This document shows positions 1 to 64,000 of a stretch of DNA of 64,000 bases, piece after piece. The stretch is taken from the NCBI GenBank assembly GCA_963674945.2, contig CAXXWQ010000004.1, positions 64,001-128,000 on the forward strand. The letters are read 5' to 3'. Each line of letters begins with the position of its first letter. Position 1 is the first letter of the stretch. The stretch comes from an uncultured Desulfosarcina sp. (lineage in GTDB: Bacteria > Desulfobacterota > Desulfobacteria > Desulfobacterales > Desulfosarcinaceae). A program made the position numbers and the translations under genes. The notes under the pieces were generated by a model that was not told the origin of the DNA, did no database searches, and saw only the letters and a list, made by a program, of their open reading frames with translations.

Positions 1-819
1 AATCGTCCAGGTGGTGCCTTTTGCCGTATTTTCTCCCCATACGGCCGGCGTACAGCCCAGTTCAAGACCCAGGGCGGTGGTTAGCCGGAAACCCAGCGTC
101 ATGTCGAGCTTGGCCAGGTCATATTCTAGCGTACTTGTCGGATTTCCGAATGCATCTGTTTGATTATCCGCATTGTCCATGCTCACCAGGGCGTCGAGTT
201 TGGCCCGGACATAAAACTTTTTTCCCAGATCCGAACCAATCTCCACCAGATACCGGAATTCATCACTCGGGTCTTTATCGCGCCAGCGATACCCCGCTTC
301 CAGATTCATATAGCCCGGAATCAAAGGCCACAGGGACCGACCGTACATCAGACGCAGTTCATAATCATACTGGCCGTTTCCCAGGGGCATGGCATCTTCG
401 TCATCATAGAACTCAGGTATTTTGATCAATCCCTGCAAGGAAAAAACGCCTGGTTTTCCTGAGTATAACTGATACCGAAGACCAAGATCCATGTCTCCGA
501 TACCAGTTGTCTGGTAATTCCAGTAATCGTCATCCCGCTCGATATCCTTGTAATAAAAAGAACCGAAAACGGTCAAGGTATTCAGGATGCCGTACTCGCC
601 GTAATAATTTATGCTGTATTCGGTGAATTCCCCGTTATCCGCCATGGACTGACTGTCTCCGTCAGTGTTGAACTCTTTATCGGCAAAATAATAATTCCCC
701 GCCAATCGATGATAACTCTTACCCTGCTCCTGGGTCCATGCACCCGCAGACACAATTTCTGCACCCCAAAATACCATGCATACGGTAATCAAAATCCCGA
801 TGAACCATTTTATTTTCAT
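1..819 (-). CDS. Exported protein, probable outer-membrane beta-barrel (3' end runs off window)
   Basis: Not in ORF track because it is open at the edge. Manual translation MKIKWFIGILITVCMVFWGAEIVSAGAWTQEQGKSYHRLAGNYYFADKEF...GIGDMDLGLRYQL...PLGNGQYDYELRLMYGRS; signal peptide, alternating aromatic beta-strand pattern, GGGAG RBS upstream. Confidence 0.7.
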   Translation of the reverse strand, partial: MKIKWFIGILITVCMVFWGAEIVSAGAWTQEQGKSYHRLAGNYYFADKEFNTDGDSQSMADNGEFTEYSINYYGEYGILNTLTVFGSFYYKDIERDDDYWNYQTTGIGDMDLGLRYQLYSGKPGVFSLQGLIKIPEFYDDEDAMPLGNGQYDYELRLMYGRSLWPLIPGYMNLEAGYRWRDKDPSDEFRYLVEIGSDLGKKFYVRAKLDALVSMDNADNQTDAFGNPTSTLEYDLAKLDMTLGFRLTTALGLELGCTPAVWGENTAKGTTWTI

Positions 820-865
820 TTTTTGCTCCCACGTTCGGTGATAAAAAGTACGTCTTTGAATCCAC

Positions 866-2788
866 CTATTTTGACAAACCGAGTTCGTTTTCCCCTCCAC
901 GCTTCAACTTGCGCATGAGGAGAGGAATCATCGAAACCAAAGCGATCAGCAGCACACCAATGAGAAATGCAGGAGATACTTTCCCCTTGAACAGATCCAT
1001 CAGGGAACTCGAAAATACGATGAATGCGATACAAGCCGGCAGCATACAGATAAAGGACGTAACCGCATAAGGCAAAAACCGGATGGGGGTCAGGCCAAAG
1101 GCATAGTTCAGCAGATTAAACGGAAACAGTGGGACAAGACGGGTAAAAGCGACGATTTTCCAGCCGTTTTTCGCAACGCTTTCGTCCAGTTGTTTCCAGC
1201 GAGGACCGGTAAGTTTCGTGGCAACCCAGTCCCGCGCAATATAACGTGACACGAAAAATGAAAGGCTGGCCCCGGCAGTGGCACCGACAATGCTGTATAC
1301 GACACCCCAAAAGGGGCCGAACAAAATACCACCTGCAATTGTCAGGGGAAGGCCCGGCAGAAATAAGGCAGGGGTGATTGTATATAGCAAGACAAACGCC
1401 AGTGGTGCCAACGGGCCGAGAGATGCAACCCATTGCTGCAAGGTCTCGGAATCAAAGTTTCCAACGATTCCTGAATAACGAAGTCCCACAATGGCAGCAA
1501 TGATAATGAGCAAAACGATGAGTTTTGCTTTTCCTGCCTTGGCGGGTGCGCCGTTGACCGTCTCTTTTGTATCGAAAAGATAGGTCCGTTCCCTGAAAAC
1601 AGGGGCTGGATGATGCTTCTGCAGATACCGTTTCAATCGGATTCGGTTGAAATAGGTCAAGGGGGCTTTTGCGAACTTTCGTTTCCCTGCGGCAACGTCC
1701 TGGGGGAAGAAGACTGCATCCAGAATGTGATCCGTGGGCGTTTTTCTGTTTAAGAAACCCGCGCAACCCGCACAATAGGTGAGCAAGCGGTAACTTCCCG
1801 CCTCTTTTTTACGCCGTTCACTCCATTTGTCGGAAAATTCAGGCGCAACGAATCCCACCGCCCCCCCCTCACCGCAACACATGGCTTTTTTGCGGCTGTG
1901 TGGCATTTCGTCAATAACGTAGACACTGTTTGCAGCAAGTTTCCGTACCGCATCCTGGATCCCCTTCTCATTTCTCAGGACACAGGGATCATGGATGGCC
2001 ATGATCGGAGTGTTGCTTGCGGTATTCGGGCGAACGGCACGATCGTCCTGGGTTTCTGTCGTGTCATCAACGGAAAGGAGTTCGTATGCCGAAATTACGT
2101 GAAGGGTCTGGCCGTATGTTTTAAATACTTTATAACAATTGGGACAGACCACGATGACGGTTGTAACGCCATTATATGTCAGATAACCGCGCATTTCCGT
2201 GAACATGTCCTGGAAAAAATCTGTGCACCCCAGATCGTGAGATGACTTGCAGCAGCAGTCCAGAACAATGCCCAGTTTCGGTCGTGATTGTTTTAAATGC
2301 TCATAGAGGGCAATGGTTGTATCCATACGGGTTCCGGCAAATGTACAACCGGGAAACAGCACCGTGTCGCATCCGTCCGGCAAACTATACCACGAGTATT
2401 TTTTGGATACCCCACGTTGTTCATAGGCCATGATCCCCTTATGATTCGGTAGCGGTGCGATCCCACGTGCCACCGCTTCCCGACGCATTTCAAGAAACAT
2501 CTCCTCCGGAGATAGGCCCACAGGACAGGATGCACTGCAAAGACCGCACAGGCTGCAGTCGAAGGCCATCATCAGCCATGATGGATTGTCAGGGTCGAAA
2601 TTCTCGGCAATACATCCAGGAGACCCATTTTTTTGTAAAAAAGCACATTCCGCCGTACATTTTGGACATTTCACGCATTTTTCCGCGACGAGCGAAACCT
2701 GTGCGCTAAGGCGGTTGTGGGAAAAATTCTGCTGATCTGCAAGCCCATTCTCCATGCATTTTGCCGTAGAACTGGATTGAGTGTTCAT
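866..2788 (-). CDS. Fe-S oxidoreductase (2x[4Fe-4S] + CCG domains, HdrD/GlpC-like) fused to a C-terminal TVP38/DedA (VTT) membrane domain
   Basis: CVKCPKCTAEC and CSLCGLCSASCP ferredoxin motifs; FPGC, CCC, CPNC, HDPC, CCGEGG CCG-type motifs; C-terminal LFLPGLPLTIAGGILFG...RLVPLFPFNLLNY DedA/SNARE-associated signature. Confidence 0.85.
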   Translation of the reverse strand: MNTQSSSTAKCMENGLADQQNFSHNRLSAQVSLVAEKCVKCPKCTAECAFLQKNGSPGCIAENFDPDNPSWLMMAFDCSLCGLCSASCPVGLSPEEMFLEMRREAVARGIAPLPNHKGIMAYEQRGVSKKYSWYSLPDGCDTVLFPGCTFAGTRMDTTIALYEHLKQSRPKLGIVLDCCCKSSHDLGCTDFFQDMFTEMRGYLTYNGVTTVIVVCPNCYKVFKTYGQTLHVISAYELLSVDDTTETQDDRAVRPNTASNTPIMAIHDPCVLRNEKGIQDAVRKLAANSVYVIDEMPHSRKKAMCCGEGGAVGFVAPEFSDKWSERRKKEAGSYRLLTYCAGCAGFLNRKTPTDHILDAVFFPQDVAAGKRKFAKAPLTYFNRIRLKRYLQKHHPAPVFRERTYLFDTKETVNGAPAKAGKAKLIVLLIIIAAIVGLRYSGIVGNFDSETLQQWVASLGPLAPLAFVLLYTITPALFLPGLPLTIAGGILFGPFWGVVYSIVGATAGASLSFFVSRYIARDWVATKLTGPRWKQLDESVAKNGWKIVAFTRLVPLFPFNLLNYAFGLTPIRFLPYAVTSFICMLPACIAFIVFSSSLMDLFKGKVSPAFLIGVLLIALVSMIPLLMRKLKRGGENELGLSK

Positions 2789-3005
2789 AAGAAGATTCCT
2801 GGATGATTTTCGACAGTAATTTGCAAATGCTCTAAAAATGGTTTTGATTATGAAGATATCGTCGATTTGTCAAATTGATTGTTTCGATCCATCGTTGGTC
2901 AACAATTGAAAAAGCCCATCTGGAAAGAAAGCAGCCCAATGAGCGAAGCGCTTTTGCGGATATCTGACATTGGTAATTTCGATTGTTTTGATTTTCTATA
3001 TATAT

Positions 3006-4661
3006 CCTGAATCAGTGGCCTAATTTTTGCTGTTAGGATTGGCGCGGGGCGATTGCCTCACACACCATCATTTGTTGATAATTTTTCTCACTATTTTCAA
3101 ATTTCGAAGGAATTTTGCTCCTGTTTCTCATTCTTTAGCCATAGCAAATCACCAAGCAAATGCCTGTAAAATTGTTCTTTTAAAAATTATAGCTACTTCA
3201 TAGCGGAAAGCAAATTCAGACGAAGATAAATCCGATCCATCAGTTTGGAAAATGGATTGAGTTGGCCAAAGGATATGTACCATTTTCTACTTCTGGTTAC
3301 TAATCGACCGGCCATATACATCAAGTCCTGCATGACTGTCCGGATTCGACGCCGGGTAACTTTCTTCCGGCGTATACCGGGCAATTCAGTCGGATCACTC
3401 TCTTCGATGCTGATTTGTCCGATAATCCGTAGCATGTTGTACGTCAGCATCGCCAAATGAAGAATCAAGCTATTGGTGGAAAAATGACCGCTCGGCAAGC
3501 GCTCCAGGCCCATGTCGGATTTGAGTTCGGAGTGAAACTGCTCGCTGGTACCGTGATCGTGATAAAGTCGAATCACCTCATCCGGTGGCAACTGTGCGAG
3601 GCTGCACCAATAGGTATCGATCTGATACTCGGGGAACAGCAGTACTTGGCCCTTTTTGGTATGCCTTTCGGTAACCTCAAAGATGATTGGGTAGCGCAAT
3701 GGATTGCCGTTGATGTCTTCAATCGTCTTTCCGATCCATACACATTTTCCTGAGCGGCAATGCTGTTGCTTGCCGGATTTTTTTGCCAGATCAACCCACT
3801 TTTGAACAGATTCTCTACGCAAATTGCGTTTGATGATAAAGTGGACATTCTTTCGTGAATCGTCAGGAAAGTTGTCTTGACTGTCGTTTCCTGAATCCAA
3901 CCTCATCAAAATAGGCTGATCGGTAATTTGCCTGGCATAATCCAAGGTGGCGTTGATAAATTCGGGGGTGTTTTTCTGGCAGTGTTGTTTTCCTTCTCTG
4001 AACTCAAGATTCACCAGATACCCCTCGGTGCCCAGGTAGGCAAAGATCGGAGCGAAGCCATCCGTGCCTTTGTAGGTTCTGGAAACGCCTTCCTTTTGAG
4101 TCTTTGAGTTGTCAAACGGACTCACATCCATATCCAAAGGAAGGAAATCACCCGCACTGGTTTGGATGGGTGAAATCGCCGGAGCGCAGGATCGAACCAA
4201 ATCAACGCCTGCATCCTTAATCAGCTTATCGGCTTGGTTGCCGATCAAATCGATTCGCTGACGCAATGTCGGGCTTGACGGGCATGCACGATTGCCAATG
4301 GCCTTGTTGAAAAATTCTTGCTTCTCACGAAAAATCTCGATCGCATCGTAATCAGGTTTACCAATACTCATGAGAGCAATCATCGAAGCTAAAATGTCAC
4401 CATGAGAAATTTTCGGGTCTACACAATGGACGCCGTTGATCTTTTCGAAACGGAACCTGAAATTTATCGCATCAAGTAATGCGCCGATATTGATCAATCC
4501 GCTATGACTGGCAAGTTTTTCCATCTCGTGTTTTATGGTGATCGGACGCCGCATTGATTTCACCTCCGAAGTGAGCGTTTAGTGCCCTAATATTACCATA
4601 ATATATATGTTTTATCAATTGGTTATAGTGTTTTAATCAGGTTTTGTGCCACGGAAACAGG
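3006..4661 (-). mobile_element. IS1380-family insertion sequence, apparently complete (1656 bp)
   Basis: Imperfect terminal inverted repeats CCTGAATCAGTGGC (3006-3019) and revcomp CCTGTTTCCGTGGC (4648-4661), 11/14 identical; TATAT direct repeats at 3001-3005 and 4662-4666; single transposase inside. Confidence 0.8.
3193..4554 (-). CDS. IS1380-family DDE transposase
   Basis: LDMDVSPFDNSKTQKEGVSRTYKG, RLDSGND, YHDHGTSEQFHSELKSD motifs typical of IS1380; ATG at 4554 follows GGAGG. Confidence 0.9.
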   Translation of the reverse strand: MRRPITIKHEMEKLASHSGLINIGALLDAINFRFRFEKINGVHCVDPKISHGDILASMIALMSIGKPDYDAIEIFREKQEFFNKAIGNRACPSSPTLRQRIDLIGNQADKLIKDAGVDLVRSCAPAISPIQTSAGDFLPLDMDVSPFDNSKTQKEGVSRTYKGTDGFAPIFAYLGTEGYLVNLEFREGKQHCQKNTPEFINATLDYARQITDQPILMRLDSGNDSQDNFPDDSRKNVHFIIKRNLRRESVQKWVDLAKKSGKQQHCRSGKCVWIGKTIEDINGNPLRYPIIFEVTERHTKKGQVLLFPEYQIDTYWCSLAQLPPDEVIRLYHDHGTSEQFHSELKSDMGLERLPSGHFSTNSLILHLAMLTYNMLRIIGQISIEESDPTELPGIRRKKVTRRRIRTVMQDLMYMAGRLVTRSRKWYISFGQLNPFSKLMDRIYLRLNLLSAMK

Positions 4662-5350
4662 TATATATTAACGATTGGACTTTCTGGAACCTGCATCCTA
4701 TAAATTTTGCCTTGTATTTTATAAGGAGGATTGCGCCGCAACCGCACTCTCCGATGATTCCGTCGCATTGACGGGAACCCACAGATGCACAGTGATCTTT
4801 GTTGCGGATGAAACGCATGAAACCGAACGAATTTCACCCGGTGGCGACGGAGACATCCTGTGGGGCCGTTAAAGAAAATAGAAATGCCCCTACCCCGAAC
4901 ATATCGTGAGATTATTCGGAGATCGTAGTGGGTCGAAAATCGAGTCCATCGCCAGAGATGGTGGGACAAAATGTGTTTGACGAAAAAATTTCGCTAATCA
5001 TGCATAGGTTCTTCCTCCCTTGTGCCGTTAAGAGGCTTTTCTGGAGGAAGAACCTTTTTTATTACTCGCAGAAAGATATGGATTTATTATAAAATTAGAG
5101 ATTTTTACATTTATTTGTATTTTTGCTGTTTTCCTTATGAGGATTGAATTTTTTGATATGGGACTCGCTAAGGCAAAAGGAGGAATCGATGCCTTTCTTT
5201 CGGGAGAACCTTTCCCAAAAGGTTGCCCATACACAGGGTTAATGCAAGCATTCCTTGGTCATTGAGAATATCACCCTGATGCCAGAGGCAAGATCAAAAC
5301 CTTGTTCTAAGAAATTGAAGTTGTAAAACAGGTGTGGTAAGGCTTCACTC

Positions 5351-6844
5351 ATGCATAAGCAAATTCTCATTTTCTTTACTGTGGTTCACTTTGTGTCCAT
5401 GGCGGGATTAGCGGCGTACGGTCTTCATCGGCTCTGGATGATGTGGTGCCGGTTCCGGATCTCACCGGCTTCGCCCCCGGTTTTGAATCTGCCGCAAGCT
5501 ACGAGTCCCCTTGTTACGGTTCAGATTCCGCTATACAATGAGCCAAGAGTGGCGAGACGTATCATCGATGCGGTAGCAGCCCTGGACTGGCCCGAAGAGA
5601 AACTTCAGATCCAGGTACTGGATGATTCCAATGATGAGACACGTACCATCACAAGGCAACGAGCAGCGTTTTGGCGGCGAAAAGGAAAATGTATATCCGT
5701 AATTTGCCGGCACCATCGCATCGGATATAAGGCCGGTGCCCTTTCCGAAGGATTGAAACGGGCATCCGGTGAGTTTATTGCGGTCTTTGACGCGGATTTT
5801 GTACCGACGCCGGATTTTTTAAAAAAAACGATCCCTTACTTTGAGCGATCGAATATCGGGATGGTACAGGCCCGGTGGGCGTTTCTCAATGCGAACTACT
5901 CCTGGCTCACCCGACTCCAGGCCCTTTTGTTGTCGGCCCATTTTGGTATCGAACATCGTGTTCGCTGCCATCGCAGGCTATTTTTCAATTTCAACGGCAC
6001 TGCGGGAATCTGGCGAAAAAGAGCCATTGAATCCGCCGGCGGTTGGCAGTCGGATACCGTCACCGAAGATCTTGATCTGAGTTATCGGGCACAACTCATG
6101 GGATGGCGGTTTGTGTATGTCCATGATGTTCTTGTTCCTTCGGAACTTCCGGTAACTTTGGCGGATTTTCGCAGCCAGCAGGAAAGATGGAGCAAGGGGG
6201 CCATACAAACCGCAAGAAAACTCTTGCCCCGGGTGCTGTCCGCTTCCCTTCCCTTATCCGTTAAGTTGGAGGCGGTTGCCCATCTTCTGGCAAATTGTTG
6301 CTGGATATTCGGCTTCTCCGCCACGTTGACGCTTTACCCGGTACTGCTTCACCGCATCGGCATCGGCGTGCATCAGGTGTTGTGGATTGATCTCCCCTTA
6401 TTTGCATTTACGGGCGGTGTGGTACTATTTTATTATCTGGCGTATGGCCTAAAATCCGGGTTGCGGTCATCCCTTTTTGCCCTGCCGTTGTTACCGGCAG
6501 CCAGTATCGGCCTGGCCCCTTTTTTCTCACTCGCTGTGATAAAGGGAGTGATCCAAAAAGGCGGTGTGTTCACTCGCACCCCAAAGTTCGGAATTGTAGA
6601 AAACACGAACAGGCGATCATTTTATTTTTCCGGCCCCGAAAAATCTTTTTCCCATCTTCTTACGAATCTTTCCCTATTTACCTACATGCTGGCCCCGGTC
6701 TTTTTTTCATTTAACCGGGGGACCTGGCCGGCGGTGCCTTTTTTGTGCCTGTTTCCGGCCGGATTTCTTTTGATGATCGTTTGTGATCTTCAGGAATATG
6801 TTTCCGGGCGGCGAAAAAGAGTGAGCACCGGTTTATTAGATTAG
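5351..6844 (+). CDS. Membrane GT2 glycosyltransferase, cellulose-synthase-like
   Basis: QVLDDS, GYKAGAL, FDADF, TEDLDLS and QQERW (D,D,D,QxxRW) motifs; N- and C-terminal TM helices; FTRTPK. Confidence 0.9.
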   Translation: MHKQILIFFTVVHFVSMAGLAAYGLHRLWMMWCRFRISPASPPVLNLPQATSPLVTVQIPLYNEPRVARRIIDAVAALDWPEEKLQIQVLDDSNDETRTITRQRAAFWRRKGKCISVICRHHRIGYKAGALSEGLKRASGEFIAVFDADFVPTPDFLKKTIPYFERSNIGMVQARWAFLNANYSWLTRLQALLLSAHFGIEHRVRCHRRLFFNFNGTAGIWRKRAIESAGGWQSDTVTEDLDLSYRAQLMGWRFVYVHDVLVPSELPVTLADFRSQQERWSKGAIQTARKLLPRVLSASLPLSVKLEAVAHLLANCCWIFGFSATLTLYPVLLHRIGIGVHQVLWIDLPLFAFTGGVVLFYYLAYGLKSGLRSSLFALPLLPAASIGLAPFFSLAVIKGVIQKGGVFTRTPKFGIVENTNRRSFYFSGPEKSFSHLLTNLSLFTYMLAPVFFSFNRGTWPAVPFLCLFPAGFLLMIVCDLQEYVSGRRKRVSTGLLD

Positions 6845-6975
6845 AATGATAGCTTATTCACTATTTGTAACAAACTGGTAAAAAAATAACATCTTCTAAA
6901 GTATATGCCAAAAGATATTGATTCAACTTTCGCAAAACGTTTTCGCCAGCATGCTGTGCAGCTTATCTGTAATCG

Positions 6976-7851
6976 ATGAAATTACCCGATAATCTGAAAA
7001 ATATTTCTCCGGGACTTCCCGTTTGGGCGCAAATAATGGCAAGATTTTTGTTCTCGTTGCTCTATGTCTATGAACGATGCCGATCACGATTGCATTCCGG
7101 AGAGATGAAGAAAACCTTCTCTTCCCTGTCTGTGTCGGTGATCATACCGACCCTCAACGAAGAGAAAAATATCATCAAATGCATCCGCTCGGTTTCCGGC
7201 AACGGGCATGTTCTCGAAATCATCGTGGTGGATGCCGGCTCAAAGGATCAGACCCGCTTGTTTTCACGTGAGGCCGGCGCCCGTGTAATGATTCATGATC
7301 ACCCCATCGAAAACGGCGGTGGCCGGGGCGGGCAGATCAAAGCCGGAATACATTCCGCCAGAGGCGATGTGGTGGTGATCCTGCATGCCGATGCCATATT
7401 GCCGGATGCGGAAATCAATCGAATAATACAAAATCTCAACGAACATCCTTCCGTGATCGGCGGATCGGTAGGGTGTCGATTTACCTCGTCCAAACCTCAA
7501 TTTCGACTCATCGAGTTGGCCAATGATTTTAGGGCCGCCTTTCTTAAAATCAGTTTTGGCGATCAGGTACAGTTCTTTCGCAGACAGCCCGTGGTCGACC
7601 ATGATCTTTTTCCGGTAATTCCGTTAATGGAAGATGTCGAATTTTCCATAAGACTTCATCGTCTGGGACGGCAACTGCATCTGTTTGGCAATGTGATGGT
7701 TTCGAACAGGCGGTGGGAGAATGTCGGATTTAAAAACGCGCGGTGGATTTTTATGCAGGTTCTCAAATATCTGATAACGCGTCTGTGGTCAGTGCCGGAC
7801 ACGGCAAACCTGTATAAAAAATATTATAATACCGAACCATCTAAATCCTGA
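6976..7851 (+). CDS. GT2 glycosyltransferase, TIGR04283-like (rSAM/selenodomain-associated transferase 2 type)
   Basis: SVIIPTLNEE, VVDAGSKD, GRGGQI, LHADA, FGDQVQF, PLMEDVEF, SNRRW motifs. Confidence 0.75.
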   Translation: MKLPDNLKNISPGLPVWAQIMARFLFSLLYVYERCRSRLHSGEMKKTFSSLSVSVIIPTLNEEKNIIKCIRSVSGNGHVLEIIVVDAGSKDQTRLFSREAGARVMIHDHPIENGGGRGGQIKAGIHSARGDVVVILHADAILPDAEINRIIQNLNEHPSVIGGSVGCRFTSSKPQFRLIELANDFRAAFLKISFGDQVQFFRRQPVVDHDLFPVIPLMEDVEFSIRLHRLGRQLHLFGNVMVSNRRWENVGFKNARWIFMQVLKYLITRLWSVPDTANLYKKYYNTEPSKS

Positions 7852-7900
7852 TCCGTTTTACCCGGTCTGCGAACGGCCATTCCAACCGAAACTGATCGTT

Positions 7901-9334
7901 TCAAATTTTCTTGTACCTGCGGCAAGCTCGACAATCGCTCAACGCAGGTCCAATGATGGTGCCGATGGCAAGGGCACTGGCCGGTGCGATGACAACCAGA
8001 AGCGGGACCAGGTCGTCTTCCATCCATTGCCCTGTCAGGCCGTATAAAATTACCACACGGTAGGCAAGAAAGATGGACCAGGAAAAGACGATTCCGGCAG
8101 GTCCGGCGGCAAACGGGAGAAATGCGACCATATATAAGACATACCAGGGATGAAGCGTCGGCGTCAAAAATAGAAATGCCATGGCAGACAGGTAAAAACA
8201 CTTAGATATCTCTTGCATTCGGAAAAGAGAAGACGAATGGTCTGTTTTACAATGACGAACATAAATGATGACCAACGCGGTAACAAAGACGACGACAATG
8301 ACAAGGCGTGCCGCAACGCCCGATCCTGTCGCCACCCTCAGCCATCGGAAGAGGAACCCTGAAAACTCCCAGTTGGCAGCATATATGAATAAGGTATGAA
8401 AAGATGTTCGCACTTCCGGCCAGAAAAGGACGAACATTGCTGTTGAACTGATCAGAAATCCGAACACCATGTGCTTCCTGCTGCCTGAACCGGTTATCAG
8501 CAGAATTCCCGGCAAAAAAATCAGAGGGATCCATTTGGTTAACACCGCCAGGGAAAGAAAGATTCCCGCGGCACACCCCGGTAGCCACGCCCAATTGGAT
8601 ACAAAAATACCCCATGGTTTCCTTTTCGACCGATATACGGTGGGTTGGCTGGGTGCTTCATTGGAGAGCAGAATAAGAAGGGTCACGAGTAAAAAGAAAA
8701 TTGCCGCCGCGTCGACATGGCCGGATGCGGCAACTTCAATAACCGGCAGGGGATGCCAGGCATAAAGGATGGCGTTGGCGCGTGGCAGGCGAATCTTGTC
8801 GAGTATCCCGATAATAACAACACAACTGGATAGGTCAACCATGACAAGGCATAATTTCATTCCGGTAACATTGCCGATGAATGCACCAACGGCAAACACG
8901 AACTGTGCCGCAGGAGGATAAATGGTAAAAAGTTCCGCGTGATTGATCCGGCTGATGAGCAAAGCCATTGCCCGATTGTCGGTCAGCATTTCAGCGGGAG
9001 GGGCCGCATAGGGGTTGTGACCATCGAGAAACATCAGGCCGTCGAACAGATAGCGGTATATATCATCGGACAGCTCCGGTGCGCGAAATAAGAACAGGAA
9101 GCGCACGGTGGCGGCGATAAGAAGAATAAAACCGGCGGACCATTCAATTTGAATCCGCTGGCTGAGAAACAACGCCAGCGAAATAAGAATGATAATGACG
9201 GCGCTCACGGCAACAAGCTCCGGCACAAAATTTCGCAGATCAGGCAGTAACGCCAACAGTAGATATAAAAGGAAAATAACGAGGGGGAGGCTTTTAATAA
9301 CGAGTTGATTCCGGAATCGAAGGAAATTCGTCAT
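7901..9334 (-). CDS. GT-C fold membrane glycosyltransferase (GT87/DUF2029-like)
   Basis: LSDDIYRYLFDG, TIYPP, YAWHPL, SGHVD, HPWY motifs; multiple TM helices; ATG at 9334 starts just after the napH-like stop. Confidence 0.8.
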   Translation of the reverse strand: MTNFLRFRNQLVIKSLPLVIFLLYLLLALLPDLRNFVPELVAVSAVIIILISLALFLSQRIQIEWSAGFILLIAATVRFLFLFRAPELSDDIYRYLFDGLMFLDGHNPYAAPPAEMLTDNRAMALLISRINHAELFTIYPPAAQFVFAVGAFIGNVTGMKLCLVMVDLSSCVVIIGILDKIRLPRANAILYAWHPLPVIEVAASGHVDAAAIFFLLVTLLILLSNEAPSQPTVYRSKRKPWGIFVSNWAWLPGCAAGIFLSLAVLTKWIPLIFLPGILLITGSGSRKHMVFGFLISSTAMFVLFWPEVRTSFHTLFIYAANWEFSGFLFRWLRVATGSGVAARLVIVVVFVTALVIIYVRHCKTDHSSSLFRMQEISKCFYLSAMAFLFLTPTLHPWYVLYMVAFLPFAAGPAGIVFSWSIFLAYRVVILYGLTGQWMEDDLVPLLVVIAPASALAIGTIIGPALSDCRACRRYKKI

Positions 9335-9342
9335 TGTCAATC

Positions 9343-10242
9343 TTAATTTGCATAAAAATTCTTTACGCCATGTAGAACATGATAATTGATGGCTTGCCTG
9401 GGGCACCGGTCGACACATAGCCCGCAATTATCGCATAATGCCCAATTAAATTCTGATGGATTGCTTTTTAGTAAACTCGGATCAAGCCCCACGGGGCATA
9501 TTTTTGCACATTCTCTGCATTGAATGCATTTTTCGTTTTCAAGACCGATTCTTACGATGCGCCCCCTTCCAAGAAGGGAAAGACCTCCCCCGGAAGGACA
9601 GAAATACCTGCACCATCCGCGTCGAAGCGCAAATAGATCCAGTAACAATACGAGTGTTAATAATCCTGCACCCGCAATGCTGAGGCGATGATGACTAAAC
9701 AGGTTGATCAATTCACGTCCCAAGGCATGAGGAGGATCGAAGACAGAAATTAAAGCCATTTTCCCAAAAAAACCGACGGCCAGAAGCCCCCCTAAGGCGA
9801 TAAAACGAAAATCCTTTATTTCCAAGGCCTTTTTCCAGACAGCACCTCTCCACCGATCGGGTATCTTCATCAGCAGTTCGAGCAAAAATCCCATGGGACA
9901 AAGCCATGAACAGAACACGCGGCCAAACAAAATCGTAATTCCCAGAGGAAGCAATGCCGCTATGAAAAAAGGCATAATCACTCTTCTATATGACGACACG
10001 GATTCTATAAAGGCAATTGGATGACAAATAAAAAACCCATTGATGGATAAACACCATGTGTCGCCACTTATCGGGAAAATTGTTGGTGGCGGCAGATGTC
10101 CCATGACGATGGACGACGGTGACCAATCAGAAGGATTTTGAGAGAAAAAAGGAACAGCGATAATCGTCAGCAGCATCAGAAGCTGAGTCGTTCGCCTGAT
10201 ATGCGTTATTGTGAGGCCTTTCTTTTTCCTTCTATTTTTCAC
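9343..10242 (-). CDS. NapH/MauN-like membrane polyferredoxin (quinol dehydrogenase membrane subunit)
   Basis: GRVFCSWLCPMG, RGWCRYFCPSG, two C-terminal CxxCxxCxxxCP; GTG start overlaps the upstream stop (GTGA). Confidence 0.85.
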   Translation of the reverse strand: MKNRRKKKGLTITHIRRTTQLLMLLTIIAVPFFSQNPSDWSPSSIVMGHLPPPTIFPISGDTWCLSINGFFICHPIAFIESVSSYRRVIMPFFIAALLPLGITILFGRVFCSWLCPMGFLLELLMKIPDRWRGAVWKKALEIKDFRFIALGGLLAVGFFGKMALISVFDPPHALGRELINLFSHHRLSIAGAGLLTLVLLLDLFALRRGWCRYFCPSGGGLSLLGRGRIVRIGLENEKCIQCRECAKICPVGLDPSLLKSNPSEFNWALCDNCGLCVDRCPRQAINYHVLHGVKNFYAN

Positions 10243-10979
10243 TTTTGTTGTTTTCTTTTTATGACGGCAACCGCTGGAAGTGTGGATGTAACAGATCGTT
10301 TGTCGAGGAGTTTTTTGACAAATCCGCCATATCGTTTCTCGTAATAGCCGGATCCGTCTTCTAATGCCGCCGTATCTTCTCTTACGGGACAGATGAAGGT
10401 ACAAACCCCGCATCCGATACAATAGGAAGCATCAATATATGGCGCAAGGTCCCCAATCCCTCCTTCCGGCGGATTTCTCAATAATGCCTTGTCTTTCATG
10501 GGGCAATTAAAGTAGCATTCACCGCAGAATCCAAACTGCCAAGCCACGCATATTTTGCTGTCCAGATCAGCTACCCCGATTTTCAGGTCGTCGGAAAGAT
10601 TTTCGAGTGTTTCTCTATCGTTTCTGATCAGCTTCAGTGCGCCGGTGGGACATGCTTCGCCGCAGCGAAGAAAACGCCCCAGTGTTTTGTTCTCACCATC
10701 TTTCGATACTTCCCGGCATAGGTAGCAGGGTGTCTGCAACGGATCAATAAAAGGCGTATGCACGAGAGCACCGTGTGTTATGTCCAACAAGCGAATGCTG
10801 TCAAAAGGACAAGCCTCGACACACTTGCCGCACCGTATGCATCTTTCCAAAAAGTCGTGGCTCGCTCCGGGAGGTCGTAACACTTCGCAAGCCCCTTTTT
10901 TCGGAATGAAAGCAGCAAACCCGATGATGCCGGTCTGAATCAAAAAGGTTCTCCTGCTTATCACGGGGCGCTTCATCAT
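10239..10979 (-). CDS. NapG/MauM-like periplasmic polyferredoxin with Tat-type signal
   Basis: SRRTFL twin-arginine motif, LRPPGA, CIRCGKCVEACP and further ferredoxin motifs. Confidence 0.85.
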   Translation of the reverse strand: MMKRPVISRRTFLIQTGIIGFAAFIPKKGACEVLRPPGASHDFLERCIRCGKCVEACPFDSIRLLDITHGALVHTPFIDPLQTPCYLCREVSKDGENKTLGRFLRCGEACPTGALKLIRNDRETLENLSDDLKIGVADLDSKICVAWQFGFCGECYFNCPMKDKALLRNPPEGGIGDLAPYIDASYCIGCGVCTFICPVREDTAALEDGSGYYEKRYGGFVKKLLDKRSVTSTLPAVAVIKRKQQK

Positions 10980-11028
10980 TTGTACTTCACTTACTTTCCG
11001 GGCGTTGCGAAACATCGTCATGGGGTAT

Positions 11029-11069
11029 ATTCCGAATTCACCGCTGATCCAATGCGGTGAATTCGGAAT
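11029..11069. terminator. 16-bp perfect-stem hairpin between the receptor gene and napG-like gene (attenuator or mRNA stabiliser)
   Basis: ATTCCGAATTCACCGC-TGATCCAAT-GCGGTGAATTCGGAAT; no strong U-tract. Confidence 0.5.
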
Positions 11070-11085
11070 TAGGGGATGGGACCAG

Positions 11086-13200
11086 TTAGAAAGTGTATTT
11101 TATCTGAGCCCCGATCGTCTGTTTGGGCATGGGATACCCGTACACTTCCTGGTAGTTTTCACCAAAGAGGTTGTTAACATAAACCAAAAGTTTGGCCTTG
11201 TCTGATAAAAACGTATATTGCATCCCGACATCGGTAATAAAATAGCTATCCATGTCGTACCCGCCTTCACTCTTTCGGACACCAACATAACGCATATCAC
11301 ATGTCGCCATGAGATCTTTCATCAAGTCGTACCGAACACCGAGATTTGCCTTGTGTTTCGGTGGGACATCCACCCAAAACGAATCCGGCAGATCGGTTTC
11401 ATCGACTTTGTTTTCAAGATAGGTGTAGTTGCCGAAGATATTGATTGTATCAAACCTTGCGTCAAACTCAAACTCCATGCCATAAAAACCAACGCTATCG
11501 ATATTATAGGCAAACGCATTTGGATTATAGGCACTCGGCCTGTCGAGGGCGACATAATCGGAGACGTCCGAGTAGTAGACCACAAATCGAACATCGATGT
11601 TTTCCCTGATACGATGATACACCCCAGTGTCATAATGCCAGCTTGACTCATATTCCAATTTTTGCTGCAGCGCACCCGTGCGCATGTAGTAAGCCTCATC
11701 TCAACATCCCGGAACATGATAGTCCCTGTTTACCGATATGAATACGCTTGTCGCGGGCTGTAACTGGTGTGTCATGGTCACCTTCGGCAACCAAAATGTG
11801 TCGGTATAATGGTGCCTGTATTTAGGCACATCGGGATCGAGGGTATAGGGATAGGTTCGCTGATCGATCACGGACATCCGCAACCCGGTTTTCAGCGTCC
11901 ACTTGGGTAAAAACGCCCACACATCTTCGAAATATCCCGAGTTTATTTCGAATATTTTCGGCATCTCCTCCGCCCCGGTTTTTTTGTAGGAATATCCGAC
12001 ATCCAATGAATTGTTTTCCCAAAGATCGGCGTTCAGCTCAATGCCGCCGCCGATATGCTTTTCGATATACCCATCTCCACCACTAAAACTTTGTTCCTTG
12101 TTGCCGTCGTCGTCTAAGGTAATGTACCAACTGTTCTCCTCTCCCTCGGTATTGTAAAAATGCAACTTTAATAGAAATTTTTTAATTTGCTGCTCATAGG
12201 CGACATCGTAATGGTCCGCACTCTTTTCCTTATAATTCTTTTGCCCCGGGTCTTCGGGATAGGAAATGGAAGCCATTTTCAAGGTGTCCGCGTCTTTGGT
12301 CACCGTCGGATAATCGGGATCGTAATCGTCACGCGATGGATCGTTTACAACCGGATTATCCCGGGTAAACTCGGATCCTTTGTAGGACAGTGTAAGAAGG
12401 CCCTCAAAAGGAAACCGATAGCTCAACCTGGCAGAATAATTGTCTGAATCCCATTCGTTGTTTCTGAGGTAGCCGTCCGACTCCTGATGTCCGTATGATA
12501 AAAAATAGGTCAGGTCGCCGACACCGCCGTTCATCGTCGCATTTCCGGAAAAGGCCTGGGGATTATCATACTCGGGGATGATGGTATAATCTCCTCGAAC
12601 CGTGATCTTTGGTTTTAAAGTATCTTGTTTCTCCCCTTTTTTCATGATGATGTTAATGACGCCGCCTGCTGAATTCTCATACTTGGCTGAGGCGCCGCCC
12701 CGTATTATTTCTATTTTCTCGATGTCCGACAGGTTCAAACTCGACCAATCGATGGGCGTCATCGCCTTTCCGGACGAGCCGGTCACCGGCCTACCGTCGA
12801 TGGCAACCGTATAACGACTGTCCTCGAAACCGCGAAACATAATCACCTGTTGTGGATCGGGAATCGTTGAGCTGCGCATGACATCGATTCCCGCCATGTT
12901 CATCAGAATGTCCTCAACGCGATCGACAGAGCCGCTTTTCACATATTTATCGACGTCAACGATTGTGCTTGTGGGCGTGAATTTGATGGCGCCGCCATGG
13001 AAGGCGTGCACAAAGACATCCCCTAATTCGACAGGTTCTTCATCTTCCACCAGATCTACCGGTTCCTCAACTTCCGGCGGGCATGTCGGGCAGTCAGCAT
13101 TACCACTATTCGAGGTCTGGGACAACGCGACATTCGGTAGTAGCAGCAGTTTCACACAGCATCCGACCAGAAACAACTTCAACGTCCTTTTCAAAAACAT
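11086..13200 (-). CDS. TonB-dependent outer-membrane receptor, probable selenoprotein (704 aa, UGA=Sec at codon 500, Cys-Sec motif)
   Basis: ORFs 11701..13200 and 11086..11685 share a frame and are separated only by TGA at 11701-11703 (…HVPGC-TGA-DEAYYMRTG…). Plug motifs (MFRGF, IDGRP, IEKIEIIRGGASAKY…GGVINII), barrel ending in YTF; SECIS-like hairpin right after the TGA. Confidence 0.85.
11664..11700 (-). promoter_or_regulatory. Putative bacterial SECIS element of the TonB-dependent receptor
   Basis: mRNA UGA-GAUGAGGCUUACUACAU-GCGCA-CGGG-UGCGC-UGCAGC: 5-bp GC-rich upper stem, G-rich tetraloop 22 nt after UGA, extendable lower stem. Confidence 0.7.
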
Positions 13201-13240
13201 CCTTCTTTTCCTTTCTTCACCATGGTTGTTCTGTTACAAA

Positions 13241-15421
13241 TCACACTTTTTCAATATTGCACAAAAATCCCCTGTAAGCGGGAAATGCGCTGATGGGATC
13301 CAATACCCCATCGTCTGTCAGTTCATTGGCACTGCTTTTATCCCAGCCGTGGGTCATCGCCACTTGGCCTTTGCCTAATCCTTTGATCAAGATCGCCTTT
13401 GCTGTTATGCTGCCCCTTGGAGAAATAATTCTCACCGCATCCCCATTTGAAATTCCTTTCGACGCAGCATCCTCCGGATTGATTTCGACCATCGGCTCAG
13501 GAGATTTTTTTAGAAGCGACGGGATATTATGATATTGAGAATGGTAAAAATATTTAATTCTACCACCGGTGTTCATTATGAAGGGATATGCTGACTGCAA
13601 TTCTTTGTTCCCGTAATTCTCATATGGATTCACGTAGACAGGCAGCGGGTCATACCCGAATTTTTTGAGTGTCGGGGATGAGAATTCTATTTTTTTCGAA
13701 GGCGTGTCAAGGCCTCTTTTTTCATATTTTCTGTATTGCGTAGTCTCGGATGGATGAACACCATTGAAGTTTTTCCTCAATTGGGCCGCAGTCAGATTCA
13801 CCGGTTTTAAATGCTCGTCGATCGCTTCATCGAGATTTTGCCATGGAAATTCTTTCGTGTATCCCATTGTTTTTGCCAATTCGAACCAGAATTTCCATGT
13901 GGGCCATGCTTTTCCCTGCTCCGGTATGACTTTGGGGGTCATAAAAATACTGTTTCGCGCCTTAAAGCCGTCACACTCCATAAATGTCGCCGCCGGCAAC
14001 ACGATATCGGCCATTTTTGCTGTCTCGGTCATAAAAAGATCCATGACGACCATGAGATCAAGCTTTTTAAAAGCTTCTCGCTGATGGGACACATTGGGCC
14101 CGGTCGAAAGGGGATTGCCGCCGACCACCAAAAGTGCTTTGATCGGATAAGGCTTGCCGGTCAAGATCGTCTCCGGCAATTTGTTTGCGCTTACCATATC
14201 ATGGTATTTCCACAAGAGTGGATAGCTCTCTTCCGTGATTCCGGGAACAGCCCTGTTTCTTATTTCTTTCAGATCCATGGGGGCAAGCTCGGTTTTTCGT
14301 TCCGACATCATGTTGCCCCCCTTAATATCGATATTGCCCGTAAGCGCCTGCAGAAGCTGTATGGAACGAATGGTCTGTACACCGTTTAGATGGAGTTCAA
14401 GGGCATTTCCCGTTGAAATACAGGCAGGACCGCTAGTGGCATATTCTACCGCAAATTTTTGAATATCGTCGGCCGGAATGCCTGTAATGGCCGCCGCTTT
14501 TTCGACCGGATACGCAGAAGCGAGTTTTTTGTATTCATCAAACCCGAGTCCATAGCTTTTCACGAACTTTTCGGCATACAGTTTCTTTTGGATAATGATA
14601 TTTGCCACGGCAAGGGCAAGTGCCCCGTCCGTTCCGGGTTTCGGACTGAGGTGACGATCCGCGACTCTGGTCATGGCGCCGGGTCGTGGATCGATGCATA
14701 CGAGTTTTGCACCCGATTCTTTCGCAGGAAGAACCCGGTTTAACCACGTCGGAATACTCGAGGTGGCAGGATTACAACCCCACTGGACGATATAGCGGGA
14801 ATTCTCATAATCCGACCATAGGGAGCCGATACTATACTTTTTGGCAACGGCACCTGCGACATGACACTGGCTGCCGCATCCCGTGAAATTGGGGGAGCCA
14901 TACACATCGCAAAAACGCCTTATAAAGTTCCTGTAGAAACCATCTCGCACCTGACTCACACCATAATGGAATACGACGGATTCAGGTCCCGGGGATGATT
15001 TGTATTCACCGAGCTTTTCTGCAATCTCTGCGAGAGCTTCATCCCAGCCGATCTCGACAAATTTGCCACCCTTTCTTTTCAGAGGACTCAATATCCTGTC
15101 CGGTGCATGGACAATCTCCGGGGTCGCAAGCCCCATATCACATAAAAATCCTTTGGATATCGGATCCTCTTCCCATGGCCCAACCGCCTTGATGATGTTA
15201 TCCTTAACATACGCCTTCATACCGCAGTCTTTGCCGCAAAGACCGCATCTTGTTATAATTTCTTTGGTTCCCGCCAATTGATTCTTGCTATTCTGACTCG
15301 CGGAAAGAACGCCTGCTCCACTAAACGCTACAGAAATGCCCGCAATTTCGAGAAACTTTAAAAATTCCCGCCGTGTGTATCCATTTGATGCCGTTTTCGG
15401 AACGATGATTTTCTTTTGCAA
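13241..15421 (-). CDS. Tat-exported molybdopterin (Mo/W-bisPGD, DMSO-reductase family) oxidoreductase catalytic subunit
   Basis: TRREFLK Tat motif; CGLCGKDC…LC [4Fe-4S]; GSQCH candidate Cys ligand; WGCNP, IDPR, PGTDGAL, DLFMTETAKMADIVLPA, HSQYHN; TTG start after GAGGAG. Confidence 0.9.
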   Translation of the reverse strand: MQKKIIVPKTASNGYTRREFLKFLEIAGISVAFSGAGVLSASQNSKNQLAGTKEIITRCGLCGKDCGMKAYVKDNIIKAVGPWEEDPISKGFLCDMGLATPEIVHAPDRILSPLKRKGGKFVEIGWDEALAEIAEKLGEYKSSPGPESVVFHYGVSQVRDGFYRNFIRRFCDVYGSPNFTGCGSQCHVAGAVAKKYSIGSLWSDYENSRYIVQWGCNPATSSIPTWLNRVLPAKESGAKLVCIDPRPGAMTRVADRHLSPKPGTDGALALAVANIIIQKKLYAEKFVKSYGLGFDEYKKLASAYPVEKAAAITGIPADDIQKFAVEYATSGPACISTGNALELHLNGVQTIRSIQLLQALTGNIDIKGGNMMSERKTELAPMDLKEIRNRAVPGITEESYPLLWKYHDMVSANKLPETILTGKPYPIKALLVVGGNPLSTGPNVSHQREAFKKLDLMVVMDLFMTETAKMADIVLPAATFMECDGFKARNSIFMTPKVIPEQGKAWPTWKFWFELAKTMGYTKEFPWQNLDEAIDEHLKPVNLTAAQLRKNFNGVHPSETTQYRKYEKRGLDTPSKKIEFSSPTLKKFGYDPLPVYVNPYENYGNKELQSAYPFIMNTGGRIKYFYHSQYHNIPSLLKKSPEPMVEINPEDAASKGISNGDAVRIISPRGSITAKAILIKGLGKGQVAMTHGWDKSSANELTDDGVLDPISAFPAYRGFLCNIEKV

Positions 15422-15438
15422 TGCTGTGTCTCCTCATC

Positions 15439-15846
15439 TTATATGTTTTTCTCAGTGGCAAGGCAGAGTCTCCCGGCGCCGGCCGCCTTGGCCAGATCCA
15501 TTACGCGAACCACCTTGTTTAAAACGGTGCCACGATCGGCCTTGATGACGACAAGCCTGTCAGGGTCTGTGCCGATCTGCCCTTTGAGCTCTGTAAACAG
15601 TTTGTCCAGGGAGATTTCCGTATCGGCCAGATAGGCCCGTCCCTCGCGGTCCACGTATACGGTAATCTCCTGTTGGGTCTGGGGTGCGGCTGCCTTGGCT
15701 TGGGGAAGCTTGATCTTAATTCCCTCATCGACCATGAAATTGGTGGTCAATAAAAAGTAGATCAGCAGCATGAATACAATGTCGATCAGAGAAGTCAGGG
15801 GTGCCTGAATCTGATACCGGTCTTTTTTTTTTCTCTCGGTGAACAT
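15439..15846 (-). CDS. exbD: Biopolymer transporter ExbD/TolR
   Basis: LTSLIDIVFMLLIYFLL, IKLPQA, VVIKAD motifs. Confidence 0.9.
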   Translation of the reverse strand: MFTERKKKDRYQIQAPLTSLIDIVFMLLIYFLLTTNFMVDEGIKIKLPQAKAAAPQTQQEITVYVDREGRAYLADTEISLDKLFTELKGQIGTDPDRLVVIKADRGTVLNKVVRVMDLAKAAGAGRLCLATEKNI

Positions 15847-15867
15847 AAAAAGTTCCTATATACATGA

Positions 15868-16482
15868 TTATACGGGTTGATTCTTGTTGATGGCCTTCAT
15901 GAAAGACACGGCCCCACCTTGCAATCTGGCCTCATATTTATCCACTCTGGCAATCAGATAACTGTGCGCCACCATGGTGGGCAACGCAACCGCCAAACCA
16001 AACGCCGTCGTCAGCATGGCTTCCCATATACCGCCGGCGAGAACGGCTGCGTTCACCTTGCCGCCCATCTGCTGAATGACCATGAAGGCCTTGATCATTC
16101 CCACAACGGTTCCCAGAAGTCCCAGCAAAGGGGCAATATTTCCGATGGTGGCCAGTGTCTGGAGGTAGGACGACAGGTTCCTGACCTCTTCTTCCGTTGC
16201 GTGGACCAATACGGTTTCAATGGTTTCGCGGTCCTGGTCCCTCACATCGATTGCCTGGGCCAACACCCGGCCCATGGGTGAATTGCTTTCGGAAGCTAGC
16301 TGCAGCGCCTCTTTCTCTTTTCCCTCTTTAAGAAATGAAACAGTCTTTTTCGCCAGACCGGCGCCGCGACTTCGCATCCGGCTGAACCGAATCAACCGTT
16401 CCACAAAAATTGCCAGTGCAAAAACAGAACAAAGCAGTATGGGAACGACGAGAACGCCCCCTTTGGATAAAAATTCGAGCAT
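15868..16482 (-). CDS. exbB: MotA/TolQ/ExbB proton channel
   Basis: IAPLLGLLGTVVGMIKAF, GIWEAMLTTAFGLAVALP. Confidence 0.9.
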   Translation of the reverse strand: MLEFLSKGGVLVVPILLCSVFALAIFVERLIRFSRMRSRGAGLAKKTVSFLKEGKEKEALQLASESNSPMGRVLAQAIDVRDQDRETIETVLVHATEEEVRNLSSYLQTLATIGNIAPLLGLLGTVVGMIKAFMVIQQMGGKVNAAVLAGGIWEAMLTTAFGLAVALPTMVAHSYLIARVDKYEARLQGGAVSFMKAINKNQPV

Positions 16483-16497
16483 TGTTTTTTCCTTACG

Positions 16498-18327
16498 TTA
16501 TGATTTACTCTGGTTCGGACGTTCAGATGTTTGTTGATTTTGCGGTTCTTCCACAATATCCGCGATACCATCGAAGTCCATATCCCTTGACCGCTTGATT
16601 AATGCCTCGGCATCATCATAATATTCCCACAGATCGGTTTTGCCGTCCGCGTTGGTATCCTCTTCCAGCTTATTCAACATGCCTTGGCGATAAAAATACC
16701 AGATGTCGGGCCGACCATCGCCGTTCTTGTCATGCTCGGCATGGGTGGCTTTTTCATTTGTGTCGTAATACCAAGTGATATTCAGTCGACCGGTGTCGCC
16801 TTCATCCGCCTGGCTTTTAATCAGTTTGCCGGCGTCGCTGTAATACTCTCTTTGATCGATCGCGCCGTTACTGTCCTCGTCTATCTCTTTGACGACAAGG
16901 GCTTTGTTCTTATAGAAGGATCGAAGCTCTGGGTTCTCATCCTGATCCGTGTCGATTTCCATCACCATGGACCACTCCGGCTTGTCGAACCACTGGGTCG
17001 TTTCGAAATGCGAATCAAAATCCGCATCTTTTATGATCCTTTGTTTCTTGCCCCCGACATAGTAGATTTTCAGATCGATGGCGCCGTCGTTGTTTTCATC
17101 TCTCTCCGATCGTACCAACAGGTCTTTTGCATAGTAATGAAAGGTATCGAAGGTTTCATTAAAATCCGTATCGCTTTCGGCCTTTTCGCGTTGTTCCTTG
17201 CCATTGAAATAGATGATGGTATCGATCTTTTTATCGCCGTTGTCATCTTTGGTCTGGCGGATCATCTTGTTTTTTTCAAACCAGGAAACTGTTTCAAGAT
17301 AGGTATCGTTGTTTTCATCAAAGGAGACTTTGACCGGCTCACCATTTTTAAAAATGCGGATTCGATCGATGCTGCCGTCAAACTTGGAGTCCTCTTTGAT
17401 CAGCGAAGGATTTTGATCGTTGTCAAATGTGACAAAATAATCCGGTTCATCATCGTAATTGGTATCTTTTTCCTGGGTAACGGGTTTGCCGTCTGCAAAT
17501 TTGGTAAACACATCGAACCGGCCGTCCAGGTTGGTGTCCTTCTCCTGTCGTTTTGGCAGCTCTTTTTCGAAAAAGGTCACGGTATCGAACCGGCCGTCCA
17601 GGTCCACATCTTTGCGCTGTTCTTTGATGGTACCGGCTTCATACAAACAGAAGGTTTCCATCTTTCCATCTTTGTCGTGATCGTGGTCGCTCTCTTTGGG
17701 CCTGGCCTGATCATCGAACCGTACAAATCTCTCCAGCCGTCCATCCCCGTCATCGTCTACCCTTCTTTCAACGGGCATATCGTTTTTATAGGTCGTCCAG
17801 ATGTTCACCTCGCCGTCGCCGTCCGTATCTTTGGTACTGGAGAGAACAACGCCTTCCTTGTAATTGAACACCGTGTCAAACCGCTGATCGGATGTGGTGT
17901 CCTTTTTGACAACCAGGGGCCTTTCCATGGCATCGAAAGTGATCATTTGGGTCATATGCCCCTGTGGATCGAACCGTTCATGGCGAATGCGCTTTTCCTT
18001 TTCAAAATAGTCTTTGGTATCGATGTGGCGATCATGATCCAGATCCCGCTCAACCCGCGTCAGCACTTCATTTTCATAATACTGAAAACTATCCATCACC
18101 TCATCGCCATTGCTGTCGATTTCCAGTTTCTCTACCATCCGCTTGCTGTTGAAATGAATGATCCGATCGATTTTCCCGTCCTCATCCATGTCTTTTTCGA
18201 TCCTGCTCGAATCTGCCGATAACGGACCGGGTAGCCACATCGAAAGGACCATGAGAAAGGCAATAACCACCAAAGAGATAATCTTTGGATGCGATTTTTT
18301 GTTTTCAATAGACTTCATTACATCCAC
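16498..18327 (-). CDS. Exported acidic repeat protein with ~22 Dx[DN]xDG-type repeats
   Basis: N-terminal signal/TM; ~22-aa periodicity, e.g. EKDMDEDGKID, KDTDGDGEVN, KDTNLDGRFD, HDKNGDGRPD, EDTNADGKTD. Confidence 0.8.
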   Translation of the reverse strand: MDVMKSIENKKSHPKIISLVVIAFLMVLSMWLPGPLSADSSRIEKDMDEDGKIDRIIHFNSKRMVEKLEIDSNGDEVMDSFQYYENEVLTRVERDLDHDRHIDTKDYFEKEKRIRHERFDPQGHMTQMITFDAMERPLVVKKDTTSDQRFDTVFNYKEGVVLSSTKDTDGDGEVNIWTTYKNDMPVERRVDDDGDGRLERFVRFDDQARPKESDHDHDKDGKMETFCLYEAGTIKEQRKDVDLDGRFDTVTFFEKELPKRQEKDTNLDGRFDVFTKFADGKPVTQEKDTNYDDEPDYFVTFDNDQNPSLIKEDSKFDGSIDRIRIFKNGEPVKVSFDENNDTYLETVSWFEKNKMIRQTKDDNGDKKIDTIIYFNGKEQREKAESDTDFNETFDTFHYYAKDLLVRSERDENNDGAIDLKIYYVGGKKQRIIKDADFDSHFETTQWFDKPEWSMVMEIDTDQDENPELRSFYKNKALVVKEIDEDSNGAIDQREYYSDAGKLIKSQADEGDTGRLNITWYYDTNEKATHAEHDKNGDGRPDIWYFYRQGMLNKLEEDTNADGKTDLWEYYDDAEALIKRSRDMDFDGIADIVEEPQNQQTSERPNQSKS

Positions 18328-18344
18328 CTTGCTTTCCGAAAGCT

Positions 18345-19046
18345 TCAGGTTGTCTCGAAAATAATATTCAATTCCATGGGGATATCTTTTTTAAAAAATC
18401 GGTGCGGAGGTCTTGGAAACGGGGCCGCTCCCTTTACCGCCTCGATGGCGGCCTGGTTGAGTATGGCATGGGGACACGATTGAACGACCTGAACGTTGCG
18501 CACCCCTCCCTGGCGGGTCACCACAAACCGCACGGTGATACGCCCCTCTTGTTGCATACTCTTGGCCGATTCCGGATATTTTTTGCTCGATTCGATTTTG
18601 AGTATCACCATCTCATAGTAGCTTTTTGCAGTGGTGAATGCAGCCGATGTGTCCAGGATTTCGCCGATCTGGTAATTACTCCGGCCGGCATTCAAATCGG
18701 ACGGCAGGTCCGGAACGGAAATCTGGGCCATTAGATTCTTGGAAACGGAGTTGTCAACCGGGTCGATTTTCATGGGCTGGATACGCGGAACACGCATGCG
18801 TTTCACACGGACCTGTTTGACATCTTCGGGTTGCTCGAGCTGTTTGGGACGCATCACCGGTCGCGGAATGGTCCTTGCAAAAGATTTTGAAAGATCTTGC
18901 ATGGAAAGCTCGATATAGCTGATGGCCTGGGATTGGTAGATACCCGCCACATGCAGCAATATGAAAATATGAAGTACAATGGATACCATAATCAGGTATC
19001 GCAGTAGCTTATTGGGACCTTGATTCGGGTGTTGTAATGCTTCCAT
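18345..19046 (-). CDS. tonB: Energy transducer TonB
   Basis: SIVLH TM anchor, Pro-rich linker, KKYPESA…EGRITVRF…LNQAAIEAV…APFP C-terminal domain. Confidence 0.85.
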   Translation of the reverse strand: MEALQHPNQGPNKLLRYLIMVSIVLHIFILLHVAGIYQSQAISYIELSMQDLSKSFARTIPRPVMRPKQLEQPEDVKQVRVKRMRVPRIQPMKIDPVDNSVSKNLMAQISVPDLPSDLNAGRSNYQIGEILDTSAAFTTAKSYYEMVILKIESSKKYPESAKSMQQEGRITVRFVVTRQGGVRNVQVVQSCPHAILNQAAIEAVKGAAPFPRPPHRFFKKDIPMELNIIFETT

Positions 19047-19210
19047 AGTAAAAATCGTCCGGGCGGTTATAATGTTACGTAATCACTAACGCCGGCAACC
19101 GGCCGGCCCCACTTACCTGTTCTCGACCCTTTTGCTAGAAAAGAATCACTTGTGAAAATCTCTCACATCCACTGTTGTGAAAGCATCCAAGATGCAACCG
19201 TGTCCCCTGT

Positions 19211-20218
19211 CTATGTATTCCCTCTTCTATTTTCTTCCGGCGACTCGTGTACCGGCAAATAATTGTAATCAACAATCTTTTCGATGGGGACACTTTTAGG
19301 CAACTTACCGATATTGATCATGATTTCCTGCTGTTTGTAAATTTGCCGTTCCGGTTCCCTTCCATCTTCAAATTCTCGGAGCGCGGACTTCATCGCCACT
19401 TTCATCTCCACTCCGGTGTATTTGGGAATCCATCTTCTCGCACTCATTTCATTATGTTTGATATAGTCAAAAGCCTTGACCAGCCCACGAAGAAAAGCCC
19501 TGACTTTTTGCGGATGCTCTTTCAAGTACTTGTCCGTAAAGAACAGTCCGCTGAATATGTATCCTGGAATCGCATCGTTGAACGATACCAACAGTCGGCT
19601 CGCACCATGCATCTCCAGCATGGTCGCGGTTGGATCTCATGCCAGAATGACATCAACTCCCTTGGACTTTAAGGCCGCCTCATGTTTCATGGAGTCATCC
19701 AGCTTGATCCCTTTAATGGCCCGTATGTCGTCCTTTGTCAGCCCGGCCATTTTCAATGTCTCCGACAGAATCATGGCCGTTGTAATGGACCCGGATTCAG
19801 CCACCCGGCTCCCCCTTAAATCGTTTACCGAATGGATCTCGCTTTTTTGATCCACGTGCAGTCCGCACCGTGTACCGGTGTGGGCATGCCCCAGCCAGGC
19901 CACTATCTTTATGGGGATATTTCTAAGACCCGCATGAAAGACCCCGCCCAGATCGAGTTGGCCGGCATCGATATCCCCATGAAGGGCGGTGGCAATGATA
20001 TTGTGCTCACCCACCAGGCGGATCAGGTGTACATCCAACCCTTCCTGCTTCCAAAGGCCCTGCTCCAGGCCGACGTACAGTGGCAGATCGTCAATACTGC
20101 GGCTGTACGTGATGGTCATTTCCTCCAAGGCTGGTTCCGCGGCTGTGCCATGGTTCACCATAAAAAAGGAAAGAGCGGTTACGGTTGTCAATACGGTTAA
20201 CACGATCCGTCTGTTCAT
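19211..20218 (-). CDS. NMT1/SsuA/TauA-like ABC substrate-binding protein, probable selenoprotein (335 aa, UGA=Sec at codon 194)
   Basis: ORFs 19637..20218 and 19211..19621 are in frame across a single TGA at 19637-19639 (…GVDVILA-TGA-DPTATMLEMHG…), the position of the usual 'wEP' motif; signal peptide; strong SECIS-like hairpin follows. Confidence 0.85.
19601..19636 (-). promoter_or_regulatory. Putative bacterial SECIS element of the substrate-binding protein
   Basis: mRNA UGA-GAUCCAAC-CGC-G-ACCAUGC-UGGAGAU-GCAUGGU-GCG: 7-bp perfect stem plus 3 bp past a bulge, G-containing loop 19 nt after UGA. Confidence 0.75.
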
Positions 20219-20376
20219 AATGTCTCTTTTTTAGTGTCCGTCCGGAAATCGGCAAATTTGGTCGAGATCAAGGCGCGTGAAAATTTTTCCGCAGGCATAT
20301 GGTTGATATTCCGAGGATAAAATTTTGAGCGCAACGCCGATATCGGGCAAATTGGCCATTTCTGGATGGACACTTT

Positions 20377-21144
20377 TTAGTTGCCTCCGGCCAGGGATGT
20401 CTCTGTATGCCATACGAGAATATGCCCCTGGATAAAGCGTGCCAGACGATCCAGTGAGAACCCCATGAGAGAAATCACGAGGATCCCGGCAAACATTCTG
20501 TCCGTCGCAAATGTCCGTTGGGCATCGATCACCAGGAAACCGATTCCGGAATCCGCCGCCAGCATTTCAACGCCGACGATGGCCAGCATGGACATGGCCG
20601 TTGAAATACGCATGCCGGTGATAATCATCGGAAGCGCCGAAGGAATGAGAACCTTTGTCCACATCTGCAAACCGTCGGCCCCCAGTGCCCGCGCCGCCTG
20701 AATCAAACGGACATCGACGCCTTTGATGCCGGCAATCGTATTGAGCACGATGGGGAAAAAGCATGCCTTGACAATGATGGCGATCTTCGAGCCGTTTCCG
20801 ATACCGAACCACACAAACATCACCGGAACGAGGGCAAAGGTTGAAATGGGACGAATCAGCTCAATCAACGGATCGAAAATATTTTCGAATAGTCTCGACC
20901 AGGCCACCAGAATACCGATACTCAGTCCCATCGCCGCAGCAATCAGATATCCGGCCACAGCCCGCAAAATGCTGACCCCGATATGGGGAAACACTTCTCC
21001 GGATATGGTCATGTCATAAAGCGCTGCCAGTATGGAACTGGGGGCCGGGAAAAAAAATGGATCGATCAGGCCGCTTTGACCGATCACTTCGCACACGATC
21101 AGAATGAAAAGTGGCGAAATCATTTTTTTCCAGCTGCCCTCCAT
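20377..21144 (-). CDS. ABC transporter permease (NitT/TauT, SsuC-like)
   Basis: FFPAPSSI, LIRPIS, WFGIG, AARALGA EAA-loop, VEMLAADSGIG; ATG overlaps the ATPase stop (TAATG). Confidence 0.9.
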   Translation of the reverse strand: MEGSWKKMISPLFILIVCEVIGQSGLIDPFFFPAPSSILAALYDMTISGEVFPHIGVSILRAVAGYLIAAAMGLSIGILVAWSRLFENIFDPLIELIRPISTFALVPVMFVWFGIGNGSKIAIIVKACFFPIVLNTIAGIKGVDVRLIQAARALGADGLQMWTKVLIPSALPMIITGMRISTAMSMLAIVGVEMLAADSGIGFLVIDAQRTFATDRMFAGILVISLMGFSLDRLARFIQGHILVWHTETSLAGGN

Positions 21145-21914
21145 TATTCCTGCGAATCCTGTATCTCTTCCCAAATCATTCCCCGCAGAGCCTGTTCATA
21201 CATGACGAATTGCGGTGTCGTCAGGTCGGCTCTTGTTCGCGGCCTCGGGATATCGATGGTCAGTGTGGCCATGATCCGGCCCGGCCGCCTGCTCATCACG
21301 ACGACGCGATCGGAAAGATAAATCGCTTCACCGATACTGTGGGTGACAAACAACACCGTACATTTCGTCTCTTGCCATATCCGCAACAGCTCTTGCTGAA
21401 GCAATTCCCGCGTCAGGGCGTCCAGCGCCCCGAAGGGTTCATCCATGAGCATCACTTTGGGCTCATTGGCCAGGGCCCTGGCAATGGCGACCCGCTGTTT
21501 CATCCCACCGCTGAGTTCATGGGGATAACGGTTTTCAAACTTGTTCAATCCTACCAGATCGATATATTTTGCGCTGATGTCGCGCCGTTTTGTTTTCGCG
21601 ACCCCGCGTACTTCCGGGCCGAACTCCACATTGCCTCTCACCGTTTTCCAGGGGAACAAAAGGTACTCCTGAAAAACGATGGCCCTTTTGGGGTCGGGAC
21701 CGTTGACTGAATGACCGTCAATCATGATCCTGCCCCTCGTCGCCTTCTCAAGCCCGGCCACTAGGAGCAAGAAGGTTGATTTGCCGCATCCGCTGGGACC
21801 CAGTATGGAGACAAACTCCTTTTCCCGGACCTGCAGGTTGAACTCATCGATGGCCACAACCTGCCTGTTTTTACAATCAGAGAAAACCTTGCATACGCCT
21901 TGGGCCCGGACCAT
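21144..21914 (-). CDS. ABC transporter ATP-binding protein (NitT/TauT family)
   Basis: GPSGCGKST, LSGGMKQR, LMDEPFGALD, FVTH. Confidence 0.92.
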   Translation of the reverse strand: MVRAQGVCKVFSDCKNRQVVAIDEFNLQVREKEFVSILGPSGCGKSTFLLLVAGLEKATRGRIMIDGHSVNGPDPKRAIVFQEYLLFPWKTVRGNVEFGPEVRGVAKTKRRDISAKYIDLVGLNKFENRYPHELSGGMKQRVAIARALANEPKVMLMDEPFGALDALTRELLQQELLRIWQETKCTVLFVTHSIGEAIYLSDRVVVMSRRPGRIMATLTIDIPRPRTRADLTTPQFVMYEQALRGMIWEEIQDSQE

Positions 21915-23075
21915 TTACCTTGTCGATCCGGCCATGATCTGTTCAATAAATCCCTCGATGCGGACTCTGAGCTGCCCCACATCCGAATGGGAGTAATCCG
22001 TCACCACATGTAGGTAAGGAAGGCCATGTTTTTCTTTCACTACTTCTCCCACACGGTAGGACTCGATATTGAACGCATGGCAGGACTGCCAGGTCAGGTC
22101 GATGACACCCTGGATGTTGTATTCGGTGATCAGTCGGTCGATCTGTTCGAATCGCGTGTCGTTGGGTGTCATACAGGCGCAGGTTACCTTTAAATAGCGC
22201 CGCGCGATGCCTTCAATGGGATCATCACCCGGATCGATCCGATCATCCAGCCGCGTGACCCCACCGCACCCTTCCTGACACACCACTACGCCACCGCTCT
22301 CTTCCACCAGGCGCAGCACCTTGTCACACCCCAGCGAGTTTCCAAGGCCGGTCCATAAGATTCGCGGCCTGTTTTCGCTGCAGGCGAACTGCTTTTTACG
22401 GATCCTGTCTTGAAGCGTTTCCAGCATTGATTCCAATTTTCTAAGGTATTGTTTGCGGTCTACGGTGTACGACATGCCTGTGGAAAGGGCCACCAGATCC
22501 AGACCCATAATGGGCACTGGATTGGACTTCCTGCATTGATGGATCCGTTTCAATAATGCTCTCTCCACGTTTCCCTGTTCGATGGCATCCATCAATGCAT
22601 CGTCCGTAATCCGGGTATCCAATTGGTCTTCAAGAAAGGATTTGAGCTTTCTCACCTCATCGATCCAGTAAACCAGTGCCCCCGCATTTTCCGGCTTTTG
22701 CGGCAGATCCATCACATGCATGGGTTTTTCACGGCCCAACAGCTCGTACATTTTCTTGCGGCCGTCGCATGTGGTCTCGCCAACGAGACAATCAGCAAGA
22801 GGAAAAATCGGGCAGGTATTGTTGATGGCCCGTCCATAGGTGGCTTTCACCATGGGGCACTGGTCGACCGGAAGTACTCGTTCCGCCGCATCGATGGGTC
22901 CTGGTGTCGTTCCGCAAAGCCCGACGGTGATGGCCCCGGCGGCCCATGCCACCTCTCGCGGAAAATAGGAGCACAGGCAACCCACCACTTTTCTCCCCTC
23001 GTCTTTCGCCATCTCCAGGTCCAGTGCGAAGGAGGTTTTTACTTCATCGATTTTTTTGGTGTTTCTCAAATCCAC
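21915..23075 (-). CDS. Double-cubane [8Fe-9S] cluster reductase (DCCP-like; 2-hydroxyacyl-CoA dehydratase/HgdB family)
   Basis: VVGCLCSYFP, GLCG, AERVLPVDQCPMVKATYG, TCPIF, GETTCDGRKKMYELL, EGCGG, CACMTPN, SCHAFNIE, DYS..DVGQLRVRIEGF: the Cys-rich pattern of the double-cubane subgroup. Confidence 0.8.
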   Translation of the reverse strand: MDLRNTKKIDEVKTSFALDLEMAKDEGRKVVGCLCSYFPREVAWAAGAITVGLCGTTPGPIDAAERVLPVDQCPMVKATYGRAINNTCPIFPLADCLVGETTCDGRKKMYELLGREKPMHVMDLPQKPENAGALVYWIDEVRKLKSFLEDQLDTRITDDALMDAIEQGNVERALLKRIHQCRKSNPVPIMGLDLVALSTGMSYTVDRKQYLRKLESMLETLQDRIRKKQFACSENRPRILWTGLGNSLGCDKVLRLVEESGGVVVCQEGCGGVTRLDDRIDPGDDPIEGIARRYLKVTCACMTPNDTRFEQIDRLITEYNIQGVIDLTWQSCHAFNIESYRVGEVVKEKHGLPYLHVVTDYSHSDVGQLRVRIEGFIEQIMAGSTR

Positions 23076-23094
23076 GACATCTATCCTCGAGCAC

Positions 23095-23898
23095 CTAACG
23101 GCATTTCAGATACACTTGCTCTTTTGCAAAGACCGCAGCCCCCAAGGCCCCGGTGATCTGCGCATCCGCGTTAATGGGGATGAATCCGAACCCAAAGTAT
23201 TTTTCCAGGGCCAAGCGCAAACCCTGGTTTTTGGCACCCCCCCCTACAAAAGCAACATTTCTAAATGGATTTAAACGTTTGGCCATATTTCCAACTCGCC
23301 GGGCAATACTTTGGTGTAAGCCGGCGGCAATATCGTTTTTCGTGTTGCCCGCGGCCAGCAGGGAAATCACTTCCGATTCCGCAAACACGATGCACGTGCT
23401 GTTGATTTGGCAAGGCGTACCGGTTTCCATGGACATATGGCTGAAATGATCCATTGGTACTTCCAGTGAACGCGCCATCATTTCCAGAAACCGTCCGGTT
23501 CCGGCTGCACATCGGTCATTCATGACAAAATCGGCGACACTTCCATCCTTGTTCAATGTGATGGCCTTAGCGTCCTGACCGCCGATGTCGATCAGTGCTT
23601 CCACATCGGGATTCAGATAATGCACCCCCTTGGCATGGCATGAAATCTCCGTAAGGGCTTTATCCGCAAAAGGAAGAGAAATCCTACCATAACCTGTTGC
23701 CACGATACGTTTCACATCCTTTTGTTTGCGATTGGCATGATCCAGCACCTTTTGGAAAACAGTTTCACCGGCCTTTTGCGGTTCTGCACCAGTTCGCAAG
23801 ATTTGTGCGGCGACAATTCCCGCATCGTCGATGACAACCGATTTTGCCGTCAAAGAGCCGACATCAACCCCGGCATACAGTCCATTTTCTACCGTCAT
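23095..23898 (-). CDS. ATP-dependent [4Fe-4S] activator (HgdC/BadF-type archerase, DCCP-R-like)
   Basis: GVDVGSLTAK, ATGYGR, EISCH, IDIGGQD, MNDRCAAGTGRFL, STCIVFAESE. Confidence 0.92.
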   Translation of the reverse strand: MTVENGLYAGVDVGSLTAKSVVIDDAGIVAAQILRTGAEPQKAGETVFQKVLDHANRKQKDVKRIVATGYGRISLPFADKALTEISCHAKGVHYLNPDVEALIDIGGQDAKAITLNKDGSVADFVMNDRCAAGTGRFLEMMARSLEVPMDHFSHMSMETGTPCQINSTCIVFAESEVISLLAAGNTKNDIAAGLHQSIARRVGNMAKRLNPFRNVAFVGGGAKNQGLRLALEKYFGFGFIPINADAQITGALGAAVFAKEQVYLKCR

Positions 23899-24190
23899 CG
23901 TTCACATTCCCAAAAAGACCTGATACTTGCCGGATGCTTCATTTTAGTAAAAACCGGCTCAAATGGTGAGAAAAGACGCACCGCACCATCCGTAAAACCT
24001 GATGAGCCAATGAGACGTTGGATCACCAAGTCGCCGAGGAAGAATGCTTGTGAAAGTTACTGGGATAGAAAGGTGAAATACCTAACAATCGGAGGTCCCG
24101 TCACAACAGCTATTCCAATGGCAACCACCCGGGCAGCCAGCACCGAGTCTCTCATGTAAATCCTGCATGACGGTAAAGTGCGAACATAAG

Positions 24191-24205
24191 TGATATTGAA
24201 TATCA
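24191..24205. promoter_or_regulatory. 7-1-7 palindromic operator (Fur-family-like box) upstream of the activator/DCCP operon
   Basis: TGATATT-G-AATATCA; differs from the TGATAAT-N-ATTATCA Fur consensus at one symmetric position; AT-rich promoter region. Confidence 0.5.
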
Positions 24206-24465
24206 TATTTCCGTTAAAAAGTGGCTTCTCATAGTATAAAGGGCGAAAAAATACAATGAGATTTTACCTATACGTCCGACAACTGAGATTGAATATCCAA
24301 ATACCACTATGAGAACAAAAATCCTCAAGGAATTATGCAACAATTTTTATTATACAGTTGTATAATACTATTTTTATTGATAAATTCTACCTATCAGCAA
24401 TACATGACAAACGATAAGATCATTCTGTTTTCACCATGTTGGCAGCGTTCTCACTTTCCCCCATA

Positions 24466-25494
24466 TCATTTACCTAGAGGGCAGACGGGAAAATTGCAGG
24501 TCGTACAGTTCAGGCACAATCCGCCGTGACCGAGCATCGCGATTTCCCTTCTTGTGATTTTTTCGCCGGCCAGTACACGGGGGAGAATCAAATCCAATAT
24601 GGTGCGCGCCGCATACATCCCGCATGCCGGTATTCCAAGGACCGGGATTTCATTCAGATAGGCCACCATAAACATGGCACCGGGCAGTACGGGAGAGCCA
24701 TAGACCATGTCTATGACCCCCGCCTTTTCAAGGGCATGGCGGCTTCGGTCATCCGGGTCGACGGACATGCCCCCCGTGCTGATGAGCAGGTTGATCCCTT
24801 TGCCCGCCAATTCTTTTGCGGCACCGGCAATCTTATCATCCTCGTCCGGAAGGAAAATCACATCCACGATCTCTCCATCCATTTCTGCGATCTTTTTCCG
24901 AACGATCGATTCAAATTTGTCCTTGATACGGCCATAATACACCTCGTTCCCGGTGATCATGACGCCGGCCTTGGCCTTTTTCATGGGAACGACGGAAAGT
25001 ACCCCCGATGTTGCGGTGTTGGCGGCGTTCACGGCACAAGAAACGATGTGTCGGGGCACCAGCAGCGGGATGGCCCGCGTTGCGGCAACCTGCTGGCCCT
25101 TTCGTACGATGGTGTTTGTGTGGCGGGTGGCGCACATCACCTCTCCGAACATGTTGAACCGGAAAAGGGCTTCTACATCCACTTTCAACAACCCGTCGCA
25201 GGTGGCATGCAAGCTGAGTTTCCCCTCCCGGGGGGCATCCTTCCAGCCGACGCCGCTGCCGCACAAGGCACTGGCGAGTTCAACGGCGGCTTCGTCCTCA
25301 TGCATTTCGTCGATTTCCGGCTTGATTATGTAAAGATGCTGTTTTCCCAGGCGGCGCAGATGATCCAAATCCTTGTCTTTCAGAATATATCCTTTTAGGA
25401 AGGCAGGGCCTTTGAACTCGCCGGGCCTGATCTCCGTTATGTCATGAGCCAGTGGATGACCGATAGCCTCTTCGATTTCAACGACTTGGATCAT
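24466..25494 (-). CDS. Molybdopterin-binding protein (MoeA-like, probable Moco/Wco biosynthesis related)
   Basis: LAHDITEI…GPAF, ITGNEVYYGRIKD, STGGMSVDPDD, YGSPVLPGAMF, C-terminal GGLCLNCTTCNFPVCPLGK. Confidence 0.85.
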   Translation of the reverse strand: MIQVVEIEEAIGHPLAHDITEIRPGEFKGPAFLKGYILKDKDLDHLRRLGKQHLYIIKPEIDEMHEDEAAVELASALCGSGVGWKDAPREGKLSLHATCDGLLKVDVEALFRFNMFGEVMCATRHTNTIVRKGQQVAATRAIPLLVPRHIVSCAVNAANTATSGVLSVVPMKKAKAGVMITGNEVYYGRIKDKFESIVRKKIAEMDGEIVDVIFLPDEDDKIAGAAKELAGKGINLLISTGGMSVDPDDRSRHALEKAGVIDMVYGSPVLPGAMFMVAYLNEIPVLGIPACGMYAARTILDLILPRVLAGEKITRREIAMLGHGGLCLNCTTCNFPVCPLGK

Positions 25495-25602
25495 GTTCTC
25501 TCTTCCTTACTCTCTAAATTTCAATGAGCGCTTTCTCAATCTGCAGCCGATGATACTCTCGATACTATCGGTGGATCCTTATTATGTGCTACTTGTTAAC
25601 GG

Positions 25603-26673
25603 CTATTCAGGAATTCCTATTTCCCTGTCATTCGCGTCATTCGTGGACCAAAGGAACCATCCTCCCTCGTAGTTTGCGGCAGGCCATCCCATCATGTACG
25701 CATAGAAGGTATACATGGCCGACCGCGCGCCGCCGCCGCAATAAAAATACATCTTCTTATCGGATGTAAACCCTTTCTGGGTCCAATTGTAATTTGCCTG
25801 ATCAAAGGAAATAAAGTATTGGTGATCCTGACTTGCAATATCAACCCAGTCTCCGATCCATCGTGCCGTGGGGATACGGCCATATTCTTCAAACCACCAA
25901 TAGTATGAATTCGATTCGCCGGTGAACTCTGTCCACTCACGGTCATCGACGATGACGGAATCAGGATCAATGCCATCGATGACATCCTGAACATCTTCGG
26001 TAGTGGCAATATACTCCGGGTGCCCGGAGGATTCGCCAAAACTATCCACGGGGGTCCATGAGGTTGGACCCGTCTCCACGGAGTATCCGGCTTCCGTCCA
26101 TGCTTGATAGCCCCCATTAAGGATACGGACATCGTTGACCCCTGCATAGAGTAACGCCCAGGCGATACGCCCTGCTGTCATCATGGAGATATCATCATTG
26201 GCGTATACGATTACCGTTTTATTCATGGTGATTCCCATGCTTGCAAAAAATGCCTGCAGGACGGGAAGATCCTTGACATAGGAGTGGCTCGGACTCTCAT
26301 ACCCCTCATATTCTGAAGTCGGACCGGTCTCTACCGAATAGGTATCCAGAAATATGGCACCGGGTACGTGCCCTTCTGTCGCAAAAGGAGTTCCGTCCCC
26401 CGTAGTGGAGATCTCATTTGTCTCCCATCGGGGCCACCAGGATGTAAATACAATTACGTATCCATTGCCGGGATAGGTTTCGGGATTGTTGCCGTCAATC
26501 AGATCTTTGACCCATTCGGCAGACACCAACGCCTCAGGATGTGGGGTGAGTGAACCGTCATCGTCATCCGTGATGGTATTACCAGTATTATTGGAGCTGT
26601 CGCTGCACCCGGTCAAAAGCAAGATACACAGTATCGAAAAAATGAAACAGGATTTTATAGTTCTTCCTAACAT
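25603..26673 (-). CDS. Tandem-domain rhodanese/sulfurtransferase lipoprotein
   Basis: Lipobox LLTG-C; LVSAEWV, GHVPGA, LNGGYQAW, DDRE..EF.G, active-site loop YCGGGARS, YEGGW. Confidence 0.85.
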   Translation of the reverse strand: MLGRTIKSCFIFSILCILLLTGCSDSSNNTGNTITDDDDGSLTPHPEALVSAEWVKDLIDGNNPETYPGNGYVIVFTSWWPRWETNEISTTGDGTPFATEGHVPGAIFLDTYSVETGPTSEYEGYESPSHSYVKDLPVLQAFFASMGITMNKTVIVYANDDISMMTAGRIAWALLYAGVNDVRILNGGYQAWTEAGYSVETGPTSWTPVDSFGESSGHPEYIATTEDVQDVIDGIDPDSVIVDDREWTEFTGESNSYYWWFEEYGRIPTARWIGDWVDIASQDHQYFISFDQANYNWTQKGFTSDKKMYFYCGGGARSAMYTFYAYMMGWPAANYEGGWFLWSTNDANDREIGIPE

Positions 26674-27043
26674 ATGTCTCCTCCGTTGATAATTTTTCTA
26701 CCGTTTGCAGTATCCATCCTCAGCCTCAGCCATTTACATGAAAGAAATGTCTATCCGTCATCAATTCTTTTCATGCGATATAACTTCTCGATACTGATAT
26801 TTTTTATCAATACCGTAGGTTGGCAATAAGTAGAACCGTTCGCAGGAGAAAGTCAAATTCATAATACCTATCTATCAATGCATTATTATTTAAAAAGAAA
26901 ATCAACATGTGGGGGTGGGAAAAAGGTATCGGTTTACCGAGGGAATACAACCGGGTGACATGGGTCTTCATACCAACGGACATGGCAATAAAGATCCAAT
27001 AGGAGAAACAGACAGCCTCTCTTCTCCGTCACTCCACTGGTTG

Positions 27044-28915
27044 TCATAAAATGCAGTCGTGAAACAGCTTATCCAAAGGCGTCGGGGTGATATGCTGTCC
27101 GATGACAATGATAAAATGTTCTTCTTCCCAATTTTCTCCCGCCGATTCGCTGAATTCGGAGATTTCGTAACGGCCGGACACATATTGGACCACCATGGGG
27201 GTGGCGTGGTCGGTGAAAGTGATGATACCTTTGATGCGAAAAATCGCAGGTGGCAGGCGTTCTTCAAGGGTTTGGATGAATCGGGAACGATTCAGCGGCC
27301 CGGTGAACACGATTTTGTGGCTCTGGATATTGTCGTGGGTGTGGTTGTGGTGGCCGTTTTGACCCCTTGGTATGATGTTCGGGGTATGTGGCGTATCCCT
27401 CGGATCGGGACTGTAGAGCAGGGACGGGTTGACCTCACCCCGGGTGGCGGCGATGATGGGGGCGCGCGGATTCCATTGGCGCAGGTGGGCCATGGCCGCT
27501 TCCTTTTGCCGGTCGGTCATGAGGTCCACCTTGTTGAGCATCAGGATATCGGCGGCTTTGATCTGGTCCACGGCAATGTGGGAGGCCTTGCAGGCATCCA
27601 GGTACATGGGACCGTCCACCATTGTGGTGACGGAATCCAGGCGCACAAGGTCGTCCAGGGTCTCCAGTTCTTCCACGAAATTCATGGGATTGGCCAAGCC
27701 GGTGGTCTCCAGGACCACGAAATCGGGCTGGAACCGGGTGCAAAGCTGGTGCAGTGCCGGTTTGAGGTGCCCGCTCAGGGTGCAGCAGACACACCCTTCA
27801 TCGATCTCGGTGACCACCAGGTTGTCGCTGCCCAGCAGTTTGCCGTCCAGGCCGGTCTGGCCGATCTCGTTCTGCACCACGGCAACGAAGCGGTCCCGCT
27901 GAATCTGATAGGCCACGAAGTTTTGCAGAAAAGAGGTTTTGCCCGAACCCAGAAAACCGGTAAGGACGATCATGGCGGGCCGGTCGTCGATGCCCAGCAA
28001 CTTCTTATCCAGACTCTTGAAATCGCCGATCTTGTGGGACTGCCACCACAGGGCCTTTTCCCATGTGTCGGGAATGGGCAGACCGGGCCGCCAACGGATG
28101 GCGTCCGCCTCGTTGACGCCGGCTGGCGAAGAAGTTGGATTCGGTATTTCACCGCCGAATACCAGGCGACAGAGATGTCGCTGCGTCTTCTCGTCCGGTT
28201 CTTGTAATTGTTTTCCATCGGACCAGTAGCGGGTGATATGACCCGGGCTTTGTCGGTGCGTAAAAGCGGACGGAGGCAGTTCGAGACTGAATCCCGCCGA
28301 AGCGCCGATCACTTCGTAAATGGCCCGGGCGATGGCAAAGGCCGGCAGGTGCTGATCCCATCCGCCGGGCGGCACAAGTGTGACCGGACCATCGGGGGTG
28401 TCCACCCGCACGCCGTCCGCTGCCCTGCTGGCCAGCCAGTTGTCGGCCAGCAGGGTAAGCGCAACGGTGCCATGGTCCAGATCGATGGTCAACTCCAGAT
28501 CCCCGATGTAAAAGAGCGAACACAGATCGGCGTGTCGGGAGAACTGCCGAAGGCACGAGAGATATTGATCCTGCTGGGTCCATGCCGCTGCCGGCAGTGA
28601 AAACTGTTCCACCGTCTCCTCGTCCGGCGAGGGAAAGTAGTTGAGTTGAAAGCGACCCGCAAGTTGTCGTCCCGACCGTCCGGCTCCCATCCAGACCCAG
28701 GCGAATACTCCTGGCCAGCCGGCGATCTTGACGGTCCATGCCTCGGTATCGGTGGCGCATTGGTTTACCCCCCGCCACCCCAGGTGATGACGCACCGCCG
28801 GTACGAAATTGGCGCGCACCACCATGGCGCGCAAAATGCCCGGCAGGGCCGTTTCCGGGGAAGCCTCGATGTCGCCGGGGTAGAGTTTGCGCAGCGATTG
28901 AAGACAAGATGCCAT
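27044..28915 (-). CDS. CobW/COG0523 G3E metallochaperone GTPase with long N-terminal extension
   Basis: LTGFLGSGKT, QNEIG, GCVCC, LETTGLA, LNKVD, HHNHTH, RIKG CobW_C; ATG 28915 after AGGAGAG. Confidence 0.85.
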   Translation of the reverse strand: MASCLQSLRKLYPGDIEASPETALPGILRAMVVRANFVPAVRHHLGWRGVNQCATDTEAWTVKIAGWPGVFAWVWMGAGRSGRQLAGRFQLNYFPSPDEETVEQFSLPAAAWTQQDQYLSCLRQFSRHADLCSLFYIGDLELTIDLDHGTVALTLLADNWLASRAADGVRVDTPDGPVTLVPPGGWDQHLPAFAIARAIYEVIGASAGFSLELPPSAFTHRQSPGHITRYWSDGKQLQEPDEKTQRHLCRLVFGGEIPNPTSSPAGVNEADAIRWRPGLPIPDTWEKALWWQSHKIGDFKSLDKKLLGIDDRPAMIVLTGFLGSGKTSFLQNFVAYQIQRDRFVAVVQNEIGQTGLDGKLLGSDNLVVTEIDEGCVCCTLSGHLKPALHQLCTRFQPDFVVLETTGLANPMNFVEELETLDDLVRLDSVTTMVDGPMYLDACKASHIAVDQIKAADILMLNKVDLMTDRQKEAAMAHLRQWNPRAPIIAATRGEVNPSLLYSPDPRDTPHTPNIIPRGQNGHHNHTHDNIQSHKIVFTGPLNRSRFIQTLEERLPPAIFRIKGIITFTDHATPMVVQYVSGRYEISEFSESAGENWEEEHFIIVIGQHITPTPLDKLFHDCIL

Positions 28916-28993
28916 GCGTCGATGTTCTCTCCTTTTCATGGGGTGCGGCCGGGCCACAATTACGACCCGGCCGCTTGCTCGGGGTCCGGGGGG

Positions 28994-30160
28994 TCAGACG
29001 CCGAAGCTGATGGTATCGCCGTTGCCAAGATAGGCCGGATCCTTGGAGCGGTGGCGGGCCGTTCCCTTGATGACCGGATAGCCCGCGGCAATGAATTTCT
29101 TGGCGCACACAATGCCGGTGCAGTGGTTGCAGCCAATTTTCTCAAAGCCGTATTTTCCCAGGGAGATCACCAGGTCGTCATACTTGGGGTCCCAGTCGTC
29201 AAAGGGGGAGATGTGCAGCCCCCCGTAGATGCCGTGGAAGTTGTCGCCATCGTATTTGATCTCCCGGTAGGCGGTCTCGGCGAACTGGATGATGCTCTGG
29301 TGGCAGCATCCGGTCACGCTTACCAGTCCCTTGTCCTTGACGTTGAAGTAAAGGGATTGCTCGCCGTAGACACGGCAGATGATGGGAATGGCGAAAACGA
29401 ACCCGGCCATGCCCGGAACCACCTTGTTCAGGCCTGCTTTGACCACGTGCAACGGGCCCTTGTGGCCGGCGTCCTTGATGTACTGCAGTCCTTCCTCGTA
29501 AAACCCTTCGGGAATGTAGATGGGGATGGTCGGGTCGTACTTCAACGTAACCGGCAGTCCCCAGAAGTGATCGAAATGCTCGTGGGAGATAAACAGGGCC
29601 TTGATTTCCCGGTTTCGCAGCATCTGGTCGATGCCTTCGCGACGGAAGCACTCGTCCGTCCACTGGTAGGACCACCCGCTGTCCAGAAGGTATTTGGTTT
29701 TTTGGCCGTCCAGTGCCTCCACCTCCACTAATGCCGCATACCCGCCGGCATTTTCCGGATGCACCGAGAGCTTTTCCGTGATCGCCCACGCCTCGTCAAT
29801 GCGGTCGGGCAGCAGGTGCTTGATTTTGGCGATGCCATTGGCATAGGACCCTTTTCCCAAACCGGTACCATCGCCGAAGGGCGGCCAGTTATAGTCGTAC
29901 TGGTTTACCAGCAGGCCGCCGGCACCCTTGATGTCGCTCATCAGGTCGGCATTTTTGAACCAGCTGGTTTCGGTAATATTGGTAATTTTGACGCTCTTGC
30001 AGGCACCGATATCGGTCAGCTTGCGCTTTACTTCGGCAAATTGGCGTTTTCGCCAGGGCGAGTAGGAATAAATGCCCATGGATGCCAGCATTCCACCCAT
30101 GACGCCCACGGCCGCCCCCTTGAAAAAATCGCGCCGGCTGATATTTGATTTTTCCGACAT
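28994..30160 (-). CDS. Tat-exported metallo-beta-lactamase-fold hydrolase (COG1237-like)
   Basis: SRRDFFK Tat motif; LLDSG, SHEHFDH (HxHxDH), EQSL, TGCCH, GGLH, CNHCTG. Confidence 0.85.
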   Translation of the reverse strand: MSEKSNISRRDFFKGAAVGVMGGMLASMGIYSYSPWRKRQFAEVKRKLTDIGACKSVKITNITETSWFKNADLMSDIKGAGGLLVNQYDYNWPPFGDGTGLGKGSYANGIAKIKHLLPDRIDEAWAITEKLSVHPENAGGYAALVEVEALDGQKTKYLLDSGWSYQWTDECFRREGIDQMLRNREIKALFISHEHFDHFWGLPVTLKYDPTIPIYIPEGFYEEGLQYIKDAGHKGPLHVVKAGLNKVVPGMAGFVFAIPIICRVYGEQSLYFNVKDKGLVSVTGCCHQSIIQFAETAYREIKYDGDNFHGIYGGLHISPFDDWDPKYDDLVISLGKYGFEKIGCNHCTGIVCAKKFIAAGYPVIKGTARHRSKDPAYLGNGDTISFGV

Positions 30161-30190
30161 GATCGACTCCTTTTCTAAATGGCTTGTGCG

Positions 30191-31603
30191 TTACTTGATA
30201 ATATCGATGGCACGATAAAACGCCGGCAGCAAAGCAACGGAGATAAAGTAGATGGCCACACCGGCCAGCACTCCGCCGCCCAGGCCCCATCCGAACGATG
30301 TTCCCCATCGCACTTCGGCGATGGCCTGTTGCCGGGCCTGGTGGTCCGCTGCGATCTCTTCCGCGGTTTTGGGCACCGCCTTCCACGCCGGCCAGTTGTC
30401 CATGAACCAGTGATGCACCAGCCAGATATCGATCAGCCAGATGGTGGGGATCATGGGAAACTGCTGGGGATGAGAAAAACCCTTCTGGGTCCCTAAGAAA
30501 AGATGGGAGATGCGGTAGTAGAAGATGTAGAGCAGCACGGCCGCCACGATGGTCACGGTGGTGCGGATCAGGACATTGACCGGCATGCTGAACTTTTTGG
30601 GCCAGTTGCCGCAGTAGAAGGTGACGAACAGCGCCGGTACCAGGAAGAACACCGCCATTTCACCCACATGCAGCCAGCGCCAGTCGGGCGCGAAATCCCG
30701 CCGCGTGCCGCGGATGGCCGGCCCGTACGTCAGTTCCTGAACGAAGTAGAGAAAAAAGTGCATGGCAAAGGCGATGGCGATGATTCCGAAAAAGGCAACC
30801 ACCCGGCGGCGCCAGGGTGTGCGGATCATATTGAAGGGAAACCGTTCCCAGATGGTCTCCACCAACCAGACGGTGACCGTACAGCACATGATCCAGGAGA
30901 CGTGGAAGTTTCCTGAAACCGTATCGGCGAATTTTTCCCAGTACGGGGGCGTGATTCCGGTAAAGGCCTGCCAGGGATCGTACAGAATCGCCATGTGTGA
31001 ATGCATGGTCGTAAAATAGACAAGGGTACTCAGGAAAAAGGTCATGATCAACATGCTGAAACCTTTGGCCGGCTGTTTCAGTCCCTGCCAGGGGGCCTCT
31101 TCACAGGCAACCACCCAGGCCGGGCTCAGCCAGGATGCGATGGCGGCGAACATCAAACATGCCAGGGAGGCATATTCGATGGCAAAAAACTCGGTGATGC
31201 CGGGCAGCCGGGTCAGGCGCTCGGGATTGAAATAGGCGAGACCGAAGTTGCCCAGAATGCCTTCGAAAAAGCCTTTGATCAAAATCAGCAGGATACCCAC
31301 CGATACGGCGGTAAGAATGATCCCCTTCACCAGCGGGTGGGTTTCGCGAACCCATTTCTGGCTGAAGGGCCAGTAATTGAAGAGGTAAACCATCCAGATG
31401 AGCACAATCAGCCACCAGCGGGTATACATATAACCCACATAGGGCGTGTACATGCGCATTATCCCCCGGGGATCCTGAAAGATCCACCATGTCAGATAGA
31501 ATACCGCCACGGTCAAGACCAGACTGACCAGGGCCGGAATGGGGCCCTTCCAGCGCTTTTCCAACCGGCGGCTCTCCAGGTAATTCATGGATTGCCCTTC
31601 CAT
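30191..31603 (-). CDS. Polytopic membrane protein of unknown function (~12 TM, internally repetitive, possible transporter)
   Basis: 470 aa hydrophobic, Trp-rich, recurring N[YW]WPF/ERFPF/NWP motifs; RBS AGGAG. Confidence 0.7.
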   Translation of the reverse strand: MEGQSMNYLESRRLEKRWKGPIPALVSLVLTVAVFYLTWWIFQDPRGIMRMYTPYVGYMYTRWWLIVLIWMVYLFNYWPFSQKWVRETHPLVKGIILTAVSVGILLILIKGFFEGILGNFGLAYFNPERLTRLPGITEFFAIEYASLACLMFAAIASWLSPAWVVACEEAPWQGLKQPAKGFSMLIMTFFLSTLVYFTTMHSHMAILYDPWQAFTGITPPYWEKFADTVSGNFHVSWIMCCTVTVWLVETIWERFPFNMIRTPWRRRVVAFFGIIAIAFAMHFFLYFVQELTYGPAIRGTRRDFAPDWRWLHVGEMAVFFLVPALFVTFYCGNWPKKFSMPVNVLIRTTVTIVAAVLLYIFYYRISHLFLGTQKGFSHPQQFPMIPTIWLIDIWLVHHWFMDNWPAWKAVPKTAEEIAADHQARQQAIAEVRWGTSFGWGLGGGVLAGVAIYFISVALLPAFYRAIDIIK

Positions 31604-31931
31604 AATGTCACTCCTTTGTTAAACAGTCCTTAGTGTAAGCCAGCAGATAAAATGTTGCCCGATAGAATCGTTGAAACGAGGCCACCTCCTTTCCATCATG
31701 GATTTCCTTGGATCTATATCGACGGTGCGATGGTTTATGGATTTGCGTATCTTTTGATGGTTGATAGAGAGAGCTGAGATGGGTCGGTTACCCGGCTGAA
31801 GGCGTGTGGGCGGATCCTGAAGCGATCTCTCTTTTGGGAGCATTGACCGGCAACAGCCGGGCTTTATGGACCCGAGACGCCTCTTCGCCCTGAAATCGTG
31901 ATATGGGGAAGGTGGTTTGGTACCTTGGGTC

Positions 31932-32708
31932 TTACACGATGAAATTGTCAGGCGGTCCGTCATCTTTCGGACTCCTGTCCAGGTGCTGCAATGCCTCCAC
32001 AACAGTTGGAGACATCTCCACGCCTTTTTGAGCGATCAGTAAACGACACTGGCGCAGAATATAATGTTGAATGCCCAGATGCGCCTGCGCCTGGTTACGG
32101 TTTTGAACTGCGTTAAAGACACCCACAAGGTCGGCAAACAGCGACGCCTTTTCACCGGCGTTCAGAGGATGGCCGAAAATCGACTCCTCCCGGTGGGCTG
32201 CAATTTGCCGGTGAATTGCAATCATCAGCGGATTGCCGGTGCTTTGCGCCAATTGTCTGTGAAAATTGACATCTTCGACCATGAGCTGATCGTATTGATT
32301 GTCGATGCTGGCACGGCTCAGTTGCGTCAGGCAGCCCTCCAGGCGATCGACATCCTCACCGGTGGCGGTACGTGCCGCCTGGGCTGCGATCACCGGTTCC
32401 ACCAGGTAACGTGTTTCCATTACCTCCGCCAGCGAAGGCCGGCTTTTTCCTTCCGAAATCAAAGACGGCAAAAAGGAAGGCGTCTCTTTGCTCAAAATGT
32501 AGTTGCCGCTTCCCGGGCGGATATCCACCACACCGTGGGCCTGCAAAAGACGCATGGCGCCCCGCAATGTATTACGGCTGGCATCTAACATTCCGGCCAG
32601 TTCCCTTTCCGACGGCAATCGTGCACCCACCTTCCGGGCATCGTCCTGAATCAGTTGCATCAGTTTGCGGGAGACTTCCTGTTCCTTATTTGCAGTGTGT
32701 TGTTTCAC
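31932..32708 (-). CDS. GntR/FadR-family transcriptional regulator
   Basis: LPSERELA…SRNTLRGA…GSGNY wHTH; FCD domain (R..VE, DVNFH, GNP). Confidence 0.9.
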   Translation of the reverse strand: MKQHTANKEQEVSRKLMQLIQDDARKVGARLPSERELAGMLDASRNTLRGAMRLLQAHGVVDIRPGSGNYILSKETPSFLPSLISEGKSRPSLAEVMETRYLVEPVIAAQAARTATGEDVDRLEGCLTQLSRASIDNQYDQLMVEDVNFHRQLAQSTGNPLMIAIHRQIAAHREESIFGHPLNAGEKASLFADLVGVFNAVQNRNQAQAHLGIQHYILRQCRLLIAQKGVEMSPTVVEALQHLDRSPKDDGPPDNFIV

Positions 32709-32723
32709 GGGCCACCCCTTTTA

Positions 32724-32736
32724 TTGGTATTACCAA
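32724..32736. promoter_or_regulatory. FadR/GntR-type operator 1
   Basis: TTGGTA-T-TACCAA palindrome just upstream of the gntR start; matches the TTGGTnnnACCAA PdhR/LldR-type consensus. Confidence 0.7.
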
Positions 32737-32806
32737 ATTTTTATATTTAATCAATATTTTTCTAATAAATTTATTTTTAGTAACCATTAACATATAAAAG
32801 GCTATT

Positions 32807-32819
32807 TTGGTAGTACCAA
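32807..32819. promoter_or_regulatory. FadR/GntR-type operator 2
   Basis: TTGGTA-G-TACCAA, second copy 83 bp from the first. Confidence 0.7.
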
Positions 32820-33003
32820 TTTATCGACAAAAAAACCCCTCGCCTTCTCCTGCTTCACGCAGAAAAGTCCGTCGATTGGGTAAAATTGCGTTACCTGCCG
32901 CGGAATCGTATCAAAAAATACAAATCGACAAGGGGATTAACCGCAGACGATGATACAGGAAGCCATGGGGACACATTTCAGAAAACCGCCGCAATGGGGA
33001 ACG

Positions 33004-34320
33004 TCAACGCTTCTTTCGGGCGGTACGCCAATTTTTGAGTGCTTTGAGAAACGGTGTGTCGTAAACGGCATAGTCGTTTAGATGGGCGGATGAAAAATGG
33101 TTGCTGCGTTCCGAACAAAGGATGAGAACACTGCGCATCACGCGACGCTCATAAAAGGGCTTGGCAAAATAAGACCGGATACCGTGGGGAATGAACAGGG
33201 CCCAATCGATGGCCTTGATGCTGGCAAAGGTGTTTTCAACAATCAGATGATCCAACTGGAACCGGCTGATATTTTCGGCAATGGTTCCCTCATAAGCAAA
33301 GACCTCGCCCTGGGGAAGGGCCTGGAACGGCCGGCCGGCATAGTAAACCACGACCCGGTTTTTTTTGGCGTAGATATCCGAATACATGATGGCATCAAAG
33401 TGCTGGTCACCGAACTGGTGTTCCAGCAGTACCTGGAGGGCCTTGGTGATGCTCTTGACGGGCTTGATTTTGCTGGTCAGCATGCGGCTGTGCTGGTGTC
33501 TGGCATCCTGCACCGGTCCGCTATCCGGATAACCGCCGTCGACACCCATTGCGGCCGATGCATCCACCCGGATATTGTGGATCGACGCCCGGTACAGTCT
33601 GCGCCCTTTCAAGAGCAACAATCGCATGGTGACGTCTCCTGCAAAGATCGAGTGATCCTTGCGTTTGAACACCAGGCGGCCTTCCCATTTTTTATCGAAA
33701 ATCAGATCCTCGTAAACACGCTGGAGAAGCGGATCCACACTGGGGTGCAACAGCTCCGATACGTTAATCCCGTTCAACTCGTTGGATCGATATTGAAAGG
33801 TGTCCCGAACGGCCGCATTATGAGCCGCAATGGTCCTGTCCCCCGGGTCGATGAGCATTGCCGGGGTCTCCGTCAATTCAACCATCGCCTCCATCTCCGC
33901 ATCGCTTTCGGCGATGGATTGTACGATATTTGCGGTAAGAGAGACATCAAGCATGTAACCGATATAAAGGTGGGGCGTTTTCGGATTCGGAACGCCGGTC
34001 ACCTTGATCCATCGGACCGGAGCGTCCCCTGTTTTCAGTCTGAACAGTGTCGCCGCCGTTTCTCCCCTGCGAACGGTCTGCATGAACTCCTCGAGCAGAT
34101 AGATATCATCTTCAAACACCGTCTTTTTCCGGAATTCACTGTTTTGCAACAAGAGACCGGAGTTGGCGCCAAGCCCTTCGATGCGATAGGCATTGAGGTA
34201 TTCTATTTTGTTCTTAATCAGATCGATGCGCCACAACAATGCGGGGAATGCATTGATGAAGTCGAGTAACTCTTCGGTGCCAAGCCGTCCGATGGGAACG
34301 GTTTCCGGTTTATTCGCCAT
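33004..34320 (-). CDS. PAS-PAS-GAF-like sensory protein without a recognisable output domain
   Basis: Two PAS-like segments (VRWIKVTG…GYMLDVS; HNAAVRDTFQY…WEGRLVFKRKD) and a GAF-like C-terminus (GIRSYFAKPF…LILCS). Confidence 0.6.
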   Translation of the reverse strand: MANKPETVPIGRLGTEELLDFINAFPALLWRIDLIKNKIEYLNAYRIEGLGANSGLLLQNSEFRKKTVFEDDIYLLEEFMQTVRRGETAATLFRLKTGDAPVRWIKVTGVPNPKTPHLYIGYMLDVSLTANIVQSIAESDAEMEAMVELTETPAMLIDPGDRTIAAHNAAVRDTFQYRSNELNGINVSELLHPSVDPLLQRVYEDLIFDKKWEGRLVFKRKDHSIFAGDVTMRLLLLKGRRLYRASIHNIRVDASAAMGVDGGYPDSGPVQDARHQHSRMLTSKIKPVKSITKALQVLLEHQFGDQHFDAIMYSDIYAKKNRVVVYYAGRPFQALPQGEVFAYEGTIAENISRFQLDHLIVENTFASIKAIDWALFIPHGIRSYFAKPFYERRVMRSVLILCSERSNHFSSAHLNDYAVYDTPFLKALKNWRTARKKR

Positions 34321-34862
34321 GAAAATGTCTCATATCATTCTACCCTGTGAAAATGTTCCTGTCTCAATGAATCAAAAAAGGCCGTCATTGGGTAGATCGT
34401 TCAACAATTGTTTTCGTTGGCCTTGACCCGCCGAGGATCCGCCTTCCTGGCATGCCATTTTCTATAGCTGATATGCGAAGGTGGATAGAATGTCAACGTC
34501 TCTCAATGTTTCCATGAAATGACCGATGCCTATCGATCGTGGTAGGACTCGTATTTCCTGTTACAAACTTGCAATTATCGGACAACATTGACCTGGAGAA
34601 GGAAATTTTTTATATTACACAGAATCTGAAAACCTGATTGTTGTCTCATACCCGCAATCGATGAACCGTTGAAAAATCGGAACCGCCATGATTGAAAAAA
34701 TCGGTAAGCGCCGCAGTTTCGATACCAACGGAAAAAACGGAGTTCTTTCCGGAAACACCGCATTCGTAACAATGGCCTCTATTATCGTACTTACTACCAA
34801 TACTCTTTCAGCTGCAGTGGCTCCCAAATCTGTTTATGGCATCTAATCTTCAGGAGATGATT

Positions 34863-35627
34863 ATGGACAAAAAAATCGGTATTATTGGTGGATCGGGCAT
34901 GGATGACCCGGAGTTGATGAAAAATATCCGGGAAAAAAAAGTGACAACACCTTACGGCGAACCGTCTTCCAGCCTGGTGACCGGAAACATTACGGATGTG
35001 GATGTCGTATTGCTGGCAAGGCATGGCAAAAATCACACGATCTATCCGACAGGTGTCAACAACCGGGCCAATCTCTATGCCCTGAAGGAGGAAGGTTGCA
35101 CCCATATACTGGCCACCACGGCTGTTGGGTCCTTGAGGGAAGAGATCCGGCCGGAGGATTTTGTTTTTACCGATCAATTCATCGATTTCACCAAGCACCG
35201 GGATCTCACCTTTCACGCGGACAAAGTGGTTCATACCGCCATGGCCGAGCCGTTTTGCCGTCAACTGCGCGCCATACTGGTGGATACGGCCAGAGCGCTT
35301 GACCTGCGCCATCACGAAAAGGGGACGGTGGTCACCATCGAGGGACCCCGATTTTCAACCAAGGCTGAATCCCACATGTTTCGTCTGTTGGGTGCAGATG
35401 TCATCAATATGTCCACTGCTCCCGAAGCCATCCTTGCCCGTGAACTGGGCATCTGTTATCAAGCCATTGCCATGTCGACGGACTACGATTGCTGGCGTGA
35501 AGGGGAAGAACCGGTTACCTGGGATATGATCGTGTCGGTCATGAAAAAAAATGTGGATAACGTCATCAGACTGATCTTGCACGCCATTCCCAAAATCAAC
35601 CACAACGAATGCGAATGTAGAGGATAG
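34863..35627 (+). CDS. mtnP: S-methyl-5'-thioadenosine phosphorylase
   Basis: IGIIGGSG, TPYG, LARHG, TTAVGSL, IEGPRFSTKAES, INMS, TDYDCW. Confidence 0.92.
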   Translation: MDKKIGIIGGSGMDDPELMKNIREKKVTTPYGEPSSSLVTGNITDVDVVLLARHGKNHTIYPTGVNNRANLYALKEEGCTHILATTAVGSLREEIRPEDFVFTDQFIDFTKHRDLTFHADKVVHTAMAEPFCRQLRAILVDTARALDLRHHEKGTVVTIEGPRFSTKAESHMFRLLGADVINMSTAPEAILARELGICYQAIAMSTDYDCWREGEEPVTWDMIVSVMKKNVDNVIRLILHAIPKINHNECECRG

Positions 35628-35637
35628 GAGATCGATT

Positions 35638-36168
35638 ATGATTAAAGAGCTCATCAGAACCGTTCCCGATTACCCCAAAAAAAATGTCATGTTCAGGGAT
35701 ATCACCACGTTGATCAAAGATCCTGTCGGCTTCCGGCTCGTCATCGATGAATTTACACGGCGGTACATCAAAGGCGATATTCAATTTGATATCATCGTTG
35801 GGATCGAATCCCGTGGCTTTATTATCGGCGGTGCTCTTTCCTATGCCCTCGGCAAAGGATTCATTCCCATTCGAAAGAAAGGAAAGCTGCCGGCCAAGAC
35901 CGTTCAGCAGGAATATGAACTGGAATATGGCACTGACATCATCGAAATGCATGAAGACTCATTGACATCAGGAAGCCGGGTATTGCTCATCGACGACCTG
36001 CTCGCCACCGGTGGAACCGCCATCGCCTCGGCCAAGCTCATCGAAGGTCTTGGAGCAAAAATTGAAGAGATGGCATTCATCGTAAACCTGCCGGATATCG
36101 GCGGACAAGCGAAGCTTGAAGAAATGGGGTATCATGTTTTTGCACTGACGGAATTTGAAGGCGAATAG
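35638..36168 (+). CDS. apt: Adenine phosphoribosyltransferase
   Basis: PDYPK..VMFRDITTL, GIESRGF, RKKGKLP, YELEYG, LIDDLLATGGT. Confidence 0.95.
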   Translation: MIKELIRTVPDYPKKNVMFRDITTLIKDPVGFRLVIDEFTRRYIKGDIQFDIIVGIESRGFIIGGALSYALGKGFIPIRKKGKLPAKTVQQEYELEYGTDIIEMHEDSLTSGSRVLLIDDLLATGGTAIASAKLIEGLGAKIEEMAFIVNLPDIGGQAKLEEMGYHVFALTEFEGE

Positions 36169-36257
36169 ATCGCATAAACACGGATGCAGAAGCGAAACGC
36201 CGGATCACTTCCATACGTCTGGAAGTTGATCCGGCGTTTGCGTCATCAACGGAAAGA

Positions 36258-36905
36258 TTATCTGTTCACAACAATGCATTTCGCCGCCTGATCGTGGAGA
36301 CATTGGTTTTTTTCTGTAAATAACGCCATGATGTATCCAATACCGAAAAACATGCTCGAAAAAATTCTGGCAAAACCATGTCCTATCGCCCTTCCGACGC
36401 CAATTCGATTGCCATCCAGATCCGTCACTTTTATCTTCATCAGTATTTTTCCGATGGACCCTTGTGCGGGTGAACCTTCCATCGCCGAATAATAAATCCA
36501 CAACGTAAAAATAAACATTCCCCTCACGGCATCCTGCAGTCCAGGATCTCCACGATTTGCAGCGGCGAATATCAGTGTGACGATAAATACGAGGGTCATA
36601 TCGATGACAAAACCAACGAATCGTTTCCCCAAGGAGGCGTAATTTATCGCAGAAGGCGAATAACCTTGTACATTGTTTATATTATTCACGTCAGGTTCTC
36701 CACAGTGTGGACAACTTATCGCATTCTTAGAAATTTCCTTTTTGCACGCCCTGCATGTTGTCAGCAGATCGATATTATCGGAGACGTTCCTTTCTTCTGT
36801 TTTCTTGTATTTACTGAAAACGATTCCGCAATGTTGACAGTCTACACTGTCGATAGGATTCTCTTTTCCGCATTTGGGACATTCAGGCATGTTTTGGCCA
36901 TTCAT
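36258..36905 (-). CDS. RDD-family membrane protein with N-terminal zinc ribbons
   Basis: CPKC/CQHC/CRAC/CPHC; YASLGKRF…ID, SIGK, QCLHDQAA. Confidence 0.85.
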   Translation of the reverse strand: MNGQNMPECPKCGKENPIDSVDCQHCGIVFSKYKKTEERNVSDNIDLLTTCRACKKEISKNAISCPHCGEPDVNNINNVQGYSPSAINYASLGKRFVGFVIDMTLVFIVTLIFAAANRGDPGLQDAVRGMFIFTLWIYYSAMEGSPAQGSIGKILMKIKVTDLDGNRIGVGRAIGHGFARIFSSMFFGIGYIMALFTEKNQCLHDQAAKCIVVNR

Positions 36906-36979
36906 ATTTTTCTCCTTGTACGAAGCACTTAAAAAAACCGACACCGAAACAGATCAAATCGGAAACGAAACAATTTTTA

Positions 36980-37090
36980 ATTTCTGTCAAAATGATGGAA
37001 CTAGAGAACACTACTGTTATTCTCGGAAGATAAACAAAAAAATAAAGTACTTTTACGAATAAAACGAAGATTCGTTGAATTCGGTGAAAA
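36980..37090 (+). repeat. Diverged ~110-bp intergenic repeat, copy 1 (copy 2 at 49130-49240)
   Basis: Shared collinear blocks TGTC.AAATGATGGAAC.AG.GAA, TATTCTCGGAA.AT, AAAAAAT.AAG, TGAATTCGGTG. Confidence 0.6.
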
Positions 37091-37155
37091 AAATATTCCC
37101 GGGACGCAACAAGGTTCCAAATTCCGAATGTATCGCTCGACAGGTAAGATGTTCC

Positions 37156-38340
37156 TTAGCCGCCTTTTTTTTCGGAATGCAACCTACTTGATTTCTTACC
37201 AAAAACAAGCCAGAGAAGCAGAATCGCCATACCACTGCCCATTCCCAGCACACTGATAATACGGATTTTGTCCGGCCAATCCAGGGAGATGAACCACATG
37301 GCAAAGGCGCCAAGCATGAAATAGATAAAGATCATCAGAGAAGAGGCGGACCCGGCATGCCGGTCCACCTGTTCCAGGACCAGGTTGTTGCTGGGCGGAC
37401 GACTGAGTCCGAATGCGAAGGAGATCACCGCCATAGGCAGGGCAATGGCCCAGGGGCCGGGAAGACAGCGGGAGAACATGAGGATGCTGCCGGCCGGGAC
37501 AATGATGAAGCAAATGGTAAGCAGCACATCGGAGCGTATCCGGCGCAGCAACCGGGTGCAGGCAAACGATCCGGCCATGATGGAAAGGGCGTTAAAGGCA
37601 AAAAAGTACCCAAACGTCTGCTCCGAGAGTCCGAACCCGGTAATGTAGATATCCGCCGAACCGGCGATAAAGGAAAAGTGGGGCAGCACGACCAGGGACA
37701 TCATCAGGGCGAAGCCCAGGTAACGACGGTTTCTTAAAAGTTGCATGTAGATACCTGCCGTTTGCAGGATGCCGGTGTTGGTAAACATTTCCAAAGGCTC
37801 ACCCATTCGATAGACGCCGATCCAGCTCACGGCGCCCAAAGCTGCCTGGACCACGAATATCCAGCGCCATGAAAACCACACCAGCAGCCAGCTTCCGAAA
37901 ACCGGGGAAAGCATGGGCGCCAGGGCCATGATGACCCCGATATAGGCCAGAATCCGCTCCCGTTCGCCGCCTTCGTACACATCCTTGCTGATGGCCAGGG
38001 CCAGGGACGAACCCGAAGCCGCCCCGGCAGCCTGGAGCACCCGGAAGACGATCAGGGTACCTACCTGGTTGGAAAAAGCGCACAACAAACTTCCCGCAAT
38101 AAAAAGCCCGATGCCGGCCAGCAGCGGCGGTCGGCGGCCGAAGCGGTCTGAAACAGGTCCGTAAAACAGAAGGGAGACACAATAGACCACAAAAAAGGCG
38201 ACCAGGGTCAGATTGATCACGGCCAGGGGCTGTTGCCAGGTTTTCTGAAGCAGGGGTATGGCCGGCAGATACATGTCCGTTGACAGTGGTGGAAAGGCGG
38301 ACAGCAGCGCCAGCAGCAGGAAAGGACGTTTTTGTTTCAA
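37156..38340 (-). CDS. Bcr/CflA-family MFS efflux transporter
   Basis: TDMYLPA.P, GPVSDRFGRRP, RVLQA.G; 12 TM; TTG start. Confidence 0.9.
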   Translation of the reverse strand: MKQKRPFLLLALLSAFPPLSTDMYLPAIPLLQKTWQQPLAVINLTLVAFFVVYCVSLLFYGPVSDRFGRRPPLLAGIGLFIAGSLLCAFSNQVGTLIVFRVLQAAGAASGSSLALAISKDVYEGGERERILAYIGVIMALAPMLSPVFGSWLLVWFSWRWIFVVQAALGAVSWIGVYRMGEPLEMFTNTGILQTAGIYMQLLRNRRYLGFALMMSLVVLPHFSFIAGSADIYITGFGLSEQTFGYFFAFNALSIMAGSFACTRLLRRIRSDVLLTICFIIVPAGSILMFSRCLPGPWAIALPMAVISFAFGLSRPPSNNLVLEQVDRHAGSASSLMIFIYFMLGAFAMWFISLDWPDKIRIISVLGMGSGMAILLLWLVFGKKSSRLHSEKKGG

Positions 38341-38786
38341 ATCGGCACTCCCAAATTACCAACCAATGTGCGTGTTGCATATCGTTTAGCCGTTTCGATC
38401 CCTTGTGCGACCGGCAGAATGCACGCAGCAGATCGGCTTTGGTGCGCCGCAGGGTATCGTGGGCGGATAATTAGTCGGCACCAGGACGGTTGTCAATATC
38501 GTTTGTTTCGCCGAAATTTTGCACAGACAGCTAACGCCAGGAAAGAAGAATGTGAAGCTACGCCCCAACCAACCGTACAAGGAGAAAAGACTCGGCATTA
38601 ATTTTATGATGTTTGCTTTTACTGCAGGCGTTTTGCACCGGCAATGCAGCGGACAGCTCTGTCATTAATGCTGACAGAACTTGCCAGCGCATGTCAGAGT
38701 GTCTACAAAGGACATATTGCCTCTGATAAAACCTCATGAATATTCGAGTTTTTTACTCATTATTTCCCCTTTAGTAGATAGTTCGC

Positions 38787-39716
38787 CTATACCGAGTCAG
38801 CAAGACTGGTGGAGAATTTAAGAATTTTTCCCATGTGGAGGACCTCAAATTCCATGACACCGGCAATTAACGGTAGCTTGTTGGATAAAAAATCATATAA
38901 ATCGCCATTATCTTGAAACATCGTCCTGAAGTAGATATGCCAATGCCCCGTAATCAGACTCACATACATCGCCATATTTTGTTCTAATAACTCATTGGCC
39001 GCGGCGTGGATTGCGTCTGGCCTGGACTTTATCAATACGGCCACCCCAGTTTTATATCCCAGTTCAGTTTGATCAATGGAAGTAAAAAGCTTGATGACCC
39101 CGTCGTCCAACAATTTTTCTAAATTTGCTTTTGCCGTTGCATTGCTGCAGCCAACGGTTTGAGCCAGTTTCGTTATGGGTTGTCTGGGGTCACGCTGCAT
39201 TGCCTTGATGATTGATGAATCGAGCTTGCTGGGAACATATCTTGTATTTTCGCTGGTAGCTATCGGTTTGGGTGTTGAGTACTTCTGGGACTTTGCTACC
39301 CACTGATAGCAGTGCATGATTTCGACATCCGTAATGTCGGGAATATTCGCCAAGCCATCCGAGATGAAGTTTCCCAGGGCTAAAGAATTCTTAAGGTATG
39401 CCCATGCAAGAATGTTAAATCGACCTGCGGACAGAAAAACAGACTTGATTTCCTGCAAATATGTCAATTGTTTCGCGACAACTTCAGCCTCTCCCGGGGT
39501 AACCTTGATTCCCATCAAAAGCGGGAAATGATTGCCCCGATGGCCCTCGTCACTCACACAGTATATCTTCAGAATGCCGTTGTCGATGAGGCGCTTCATG
39601 CGGTAACGGGTTGCCGATCTTGTCATTCCGAGTCTTCGGGCAAGCGCTCGAACCGGTTGCCGGGCATCCTTATTGAGTTCCTCAATAAGTCTCAGATCCG
39701 TCTCATTGAGTGACAT
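38787..39716 (-). CDS. Lrp/AsnC-family regulator with tandem duplicated HTH-RAM units
   Basis: Two units: LNETDLRLIEELNKDAR…GRFNI and LDSSIIKAMQRDPR…TGHWHI. Confidence 0.85.
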   Translation of the reverse strand: MSLNETDLRLIEELNKDARQPVRALARRLGMTRSATRYRMKRLIDNGILKIYCVSDEGHRGNHFPLLMGIKVTPGEAEVVAKQLTYLQEIKSVFLSAGRFNILAWAYLKNSLALGNFISDGLANIPDITDVEIMHCYQWVAKSQKYSTPKPIATSENTRYVPSKLDSSIIKAMQRDPRQPITKLAQTVGCSNATAKANLEKLLDDGVIKLFTSIDQTELGYKTGVAVLIKSRPDAIHAAANELLEQNMAMYVSLITGHWHIYFRTMFQDNGDLYDFLSNKLPLIAGVMEFEVLHMGKILKFSTSLADSV

Positions 39717-39843
39717 CGATTATTCCTCCTGTTCATTTTATGAGAAATGGATTCAAAAAAACCTCGGTAAACCCAAACCAACGGCAAAAAAAGATAGGCA
39801 ATCGGCAATGCAGCCTTACGATTTCTTAGGGTACTGACTTTGC

Positions 39844-41112
39844 CTAAAAACGAATATTGAAACCAATGGCAAATGTCTGACTATTTGATTTAATTTTTTG
39901 GGTGGATCCATTCTTGCTGTCATAGTTTACGACTTCATCATCCCCGCTGTAAACATAGGCGAATGTCGCATCGAGTGTCGGCTTGAAATAATATGTGGCA
40001 CCCATTCCGTATGAGAATGCATCAAGTTTATTGCTTACGTCATACTGCAATTCATCCGGAAGTCCTTTTTTTGAATACAGATATCCAATGCTTGCCAGCA
40101 ATTTATCCGGCAGCACCGCATACTCGACGCTAACGCCGGCCTCCCAGCCATTCTCAATATTCGGCCCCCTCTCATCCGACCAGTCTGTTCCCTCATTATA
40201 GTAAAAGATGAAACTACTCTCCACTCTCCACCGCGGCGTGATATGATAAGAGACCCCGAGTGCGATATCTTGTGGAATTGTGCTGTCCGATTCCGTTCCA
40301 TCCACTTCCGTAAAAGTACCATACAGATCCTTGCCATCGTTAATTTCTTGCAGTAATTCCATCTTTGTATAATACGAATATCGAATACCGATATTCAGCG
40401 CTTCCGTTGGTGCGATGTTCGCACCGACAATGAACCCATAACTGTTGCCGGATAGACTCATATCCAACTCTTCGGTAGGCTGCTCCACTCCATTGAGAAA
40501 TGGCGTTACGGTGGCAGTATTGCTGCCAAAAGTGTAGATATACCGCAATTGACCTGCAACGGATAGCACGTCGTTTATGGCATAGGCCGCACCGATGGAA
40601 AAGCCGGCACCGGCAAAAGAGCCGCCGAATTCGGATTTTGCACTTGCGCCTTCTTGTCCCCCCAACCCATCCACAACGCCAATGTAATCGGAAAAGGGGA
40701 GTCCATCTTCATGTGTTCCGGCACCGCCACCGGTCATTATATCAAAACCGAACATATAGGCGATGCCATCTTTCTTATGAGCAACATGCAAATTCGGAAA
40801 TACAGATGATAATACGTATGATGTATATTCATCGCGGGGAAGCACGGGCGAGTCATCGTTGAACCAAGATTTTTTGTAACTAGACTGATTGCTGAACCCG
40901 ATATGTGTACCATCTTCCAGCTTCACCGCCCCCGCAGGATTGAAAAAGACAGCATCGACACCGGTCGAGGCATATCTGTTCAATGTCCTGATCCATTCAG
41001 GGCTTTGGTTCGGATTTGAAACGATGCCACCGGGCCCCGAAGCAAAAAGTTCTGCTGCAATAAATACGATCGTGGCCACAATGGCTGGTGGTAACAAGAA
41101 CCTGATTTTCAT
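39844..41112 (-). CDS. OmpP1/FadL-family outer-membrane channel
   Basis: Signal peptide; NQS..WIRTLNRYAS…DAVFFNPAG hatch motif; C-terminal FNIRF. Confidence 0.8.
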   Translation of the reverse strand: MKIRFLLPPAIVATIVFIAAELFASGPGGIVSNPNQSPEWIRTLNRYASTGVDAVFFNPAGAVKLEDGTHIGFSNQSSYKKSWFNDDSPVLPRDEYTSYVLSSVFPNLHVAHKKDGIAYMFGFDIMTGGGAGTHEDGLPFSDYIGVVDGLGGQEGASAKSEFGGSFAGAGFSIGAAYAINDVLSVAGQLRYIYTFGSNTATVTPFLNGVEQPTEELDMSLSGNSYGFIVGANIAPTEALNIGIRYSYYTKMELLQEINDGKDLYGTFTEVDGTESDSTIPQDIALGVSYHITPRWRVESSFIFYYNEGTDWSDERGPNIENGWEAGVSVEYAVLPDKLLASIGYLYSKKGLPDELQYDVSNKLDAFSYGMGATYYFKPTLDATFAYVYSGDDEVVNYDSKNGSTQKIKSNSQTFAIGFNIRF

Positions 41113-41655
41113 ATGATCTTTCCTTTGAATGAACTTCATTGCCGATTTTCCCGGTCTCGAAAGGCTACAGTCCCTTCCTGCCTGTGCCCTGCCCATGGTG
41201 AATAAATGGGCTTGTACGAAGTAACCCCGAAAATTACGCATCGCTCCAAGCGAGCCTTCTTCCAAAACGTCATATAGGTTGTGTTATACCAATTTGTCAA
41301 CCTATATGAATACATAATCACCCCATTTTTATATTATATCGGCTGCTAACTGACAAACATTGAGACAATTATCATAAAAATGTCGAGCATGGAAGCCGAT
41401 AAATCCCGCACCCCCAGAGTGGATCCCATTGTGACGTGATTTGGATGGCAAAAACGGCTGACGCCGGACAATGTGTTCATCGACCGCAATGCACCGGGAC
41501 GCATAGAATGTAAGGAAGCGCTTCGAGGAAGAATGACGGAATTTCGTAGAGAGAAATTGCCAACGTAAACCGGATGTTGTGCTCATGGATATTCAAACGA
41601 AGGATACTGGCAGCAGATCGAACAGTATATTCAGAACACTGCATCTCCGGGAAAA

Positions 41656-43911
41656 CTATGTGACACCTCCGGCATGATTTGAGGTGCTGCAGCCATTTAG
41701 TTCGAATATCATTTGCAGCTCGGTACCGGGGTATTTTACCTGCGCACTGTTCAGATGCGCAAACAGTTGGCAAAGAGCCCGATTGGCCGCTGGGAACGAA
41801 GCGCCGTGCAATCGTATATTCAATTGCTGATTTTCAATATCGGGCAGTACATCGCCTTCGGTCTGGAACAGTGTCTGGAGAAGACTCCGTGCATCCGACG
41901 AGTTTACCGTCGGACCCGTGAGCAACCCAACCATTGCCGTCTCTGCACGATATGCAATCATACGAACCGTGTCCATCAGGCGTTTTCTGCCCGGTTGTAA
42001 ACGTAAAAATTTATCTTTTGCTTCAAGTTCTCCCCACGTGATGTGTTTACTTGTCTGTTTTCGTTTTTCTTTCAACTCGCTGAGTTGATACTCCATCTTT
42101 TCGATTTCTTCTAACAGCTCGGCCTTTTTCTCTATCCACTTCTTAAACTTTACCGGTTTGTCTTCATTTTCAGGGTGAATGGTCATCTCGGCAAAACAGG
42201 CACGACGATATCGTAGCTTGTTCTGCAACGAATTACGGGATTGATTCAATTGCCGCCAAACGGGGTTGATTACCCGTTCGGTATCAGGAAATTCAACGAC
42301 ACCATAATCTAAAAGCACATCGATATCAAAATGTTGCATCATATAGTTGAAAAAGTTTTCCTGACACCACCGGCTGAACATGCGTGCTGCCAATTGAGTA
42401 TGCGGCAAATCGAAAGCGGTGCTGATTACGCTGGTCTGGTGTCCGGAATCGGTCAGTTTTCGCACTTGTCGCATCCATGTTGCACCCTTACCAGATCCCA
42501 CCAAACTACCCATTTCGCAAAGCCGCATCTTCACCACCTCTTTGTTTGGCATCGCAACTTCATACTCGGTGAACCAATGCTCCGGCCATGATTCACCAGG
42601 ATGCTTATGATACGTCATGCAGCCGATTCGATGGCGATCCCACATTTCCTTGAAGAATGCGGGACTATATCCTTCCCTGTCGAAAACAAGAACGAACCGG
42701 CATAAACATGGGTTCTCTTGTAGTTGCTGCAAACCGGGTTGATTCGGAACGTCTTGCAACAACCGGGGAACGATATCGTCTCTTAAAACCGCCAATAATC
42801 CAGGATCGATCTGCTTTTCGACGACAAAAAAAGGTCGGCCAATCGCATCGTTAACCCAATAGTCGGTAATGCCCCTCATGCACAATCGTTCCCGGGACAC
42901 GTAGCGGCGCGGTAGTCGGGTCAATTTTCCATGATAAACACGTACATGCCCGTCAACATAAAGCGCGCCAACCGATTCGGGCGCCTGTTCCATCCAGTAT
43001 TTACCGAGGTATGCGGCCCACTTTTCCGCGCCGTGGTCTGCGCTCAACGCATCCATCTTGTAACGCAAACAGCGAACCTCCGGTGCACGATCCAAGCCCA
43101 ATAACTTACCAAATTCTCCCGGAGCATGGCCTCGTATTTTTTCTGTCGTCTTGATCCTGCATAAGGCCATAAACGAAAGCAGCAACAAGACATGAAAGAT
43201 CGTGTAATAGCCTTTGACTTGGCCGAGGAACTGTTTTGCGCCGGTAAACAACCCGTTTGCCACCAATGACGGTATCGCACAAAGAACGCCTGCTTTGGGA
43301 ACGTCCAGGCATCTGTCAAAACGAACCGGCGCACCAACCATTTTGCCCAATGATGCCAATATGCGTTCCCCGACTCGGTTGCAAGCCGTCCCCATACCAT
43401 CGGCAGCAGCCATGTCGACCATGTCCCGATCTGATTTGGTTAGACACGGTTCACCAATCCTTGATTCGATTAACCGACCATCATCTATAGCTTTGCGAAA
43501 CGTATCGTATTTAATGCCAAGTTCCAGGGCGGCATCTTTTTTCGAGCACCCTTGATCCAGTAAACGTTGGGCTTGTTCAAGCACCTCAGGTTTGAAAACC
43601 TTGCCGCCGCGTCGTCCCCGCCGCTGAACGAAAAATGCCTCGGCGCCGCCGGACCTGAGTTTGTTCACGGATCGGATGACATTGCTCTTGGATACGCCGA
43701 ATGTGTTTTGGATATCGATCTGGCGGCAAGCTCCGGATTCAACCAGTTGGGCTGTTATCATCCGAAACATTCGTTGATCGCCTTGTCTGTGAGAATAAAT
43801 CGGAACGGTCGATAGAAAATAGGTCCAGGTCGTATCGTCACGAAATACACTGACAAGCCCGTTGATTTGTCTTGCACCGCGAGGAATAAGTGGTAGTATC
43901 TGTTGAGGCAT
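41656..43911 (-). CDS. Large (751 aa) putative DDE transposase with N-terminal HTH domains
   Basis: N-terminal HTHs, LYVDGH, VFDREG, RWCQENFF.Y candidate catalytic triad, coiled-coil insert. Confidence 0.75.
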   Translation of the reverse strand: MPQQILPLIPRGARQINGLVSVFRDDTTWTYFLSTVPIYSHRQGDQRMFRMITAQLVESGACRQIDIQNTFGVSKSNVIRSVNKLRSGGAEAFFVQRRGRRGGKVFKPEVLEQAQRLLDQGCSKKDAALELGIKYDTFRKAIDDGRLIESRIGEPCLTKSDRDMVDMAAADGMGTACNRVGERILASLGKMVGAPVRFDRCLDVPKAGVLCAIPSLVANGLFTGAKQFLGQVKGYYTIFHVLLLLSFMALCRIKTTEKIRGHAPGEFGKLLGLDRAPEVRCLRYKMDALSADHGAEKWAAYLGKYWMEQAPESVGALYVDGHVRVYHGKLTRLPRRYVSRERLCMRGITDYWVNDAIGRPFFVVEKQIDPGLLAVLRDDIVPRLLQDVPNQPGLQQLQENPCLCRFVLVFDREGYSPAFFKEMWDRHRIGCMTYHKHPGESWPEHWFTEYEVAMPNKEVVKMRLCEMGSLVGSGKGATWMRQVRKLTDSGHQTSVISTAFDLPHTQLAARMFSRWCQENFFNYMMQHFDIDVLLDYGVVEFPDTERVINPVWRQLNQSRNSLQNKLRYRRACFAEMTIHPENEDKPVKFKKWIEKKAELLEEIEKMEYQLSELKEKRKQTSKHITWGELEAKDKFLRLQPGRKRLMDTVRMIAYRAETAMVGLLTGPTVNSSDARSLLQTLFQTEGDVLPDIENQQLNIRLHGASFPAANRALCQLFAHLNSAQVKYPGTELQMIFELNGCSTSNHAGGVT

Positions 43912-44251
43912 GGCATCCTTTTCCTTTCATTTATCCGCCAAGATAATAAGGTTAAAGGTGCCATGTTCATTTTCCGGTTGCAATACCTTACCGGCCTGCT
44001 GGATTCAGACTCCTATCTTTCTGTTTTTCAACCACTTACATTATGTTTTGCTTGCCATATGCAACAATTAGGAAATCAAGTTTCCTGATATTCAGGAGAG
44101 ATCGGATGCAGCATTTTCCCATGGTATCTGTCCGGAGTGCATGCAGGCGGATTATCCGGAAATTGCGAAAGAAATATTGAATCGAAAAAAAGTGACCGGG
44201 GCGGGACTGATTTTCGTTATCCATGAAGAGGCAAGAATAGACGTATCCTTT

Positions 44252-44857
44252 TCATTCAGCAATCAGGATCAAACCAGCCACCCAACGCAGATCATCTGAA
44301 CCGGACGTTTTTTGGACCGGCCACCCGGAGGCCTTCATCAACCGGACAACATCGATCCCAAACCCCGACATGGAAGGCCGCGCCTCATCTTTGTGGCGGC
44401 ACGGTTGCTGATCTTCCACCACACAGCATGTTTCATACTCACCGCAGAACAAAGGCTTGCAGGATCCACCCGCAAATGCTTTGGATTTTGTGAACCCCAG
44501 GCGAACCGCTTTTTTTTCGACTCCTGCCACCACCGTGTGCAGCAGTCGCATCACATCTTTTCTTTCATCAGAAAAGAAAATAGAGGACGGCAGTTCAATC
44601 TTCACGGTAATTGCATACCGGCTCTTCTCCTGCCATCTTCTGAAACATCCGGGCCCTTTCACATGAGGCGGACAACTGGCGGCGAGGCCGTAACTGGGAC
44701 AGACATATTCTCCATTGCATAACGCAGCCAGTTCCTCAACTGCACGGATATCCATCGACGTGATAACGGCAGCGCCTGTTGCGCCCAGTTGAAGCGCCTC
44801 CTGTTGTAATCGTGCCAGATTTTCTTTTAACATCTCAGACTCTGTTTCAGACAGCAT
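44252..44857 (-). CDS. DUF2284-family Cys-rich predicted metal-binding protein
   Basis: C….CPSYG…SCPP, FAGGSC..LFC, CRH…ARPSMSGFGIDV. Confidence 0.8.
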   Translation of the reverse strand: MLSETESEMLKENLARLQQEALQLGATGAAVITSMDIRAVEELAALCNGEYVCPSYGLAASCPPHVKGPGCFRRWQEKSRYAITVKIELPSSIFFSDERKDVMRLLHTVVAGVEKKAVRLGFTKSKAFAGGSCKPLFCGEYETCCVVEDQQPCRHKDEARPSMSGFGIDVVRLMKASGWPVQKTSGSDDLRWVAGLILIAE

Positions 44858-45741
44858 GGTTTGTATTATGTATATGATTTTTTATGGTTATAAACGACTA
44901 CATTTTCAACTACTTCTCTGGTAATGACTTCGTTGCTGACGCAGACAATGGTTAATTTCTCTTGATTGGCAACTGGCATCACCGATCTCTATCCCTTGTT
45001 ACCACTTTGCTTGTAACAAGGAAATAAATAAAAAGGTTTCCACCAACTAAATAGTGCATCACTTTATTTATATATGTGACAACAAAGCTTATGACAGTGA
45101 AGAGAAAATATTGATTGCATTTCTTTTTTCAATAGAAAAAAACGAATTGACAAGGTAAAAATGCATATAATAAGAGAGTCAACAAATTCATGTGAGAGGG
45201 GGTGATCGATATGCTGCAACGCAAATGAAATCATAGTAGACAGGAAGCGTGTCTTCTCGTCGATTTGAAAGCAGCATTTGAGAATGGGTTTGACATAGCT
45301 GTTGCGCAGAGGCAGTCGATCACCCCTATGATCTTGCATCGGCAAGGGTAATCCGCAGAACTTCCCGGCCATTGGGTTCTTCTAAGCCACGCATGCTTCC
45401 GCCCTCGGCTTCAATCGTCTCAAATTACGATAACTATTGGTAAATAGAAATCGTCCATGTAACCTCCCATTCCATCAGGTTGGACTGCTGCGGCCCGGTG
45501 TCTACTGATTGTGTTTCGGTATTTTCATGAACTGGATCATCTTCTTAAGGTGCGGTGCTTTGTCCATCTTTGTTCGATAATCGGTGATTCGGTTCAGGTG
45601 ATACAGCTGATTAATTCTCGGCACAAAGGCTCATTGCCGGCGTCCGAGTCCATGTCAAAATAATAAATCTGTCGTGCATGATAGAACTCATTGTGAGGTG
45701 GGGCAAGTAAATTCTCAACGCAAAAGGGAGGGTAACAGATC

Positions 45742-46995
45742 ATGTTCAAAGGAAGACAACCGCTTGAAAATGCGCCTTATTGGTACAACACGCCGCTCGA
45801 GAAGTTAGATTTCGAATGGTCTCCCGAAGAGACGCGGGAGATAGAACGTATTTGTGAAAAGATCCACAAGAACATCGAGGAAGAGGGGGGCATGACCCCG
45901 TACGAGCGGTGGCATGCCGCCATGTGGGGAGAGGACAAGGACCGTATGTTTATGGGGATACCGCACAACAATCCATATGCGGTGAAAGTCCTGGATTCCG
46001 CAGCCGATGCCTACAAGCCCATCGACATCTACCAGTTCCCCAAGCAGTATGTAAAGGCGCACCTGATGATGATGGCCCGGTTCAAGCTCGATTACAGCTG
46101 CATGCACAACACGAATTACGGCGAGGACATGTGGGGCGGACTGTCGGCGATGATTGAATACGGCAACCCGATCATCAAGGGCGAGCCTCCCATAAAGTGC
46201 CTGGAAGATCTGGAGGGCATGCCGATACCCGATGCCAGGAAGGACGGTTTGTATCCGGGTTACATCTGGGCCGTCAGGGAGTACAGGCGGATTGTGGAGA
46301 AATACAAGCTGCCCATTGTGGTATGGCCTTCTATTTGCCCCAGTCCGGCCCTGTTGGCAATGATGGGCATGATGGGCTGGACGGAGTACAGCATCGCCCT
46401 GCGCAAGAACCCGGAACTGGCCAAGGCATGCACCGAAATCGGCACGCAATTCCTTTGCGGCTTTGGCAAGGCCCTGGTTGACGAGGCGCAGGTGGACGCA
46501 CTCACCATGTGCGCCCAGGATGGCGGTTTCCCGTGCACAAACGAAAAGAACCTGTGGATCGCCGATCACTATCGAAGAGTCGGTGAAACCATCTGTCAAT
46601 ATTCAAAAGACAAGGCGGGCAAAGAGCTCTACATGGGCTGGGGATTAGCCTTCATGGGCAAGTCGCAGGAATTTTTTGAAACAACGTACGAGCACGGCGG
46701 GCAGGGACCGGTGGGGACGACCTTTAATGGCGGGACCGGGGGGCAAGGCGCCTGTGACCTGGATAAACTGGCGGATTGGTGTCATGAACGTGAACTATAT
46801 TTAAGCTTCACCATCGAGGATCACACCATCGAGTTTGGCACGCCATCTGAGATAGAGGAAGCGATAAAGCAGCAAATCATGCGCCACAAAGACAAACCCA
46901 AGTTCGGTCCGTCATTTAAACCGACATACTTCACGAGTTTTGAAAACGTCGAAATCGGGGTTGCCGCACTCAAGAAATACGGCAGATACGAATAA
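45742..46995 (+). CDS. Uroporphyrinogen-decarboxylase-superfamily protein (MtaA/CmuA-like corrinoid methyltransferase)
   Basis: MTPYER, PPIKCLEDL…PDARKDG..P, KNPE, GTPSEI; directly upstream of a corrinoid protein; GGGAGG RBS. Confidence 0.75.
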   Translation: MFKGRQPLENAPYWYNTPLEKLDFEWSPEETREIERICEKIHKNIEEEGGMTPYERWHAAMWGEDKDRMFMGIPHNNPYAVKVLDSAADAYKPIDIYQFPKQYVKAHLMMMARFKLDYSCMHNTNYGEDMWGGLSAMIEYGNPIIKGEPPIKCLEDLEGMPIPDARKDGLYPGYIWAVREYRRIVEKYKLPIVVWPSICPSPALLAMMGMMGWTEYSIALRKNPELAKACTEIGTQFLCGFGKALVDEAQVDALTMCAQDGGFPCTNEKNLWIADHYRRVGETICQYSKDKAGKELYMGWGLAFMGKSQEFFETTYEHGGQGPVGTTFNGGTGGQGACDLDKLADWCHERELYLSFTIEDHTIEFGTPSEIEEAIKQQIMRHKDKPKFGPSFKPTYFTSFENVEIGVAALKKYGRYE

Positions 46996-47009
46996 AGGAG
47001 TCTGATCAA

Positions 47010-47699
47010 ATGGCAAACGAAGAAATACTCGAAAAATTGAAAGAGGCGATTATCGATCTCGATGACGATTTGGTCGCCAATTTGGTCGAAGAATGCGTGG
47101 CTGCCGATATTCCGCCAATAGATGTGATTGTTAACGGTTTAAGTCCCGGATTGACCATCATCGGCGACGAGTACGAGGCCAATGACCGGTTCATGAGCGA
47201 TCTGATGATCTCAGGCCAGATCATGAACGATGCCATGGAACGGTTGCTTCCGACAGCGGCTGTGGAAGCCTCCATTTTGAATCGGAAGCCGGAGGATAAG
47301 GTGATGATCATCGGAACGGTAGAAGGCGATCTCCACAACGTGGGCAAAAGGATCGTCTCCGCCTTTTTTTCCGGTGCGGGCATCAAGGCCATCGACATCG
47401 GAGAGAACGTGTCGGCCGATGGGTTCGTTACGGCAATAAAGAAGTACAAGCCCGATATCGTGGGCGCCTCGGCCATCATCGGGCCTGTGACACCGTATTG
47501 CGGGGTCATCCACAAGGCCATGGTGGAAGCCGGCGTCAGAGACGACGTGATCTTTATCACCGGCGGCTGGGGCATGACGCCCGAGTGGTGTGACGAGGTC
47601 GGCGCCGATACCTTTGGTGAGTCCGCCTTCGATGCACTGGACAAGGTCAAAGCGATTTTTGACGGCAAAATGGCCCGGTGGATCGAGAGAAATAAGTAG
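47010..47699 (+). CDS. Corrinoid (B12-binding) protein, MtbC/MttC-like
   Basis: N-terminal cap (GLSPGLTIIGDEYE), GTVEGDLHNVGK (DxHxxG), IVGASA, ITGG, GAD. Confidence 0.9.
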   Translation: MANEEILEKLKEAIIDLDDDLVANLVEECVAADIPPIDVIVNGLSPGLTIIGDEYEANDRFMSDLMISGQIMNDAMERLLPTAAVEASILNRKPEDKVMIIGTVEGDLHNVGKRIVSAFFSGAGIKAIDIGENVSADGFVTAIKKYKPDIVGASAIIGPVTPYCGVIHKAMVEAGVRDDVIFITGGWGMTPEWCDEVGADTFGESAFDALDKVKAIFDGKMARWIERNK

Positions 47700-47729
47700 G
47701 AAGGCTTCAGGACACGATCGAATTTTTTG

Positions 47730-47757
47730 ACCGCCGCGGCCCTATGGCCGCGGCGGT
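47730..47757 (+). terminator. GC-rich hairpin after the corrinoid protein gene
   Basis: ACCGCCGCGGCC-CTAT-GGCCGCGGCGGT, 12-bp stem. Confidence 0.6.
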
Positions 47758-48033
47758 TACAACGACGCTGTTGGCGTTCGTAGAGCAAAAGTCCGTAAAC
47801 AGCCAATGGTTTATCATCTCACCCTGATCGCGCTTTGTGGTGAGTCGGCGCGATGGAATTTGCGGACTGCGCCAGCTCAAGATACTTCACAATGGCTCAG
47901 ATGGAGAAACGAAAAAAGGTTCCAGGATAAAGCAAAAGAAGTCGTGCCGTTAATGGAAGACGTTGAAGATGATGACTATTTTATGTGGATAAGCATATAG
48001 ATAGACTTCTCACTTCGAGCTATAGCTACGAAC

Positions 48034-48920
48034 ATGAAACCAATTGATGGAAGAAAATTAAGTTCCGAGGCAATGGCGGATATACGCATCAAGGCAGTGC
48101 AACGGGTACAAGAAGGAGAAAGTCCGGAACAAGTTATCAGAACACTTGGTTTTGCCCGCGCTTGTATTTATAACTGGCTTGACAGATACCGCAATGGCGG
48201 GTGGCACGCTTTGCGCGTTGGCCCCCCCAGTGGGCGTCCGAAAAAACTTAACGAATCGCAAATAATATGGCTATACAAGACAATACGAGATAAAGACCCC
48301 GACAGTTTAAATTTGAATTCGCCTTGTGGACACGTTCCATGATCGCAAAATTGATCGTAAAACAGTTTCGCATCAAACTCAGCTTGACATCCGTAGGCCG
48401 ATTGTTGGCACAGCTTGGATTTACCTGTCAAAAACCACTTTCTCGAGCATACCAAATGGATCTGGAAGCGGTTCAACAGTGGAAAGAAGAAATCTTTCCA
48501 CAAATTCAGAAACAGGCGAAAAAAGAGGGAGCCGTCATCTTTTTCCAAGATGAATCAGAGGTTCGATCAGACTTTTATTCGGGAAATACCAGTGTGTTGA
48601 AAGGCGAAACACCGATTGTTGAAACAGAAGGTGCAAAATTCGGCCTTACTATCCTGGGAGCGATCTCCCCCAGAGGAGAAATGAACTTCATGATCATTCA
48701 TGGCTCGTCCCGTTCAAGAGAGACTTGTGAGTTTCTGAATCGTTTGATGAGAGGACGCAATCAAAAAGTTTTCTTGATTTGGGATAGGCACCAAACCCAT
48801 AAATCAAAAATGGTAAAAGAGTGCACGGCCTCATTTGACGGTCGTTTAAGAACATTCTCACTTCCCTTATATCTTCCTGATCTCAACCCTATGGGGCAGC
48901 AGTCGAACCACCTCCAATAA
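48034..48920 (+). pseudogene. Degenerate IS630-family transposase
   Basis: HTH part (48034) joins the DDE part (LWTR…FQDES…WD) through a frameshift at the CCCC run 48297-48300; NPxE motif degraded to NPMG; premature stop. Confidence 0.8.
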
Positions 48921-49129
48921 CAATCAGTCCTTAATTGGAAAACCCGAGCCACTCAAACACACCCTTTCAGAATATTGGTCACGCCGAATCAATGACGAAC
49001 ATCGGTTCACATGTAAAGTATCAGACGATGCAATCCACATTGCACAGCTTCGATACCATTATTAAATGGATCAAATACGTCAGGTGCTACTATACCTCTG
49101 GCAATCTCGAAAATCGCTCAGTATAGTAA

Positions 49130-49240
49130 AATTTTGTCGAAATGATGGAACAAGCGAATGCTCAGTAATATTCTCGGAAAATCACCGAAAAAATCAAGGA
49201 TTATTTGAGAAAAAGGAACACAAACTGAATTCGGTGGGGA
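49130..49240 (+). repeat. Diverged ~110-bp intergenic repeat, copy 2
   Basis: Collinear similarity to 36980-37090. Confidence 0.6.
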
Positions 49241-49287
49241 AATAATCGGATTCAAATGGTTTGGCTTTGAGGGTCGCCCACAGGAAC

Positions 49288-49394
49288 CAGGAGTCAGAAT
49301 GAATGTGTGTCGCTATGCTCCGTCGGTTTAAAAAGATGGATCGAGCCGAAGGCGAGTGCCTCATTCTGGATTCTGAATTCCGACGCCTGGATTC
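49288..49394 (-). repeat. REP/MITE-like palindromic repeat with heptamer arrays, copy 1
   Basis: Reverse complement aligns with 55033-55159 (ATCCAGG.GTC.GAATTCAGAATCCAGAAT.AGG..TCGCCTTC.GCTCGATCCATCTT…CATTCTG). Confidence 0.75.
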
Positions 49395-49437
49395 TCGTTC
49401 CCATCCCACGCAACCCATCTGAAAAAAATTTCATTCC

Positions 49438-49842
49438 TCATTCTTGCAATTGCTTGTTTTTCCGATAAACCATTCCGGTAAATCTTGCCACGACCTCATC
49501 CTCTCCATTCGTTACCAGTACATCATAAGCTCCGAGCCTTCCCGGTTCCGTGACTTCGGTCGCAACGGAATAGAGGATTCCGCCGGTTGCGGCTTTCAGG
49601 AAAAAAATATTGGCATTAATGGCAAGGGCCAGTTGACCGTGGCTGTTGGAAGCGACGGCAAAAGCCGAATCGGCAAGGGTGAAAATCGCTCCCCCCTGGA
49701 CCACATTGGCTGCATTCAGATGCTTGTCTTCAATGGTCAGACGGGCCTTGCAATATCCGACGCTCGCCTCAACGATTTCGACTCCCGTCAATGCAGCATA
49801 TCGATCCGCTGCAAAAAAGTTTTTCGCTTCCTCAGTATTCAT
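49438..49842 (-). CDS. PaaI-family hotdog thioesterase
   Basis: DRYAALTG, HLNAANVVQGGAIFTLADSAF. Confidence 0.88.
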   Translation of the reverse strand: MNTEEAKNFFAADRYAALTGVEIVEASVGYCKARLTIEDKHLNAANVVQGGAIFTLADSAFAVASNSHGQLALAINANIFFLKAATGGILYSVATEVTEPGRLGAYDVLVTNGEDEVVARFTGMVYRKNKQLQE

Positions 49843-50168
49843 GAAACTCACCCTAAAAAGCTTTTCCAGATCGAGTATGGTCCAACAAATTTTGTATTGA
49901 TTAACGGCTGCCTTAAAGTTCATTCAAATGATTTGGGGCATTTTTGCCCATTACAACCCGGAAACATGGTTCCAACGCGATGGACATATATACACGCTGG
50001 AACAGTCTTGGCAAGAGCACACGACACCATTTACCCAAATCACCTCCCCTGTTTTGAAGATTGTAATCTTCACGGATAGCGGCTAAACAAAAAAGAGGAA
50101 TTTTCCGAAGCTGACATTCACGGGTCGGCGCGCCCCTTCGGGTTCAGTTGACATTTAACGGAGGTCTC

Positions 50169-51014
50169 ATGAATCACATGGAAGGCAATTTCAAGGCCGG
50201 ACGGGGGCTCGGCATCTATTTTCAGGCCTGGCTCCCCGAAGAAAAAACCAAAGCCGCATTGCTCATGGTCCACGGGCTTGGCGAACACAGCGGACGGTAC
50301 ATGAACGTGGTCAACCGTTTCGTACCGCTGGGGTATTCCGTCTTCGGTTTGGATCATATGGGCCACGGCAAGTCAGAAGGCCGACGTGCCCACGTGGAAA
50401 GGTTCACGGACTTCACCGAAACCCTGGGCATTTTTTCGACCATGGTGAAAGAACGCAACCCGGCCACGCCCGTATTTATCGTTGGACATAGTATGGGAGG
50501 ACTGATTACCGCGCTCTATCTGCTGGATCATTCCGATGAATTTTCCGGTGCGGTGATCTCCGCACCCAGCATCATACCTTCTGTAAAGGTGTCGGGCTTC
50601 ACGGTTCTCATGGGAAAAATCCTTTCCGTGCTGTTTCCCAAAACAGGCATTTTGAAATTGGACGCAACAGCCATTTCCCGGGATCCGGAAGTCGTCAAGG
50701 CCTATGTGGAGGATCCTTTGGTCTTCAATGGAAAGATCTCGGCACGCCTGGCCGCAGAAATGGTGAACACGATGGAACGCCTCGCCGTTAAAGCGAATCA
50801 AATCACCCTTCCGTTGCTGATCGTCCAGGGAACCGAAGACAAGTTGGTGGATCCTTCCGGCGCCCGGCTCCTGCATGAAAGGGCCGGGGCCGCGGACAAA
50901 ACCATCAAAACCTACGAGGGTCTGTATCATGAACTCTTCAACGAACCGGAGCGAGAAGAAGTACTAAATGACGTTGGAGAGTGGTTGGAGGCTCATATCA
51001 AGAGCAAACAGTAA
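50169..51014 (+). CDS. Alpha/beta hydrolase (lysophospholipase/monoglyceride lipase family)
   Basis: VHGLGEHSGRY, GHGKS, GHSMGG, QGTED, YHELFNEPE. Confidence 0.9.
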   Translation: MNHMEGNFKAGRGLGIYFQAWLPEEKTKAALLMVHGLGEHSGRYMNVVNRFVPLGYSVFGLDHMGHGKSEGRRAHVERFTDFTETLGIFSTMVKERNPATPVFIVGHSMGGLITALYLLDHSDEFSGAVISAPSIIPSVKVSGFTVLMGKILSVLFPKTGILKLDATAISRDPEVVKAYVEDPLVFNGKISARLAAEMVNTMERLAVKANQITLPLLIVQGTEDKLVDPSGARLLHERAGAADKTIKTYEGLYHELFNEPEREEVLNDVGEWLEAHIKSKQ

Positions 51015-51209
51015 ACTTGTCGCTTCCAATAATCTCGGCAACCCTTACGGCAACCCGGGTCTCATTATAACCACGCCGCTGGAGTTCATAGCGTCACGCA
51101 AATCATTGATTGGCTCCGGATAAAAACGAAACGTGCCTGGCTCTAAATTCTGACTCCTGTTCAACAGCATTCTGATCTGGAAGCATACTTTCAACATTGA
51201 AATTTCGGA

Positions 51210-51420
51210 TTGACACTCCGATATTTCAATGAAGCGCCCAAAATAACCAAATCGATGCAGGTGGCGTTGAACGATATAGACCTTTCGCATCTGTGGGTGG
51301 TCTACCCGGGCCAGGAGACCTATCCGGTTACTTCTAAAATCACGGTTCTTCCCTTAAGCAGCGTAGAAGAAACAGTGAAAAGCAGATTTGTTCAAAGCGA
51401 AAAAAATAACTGGAAGGATA
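51210..51420 (+). pseudogene. C-terminal remnant of an AAA+ ATPase/DUF4143-type gene
   Basis: FNEAPKITKSMQVALNDIDLSHLWVVYPGQETYPV..KITVLPL resembles the typical C-terminus of that family; no N-terminal part present. Confidence 0.55.
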
Positions 51421-51422
51421 AT

Positions 51423-51791
51423 TTGAAACGACTCCTCGTCACCGGCGCAAGCGGTTTTCTCGGATGGAATATCATCCAGACCGCCATGGACCAATGGGAG
51501 GTGTACGGCACCTATCTGAACCATGCCGTCACCGTATCCGGTGCGAAGCTTTTCCGTACGGATCTCACCCGGTATCAGGATCTGAAACAAACCTTTCTCC
51601 ACATCATGCCCGATGCGGTCATCCATGCGGCTGCGGTGTCCGAGACCAACGTCTGTGGGCAACATCCACATCAGCCCCGGACGATCAACACGGACGCATC
51701 CCGGGACAGCAGCCGGGCCAATGCCATGGGATTTTGTCCCGGATCGATCAAAGAGGAATTGCGGTTTCTCAATACTCGTTTGGTTGAATAA
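51423..51791 (+). pseudogene. Truncated RmlD-like/NAD-dependent epimerase (N-terminal third only)
   Basis: TTG start after GAAGGA; KRLLVTGASGFLG, PDAVIHAAA, IN; similarity lost after ~95 aa, no YxxxK motif. Confidence 0.65.
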
Positions 51792-51797
51792 AGAATC

Positions 51798-52817
51798 TTA
51801 TCTTTCCGTACCGGATTTCACGAAACGATGGGGTGAGATATTCAGTTCCGGCTCGCTTTTCGTCCTCTCGGAGCAATTCTCCCAGCAAGGACCCGTATCA
51901 TCGGCAACCAACGACGTGCCACAGGGATCCATGTGTATCAGAACACTGGCATTGCCTTTAAAATGGTCCGAAACAAGCCGTTCGAGGGCCTTTGCATGGG
52001 CATGGGCGGTTTCGAGCCGTTGATCACGGGGCAAGACGAGGTGAAGGTCGATATGCACCAAATTTCCGCTTCGCCAGGCCCGAAGCCGGTGGATGTCAAC
52101 CCAGTTCACCTCACGGTTGTCCTCCAGCAGGCGAGTGAGTTCCTCGAGCAGGGCAGGATCGGATGCGTCCATTAATCCGGATATGCTCTGCGCTACCAAC
52201 CGGGCACCGGTGAACAGGATATGTATGCCCACGAGGCAGGCAATGGCGCCGTCAAGCCAGAGCCAATTTGTCCACTGCACCAGAAAGAGTCCCACCACCA
52301 CACCCACGCTGGTGATCACGTCCGTAAGCACGTGACGCCCGTCTGCAATCAGGGTCAACGACTGCAATCGTTTTCCCACGCGCACCAGGCCCAATCCGAG
52401 CAGCAGGTTGACTCCGGAGGCGACCACGAGAATAAACAACCCGGATTGCAGGTTGACGAGTGTCCTGGGCTCGAATACATGGGAGATACCGTTTTTGAAG
52501 ATGCCGACGGAAGCAAAAATGATCAAGGCCCCTTCGAATCCGGCGGAAAAATATTCGATCTTGCCATGGCCGTAGGGATGGCTTTCGTCCGGAGGCTGGG
52601 CGGCCATCCATATGCTGACAACGGCGAAGGCGGCGGCAACGACATTGATGATGGACTCCAGCGCGTCTGACAATACCGCGGCAGATCGGGTTAAATGGTA
52701 GGTGTAAAATTTGACGGAAACCAGAACGATGGAGACCAGAAGCGAAATGCCAATGGCCGTAATGGCCATTCTACTGCTTTTTCCATTGGGAGGGTGAAGG
52801 GTTTTTCCGCTTTTCAT
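51798..52817 (-). CDS. Cation diffusion facilitator (FieF-like) transporter
   Basis: SDALES, HPYGHGKIEY, ADGRHVLTD, HIDLHL, IHMDP. Confidence 0.9.
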   Translation of the reverse strand: MKSGKTLHPPNGKSSRMAITAIGISLLVSIVLVSVKFYTYHLTRSAAVLSDALESIINVVAAAFAVVSIWMAAQPPDESHPYGHGKIEYFSAGFEGALIIFASVGIFKNGISHVFEPRTLVNLQSGLFILVVASGVNLLLGLGLVRVGKRLQSLTLIADGRHVLTDVITSVGVVVGLFLVQWTNWLWLDGAIACLVGIHILFTGARLVAQSISGLMDASDPALLEELTRLLEDNREVNWVDIHRLRAWRSGNLVHIDLHLVLPRDQRLETAHAHAKALERLVSDHFKGNASVLIHMDPCGTSLVADDTGPCWENCSERTKSEPELNISPHRFVKSGTER

Positions 52818-52944
52818 ATTAGGGAACACTATACGATTCCACAAACTTTCCGGCAACCCCTTTTTCATAAACACCGTGACACAGGATGGAAAATCGGTTA
52901 CGGTGGCGGACACTTATAAAAACGCAACCGATCGGAGATGATGA

Positions 52945-53301
52945 ATGTCACAACAAGAAAGAATCGATTTTGGTGTGGACAGTAACAATCTTTACAGGGA
53001 AGACGGAATCACGGATCTGAAGGTCGCCTCCATTCGCCGCATGATACCGGTCACCGCAGACGGCAAGGACGACACCAGCCGATCGACGATCTATTTTGGC
53101 CACACCCAGATCATCACACCACAAGGTCCCCTTCCCCTTCAGGCCAGATTGATGGCCAACAACGTGACCGAAGCCATCGCGGCATTTCCCGCCGCCATGG
53201 AGCAGGAAATGAACAAAATGATCGCACAAATCCAGAAGATGCAAGAGGAAGAACAGAGAAAACAGCAAAACGACTCCCGGATCATCGTCCCCGGCCGGTA
53301 A
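52945..53301 (+). CDS. Conserved hypothetical cytoplasmic protein
   Basis: NLYREDGITDLKVASIRR…SRIIVPG; GGAG RBS. Confidence 0.7.
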   Translation: MSQQERIDFGVDSNNLYREDGITDLKVASIRRMIPVTADGKDDTSRSTIYFGHTQIITPQGPLPLQARLMANNVTEAIAAFPAAMEQEMNKMIAQIQKMQEEEQRKQQNDSRIIVPGR

Positions 53302-53305
53302 GACC

Positions 53306-53584
53306 ATGGAGATTCGGGTCGATTGTTACGCCGGCTACCGTGGCGAAGAGACCCCCAGGCGGTTGATTCTTGGCAAACGCAGAATCACCGTCGCAACGAT
53401 ATTGGATCGTTGGCTGGCGCCGGATCACCGATACTTTAAAATCATGGGAGGCGATGGCGGGTGTTACATTATCCGCCACGCCCCCTATGAGCAGACATGG
53501 CAGCTCATCAGCTTTCGTGACGGTTCGAATTCGTCTTTTTATCCCTTTTCGGATTTTCCAACCGATCCATCCGCCCCTTGCTGA
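53306..53584 (+). CDS. Conserved hypothetical protein
   Basis: VDCYAGYRGEETPRR…ILDRWLAPDHRYFK; 4 bp after the previous gene. Confidence 0.7.
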   Translation: MEIRVDCYAGYRGEETPRRLILGKRRITVATILDRWLAPDHRYFKIMGGDGGCYIIRHAPYEQTWQLISFRDGSNSSFYPFSDFPTDPSAPC

Positions 53585-53688
53585 CTCCCAAGTTGAGCGT
53601 TTCATCTTTTTCGGGTGGAGATAAATTGGATCGATTGCATTATTAATATCGAACCCCTTACGATTCTCCATCCAAAAGAGGAAGAGGA

Positions 53689-54249
53689 ATGATACGGATT
53701 CACATCGGAAGCATCCTCGAAAATGGGCTTGACCTTGTACAGACCATTGCGGCGGACCGACTGCCGTTGCTCAATGAGATCCCCGGAGAGGACCGGGTCG
53801 TTTTTAACCGTCCGATTCAAGCGCGTATTCATGCGACCCGTTTCGGCGATACCGTGAGCATCCGGGGAACCCTTTCCGCCCAGGCAAGAATCTCATGTTG
53901 CCGATGCCTGAAACCCTTTGATCTGCCAATCGAAACGGAATTTACCGCAACGGCAATCCCACGAAAGGAGACCCCTTCGGGCACCGAAGAAAAAGAAGAG
54001 ATCGAGCTTACACCGGAGGAGATGGATGTAATCCACTACAGTGGAGACCACATCGAACTCGGTGAGGAGGTGGCCCAGCAAATCATCATGGACATTCCCA
54101 TCAAACCGCTGTGTCGAGAAACCTGCAAAGGCCTTTGCAGTCGATGTGGTACGGACCTCAACATATCGACCTGCCAGTGCGATCAGAAACGCAAAGACAG
54201 TCCCTTTGCGGCACTCAGGACCTTTTCTTTCCCCAATAAACCAAAATAG
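53689..54249 (+). CDS. YceD/DUF177-family metal-binding protein
   Basis: C.RCL, PIKPLCRETCKGLCSRCG.DLN…C.C, SPFAAL. Confidence 0.9.
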   Translation: MIRIHIGSILENGLDLVQTIAADRLPLLNEIPGEDRVVFNRPIQARIHATRFGDTVSIRGTLSAQARISCCRCLKPFDLPIETEFTATAIPRKETPSGTEEKEEIELTPEEMDVIHYSGDHIELGEEVAQQIIMDIPIKPLCRETCKGLCSRCGTDLNISTCQCDQKRKDSPFAALRTFSFPNKPK

Positions 54250-54369
54250 CCGCTGGAAATCAGACGCAGCCGGGTTGACAACTTACCTGTAAGAACGTAT
54301 TTCATTTTCGTCCGGCCCATAGAAGCTTCGGGCACCGAACCAAACCCCCATATGCCATCAGGAGAGCCC

Positions 54370-54951
54370 ATGGATTTTAAGTATCATATCGAAACTGCCT
54401 GGAAACTGACCCTTGGCAATATCGTCTCCCTACTTCTCATGACACTGGTAATGTTTGCTTTAAGCATCATCACATTTGGCATCATGGGTCCGGTGACCAT
54501 GGCTGGTTTCACCCAGAGCCTCCTGTTACTGATCCGAAACGGAAGGGAACCCAAAGTACAAGATCTCTTTTCATATATGAACTTGTTTCTGCCGCTGCTG
54601 GGATTCGGGGTCGCGGTGTTTTTCATGACCACCATCGGATTCTCCATCTACTTTCTGCCCGGCGTTATTATCTCCGTGGCCATCACATTTTGTTGTGCCT
54701 ATGCAGTACCGCTGATAACAGACAATAATCTTTCGATCATCGATGCGGTGAAAGAGAGCTATGCAATGGCCATGAGGGGTGAATTGGTGGATCACGTGGT
54801 GACGGTAACCATCTTTCTGGCAATTTCCATGATCGGCACATTGGTGTTCATCGGTGTTCTCTTCACCCAACCCTTCGCCACGTTGTTTTTACTCTCCACA
54901 TACGAAGAAAAGTGTAAAACGGCTGCACCGCCCACGCCGCCGAGAGCATGA
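54370..54951 (+). CDS. Hypothetical integral membrane protein
   Basis: Four to five TM segments; GGAG RBS. Confidence 0.7.
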   Translation: MDFKYHIETAWKLTLGNIVSLLLMTLVMFALSIITFGIMGPVTMAGFTQSLLLLIRNGREPKVQDLFSYMNLFLPLLGFGVAVFFMTTIGFSIYFLPGVIISVAITFCCAYAVPLITDNNLSIIDAVKESYAMAMRGELVDHVVTVTIFLAISMIGTLVFIGVLFTQPFATLFLLSTYEEKCKTAAPPTPPRA

Positions 54952-55032
54952 CTCGTTTTTTATTCCGTAATGAAAGACTGGTCCACTGGCAGGGGCTATA
55001 GAGAAACAGCTCTTCCGTAGGCTTGTTGTAAA

Positions 55033-55159
55033 AATCCAGGAGTCAGAATTCAGAATCCAGAATCAGGTATTCGCCTTCTGCTCGATCCATCTTATCCGAT
55101 CGATGAAGCGAAGCGACATCAACCTCATTCTGTCTCCTTAATTCTGGCTTCTGACTCCT
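55033..55159 (+). repeat. REP/MITE-like palindromic repeat with heptamer arrays, copy 2
   Basis: AGGAGTCAGAA…TTCTGACTCCT inverted ends, tandem (A/T)TCAGAA-type heptamers; between convergent genes. Confidence 0.75.
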
Positions 55160-55230
55160 ACAATCCCTTAGGAGAGAGCCCCCCACCCAAAAGCCGTTCT
55201 CTTGGCAACTGGATTTACTGACCGCTGTAC

Positions 55231-56232
55231 CTACATCCTGGCCTTTCTCCTACGCAATTTATCATACGCCGCGCGCAACTTCAGAAAGGTTTCCGGGTCA
55301 CCACCTCTGTCCGGATGGTGGTGCAATGCACGTTTCCGGTATTGTCGGGCCAGCGCCCGGCAATCCATTTTTTTCAGTTGGTCCACACTCACGCCAAACA
55401 GCCGGGCGGAAGCCTCCAGGCTGACCTGAACGCTTTTCGGCGGCCGGTATTCCCGGTGGCGATTTCGAAAATCCTCCATAAATTGTAGAAACGGATCGCG
55501 AACGGGAAAACTGTGGTCGAAATACATGATCGCATAGCGGACCAGGTGCTGTCGCAGTCCCGACTCCGGCTCGCTTCCCTGCCAGAAAGTGTCGTCGGCA
55601 TTGAGCCCGCACAGGGCTTTTATGAAAAATCGATCCATTTGATAGCGATCCAGCCCCTCGGGATGGCTGCGGGAAAAGGATTCGGTGAAGTATGCATTCA
55701 ACTGGAAGATTTCATAGGTGTAGCGGGCCTTTTCCGTAGGCTTGAGGATACGTTCCGCCCTGATAAAATCGTGTTCGATTTCGTCCCGGGATTTGTGTTG
55801 CAGGTTCCGATAGAATCGATCCGGCACGCATCCAGGATTCGTGTCGTTCACCTTGCCCATTTTAAGAAAATGAAGACGAAATCGATCGAATCGGTGAAAG
55901 GCATCGGCCGGCATGCAGTCGCCGGAGGAGGCACCGCCGGTTTTGCTTGTACGATCGAACCCGTCGATGACACGGCGGATATGCAGCGGCAGAAAGGGAA
56001 GGAAGATGGGTTCCAGGTCCGACTGATCGACCGGGACCCCCTTTGCACAGATGTCATCTTCCACCGCCGTATCGATGTAGAAGCCGTTTCCACCGGGATA
56101 GACGATGAACTGTGACGGATCACTGCCCAGGTCGAATACATCCCTGCTTCGATAACATTGTCCATCATAGTAGGAGTGCCGGATGATGTATCGAAAATTC
56201 GATCCGTTTTCCCTTTTCCAGGCGAGGTACAT
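55231..56232 (-). CDS. Protein with C-terminal DnaJ J-domain
   Basis: YRKRALHHHPDRGGDPETFLKLRAAY. Confidence 0.8.
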   Translation of the reverse strand: MYLAWKRENGSNFRYIIRHSYYDGQCYRSRDVFDLGSDPSQFIVYPGGNGFYIDTAVEDDICAKGVPVDQSDLEPIFLPFLPLHIRRVIDGFDRTSKTGGASSGDCMPADAFHRFDRFRLHFLKMGKVNDTNPGCVPDRFYRNLQHKSRDEIEHDFIRAERILKPTEKARYTYEIFQLNAYFTESFSRSHPEGLDRYQMDRFFIKALCGLNADDTFWQGSEPESGLRQHLVRYAIMYFDHSFPVRDPFLQFMEDFRNRHREYRPPKSVQVSLEASARLFGVSVDQLKKMDCRALARQYRKRALHHHPDRGGDPETFLKLRAAYDKLRRRKARM

Positions 56233-56389
56233 GGGATTTTCTCCCTTTGCGTTTCAAATTTTCTAAAATTATAAAAAACTTTTCCCATTTTCAACCAATG
56301 TCAACCCCCCCCAAAAAAATAAGATCCTTTCATGTGGCCATATTGCATGGCTTGCGCAAAAAAAGCTTTTTCTGGTATAGGCGCTCTTC

Positions 56390-57577
56390 ATGAAACCGAA
56401 CACCAAATCCGCACATGCCGAAGAAACCACCGCAACCACCCCATTCGACCTTTTCGGCGTAGTGGCGGTTTCCATCGGTCACTTCATCCATGACATCTAT
56501 TCCAGTTTCCTTTCGCCGCTTCTGCCGCTGCTCATCGAAAAATTGTCCATGTCCTTGACCCAGGCGGGTCTGCTCTCCACGGTGATGCAGCTCCCCGCCC
56601 TGCTCAACCCCTGGATCGGAACCTTGGCGGACCGGATCAGCGTGCGGTGGTTCCTTGTGTTGGCGCCAACGCTGACGGCTGTTCCCATGAGCCTGATTGG
56701 TATCGCCCCGTCCTATGCCATCTTGCTGGTACTGATGGTCTTCGCCGGCATCGGCGTGTCGGTTTTCCACGTTCCCGCACCGGTGGTCGTGGCCCGTATG
56801 TCCGGGAATCGGAAAGGAATGGGCATGTCTTTCTTCATGGTGGGAGGAGAGGCGGCCCGAGCGGCCGGCCCCATGGTCGCCGTGGGCCTGGTCGCCCTGA
56901 TGGGAATCGAAGGCTTCTACCCGGTAATGGGCGTAGGGGTCGTCTTCTCGGCCCTTTTGTTTCTTGCGACGAAAAATCTGCCGGTGACCCACTCCTCCAA
57001 AAAGCCGACGCCCTTGCTCGGTACCTGGAGAGAATTGAAAGGATTTTTCATTCCCATCACGGGTATTTTGGTGGCCAGGGGGTTCATGCATGGATGTATG
57101 GCAACTTTTTTGCCCACCTTTATCACAATGAACACGGGCAATTTATGGCTGGCGGGTGCGGGCCTGACCATCTTCGAGACAGCCGGTGTGGGGGGCGTGA
57201 TCGTGGCCGGCACATTGAGCGATTATCTCGGCCGCAGACGCATGTTGACCCTGTCCCTGCTCACGGCACCCATCGCCATTTTGGCCTTCGTGTGGTCCGA
57301 CGGATGGATCGCCTATGTGCTGCTGGGATTTTGCGGCTTTACCTTGCTCTCCACGACCCCTGTGATGCTGGCACTGATTCAGGAAAACGCGGCAACAAGT
57401 CCGGCCGCCGCCAACGGTCTTTTCATGATGATCTCTTTTTTATCCCGATCGGCGGTGGTTGTGATCGTCGGGCTGTTCGGAGATTGGATCGGACTCAAGG
57501 CCACATATATCCTCTTTGCACTGGTTGGATTTCTGGGACTGCCGTTTGTGTTGCGGCTACCAGTTGACGACAAATGA
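56390..57577 (+). CDS. MFS transporter (Fsr-like)
   Basis: GHFIHDIY…PLLPLL, G.LADR, FH.PA, GMSFFMVGG, GTLSDYLGRR. Confidence 0.88.
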   Translation: MKPNTKSAHAEETTATTPFDLFGVVAVSIGHFIHDIYSSFLSPLLPLLIEKLSMSLTQAGLLSTVMQLPALLNPWIGTLADRISVRWFLVLAPTLTAVPMSLIGIAPSYAILLVLMVFAGIGVSVFHVPAPVVVARMSGNRKGMGMSFFMVGGEAARAAGPMVAVGLVALMGIEGFYPVMGVGVVFSALLFLATKNLPVTHSSKKPTPLLGTWRELKGFFIPITGILVARGFMHGCMATFLPTFITMNTGNLWLAGAGLTIFETAGVGGVIVAGTLSDYLGRRRMLTLSLLTAPIAILAFVWSDGWIAYVLLGFCGFTLLSTTPVMLALIQENAATSPAAANGLFMMISFLSRSAVVVIVGLFGDWIGLKATYILFALVGFLGLPFVLRLPVDDK

Positions 57578-57582
57578 TTTTA

Positions 57583-57626
57583 TAAAAAGCTTTTCCAGGC
57601 CATGCATGGCCTGGAAAAGCTTTTTA
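57583..57626. terminator. 44-bp perfect palindrome, probable bidirectional terminator
   Basis: TAAAAAGCTTTTCCAGGCCATG|CATGGCCTGGAAAAGCTTTTTA between the convergent MFS and USP genes. Confidence 0.8.
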
Positions 57627-58529
57627 GGGTGGACAGACAGACAGCACCGGACAAGAGACATTTCGAATCACCCGGTCGGTGGTGGACCCTAACAGCAAGG
57701 TCTCCACGAGGGATTGGCCGCGAACACCGAGCACGATCAGATCGATTCCATTGGCATCGGCATAGGATTTCAATACCTGAAACGGCTTTCCCGACTCGCA
57801 CGACGTTTTGATCGTGCACCAGTTTCGCGCGTCTTCCGGCACAAGGGCTTCCAGCCGCTCCTGGCAATCGCCGCTTACCGCAAAGGACGATTCCGACTGA
57901 CTGGATGTCGTCAGCATGGTATCCCTGTAAACGAAAGGCTCGACGACGTGCACGAGGTGAATGACGGCCTCGAACTCCTGGGCCAGGCTCAAACCAAAGG
58001 ACACGGCATGATCCGAAGCGGTCGAGAAATCACAGCCCACGAGTATCTGTGAAAAACCGAATCCCTTGAACTGCTTTTCAGGCGGCCCCGCTTTTTCTGA
58101 CGGTGTCACGACCAGAAGAGGCGTGGAAATGGTCCGAAGAAGCCTTTCCGTCACCGATCCCAGAAACAATCGTTTCAGACCGGTATGGCCATGGGTGGAG
58201 ACGATGACCAGATCCGCCGCTTTTTCCCCGGCCAACCGACAAAGGGTGCTGGAGATGGGGCCGACTTCGACGAATGCGTGCCAATCCAAATCATGGTCTG
58301 CCACCAGAGACTTGATCTGATTGAGGGCACCGGTCTTCATCTCTTCGATCTGATCTTCCTGATAGACGAAAGCAACACCATGCATGGTTACCAGAGGAAG
58401 ATCGATGATGTGACAGATGTAAAGGGTTGCCCCGAATTCCTTTGCCATGCCAATGGCCTGAACGATGGCCTGGTTTGAAAAATCGGAAAGGTCGGTTGCA
58501 CAGAGAATGCGATGAAAATTGATTTTCAT
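57624..58529 (-). CDS. Tandem-domain universal stress protein
   Basis: ILCATDLS, DLVIVSTHG..GL…LGSVTE and ILVGCDFS, DLIVLG.RG…LGSTT. Confidence 0.92.
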   Translation of the reverse strand: MKINFHRILCATDLSDFSNQAIVQAIGMAKEFGATLYICHIIDLPLVTMHGVAFVYQEDQIEEMKTGALNQIKSLVADHDLDWHAFVEVGPISSTLCRLAGEKAADLVIVSTHGHTGLKRLFLGSVTERLLRTISTPLLVVTPSEKAGPPEKQFKGFGFSQILVGCDFSTASDHAVSFGLSLAQEFEAVIHLVHVVEPFVYRDTMLTTSSQSESSFAVSGDCQERLEALVPEDARNWCTIKTSCESGKPFQVLKSYADANGIDLIVLGVRGQSLVETLLLGSTTDRVIRNVSCPVLSVCPP

Positions 58530-58847
58530 GATTCACCTCCTTTTAATCAAAGGCAAGAAAAAGCGCCCAGCAGGCTGACGCCGCCACAAAACGGGGTACC
58601 GGAAAAAATATCCTGCATGGTGGGTTGACGCTTCTTTCACCATAACCGCCCCCATCTGCGCTGTCAAAACAAAACCGCTTTTAACCCCCATTGATTCTTG
58701 CGAAATCATCATCGAAAGAGTATAAAGATTATTTCGTTCGACGAATGAGACACCGACATGTCGTCGATCATTTCAGTGATAGTGCCCACCCGGAAACAGG
58801 ATACCTGTTTTCCGGATGGGTACGAAATAATTTTCATGATTGGTCCC

Positions 58848-61800
58848 ATGACAAACAAACCAACCCCCATCGCGGTCGTCGGGATGGATGGCATTTTTCC
58901 CGGTGCACAGAACCTCGATGCATACTGGCATAACATCGTAAACGGCATCGACTGCTCTGTCCCGGTTCCCGAAAACAGGTGGATTGCCTCCCCTTCGGAT
59001 CGGCTGCGCACATCGTTGACCCCGGATCATCCCTACTCCCGGCATGCATGCCTCATCGAAGACATTTTTTTCGATCCACAGGCGTTTTCCCTGGACCCTG
59101 TGTTGACCCGTCGCTTGGACCCGGTCCATCACCTGACCCTCATGGCGGGCAAACGGGCGGTTTCCAATTGTCGGACATCCCAGTTGGATGCAAGCCGCAT
59201 TCACACCATCATCGCCGCCATCGCCCTTCCCACGGACGGGGCCTGCGCTTTCACCCGCAAAGTGATGGGAATGGCCATCGAAAAGGCTCTTTTCCCCCAC
59301 GGGGTCAAACCGGCCGCGCCGGTGACCAGGGCCGAAGCGCTGGCCAGTCGGGCAGACGGCCTTGCCGCAGCATTGTTGGCCGCGGAAATGGGATTCGGTG
59401 GCGACAATTTTACCCTGGACGCGGCCTGCGCCTCCTCCCTGTACGCCATCAAGCTATCCTGCGATGCCCTGTGGGCGAACCGTGCCGACATGGTTGTGAC
59501 CGGCGGGGTCTGTCGCCCCGAATGCCTTTACACCCAGACCGGTTTCAGTCAGCTTCAGGCGCTCTCTCCATCGGGACGGTGCGCCCCCTTCGACCACCGA
59601 GCGGACGGACTGGTGGTGGGAGAAGGCGTCGGGATCATCGTCCTGAAGCGCCTTTCCGACGCCATCGATCAAAAAGACACCATCCACGCGGTAATCCGGG
59701 GCATCGGCCTTTCCAACGACATGCGCGGCAACCTGCTGGCACCGGAAGTAAGCGGCCAGGTCCGCGCCATGGTGCAGGCCTACCAGATGGCCGGCTGGGA
59801 CCCCTGGGATGTGGATCTCATCGAATGCCACGGCACCGGCACCCATGCCGGCGATACCTCGGAAATCCAGAGCCTGACGCAGATGTGGGAGAAGGCGCCG
59901 TCCACGGCACAGCGGTGCGCCATCGGATCGGTCAAATCCATGATCGGCCATCTGCTCACCGCCGCCGGTGCGGCCGGCATCATCAAGACCCTTCTGGCCA
60001 TGGGGCACCGAACCCTGCCGCCTTCCATCAATTTCGAACGGCCACCGGCCGACAGTCCCCTTGCTGACAGCCCGTTTCGGGTGCAGACCAGCCCTGAAAG
60101 CTGGCGCCGCCGCAATCCGGACTGTCCCAGGCGTGCGGCGGTAAGTGCCTTCGGCTTCGGTGGCATCAATGGCCACATCCTGTTTGAACAATGGAACCAA
60201 ACCGCCGTTTCGGCTGCCAACACACAAAAAGAGCCCATAACCGTCGAAAAGTCCGGCAGCCCAAAGAGATTTGCGCCCATTGCCATCGTGGGGATGGACA
60301 TATCCGCGGGAACCGCTTCCCACCTGAAATCATTCGAACGGGCCGTTTTCGAAGGCCAAAGCGCAATCGGTGGAAGAGCCGCGGGCCGATGGAAGAACGC
60401 CGACGCCGCCATCGTCCATCAGTTGCGCGGCACCGATCCCCACGGCGCCTATGTAAAGGAACTTTTCGTCGGTCTCGGAGAGTTTCAGATTCCCCCGAAG
60501 GAACTCGATGACATCCTGCCCCAACAGCTGATGGCACTCATGGTAGGTGCCGGCGCCCTGGCCGATGCAGGCTTTGCCCTTCGCCAGCCAAGAGAGCGCA
60601 TGGGTGTCGTCGTGGGCATCGATTTCGATTTCGAGGCGACCAACTTCCACCTGCGCTGGCAATTGCACGGCGCCGTACGAAGATGGAACCGGCAATACGA
60701 TCTGGGACTGGACGAAACCGAGCTGGATCGATGGCTCGAAGATTTGCGGGATCAATGCGGACCGCCCCTCACCCCTTCACGGGTCGTCGGGGCCTTGGGT
60801 GGTATCGTGGCCAGCCGCATGGCCAGGGAGTTTCGGTTCGGCGGTCCCAGCTTCGTCGTCAGCGCGGACGCCGCATCGGGCATCAAGGCGCTGCAAGTGG
60901 CCGCCGATCAGCTGGGACAAGGCTTCGTTGACGCAATGGTCGTTGGAGCGGTGGATCTGGCCGGAGAGGGACGAAGCGTGATTCGCATGGATCGCACATT
61001 TCCCGTCAGTCCGACCAATCGATTGCGGCCCTATGACGGTACGGCCGACGGAACACTTCCCGGCGATGGTGCCGCGGCCCTGGTGCTCAAGTCACTGGAC
61101 CGGGCACGCGCCGACGGCGACCGCATCCATGCCGTGATTCGGGGAGTGGGCAGTGCCGGTGGAGACGATTTTACGAGCGGTTCGCTGACGGAAGCCACAT
61201 ACAGGCGATCCCTGGACCAATGCATTTCCATCTCCGGTGTGGGTGCTGCATCCATCTCGTTGTTTGAAGGCTGCGGAATCGGCGTTCCCGAACTGGATCG
61301 ACTGGAGTTGGACACCCTTTCCAACCATTTTGCGCCGGTCGTCGGGGACGATCCTTCGGCGGCCATCGCCCTGGGCGCCACGACGCCCGTCATCGGCCAT
61401 ACGGGAGCCGCCAGTGGCCTGGCATCGGTGGTAAAAACCGCATTGTGCCTTTCCCGGCGCCGCCTCGCGCCCCTGGTTGGATACGAAAGCCCCCCAAATT
61501 CCACGATGGATCTCGCCGGATTTCACGTCCCCGTGACTGCCCAGCCCTGGTTCCGGGACCGGCAGCAAGGTCCGCGAACCGCCTGCGTCGCCGCCATGAC
61601 CAAGGACGGCGGGTGTGCCCACGTCCTTTTGCAGGAAGAGGAAACGGATCAATGTCAAACGACGGACCATCACTATTTGACGTCCGTCCTCCGATCACCC
61701 GGCCTCTTCGTAATTACCGGCGACGATGGAAAACAGATACAAGAAGGCGTGTCCCGTCTGGAAAAAGCGCTGACCGGTGATGCCGGCACTGTCTCCATGG

Positions 61801-64000
61801 AAGTGAAGGCGGCCCGCTTCCTGGCAGACCATCCGCCGAACAATGATCACGAATTGGCGATGGCGTTGATCCTGAAAAACGACGATGACCCCGCCGCCGC
61901 CATGGATCATGCACGAAAAGCCATCGATGCCGGCCAATCCGAGGCGAGGGCCAAACGGATTTTCTTCAAACACCGCCCATTGGGCAAAACAACGCGCATC
62001 GCCCTGGTCTATCCAGGTTCGGGAAACCACTACCTGGGCATGGGACGGCACCTGGCACTCCGCTTCCCCGATGTGGTCTCCCGGATGGACCGGGAAACCC
62101 ATCGATTGAAAAGCCAGTTCCGGCCCTGGCATCTGATGCCGTGGCGCCGATCATGGGACGCTTCCTGGAAGGAATCGGCGGTCTCCCGGCTCAAAGACGA
62201 TCCGGTGAACATGATCTCCGGCCAGGTGGTGTTCGGTGGTCTCATGACCCAGATCCTTCGGCGCCTCGCCATCAGACCCGATGCCCTCATCGGCTACAGT
62301 TTGGGCGAATCGGCGGCCCTTTTCGCCAACGGCATCTGGGCGGACCGGGGGGAAATGCTGGACCGAATGGAAGAAACGGACCTTTTTACCACCCGGTTGG
62401 CCGGCCCCTGCACGGCCCTTCGGCAGAGTTGGCACCTGGCGGACCACGAAACGGTGGACTGGCGGGTGGCCGTCGTCAACCGTCCCGCCGACATCGTTTC
62501 AAATACCCTGTCCGAAATGGATCATGTACGCCTGTTGATCGTCAATACGCCGGATGAATGTGTCATCGGCGGCCTTGCACCGGCTCTGGCGGCGGCCATC
62601 TCGGCATTGCACTGCCAGGCCGTCTACCTCGACGGGGTGGTGACCGTTCACTGTGATGCGGCCCTTCCCGCCGCCGATGCCTACAGGCGCCTCCACCTGT
62701 TTCCCAGCTCGCCCAAATCGGATCTGACCGTTTACAGCTGCAGCTGGGCCGCCCCCTATGCGGTTACCTCGGATCGAATTGCGGATTCAATTGTAAAACA
62801 GGCAGTTGATGGCTTTGACTTCAACAAAAGCATTAAGCGTGCTGCCGACGACGGGATCGGCATCTTCATCGAGGCCGGTCCCGGCGCATCGTGCAGCCGG
62901 ATGATCCGCCGGATCCTGCACGATCGCCCCCACCTTGCCGTCTCGGCCAGTGCGGCGGGAGAAAACGAAATGGAACCCCTGTTGCAATGCCTGGCCCAAT
63001 TGGCCGTCGAACGGGTTCCCATGGATGCAGGGGCCCTTTATCCGGATTCACGTCCCACCATAACATCCGCCGGCCGGAAAAAAGTGGTGCCGGTGGCTGT
63101 GGGCGGACAATCTTTTCGGCCCACGCTTCCTGTTTCTCTTCGAAAGAAAAAAACCGACGAGGAAAAACACCGAAAGCCCGAAACGGACCGCCGGGAATTG
63201 GAAGCACTGGCCGACAGCCATCAAAACGACCATAGGGAAAAGATCGTCGTGCAGGAAGACACCATCGTCCAGAATCCATGGTCCCAATTGATGAACGCGG
63301 CCCGACAGAATATGGAGGCGACAGCCGAGGCCCACAATCGGTTTCTTCAACTGTCCCAAGAGCTGACCGAGGCCTATGCCGACACCTTCGACTTTCAAAA
63401 CCGTCTTTTGGAGCGAGGTGCCCTGCCCACGCAAACCAGCGACCAGGATCCGGAGCCGGTTGCACCCGAACCTTCAGCGCTGTCCCCTGCCATGCCGGAA
63501 AAAACGGTCGCCTTCGACCGAAATCAGTGCATGAAATTCGCCATCGGCCGCGTGGGCGAAGTGCTGGGCCCGGCCTTCGACGTTGTCGACACCCATCGCG
63601 TGCGGGTGCGACTGCCCGACGAACCGCTGATGCTGGTGGATCGCATCCTCTCGGTGGAGGGGGAGATGCTCTCCATGGAAAGCGGGCGTCTGGTCACCGA
63701 ACACGACGTTCTGCCGGGTGCCTGGTACCTGGACGGCGACCGCGCACCGGTCTGTATCAGCGTGGAAGCCGGCCAGGCAGACCTTTTTCTGTGTTCCTAT
63801 CTCGGTATCGATCACCAGGTGAAAGGCGAGCGGGCCTATCGTCTGCTCGACGCCACGGTGACCTTTCACCGGGGACTGCCCCGCCCTGGTGATACCATTC
63901 GGTACGAGATCGCCATCGATCGTTTCGTGCGCCAGGGAGAGACCTGGATGTTCTTCTTCCGTTTCGAAGGGTTTATCGGAAACGACCACCTGATCTCCAT
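58848..64000 (+). CDS. Iterative type I PKS / PUFA-synthase-like multidomain enzyme (KS-CLF-AT-FabA-like DH…), partial
   Basis: Not in ORF track because it is open at the edge. MTNKPTPIAVVGM…; KS DAACASSL, ECHGTGT, GHLLTAAG; second KS lacking the catalytic Cys (SADAASG, CLF-like); AT YPGSG and GYSLGES; DH RVRLPDEPLMLVDRI. Alternative start 58836. Confidence 0.88.
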   Translation, partial: MTNKPTPIAVVGMDGIFPGAQNLDAYWHNIVNGIDCSVPVPENRWIASPSDRLRTSLTPDHPYSRHACLIEDIFFDPQAFSLDPVLTRRLDPVHHLTLMAGKRAVSNCRTSQLDASRIHTIIAAIALPTDGACAFTRKVMGMAIEKALFPHGVKPAAPVTRAEALASRADGLAAALLAAEMGFGGDNFTLDAACASSLYAIKLSCDALWANRADMVVTGGVCRPECLYTQTGFSQLQALSPSGRCAPFDHRADGLVVGEGVGIIVLKRLSDAIDQKDTIHAVIRGIGLSNDMRGNLLAPEVSGQVRAMVQAYQMAGWDPWDVDLIECHGTGTHAGDTSEIQSLTQMWEKAPSTAQRCAIGSVKSMIGHLLTAAGAAGIIKTLLAMGHRTLPPSINFERPPADSPLADSPFRVQTSPESWRRRNPDCPRRAAVSAFGFGGINGHILFEQWNQTAVSAANTQKEPITVEKSGSPKRFAPIAIVGMDISAGTASHLKSFERAVFEGQSAIGGRAAGRWKNADAAIVHQLRGTDPHGAYVKELFVGLGEFQIPPKELDDILPQQLMALMVGAGALADAGFALRQPRERMGVVVGIDFDFEATNFHLRWQLHGAVRRWNRQYDLGLDETELDRWLEDLRDQCGPPLTPSRVVGALGGIVASRMAREFRFGGPSFVVSADAASGIKALQVAADQLGQGFVDAMVVGAVDLAGEGRSVIRMDRTFPVSPTNRLRPYDGTADGTLPGDGAAALVLKSLDRARADGDRIHAVIRGVGSAGGDDFTSGSLTEATYRRSLDQCISISGVGAASISLFEGCGIGVPELDRLELDTLSNHFAPVVGDDPSAAIALGATTPVIGHTGAASGLASVVKTALCLSRRRLAPLVGYESPPNSTMDLAGFHVPVTAQPWFRDRQQGPRTACVAAMTKDGGCAHVLLQEEETDQCQTTDHHYLTSVLRSPGLFVITGDDGKQIQEGVSRLEKALTGDAGTVSMEVKAARFLADHPPNNDHELAMALILKNDDDPAAAMDHARKAIDAGQSEARAKRIFFKHRPLGKTTRIALVYPGSGNHYLGMGRHLALRFPDVVSRMDRETHRLKSQFRPWHLMPWRRSWDASWKESAVSRLKDDPVNMISGQVVFGGLMTQILRRLAIRPDALIGYSLGESAALFANGIWADRGEMLDRMEETDLFTTRLAGPCTALRQSWHLADHETVDWRVAVVNRPADIVSNTLSEMDHVRLLIVNTPDECVIGGLAPALAAAISALHCQAVYLDGVVTVHCDAALPAADAYRRLHLFPSSPKSDLTVYSCSWAAPYAVTSDRIADSIVKQAVDGFDFNKSIKRAADDGIGIFIEAGPGASCSRMIRRILHDRPHLAVSASAAGENEMEPLLQCLAQLAVERVPMDAGALYPDSRPTITSAGRKKVVPVAVGGQSFRPTLPVSLRKKKTDEEKHRKPETDRRELEALADSHQNDHREKIVVQEDTIVQNPWSQLMNAARQNMEATAEAHNRFLQLSQELTEAYADTFDFQNRLLERGALPTQTSDQDPEPVAPEPSALSPAMPEKTVAFDRNQCMKFAIGRVGEVLGPAFDVVDTHRVRVRLPDEPLMLVDRILSVEGEMLSMESGRLVTEHDVLPGAWYLDGDRAPVCISVEAGQADLFLCSYLGIDHQVKGERAYRLLDATVTFHRGLPRPGDTIRYEIAIDRFVRQGETWMFFFRFEGFIGNDHLIS

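Follow-up and report, generated by a model that had tools for sequence, protein, structure and literature searches.

A conserved putative selenoprotein operon built around a double-cubane reductase and an ABC importer, likely scavenging a scarce selenium or soft-metal compound

Our study analyzed a window of 64,000 nucleotides from an uncultured Desulfosarcina sp. (contig CAXXWQ010000004.1), in which 16 genes, all on the minus strand, lie at the coordinates given by an initial annotation of this DNA. From the activator gene to napH the spacing is tight, save for two gaps of about 160 bp, one of them occupied by a repeat element, and one of 64 bp; the mostly tight run that had been described holds for this part, but the MoeA-like gene stands 567 bp from the activator. 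The gene labels agree with Pfam and NCBIfam matches, except for the one called 'GT87' (7901..9427), a membrane glycosyltransferase-like neighbor with no Pfam match and only a sub-cut-off score on MptB (23.4/40; scores are given as bits over the model's cut-off). It was rejected as a core member, since elsewhere it was found only in genome G320, on the opposite strand and beside a decayed copy. The MoeA-like gene (24466..25494) was rejected as well, being a local duplicate (98% identical to a copy at C3:162998) of which the other loci showed no counterpart. A tandem-domain rhodanese lipoprotein in its Cys form (25603..26673, PF00581) is loosely linked to the run, and the gene is absent from the related loci retrieved by the locus search; in G320, rhodaneses do flank both copies. 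Scans for promoters and terminators gave counts at chance level (25 vs 25.4 and 25 vs 22).

Comparison of sequences indicates that the invariant unit is composed of an activator, a double-cubane reductase, and an ABC importer. The DCCP-R-like ATP-dependent activator (23095..23898; PF01869; TIGR00241, 268.9/125.4) is found in most of the relatives' loci and lies 19 bp upstream of the reductase gene (21915..23075; NF040772, 465/350). The seven cysteines of the reductase align with those of DCCP_Ch, its residue 20 aligns with DCCP_Ch residue 61, and it matches 6ENO with an E-value of 2e-80; an [8Fe-9S] cluster and ATP-driven reduction are predicted for the pair. The importer consists of a NitT/TauT-type ATPase (21144..21914), whose best model is SaoA (267.8/360, below the cut-off), and a permease without Sec (20377..21174), whose best model is SaoP (168.5/295, also below). 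The ATPase is present in 27 of the 28 loci with room for it and the permease in 30 of 30; internal stops are not conserved among permease homologues, and a 35-residue region inspected in 47 of them is free of Cys. The conserved synteny across relatives that had been anticipated was observed: a DCCP gene precedes the binding-protein gene in 24 of the 25 GTDB loci with room, and in genome G286 a more distant DCCP (43%) occupies the same slot. Between the permease and the binding protein lies a palindromic, multicopy, MITE-like repeat (20233..20374, no strand assigned) with 86 blastn matches genome-wide and a single long hairpin fold, which is not part of the system.

The periplasmic binding protein (19211..20218), the remaining member of the core, has 335 residues when its single TGA (19637-19639) is read as Sec, U194, in a 'UDP' motif. 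In the DNA of relatives, this codon is TGA in all 53 loci that span the site (50/50 plus three more) and never TGG, TAA, or TAG. Of the homologues found at the protein level, 61 in all, 57 comprise the N-terminal part alone and stop immediately before the Sec site, and the other four (P0004-P0007) are full length, all with Cys at this position; these Cys forms sit within the Sec clade of the tree (support 0.997), whose root is weakly supported (0.44-0.80). The SECIS (19601..19628, minus strand; stem CCATGC/GCATGG, G at loop position 2) is strong, with a z of -2.37; 33 of 33 sequences share its codons L201 CTG and H204 CAT, while such fixation occurs at 0 of 90 conserved background positions. 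The element is under RNA-level constraint, with its synonymous sites frozen. In Logan contigs, both TGAs of the locus are bridged with no alternative letters (one of the runs, X1, possibly represents the source sample). The protein has the SsuA/TauA class of fold, its fold search gave generic SBP matches only, and it passes no curated model; U194 aligns with the ligand-contacting W176 of TauA and with W183 of SsuA. D43, H113, C118, and H121 are invariant, and D44 is Cys in clade C. On sequence grounds, we regard the protein as a new SaoX-related family that appears near-universally Sec-containing and that gene callers split in two.

Downstream of it, an outer-membrane module comprises TonB (18345..19046, PF03544), an exported DxDxDG-repeat protein (16498..18327), ExbB (15868..16482, PF01618), ExbD (15439..15846, PF02472), and a TonB-dependent receptor (11086..13200). 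TonB is present in 11 loci, and so is the DxDxDG protein, which accompanies TonB/ExbBD and falls, with weak recognition, in a DUF6802-like Atlas cluster; Atlas searches gave no function name for it or for the small protein of clade B described below. The receptor has 704 residues with its single TGA (11701-11703) as Sec, in the pair C499-U500. It scores 972.4 against a cut-off of 700 on NF049946 (TonB_dep_CU), so by sequence it is assigned to an existing NCBIfam family and is not new. Both key genes had been expected to be hidden from standard pipelines; this proved true of the binding protein, the only one of the two missed by current models, as the receptor is already curated. No paper was found that gives an operon or substrate for NF049946.

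The C/U of the receptor's P-G-C-U motif is invariant in 19 of 19 aligned sequences, and an N-terminal CPxC is also present. The pair was placed where the loop that follows strand 13 begins, which by fold prediction would be extracellular loop 7; receptors for siderophores, B12, and PQQ come closest in fold, the matches being to generic TBDRs. In carriers over the cut-off, the site is TGA in 12 of 13 and Cys in one. Its SECIS-like hairpin (11670..11683, minus strand) is weak alone in this copy (-5.8 kcal/mol; 26 of 60 control codons do equally well or better), and a G-loop hairpin 3' of the site occurs in 16 of 16 homologues vs 32 of 57 control positions, the 16 sequences being related and hence not independent. 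The proposal that both UGAs are Sec codons is supported under the selenoprotein criteria of Haft and Gwadz (at least 10 examples, 100% TGA, similarity through the site), with TGA in 53 of 53 loci for the binding protein and a positive scoring for the receptor as well.

The Tat-exported Mo/W-bisPGD enzyme (13241..15421) forms, together with NapG and NapH, which accompany it across loci, an accessory module. It has Cys at the metal-ligand position (C186, the predicted ligand) and belongs to an unnamed, tight clade (identity of at least 57%, Tat signal) with an extra C182, present in 21 of 22 orthologues and in 0 of 40 more distant matches. It remains below every named Mo-bisPGD cut-off compared (FdhF, PhsA, YnfE/F, ArrA, TtrA, NapA), its best scores being Fdh-alpha 375/666, PhsA 310/694, YnfE 179/1675, and ArrA 110/1600. 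The NapG-like ferredoxin (10239..11021), with a Tat motif, and the NapH-like membrane ferredoxin (9343..10422, true start probably near 10240) score below NF007012 (105/269) and TIGR02163 (110/213). A perfect 16-bp hairpin in the receptor/NapG interval (11029..11069, no strand assigned) is a possible terminator or mRNA stabilizer. The Mo module is broken in four copies, so it is dispensable. In locus L014, a TGA at Fe-S Cys66 of a Mo fragment was rejected as a Sec codon and read as decay, because the remainder of the gene lies elsewhere, in pieces.

According to database records, the carriers belong to the diderm Desulfobacterota, SAR324, and Myxococcota. The Sec machinery required by the initial annotation is present in this genome (selA, two selB, selD, two tRNA-Sec), and selA was found in 34 of 35 carrier genomes. 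All 13 clade-A genomes have a receptor that passes the cut-off, and none of the 18 others does; the 16 loci of clade B are without it and have a small exported protein in its place. In an unbiased sample of 400 genomes from the phylum, receptor and Mo orthologue occur in the same three genomes, all among the four with the Sec binding protein, which agrees with the earlier view that Mo enzyme and NapG/H are linked with this system. The receptor/TonB and Mo enzyme/NapGH modules are nested add-ons to the core. The initial annotation had taken the whole run as one system; what stands is the activator-DCCP-ABC core, without MoeA and GT87 and, in clade B, without the receptor.

The conserved operon likely serves to scavenge some scarce compound of selenium or a soft metal; among the candidate substrates first listed, the genomic context favors selenium. 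Of 14 GTDB carrier genomes with selenium YedE as a single copy, four have it within the locus, compared with about 0.06 loci expected for an unlinked cluster; two of these four genomes are Desulfobacula. YedF is in the locus in three further GTDB genomes, and other neighbors are LysR_Sec_metab, IscA/HesB-Se, and SelB. In G320, rhodaneses flank both copies, and two of them have TGA at the catalytic Cys. In our genome the YedE cluster is away from the locus, at C3:568 kb, and YedE was not found in 16 of 35 carrier genomes, many of which are incomplete MAGs. Published work places 955 of 970 high-scoring DCCPs in genomes with SelD (bioRxiv 2022.07.06.499078), links activator/dehydratase-like genes with YedE/YedF (PMC5322559), and reports DCCP in methyl-selenide salvage clusters (PMC10418091). 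Other considerations also speak against selenium: selenium genes generally cluster with selenoprotein operons, so that proximity may reflect supply, and needing Sec to import selenium would be circular under severe selenium starvation. The selenium reading fits feed-forward uptake or selenium-rich conditions better.

The mechanism that we tentatively favor, stopping somewhat short of calling it probable, is that trace selenium species are captured covalently on selenols and released in the cell by ATP-driven double-cubane reduction. Directly observed are the genes present and their synteny, the conservation of the codons, the constraint that acts on the SECIS at the RNA level, and the nested pattern in which the modules co-occur. 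The receptor, energized by TonB/ExbBD, would bind its cargo on the Cys-Sec pair of extracellular loop 7. In lineages that have the Mo/W enzyme and rhodaneses, the enzyme, fed with quinol electrons via NapH/NapG, and the rhodaneses may convert oxidized selenium (oxyanion, selenoxide) to a selenol-reactive form. The binding protein would then hold the cargo on U194, whose position in the cleft is suggested by analogy with W176 of TauA, possibly with C118, H113, H121, and D43, for which invariance is what was observed. Import would proceed through the ABC permease/ATPase, and DCCP with its activator could reduce the cargo to selenide for SelD, via carriers of the YedE/YedF/DUF3343 type. That the complete series, from Sec receptor through Mo/W reductase and Sec-rhodaneses to Sec binding protein and selenide formation by DCCP, is a covalent relay dedicated to selenium scavenging across two membranes is a more doubtful proposal, which we put forward as possible.

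The main rival to selenium scavenging, which we consider rather unlikely, is the uptake of a thiophilic nutrient metal in sulfidic habitats, where the Cys/Sec/His sites would bind Cu(I), Ni, Co, or thio-Mo/W, as metal or complex, and DCCP would strip or activate the metal reductively, like ferric-siderophore reductases. TonB receptors mostly import scarce metal chelates; the receptors nearest in fold are those for siderophores, B12, and PQQ; the CU/CC motifs and the invariant His/Cys/Asp set, along with the Cys that replaces D44 in clade C, resemble metal ligands; and Mo/W- and metal-transport genes (TOBE, ModA-like, FmdE, ZnuABC), besides MoeA, are also neighbors. However, selenium-handling neighbors outnumber metal ones, the Sec-rhodaneses indicate chalcogen transfer, MoeA is a local duplicate, and no recurrent metalloregulator or metal chaperone was found among the neighbors scanned.

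We judge improbable the role proposed for SAO, uptake and transformation of a toxic metal(loid) or organometallic (Hg/MeHg, As(III), Te), to which the best scores of ATPase and permease on SaoA and SaoP, a Sec site equivalent to that of SaoX, a nearby TIGR04283-like glycosyltransferase (161/182), and an hgcA in our genome would be related. A link to Hg methylation, among the substrates first listed, was rejected, as hgcA is over the cut-off in 17 of 35 carriers vs 115 of 251 in the class background; SaoL, moreover, occurs in a single carrier among 32, where it stands alone, and no recurrent ars, mer, or dedicated metal efflux pump was found among the neighbors scanned. Quite improbable, too, is that the system imports a sulfur compound (sulfonate, thiosulfate, polysulfide) and reduces it to gain energy or to assimilate it, Sec acting as a Cys of higher reactivity. 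The SsuA/TauA fold, the rhodaneses, and the similarity of the Mo enzyme to PhsA/PsrA are consistent with it, but carriers are mostly of sulfate-reducer-type lineages by database records and not short of sulfur, the PhsA score is below its cut-off, and TonB-energized uptake implies a trace substrate. A pseudogene reading, in which each TGA would be a nonsense mutation or encode Trp, as the tryptophans aligned with U194 and the weak receptor SECIS might suggest, can hardly be correct and is rejected by the comparative evidence: the invariant TGA, Cys in full-length homologues, conservation of both halves, frozen SECIS codons, two tRNA-Sec, and the use of TGA to terminate ordinary genes in this genome.

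In the literature searched, which included few subscription papers, no description of the operon or of the binding-protein family was found. For double-cubane enzymes, no physiological substrate is known (PMC7317905). The fixed place of DCCP within an importer operon suggests that its substrate enters through that importer, whose ligand should then reveal it; since the natural Cys forms P0004-P0007 can be expressed without recoding, the ligand question is directly testable. If selenium scavenging is correct, it would provide the first physiological substrate for DCCP and a selenium-specific uptake route across both membranes, and could show how selenoprotein-rich anaerobes gain trace selenium despite excess sulfide. 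Our study also adds a near-universally Sec-containing family of ABC binding proteins, as predicted from sequence, and an unnamed clade of Mo/W enzymes whose context is defined.

Among known systems, the closest is SAO, which likewise has an ABC importer of the NitT/TauT type whose binding cleft contains Sec/Cys (bioRxiv 10.1101/2022.07.06.499078), is associated with double-cubane proteins of NF040772 and with the activator of these, and provides the best models for our ATPase and permease. As first proposed, this is not a canonical SAO locus; the SaoA, SaoP, and SaoX models all score below their cut-offs, and SaoL, the MerB-like member of the nine-gene SAO locus, has no match in this genome, while its match in one carrier indicates that the search works. 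SaoB (the CU binding protein) and SaoC have no match in this genome (98.7% complete), as in the controls, and no such ORF in the locus; the SaoT, SaoE, and SaoD models have no match among the locus ORFs. In contrast with SAO, DCCP and its activator are inside this operon, the permease lacks the Sec/Cys gate of SaoP, and there are two additions, namely a TonB receptor that contains Sec, together with TonB/ExbBD, and a Mo/W enzyme of the periplasm, together with NapGH; the diderm nature of the carriers is a further difference. The binding protein shares the fold class of SaoX (NF040735), and its U194-D-P corresponds, aligned by eye, to T-U-D-P of the SaoX representative (PMC12013277 supplement), but it scores 53.7 against a cut-off of 300. 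SaoX has a lipoprotein signal and CC at 224-225, whereas our protein has no Cys before C118 and no CC; Sec is near universal in this family and rare in SaoX. The receptor is a full member of TonB_dep_CU, with no sequence difference. The Mo/W enzyme resembles FdhF, acetylene hydratase, and PsrA/PhsA in its Mo/W-bisPGD and [4Fe-4S] domains and in the Cys at the metal-ligand position, but, unlike PsrA/PhsA, it is paired with NapG/H and not PsrB/C. Finally, the reductase and activator resemble DCCP/DCCP-R of Carboxydothermus hydrogenoformans and YjiM/YjiL (PMC7317905) in the seven-Cys motif and the adjacent archerase-type activator; the reductase differs from DCCP_Ch in being of the short, YjiM-like class II type, without the N-terminal extension of about 40 residues that closes the channel, which suggests a substrate larger than a bare selenium anion.

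The gene list of the initial annotation was confirmed by family searches on the minus strand, from 26673 to 7901. A gap of 567 bp separates the MoeA-like gene from the activator, and the intergenic gaps from the activator to NapH are at most 64 bp, apart from one of 164 bp and one of 158 bp that holds a multicopy repeat; a MITE-like palindromic element of about 140 bp within the operon (20233-20374) has 86 blastn matches in the genome and very high depth among Logan contigs. The source genome has the selenocysteine (Sec) machinery: selA, selD and two copies of selB pass their cut-offs, two tRNA-Sec genes are present, and selA was found in 34 of the 35 genomes that carry the Sec binding protein (carriers).

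When the in-frame TGA of the binding protein is read as Sec, the segments 19637-20218 and 19211-19621 form one protein of 335 aa (U194). Among 61 database homologues, 57 are fragments ending right before this site, the window's own record included, and four are full length, with Cys at the site in a C-D-P motif. TGA occupies the site in all 50 fetched loci spanning it, a count that omits a 21%-identical paralogue (L023) and four loci short of the site and in which some metagenome loci duplicate GTDB ones, as well as in three further genomes found later. Downstream of the TGA, all 33 sequences (one per genome) use CTG for L201 and CAT for H204, while none of 90 conserved degenerate positions in the rest of the gene reaches 95% of one codon, which shows RNA-level constraint on a hairpin whose loop has G at position 2. 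Searched with a profile, 1.84 billion representatives yielded a small, discrete family split at the Sec position; at this site its more distant full-length relatives have small or hydrophobic residues and never Cys, and in the tree the Cys forms are nested within the Sec clade. The proposed decoding of this UGA as Sec is thus borne out, at the level of sequence, by TGA conservation, Cys homologues and frozen codons.

The TonB receptor becomes a protein of 704 aa (C499-U500) once its TGA is read as Sec, joining 11701-13200 and 11086-11685, and it scores 972.4 against NF049946 (TonB_dep_CU; cut-off 700), so that its family has already been modelled by NCBI. Of the 13 carrier receptor copies that exceed the cut-off, twelve have one TGA and one has Cys. 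The receptor SECIS, weak on its own in the window copy, was found in 16/16 homologues versus 32/57 controls. Two other genomes (G009 C1:2639234, 1251826 and 8251868; G081 C46:14770) hold additional TonB receptors with one or two in-frame TGAs that fall short of the CU cut-off and are probably other Sec receptor types.

Across related loci the set of genes was kept, with its order shuffled from genome to genome. Ahead of the binding protein lie the permease in 30/30 GTDB loci, the ATPase in 27/28 and the DCCP (double-cubane 8Fe-9S reductase) in 24/25 of those with room, and the activator, a DCCP-R-like ATPase, usually adjoins them. The invariant core is therefore the activator, the DCCP and the ABC importer genes around the binding protein. 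In clade A (at least 61% identity) the receptor is present in 13/13 genomes, and it is over cut-off in 0/18 other carriers; 11 loci have TonB and the DxDxDG protein, and eight have ExbB/D. In clade B, whose lineages have no TonB receptor, a small exported protein of about 157 aa and no known family follows the binding protein in 16 loci (L019:10993-11460 and 15 others). The Mo/W-bisPGD oxidoreductase (Mo enzyme) has intact orthologues in the source genome (G000), G067, G068, G320 and G397, and broken or fragmentary ones in G066, G070, G071 and a second G320 copy. In an unbiased sample of 400 genomes from the phylum, in which related genomes do not count as independent and scoring covered a few candidates in each, the receptor occurs in three genomes, the Mo orthologue (at least 58%) in the same three, and the Sec binding protein in these and one more. 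Three genomes also have, close to the operon, an exported protein that matches a sulfite-oxidase-type molybdopterin domain (L006:5400-6416, L083:15825-16862, L084:4956-5963).

The MoeA-like gene (24466-25494), initially counted as a member, proved to be a local duplicate, 98% identical to a copy at C3:162998 of the same genome, and the related loci showed no such gene. Membrane genes and those for CobW and a Tat metallo-beta-lactamase (within 27044-31603) are likewise duplicated near C4:1.006-1.010 Mb. GT87, a membrane glycosyltransferase-like gene, is a neighbour outside the core, and the rhodanese is loosely linked: homology search of related loci returned neither, but both flank G320 copies. 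In two rhodaneses, found beside both of these copies, TGA takes the place of the catalytic Cys codon (FY-U-G; L095:17638-18537, with a hairpin downstream, and L098 near 13275). The decayed G320 copy is flanked by a set of VTT/CCG, GT87 and rhodanese genes; in the window, 866-7851 holds a VTT/CCG Fe-S fusion (diclust_near_Sec-like), an IS1380 and two GT2 genes (one TIGR04283-like, 161/182).

The structure model of the binding protein (pLDDT 90.8) has a ThiY/TauA/SsuA fold, in which U194 aligns to TauA W176, a residue that touches bound MES in the TauA site (PMC6906117). D43, D44, H113, C118 and H121 are invariant across 42 sequences, and D44 is replaced by Cys in clade C. The model of the receptor, with a pLDDT of 69.2 that falls to about 50-65 around the CU site, has 22 strands, and CU is predicted to open a helix after strand 13, which, from the usual barrel topology, we take to be extracellular loop 7; most receptor homologues have a CPxC-like motif ahead of the TonB box. 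In the Mo enzyme, which has a Tat motif and passes none of the named family models searched, Cys186 aligns at the ligand position, Cys182 is found in 21/22 orthologues versus 0/40 next relatives, and the best relatives with solved structures are FdhF, acetylene hydratase and PsrA. Its NapG/H-like partners imply quinol-fed periplasmic reduction, as is established for Nap. The DCCP keeps all seven Cys and lacks the N-terminal extension of DCCP_Ch, a class II form that may accept larger substrates (PMC7317905).

In outline, there is good support for an energised importer of a trace substrate that is lined with selenols and thiols and supplies a low-potential reductase. We favour selenium as the inferred cargo, based on selenium neighbours, the Sec-type rhodaneses and the DCCP-SelD link in the literature. 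Selenium YedE lies inside the locus in 4 of the 14 GTDB carrier genomes having it (about 0.06 expected) and YedF in three more; LysR_Sec_metab, IscA/HesB-Se and SelB are also neighbours. DCCPs are reported as nearly confined to SelD genomes (bioRxiv 2022.07.06.499078), and they occur alongside YedE/YedF (PMC5322559) and within methyl-selenide clusters (PMC10418091). Against selenium, the importer would need Sec to obtain Se, a circular dependence; selenium genes cluster generically; YedE was not found in 16/35 carriers and is unlinked to the locus in the source genome; and some Mo/W and metal-transport genes lie near the loci. A link to Hg methylation found no support, hgcA being over cut-off in 17/35 carriers versus 115/251 genomes sampled from the same class, with no enrichment. 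Elsewhere in the source genome, a selenium island (C3:567978-585446; YedE, SirA-like, DUF3343, the second selB, tRNA-Sec) adjoins another TonB system and receptor. A second DCCP (C4:606168-613360) likewise stands ahead of ABC importer genes, a NitT/TauT binding protein, permease and ATPase, after which come genes for a corrinoid protein and a methyltransferase-like protein; by these labels, all assigned by eye, the arrangement resembles mlp clusters (PMC10418091).

The system is real and conserved, and no description of the operon was found in the literature covered. It is built partly from curated families, and its substrate is putative. Sec TonB receptors have been published (PMC12013277); the 2026 selenoprotein inventory lists SaoX, SaoB, BtuF and an FCYXU receptor, and the part of it available to us has no entry seen for the binding protein (PMC13188914). 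As the initial annotation held, this is not a canonical SAO locus: SaoL, SaoB and SaoC were not found in searches of the source genome, SaoL was over cut-off in one of 32 carrier genomes, there as a lone gene, the permease is without Sec, and the SaoA, SaoP and SaoX models all score below cut-off here. The likeness to SAO lies in Sec-assisted ABC import beside a DCCP and in Sec at the same U-D-P site in SaoX and the binding protein, which makes the latter a new family related to SaoX; as a kind of selenoprotein it is not new.
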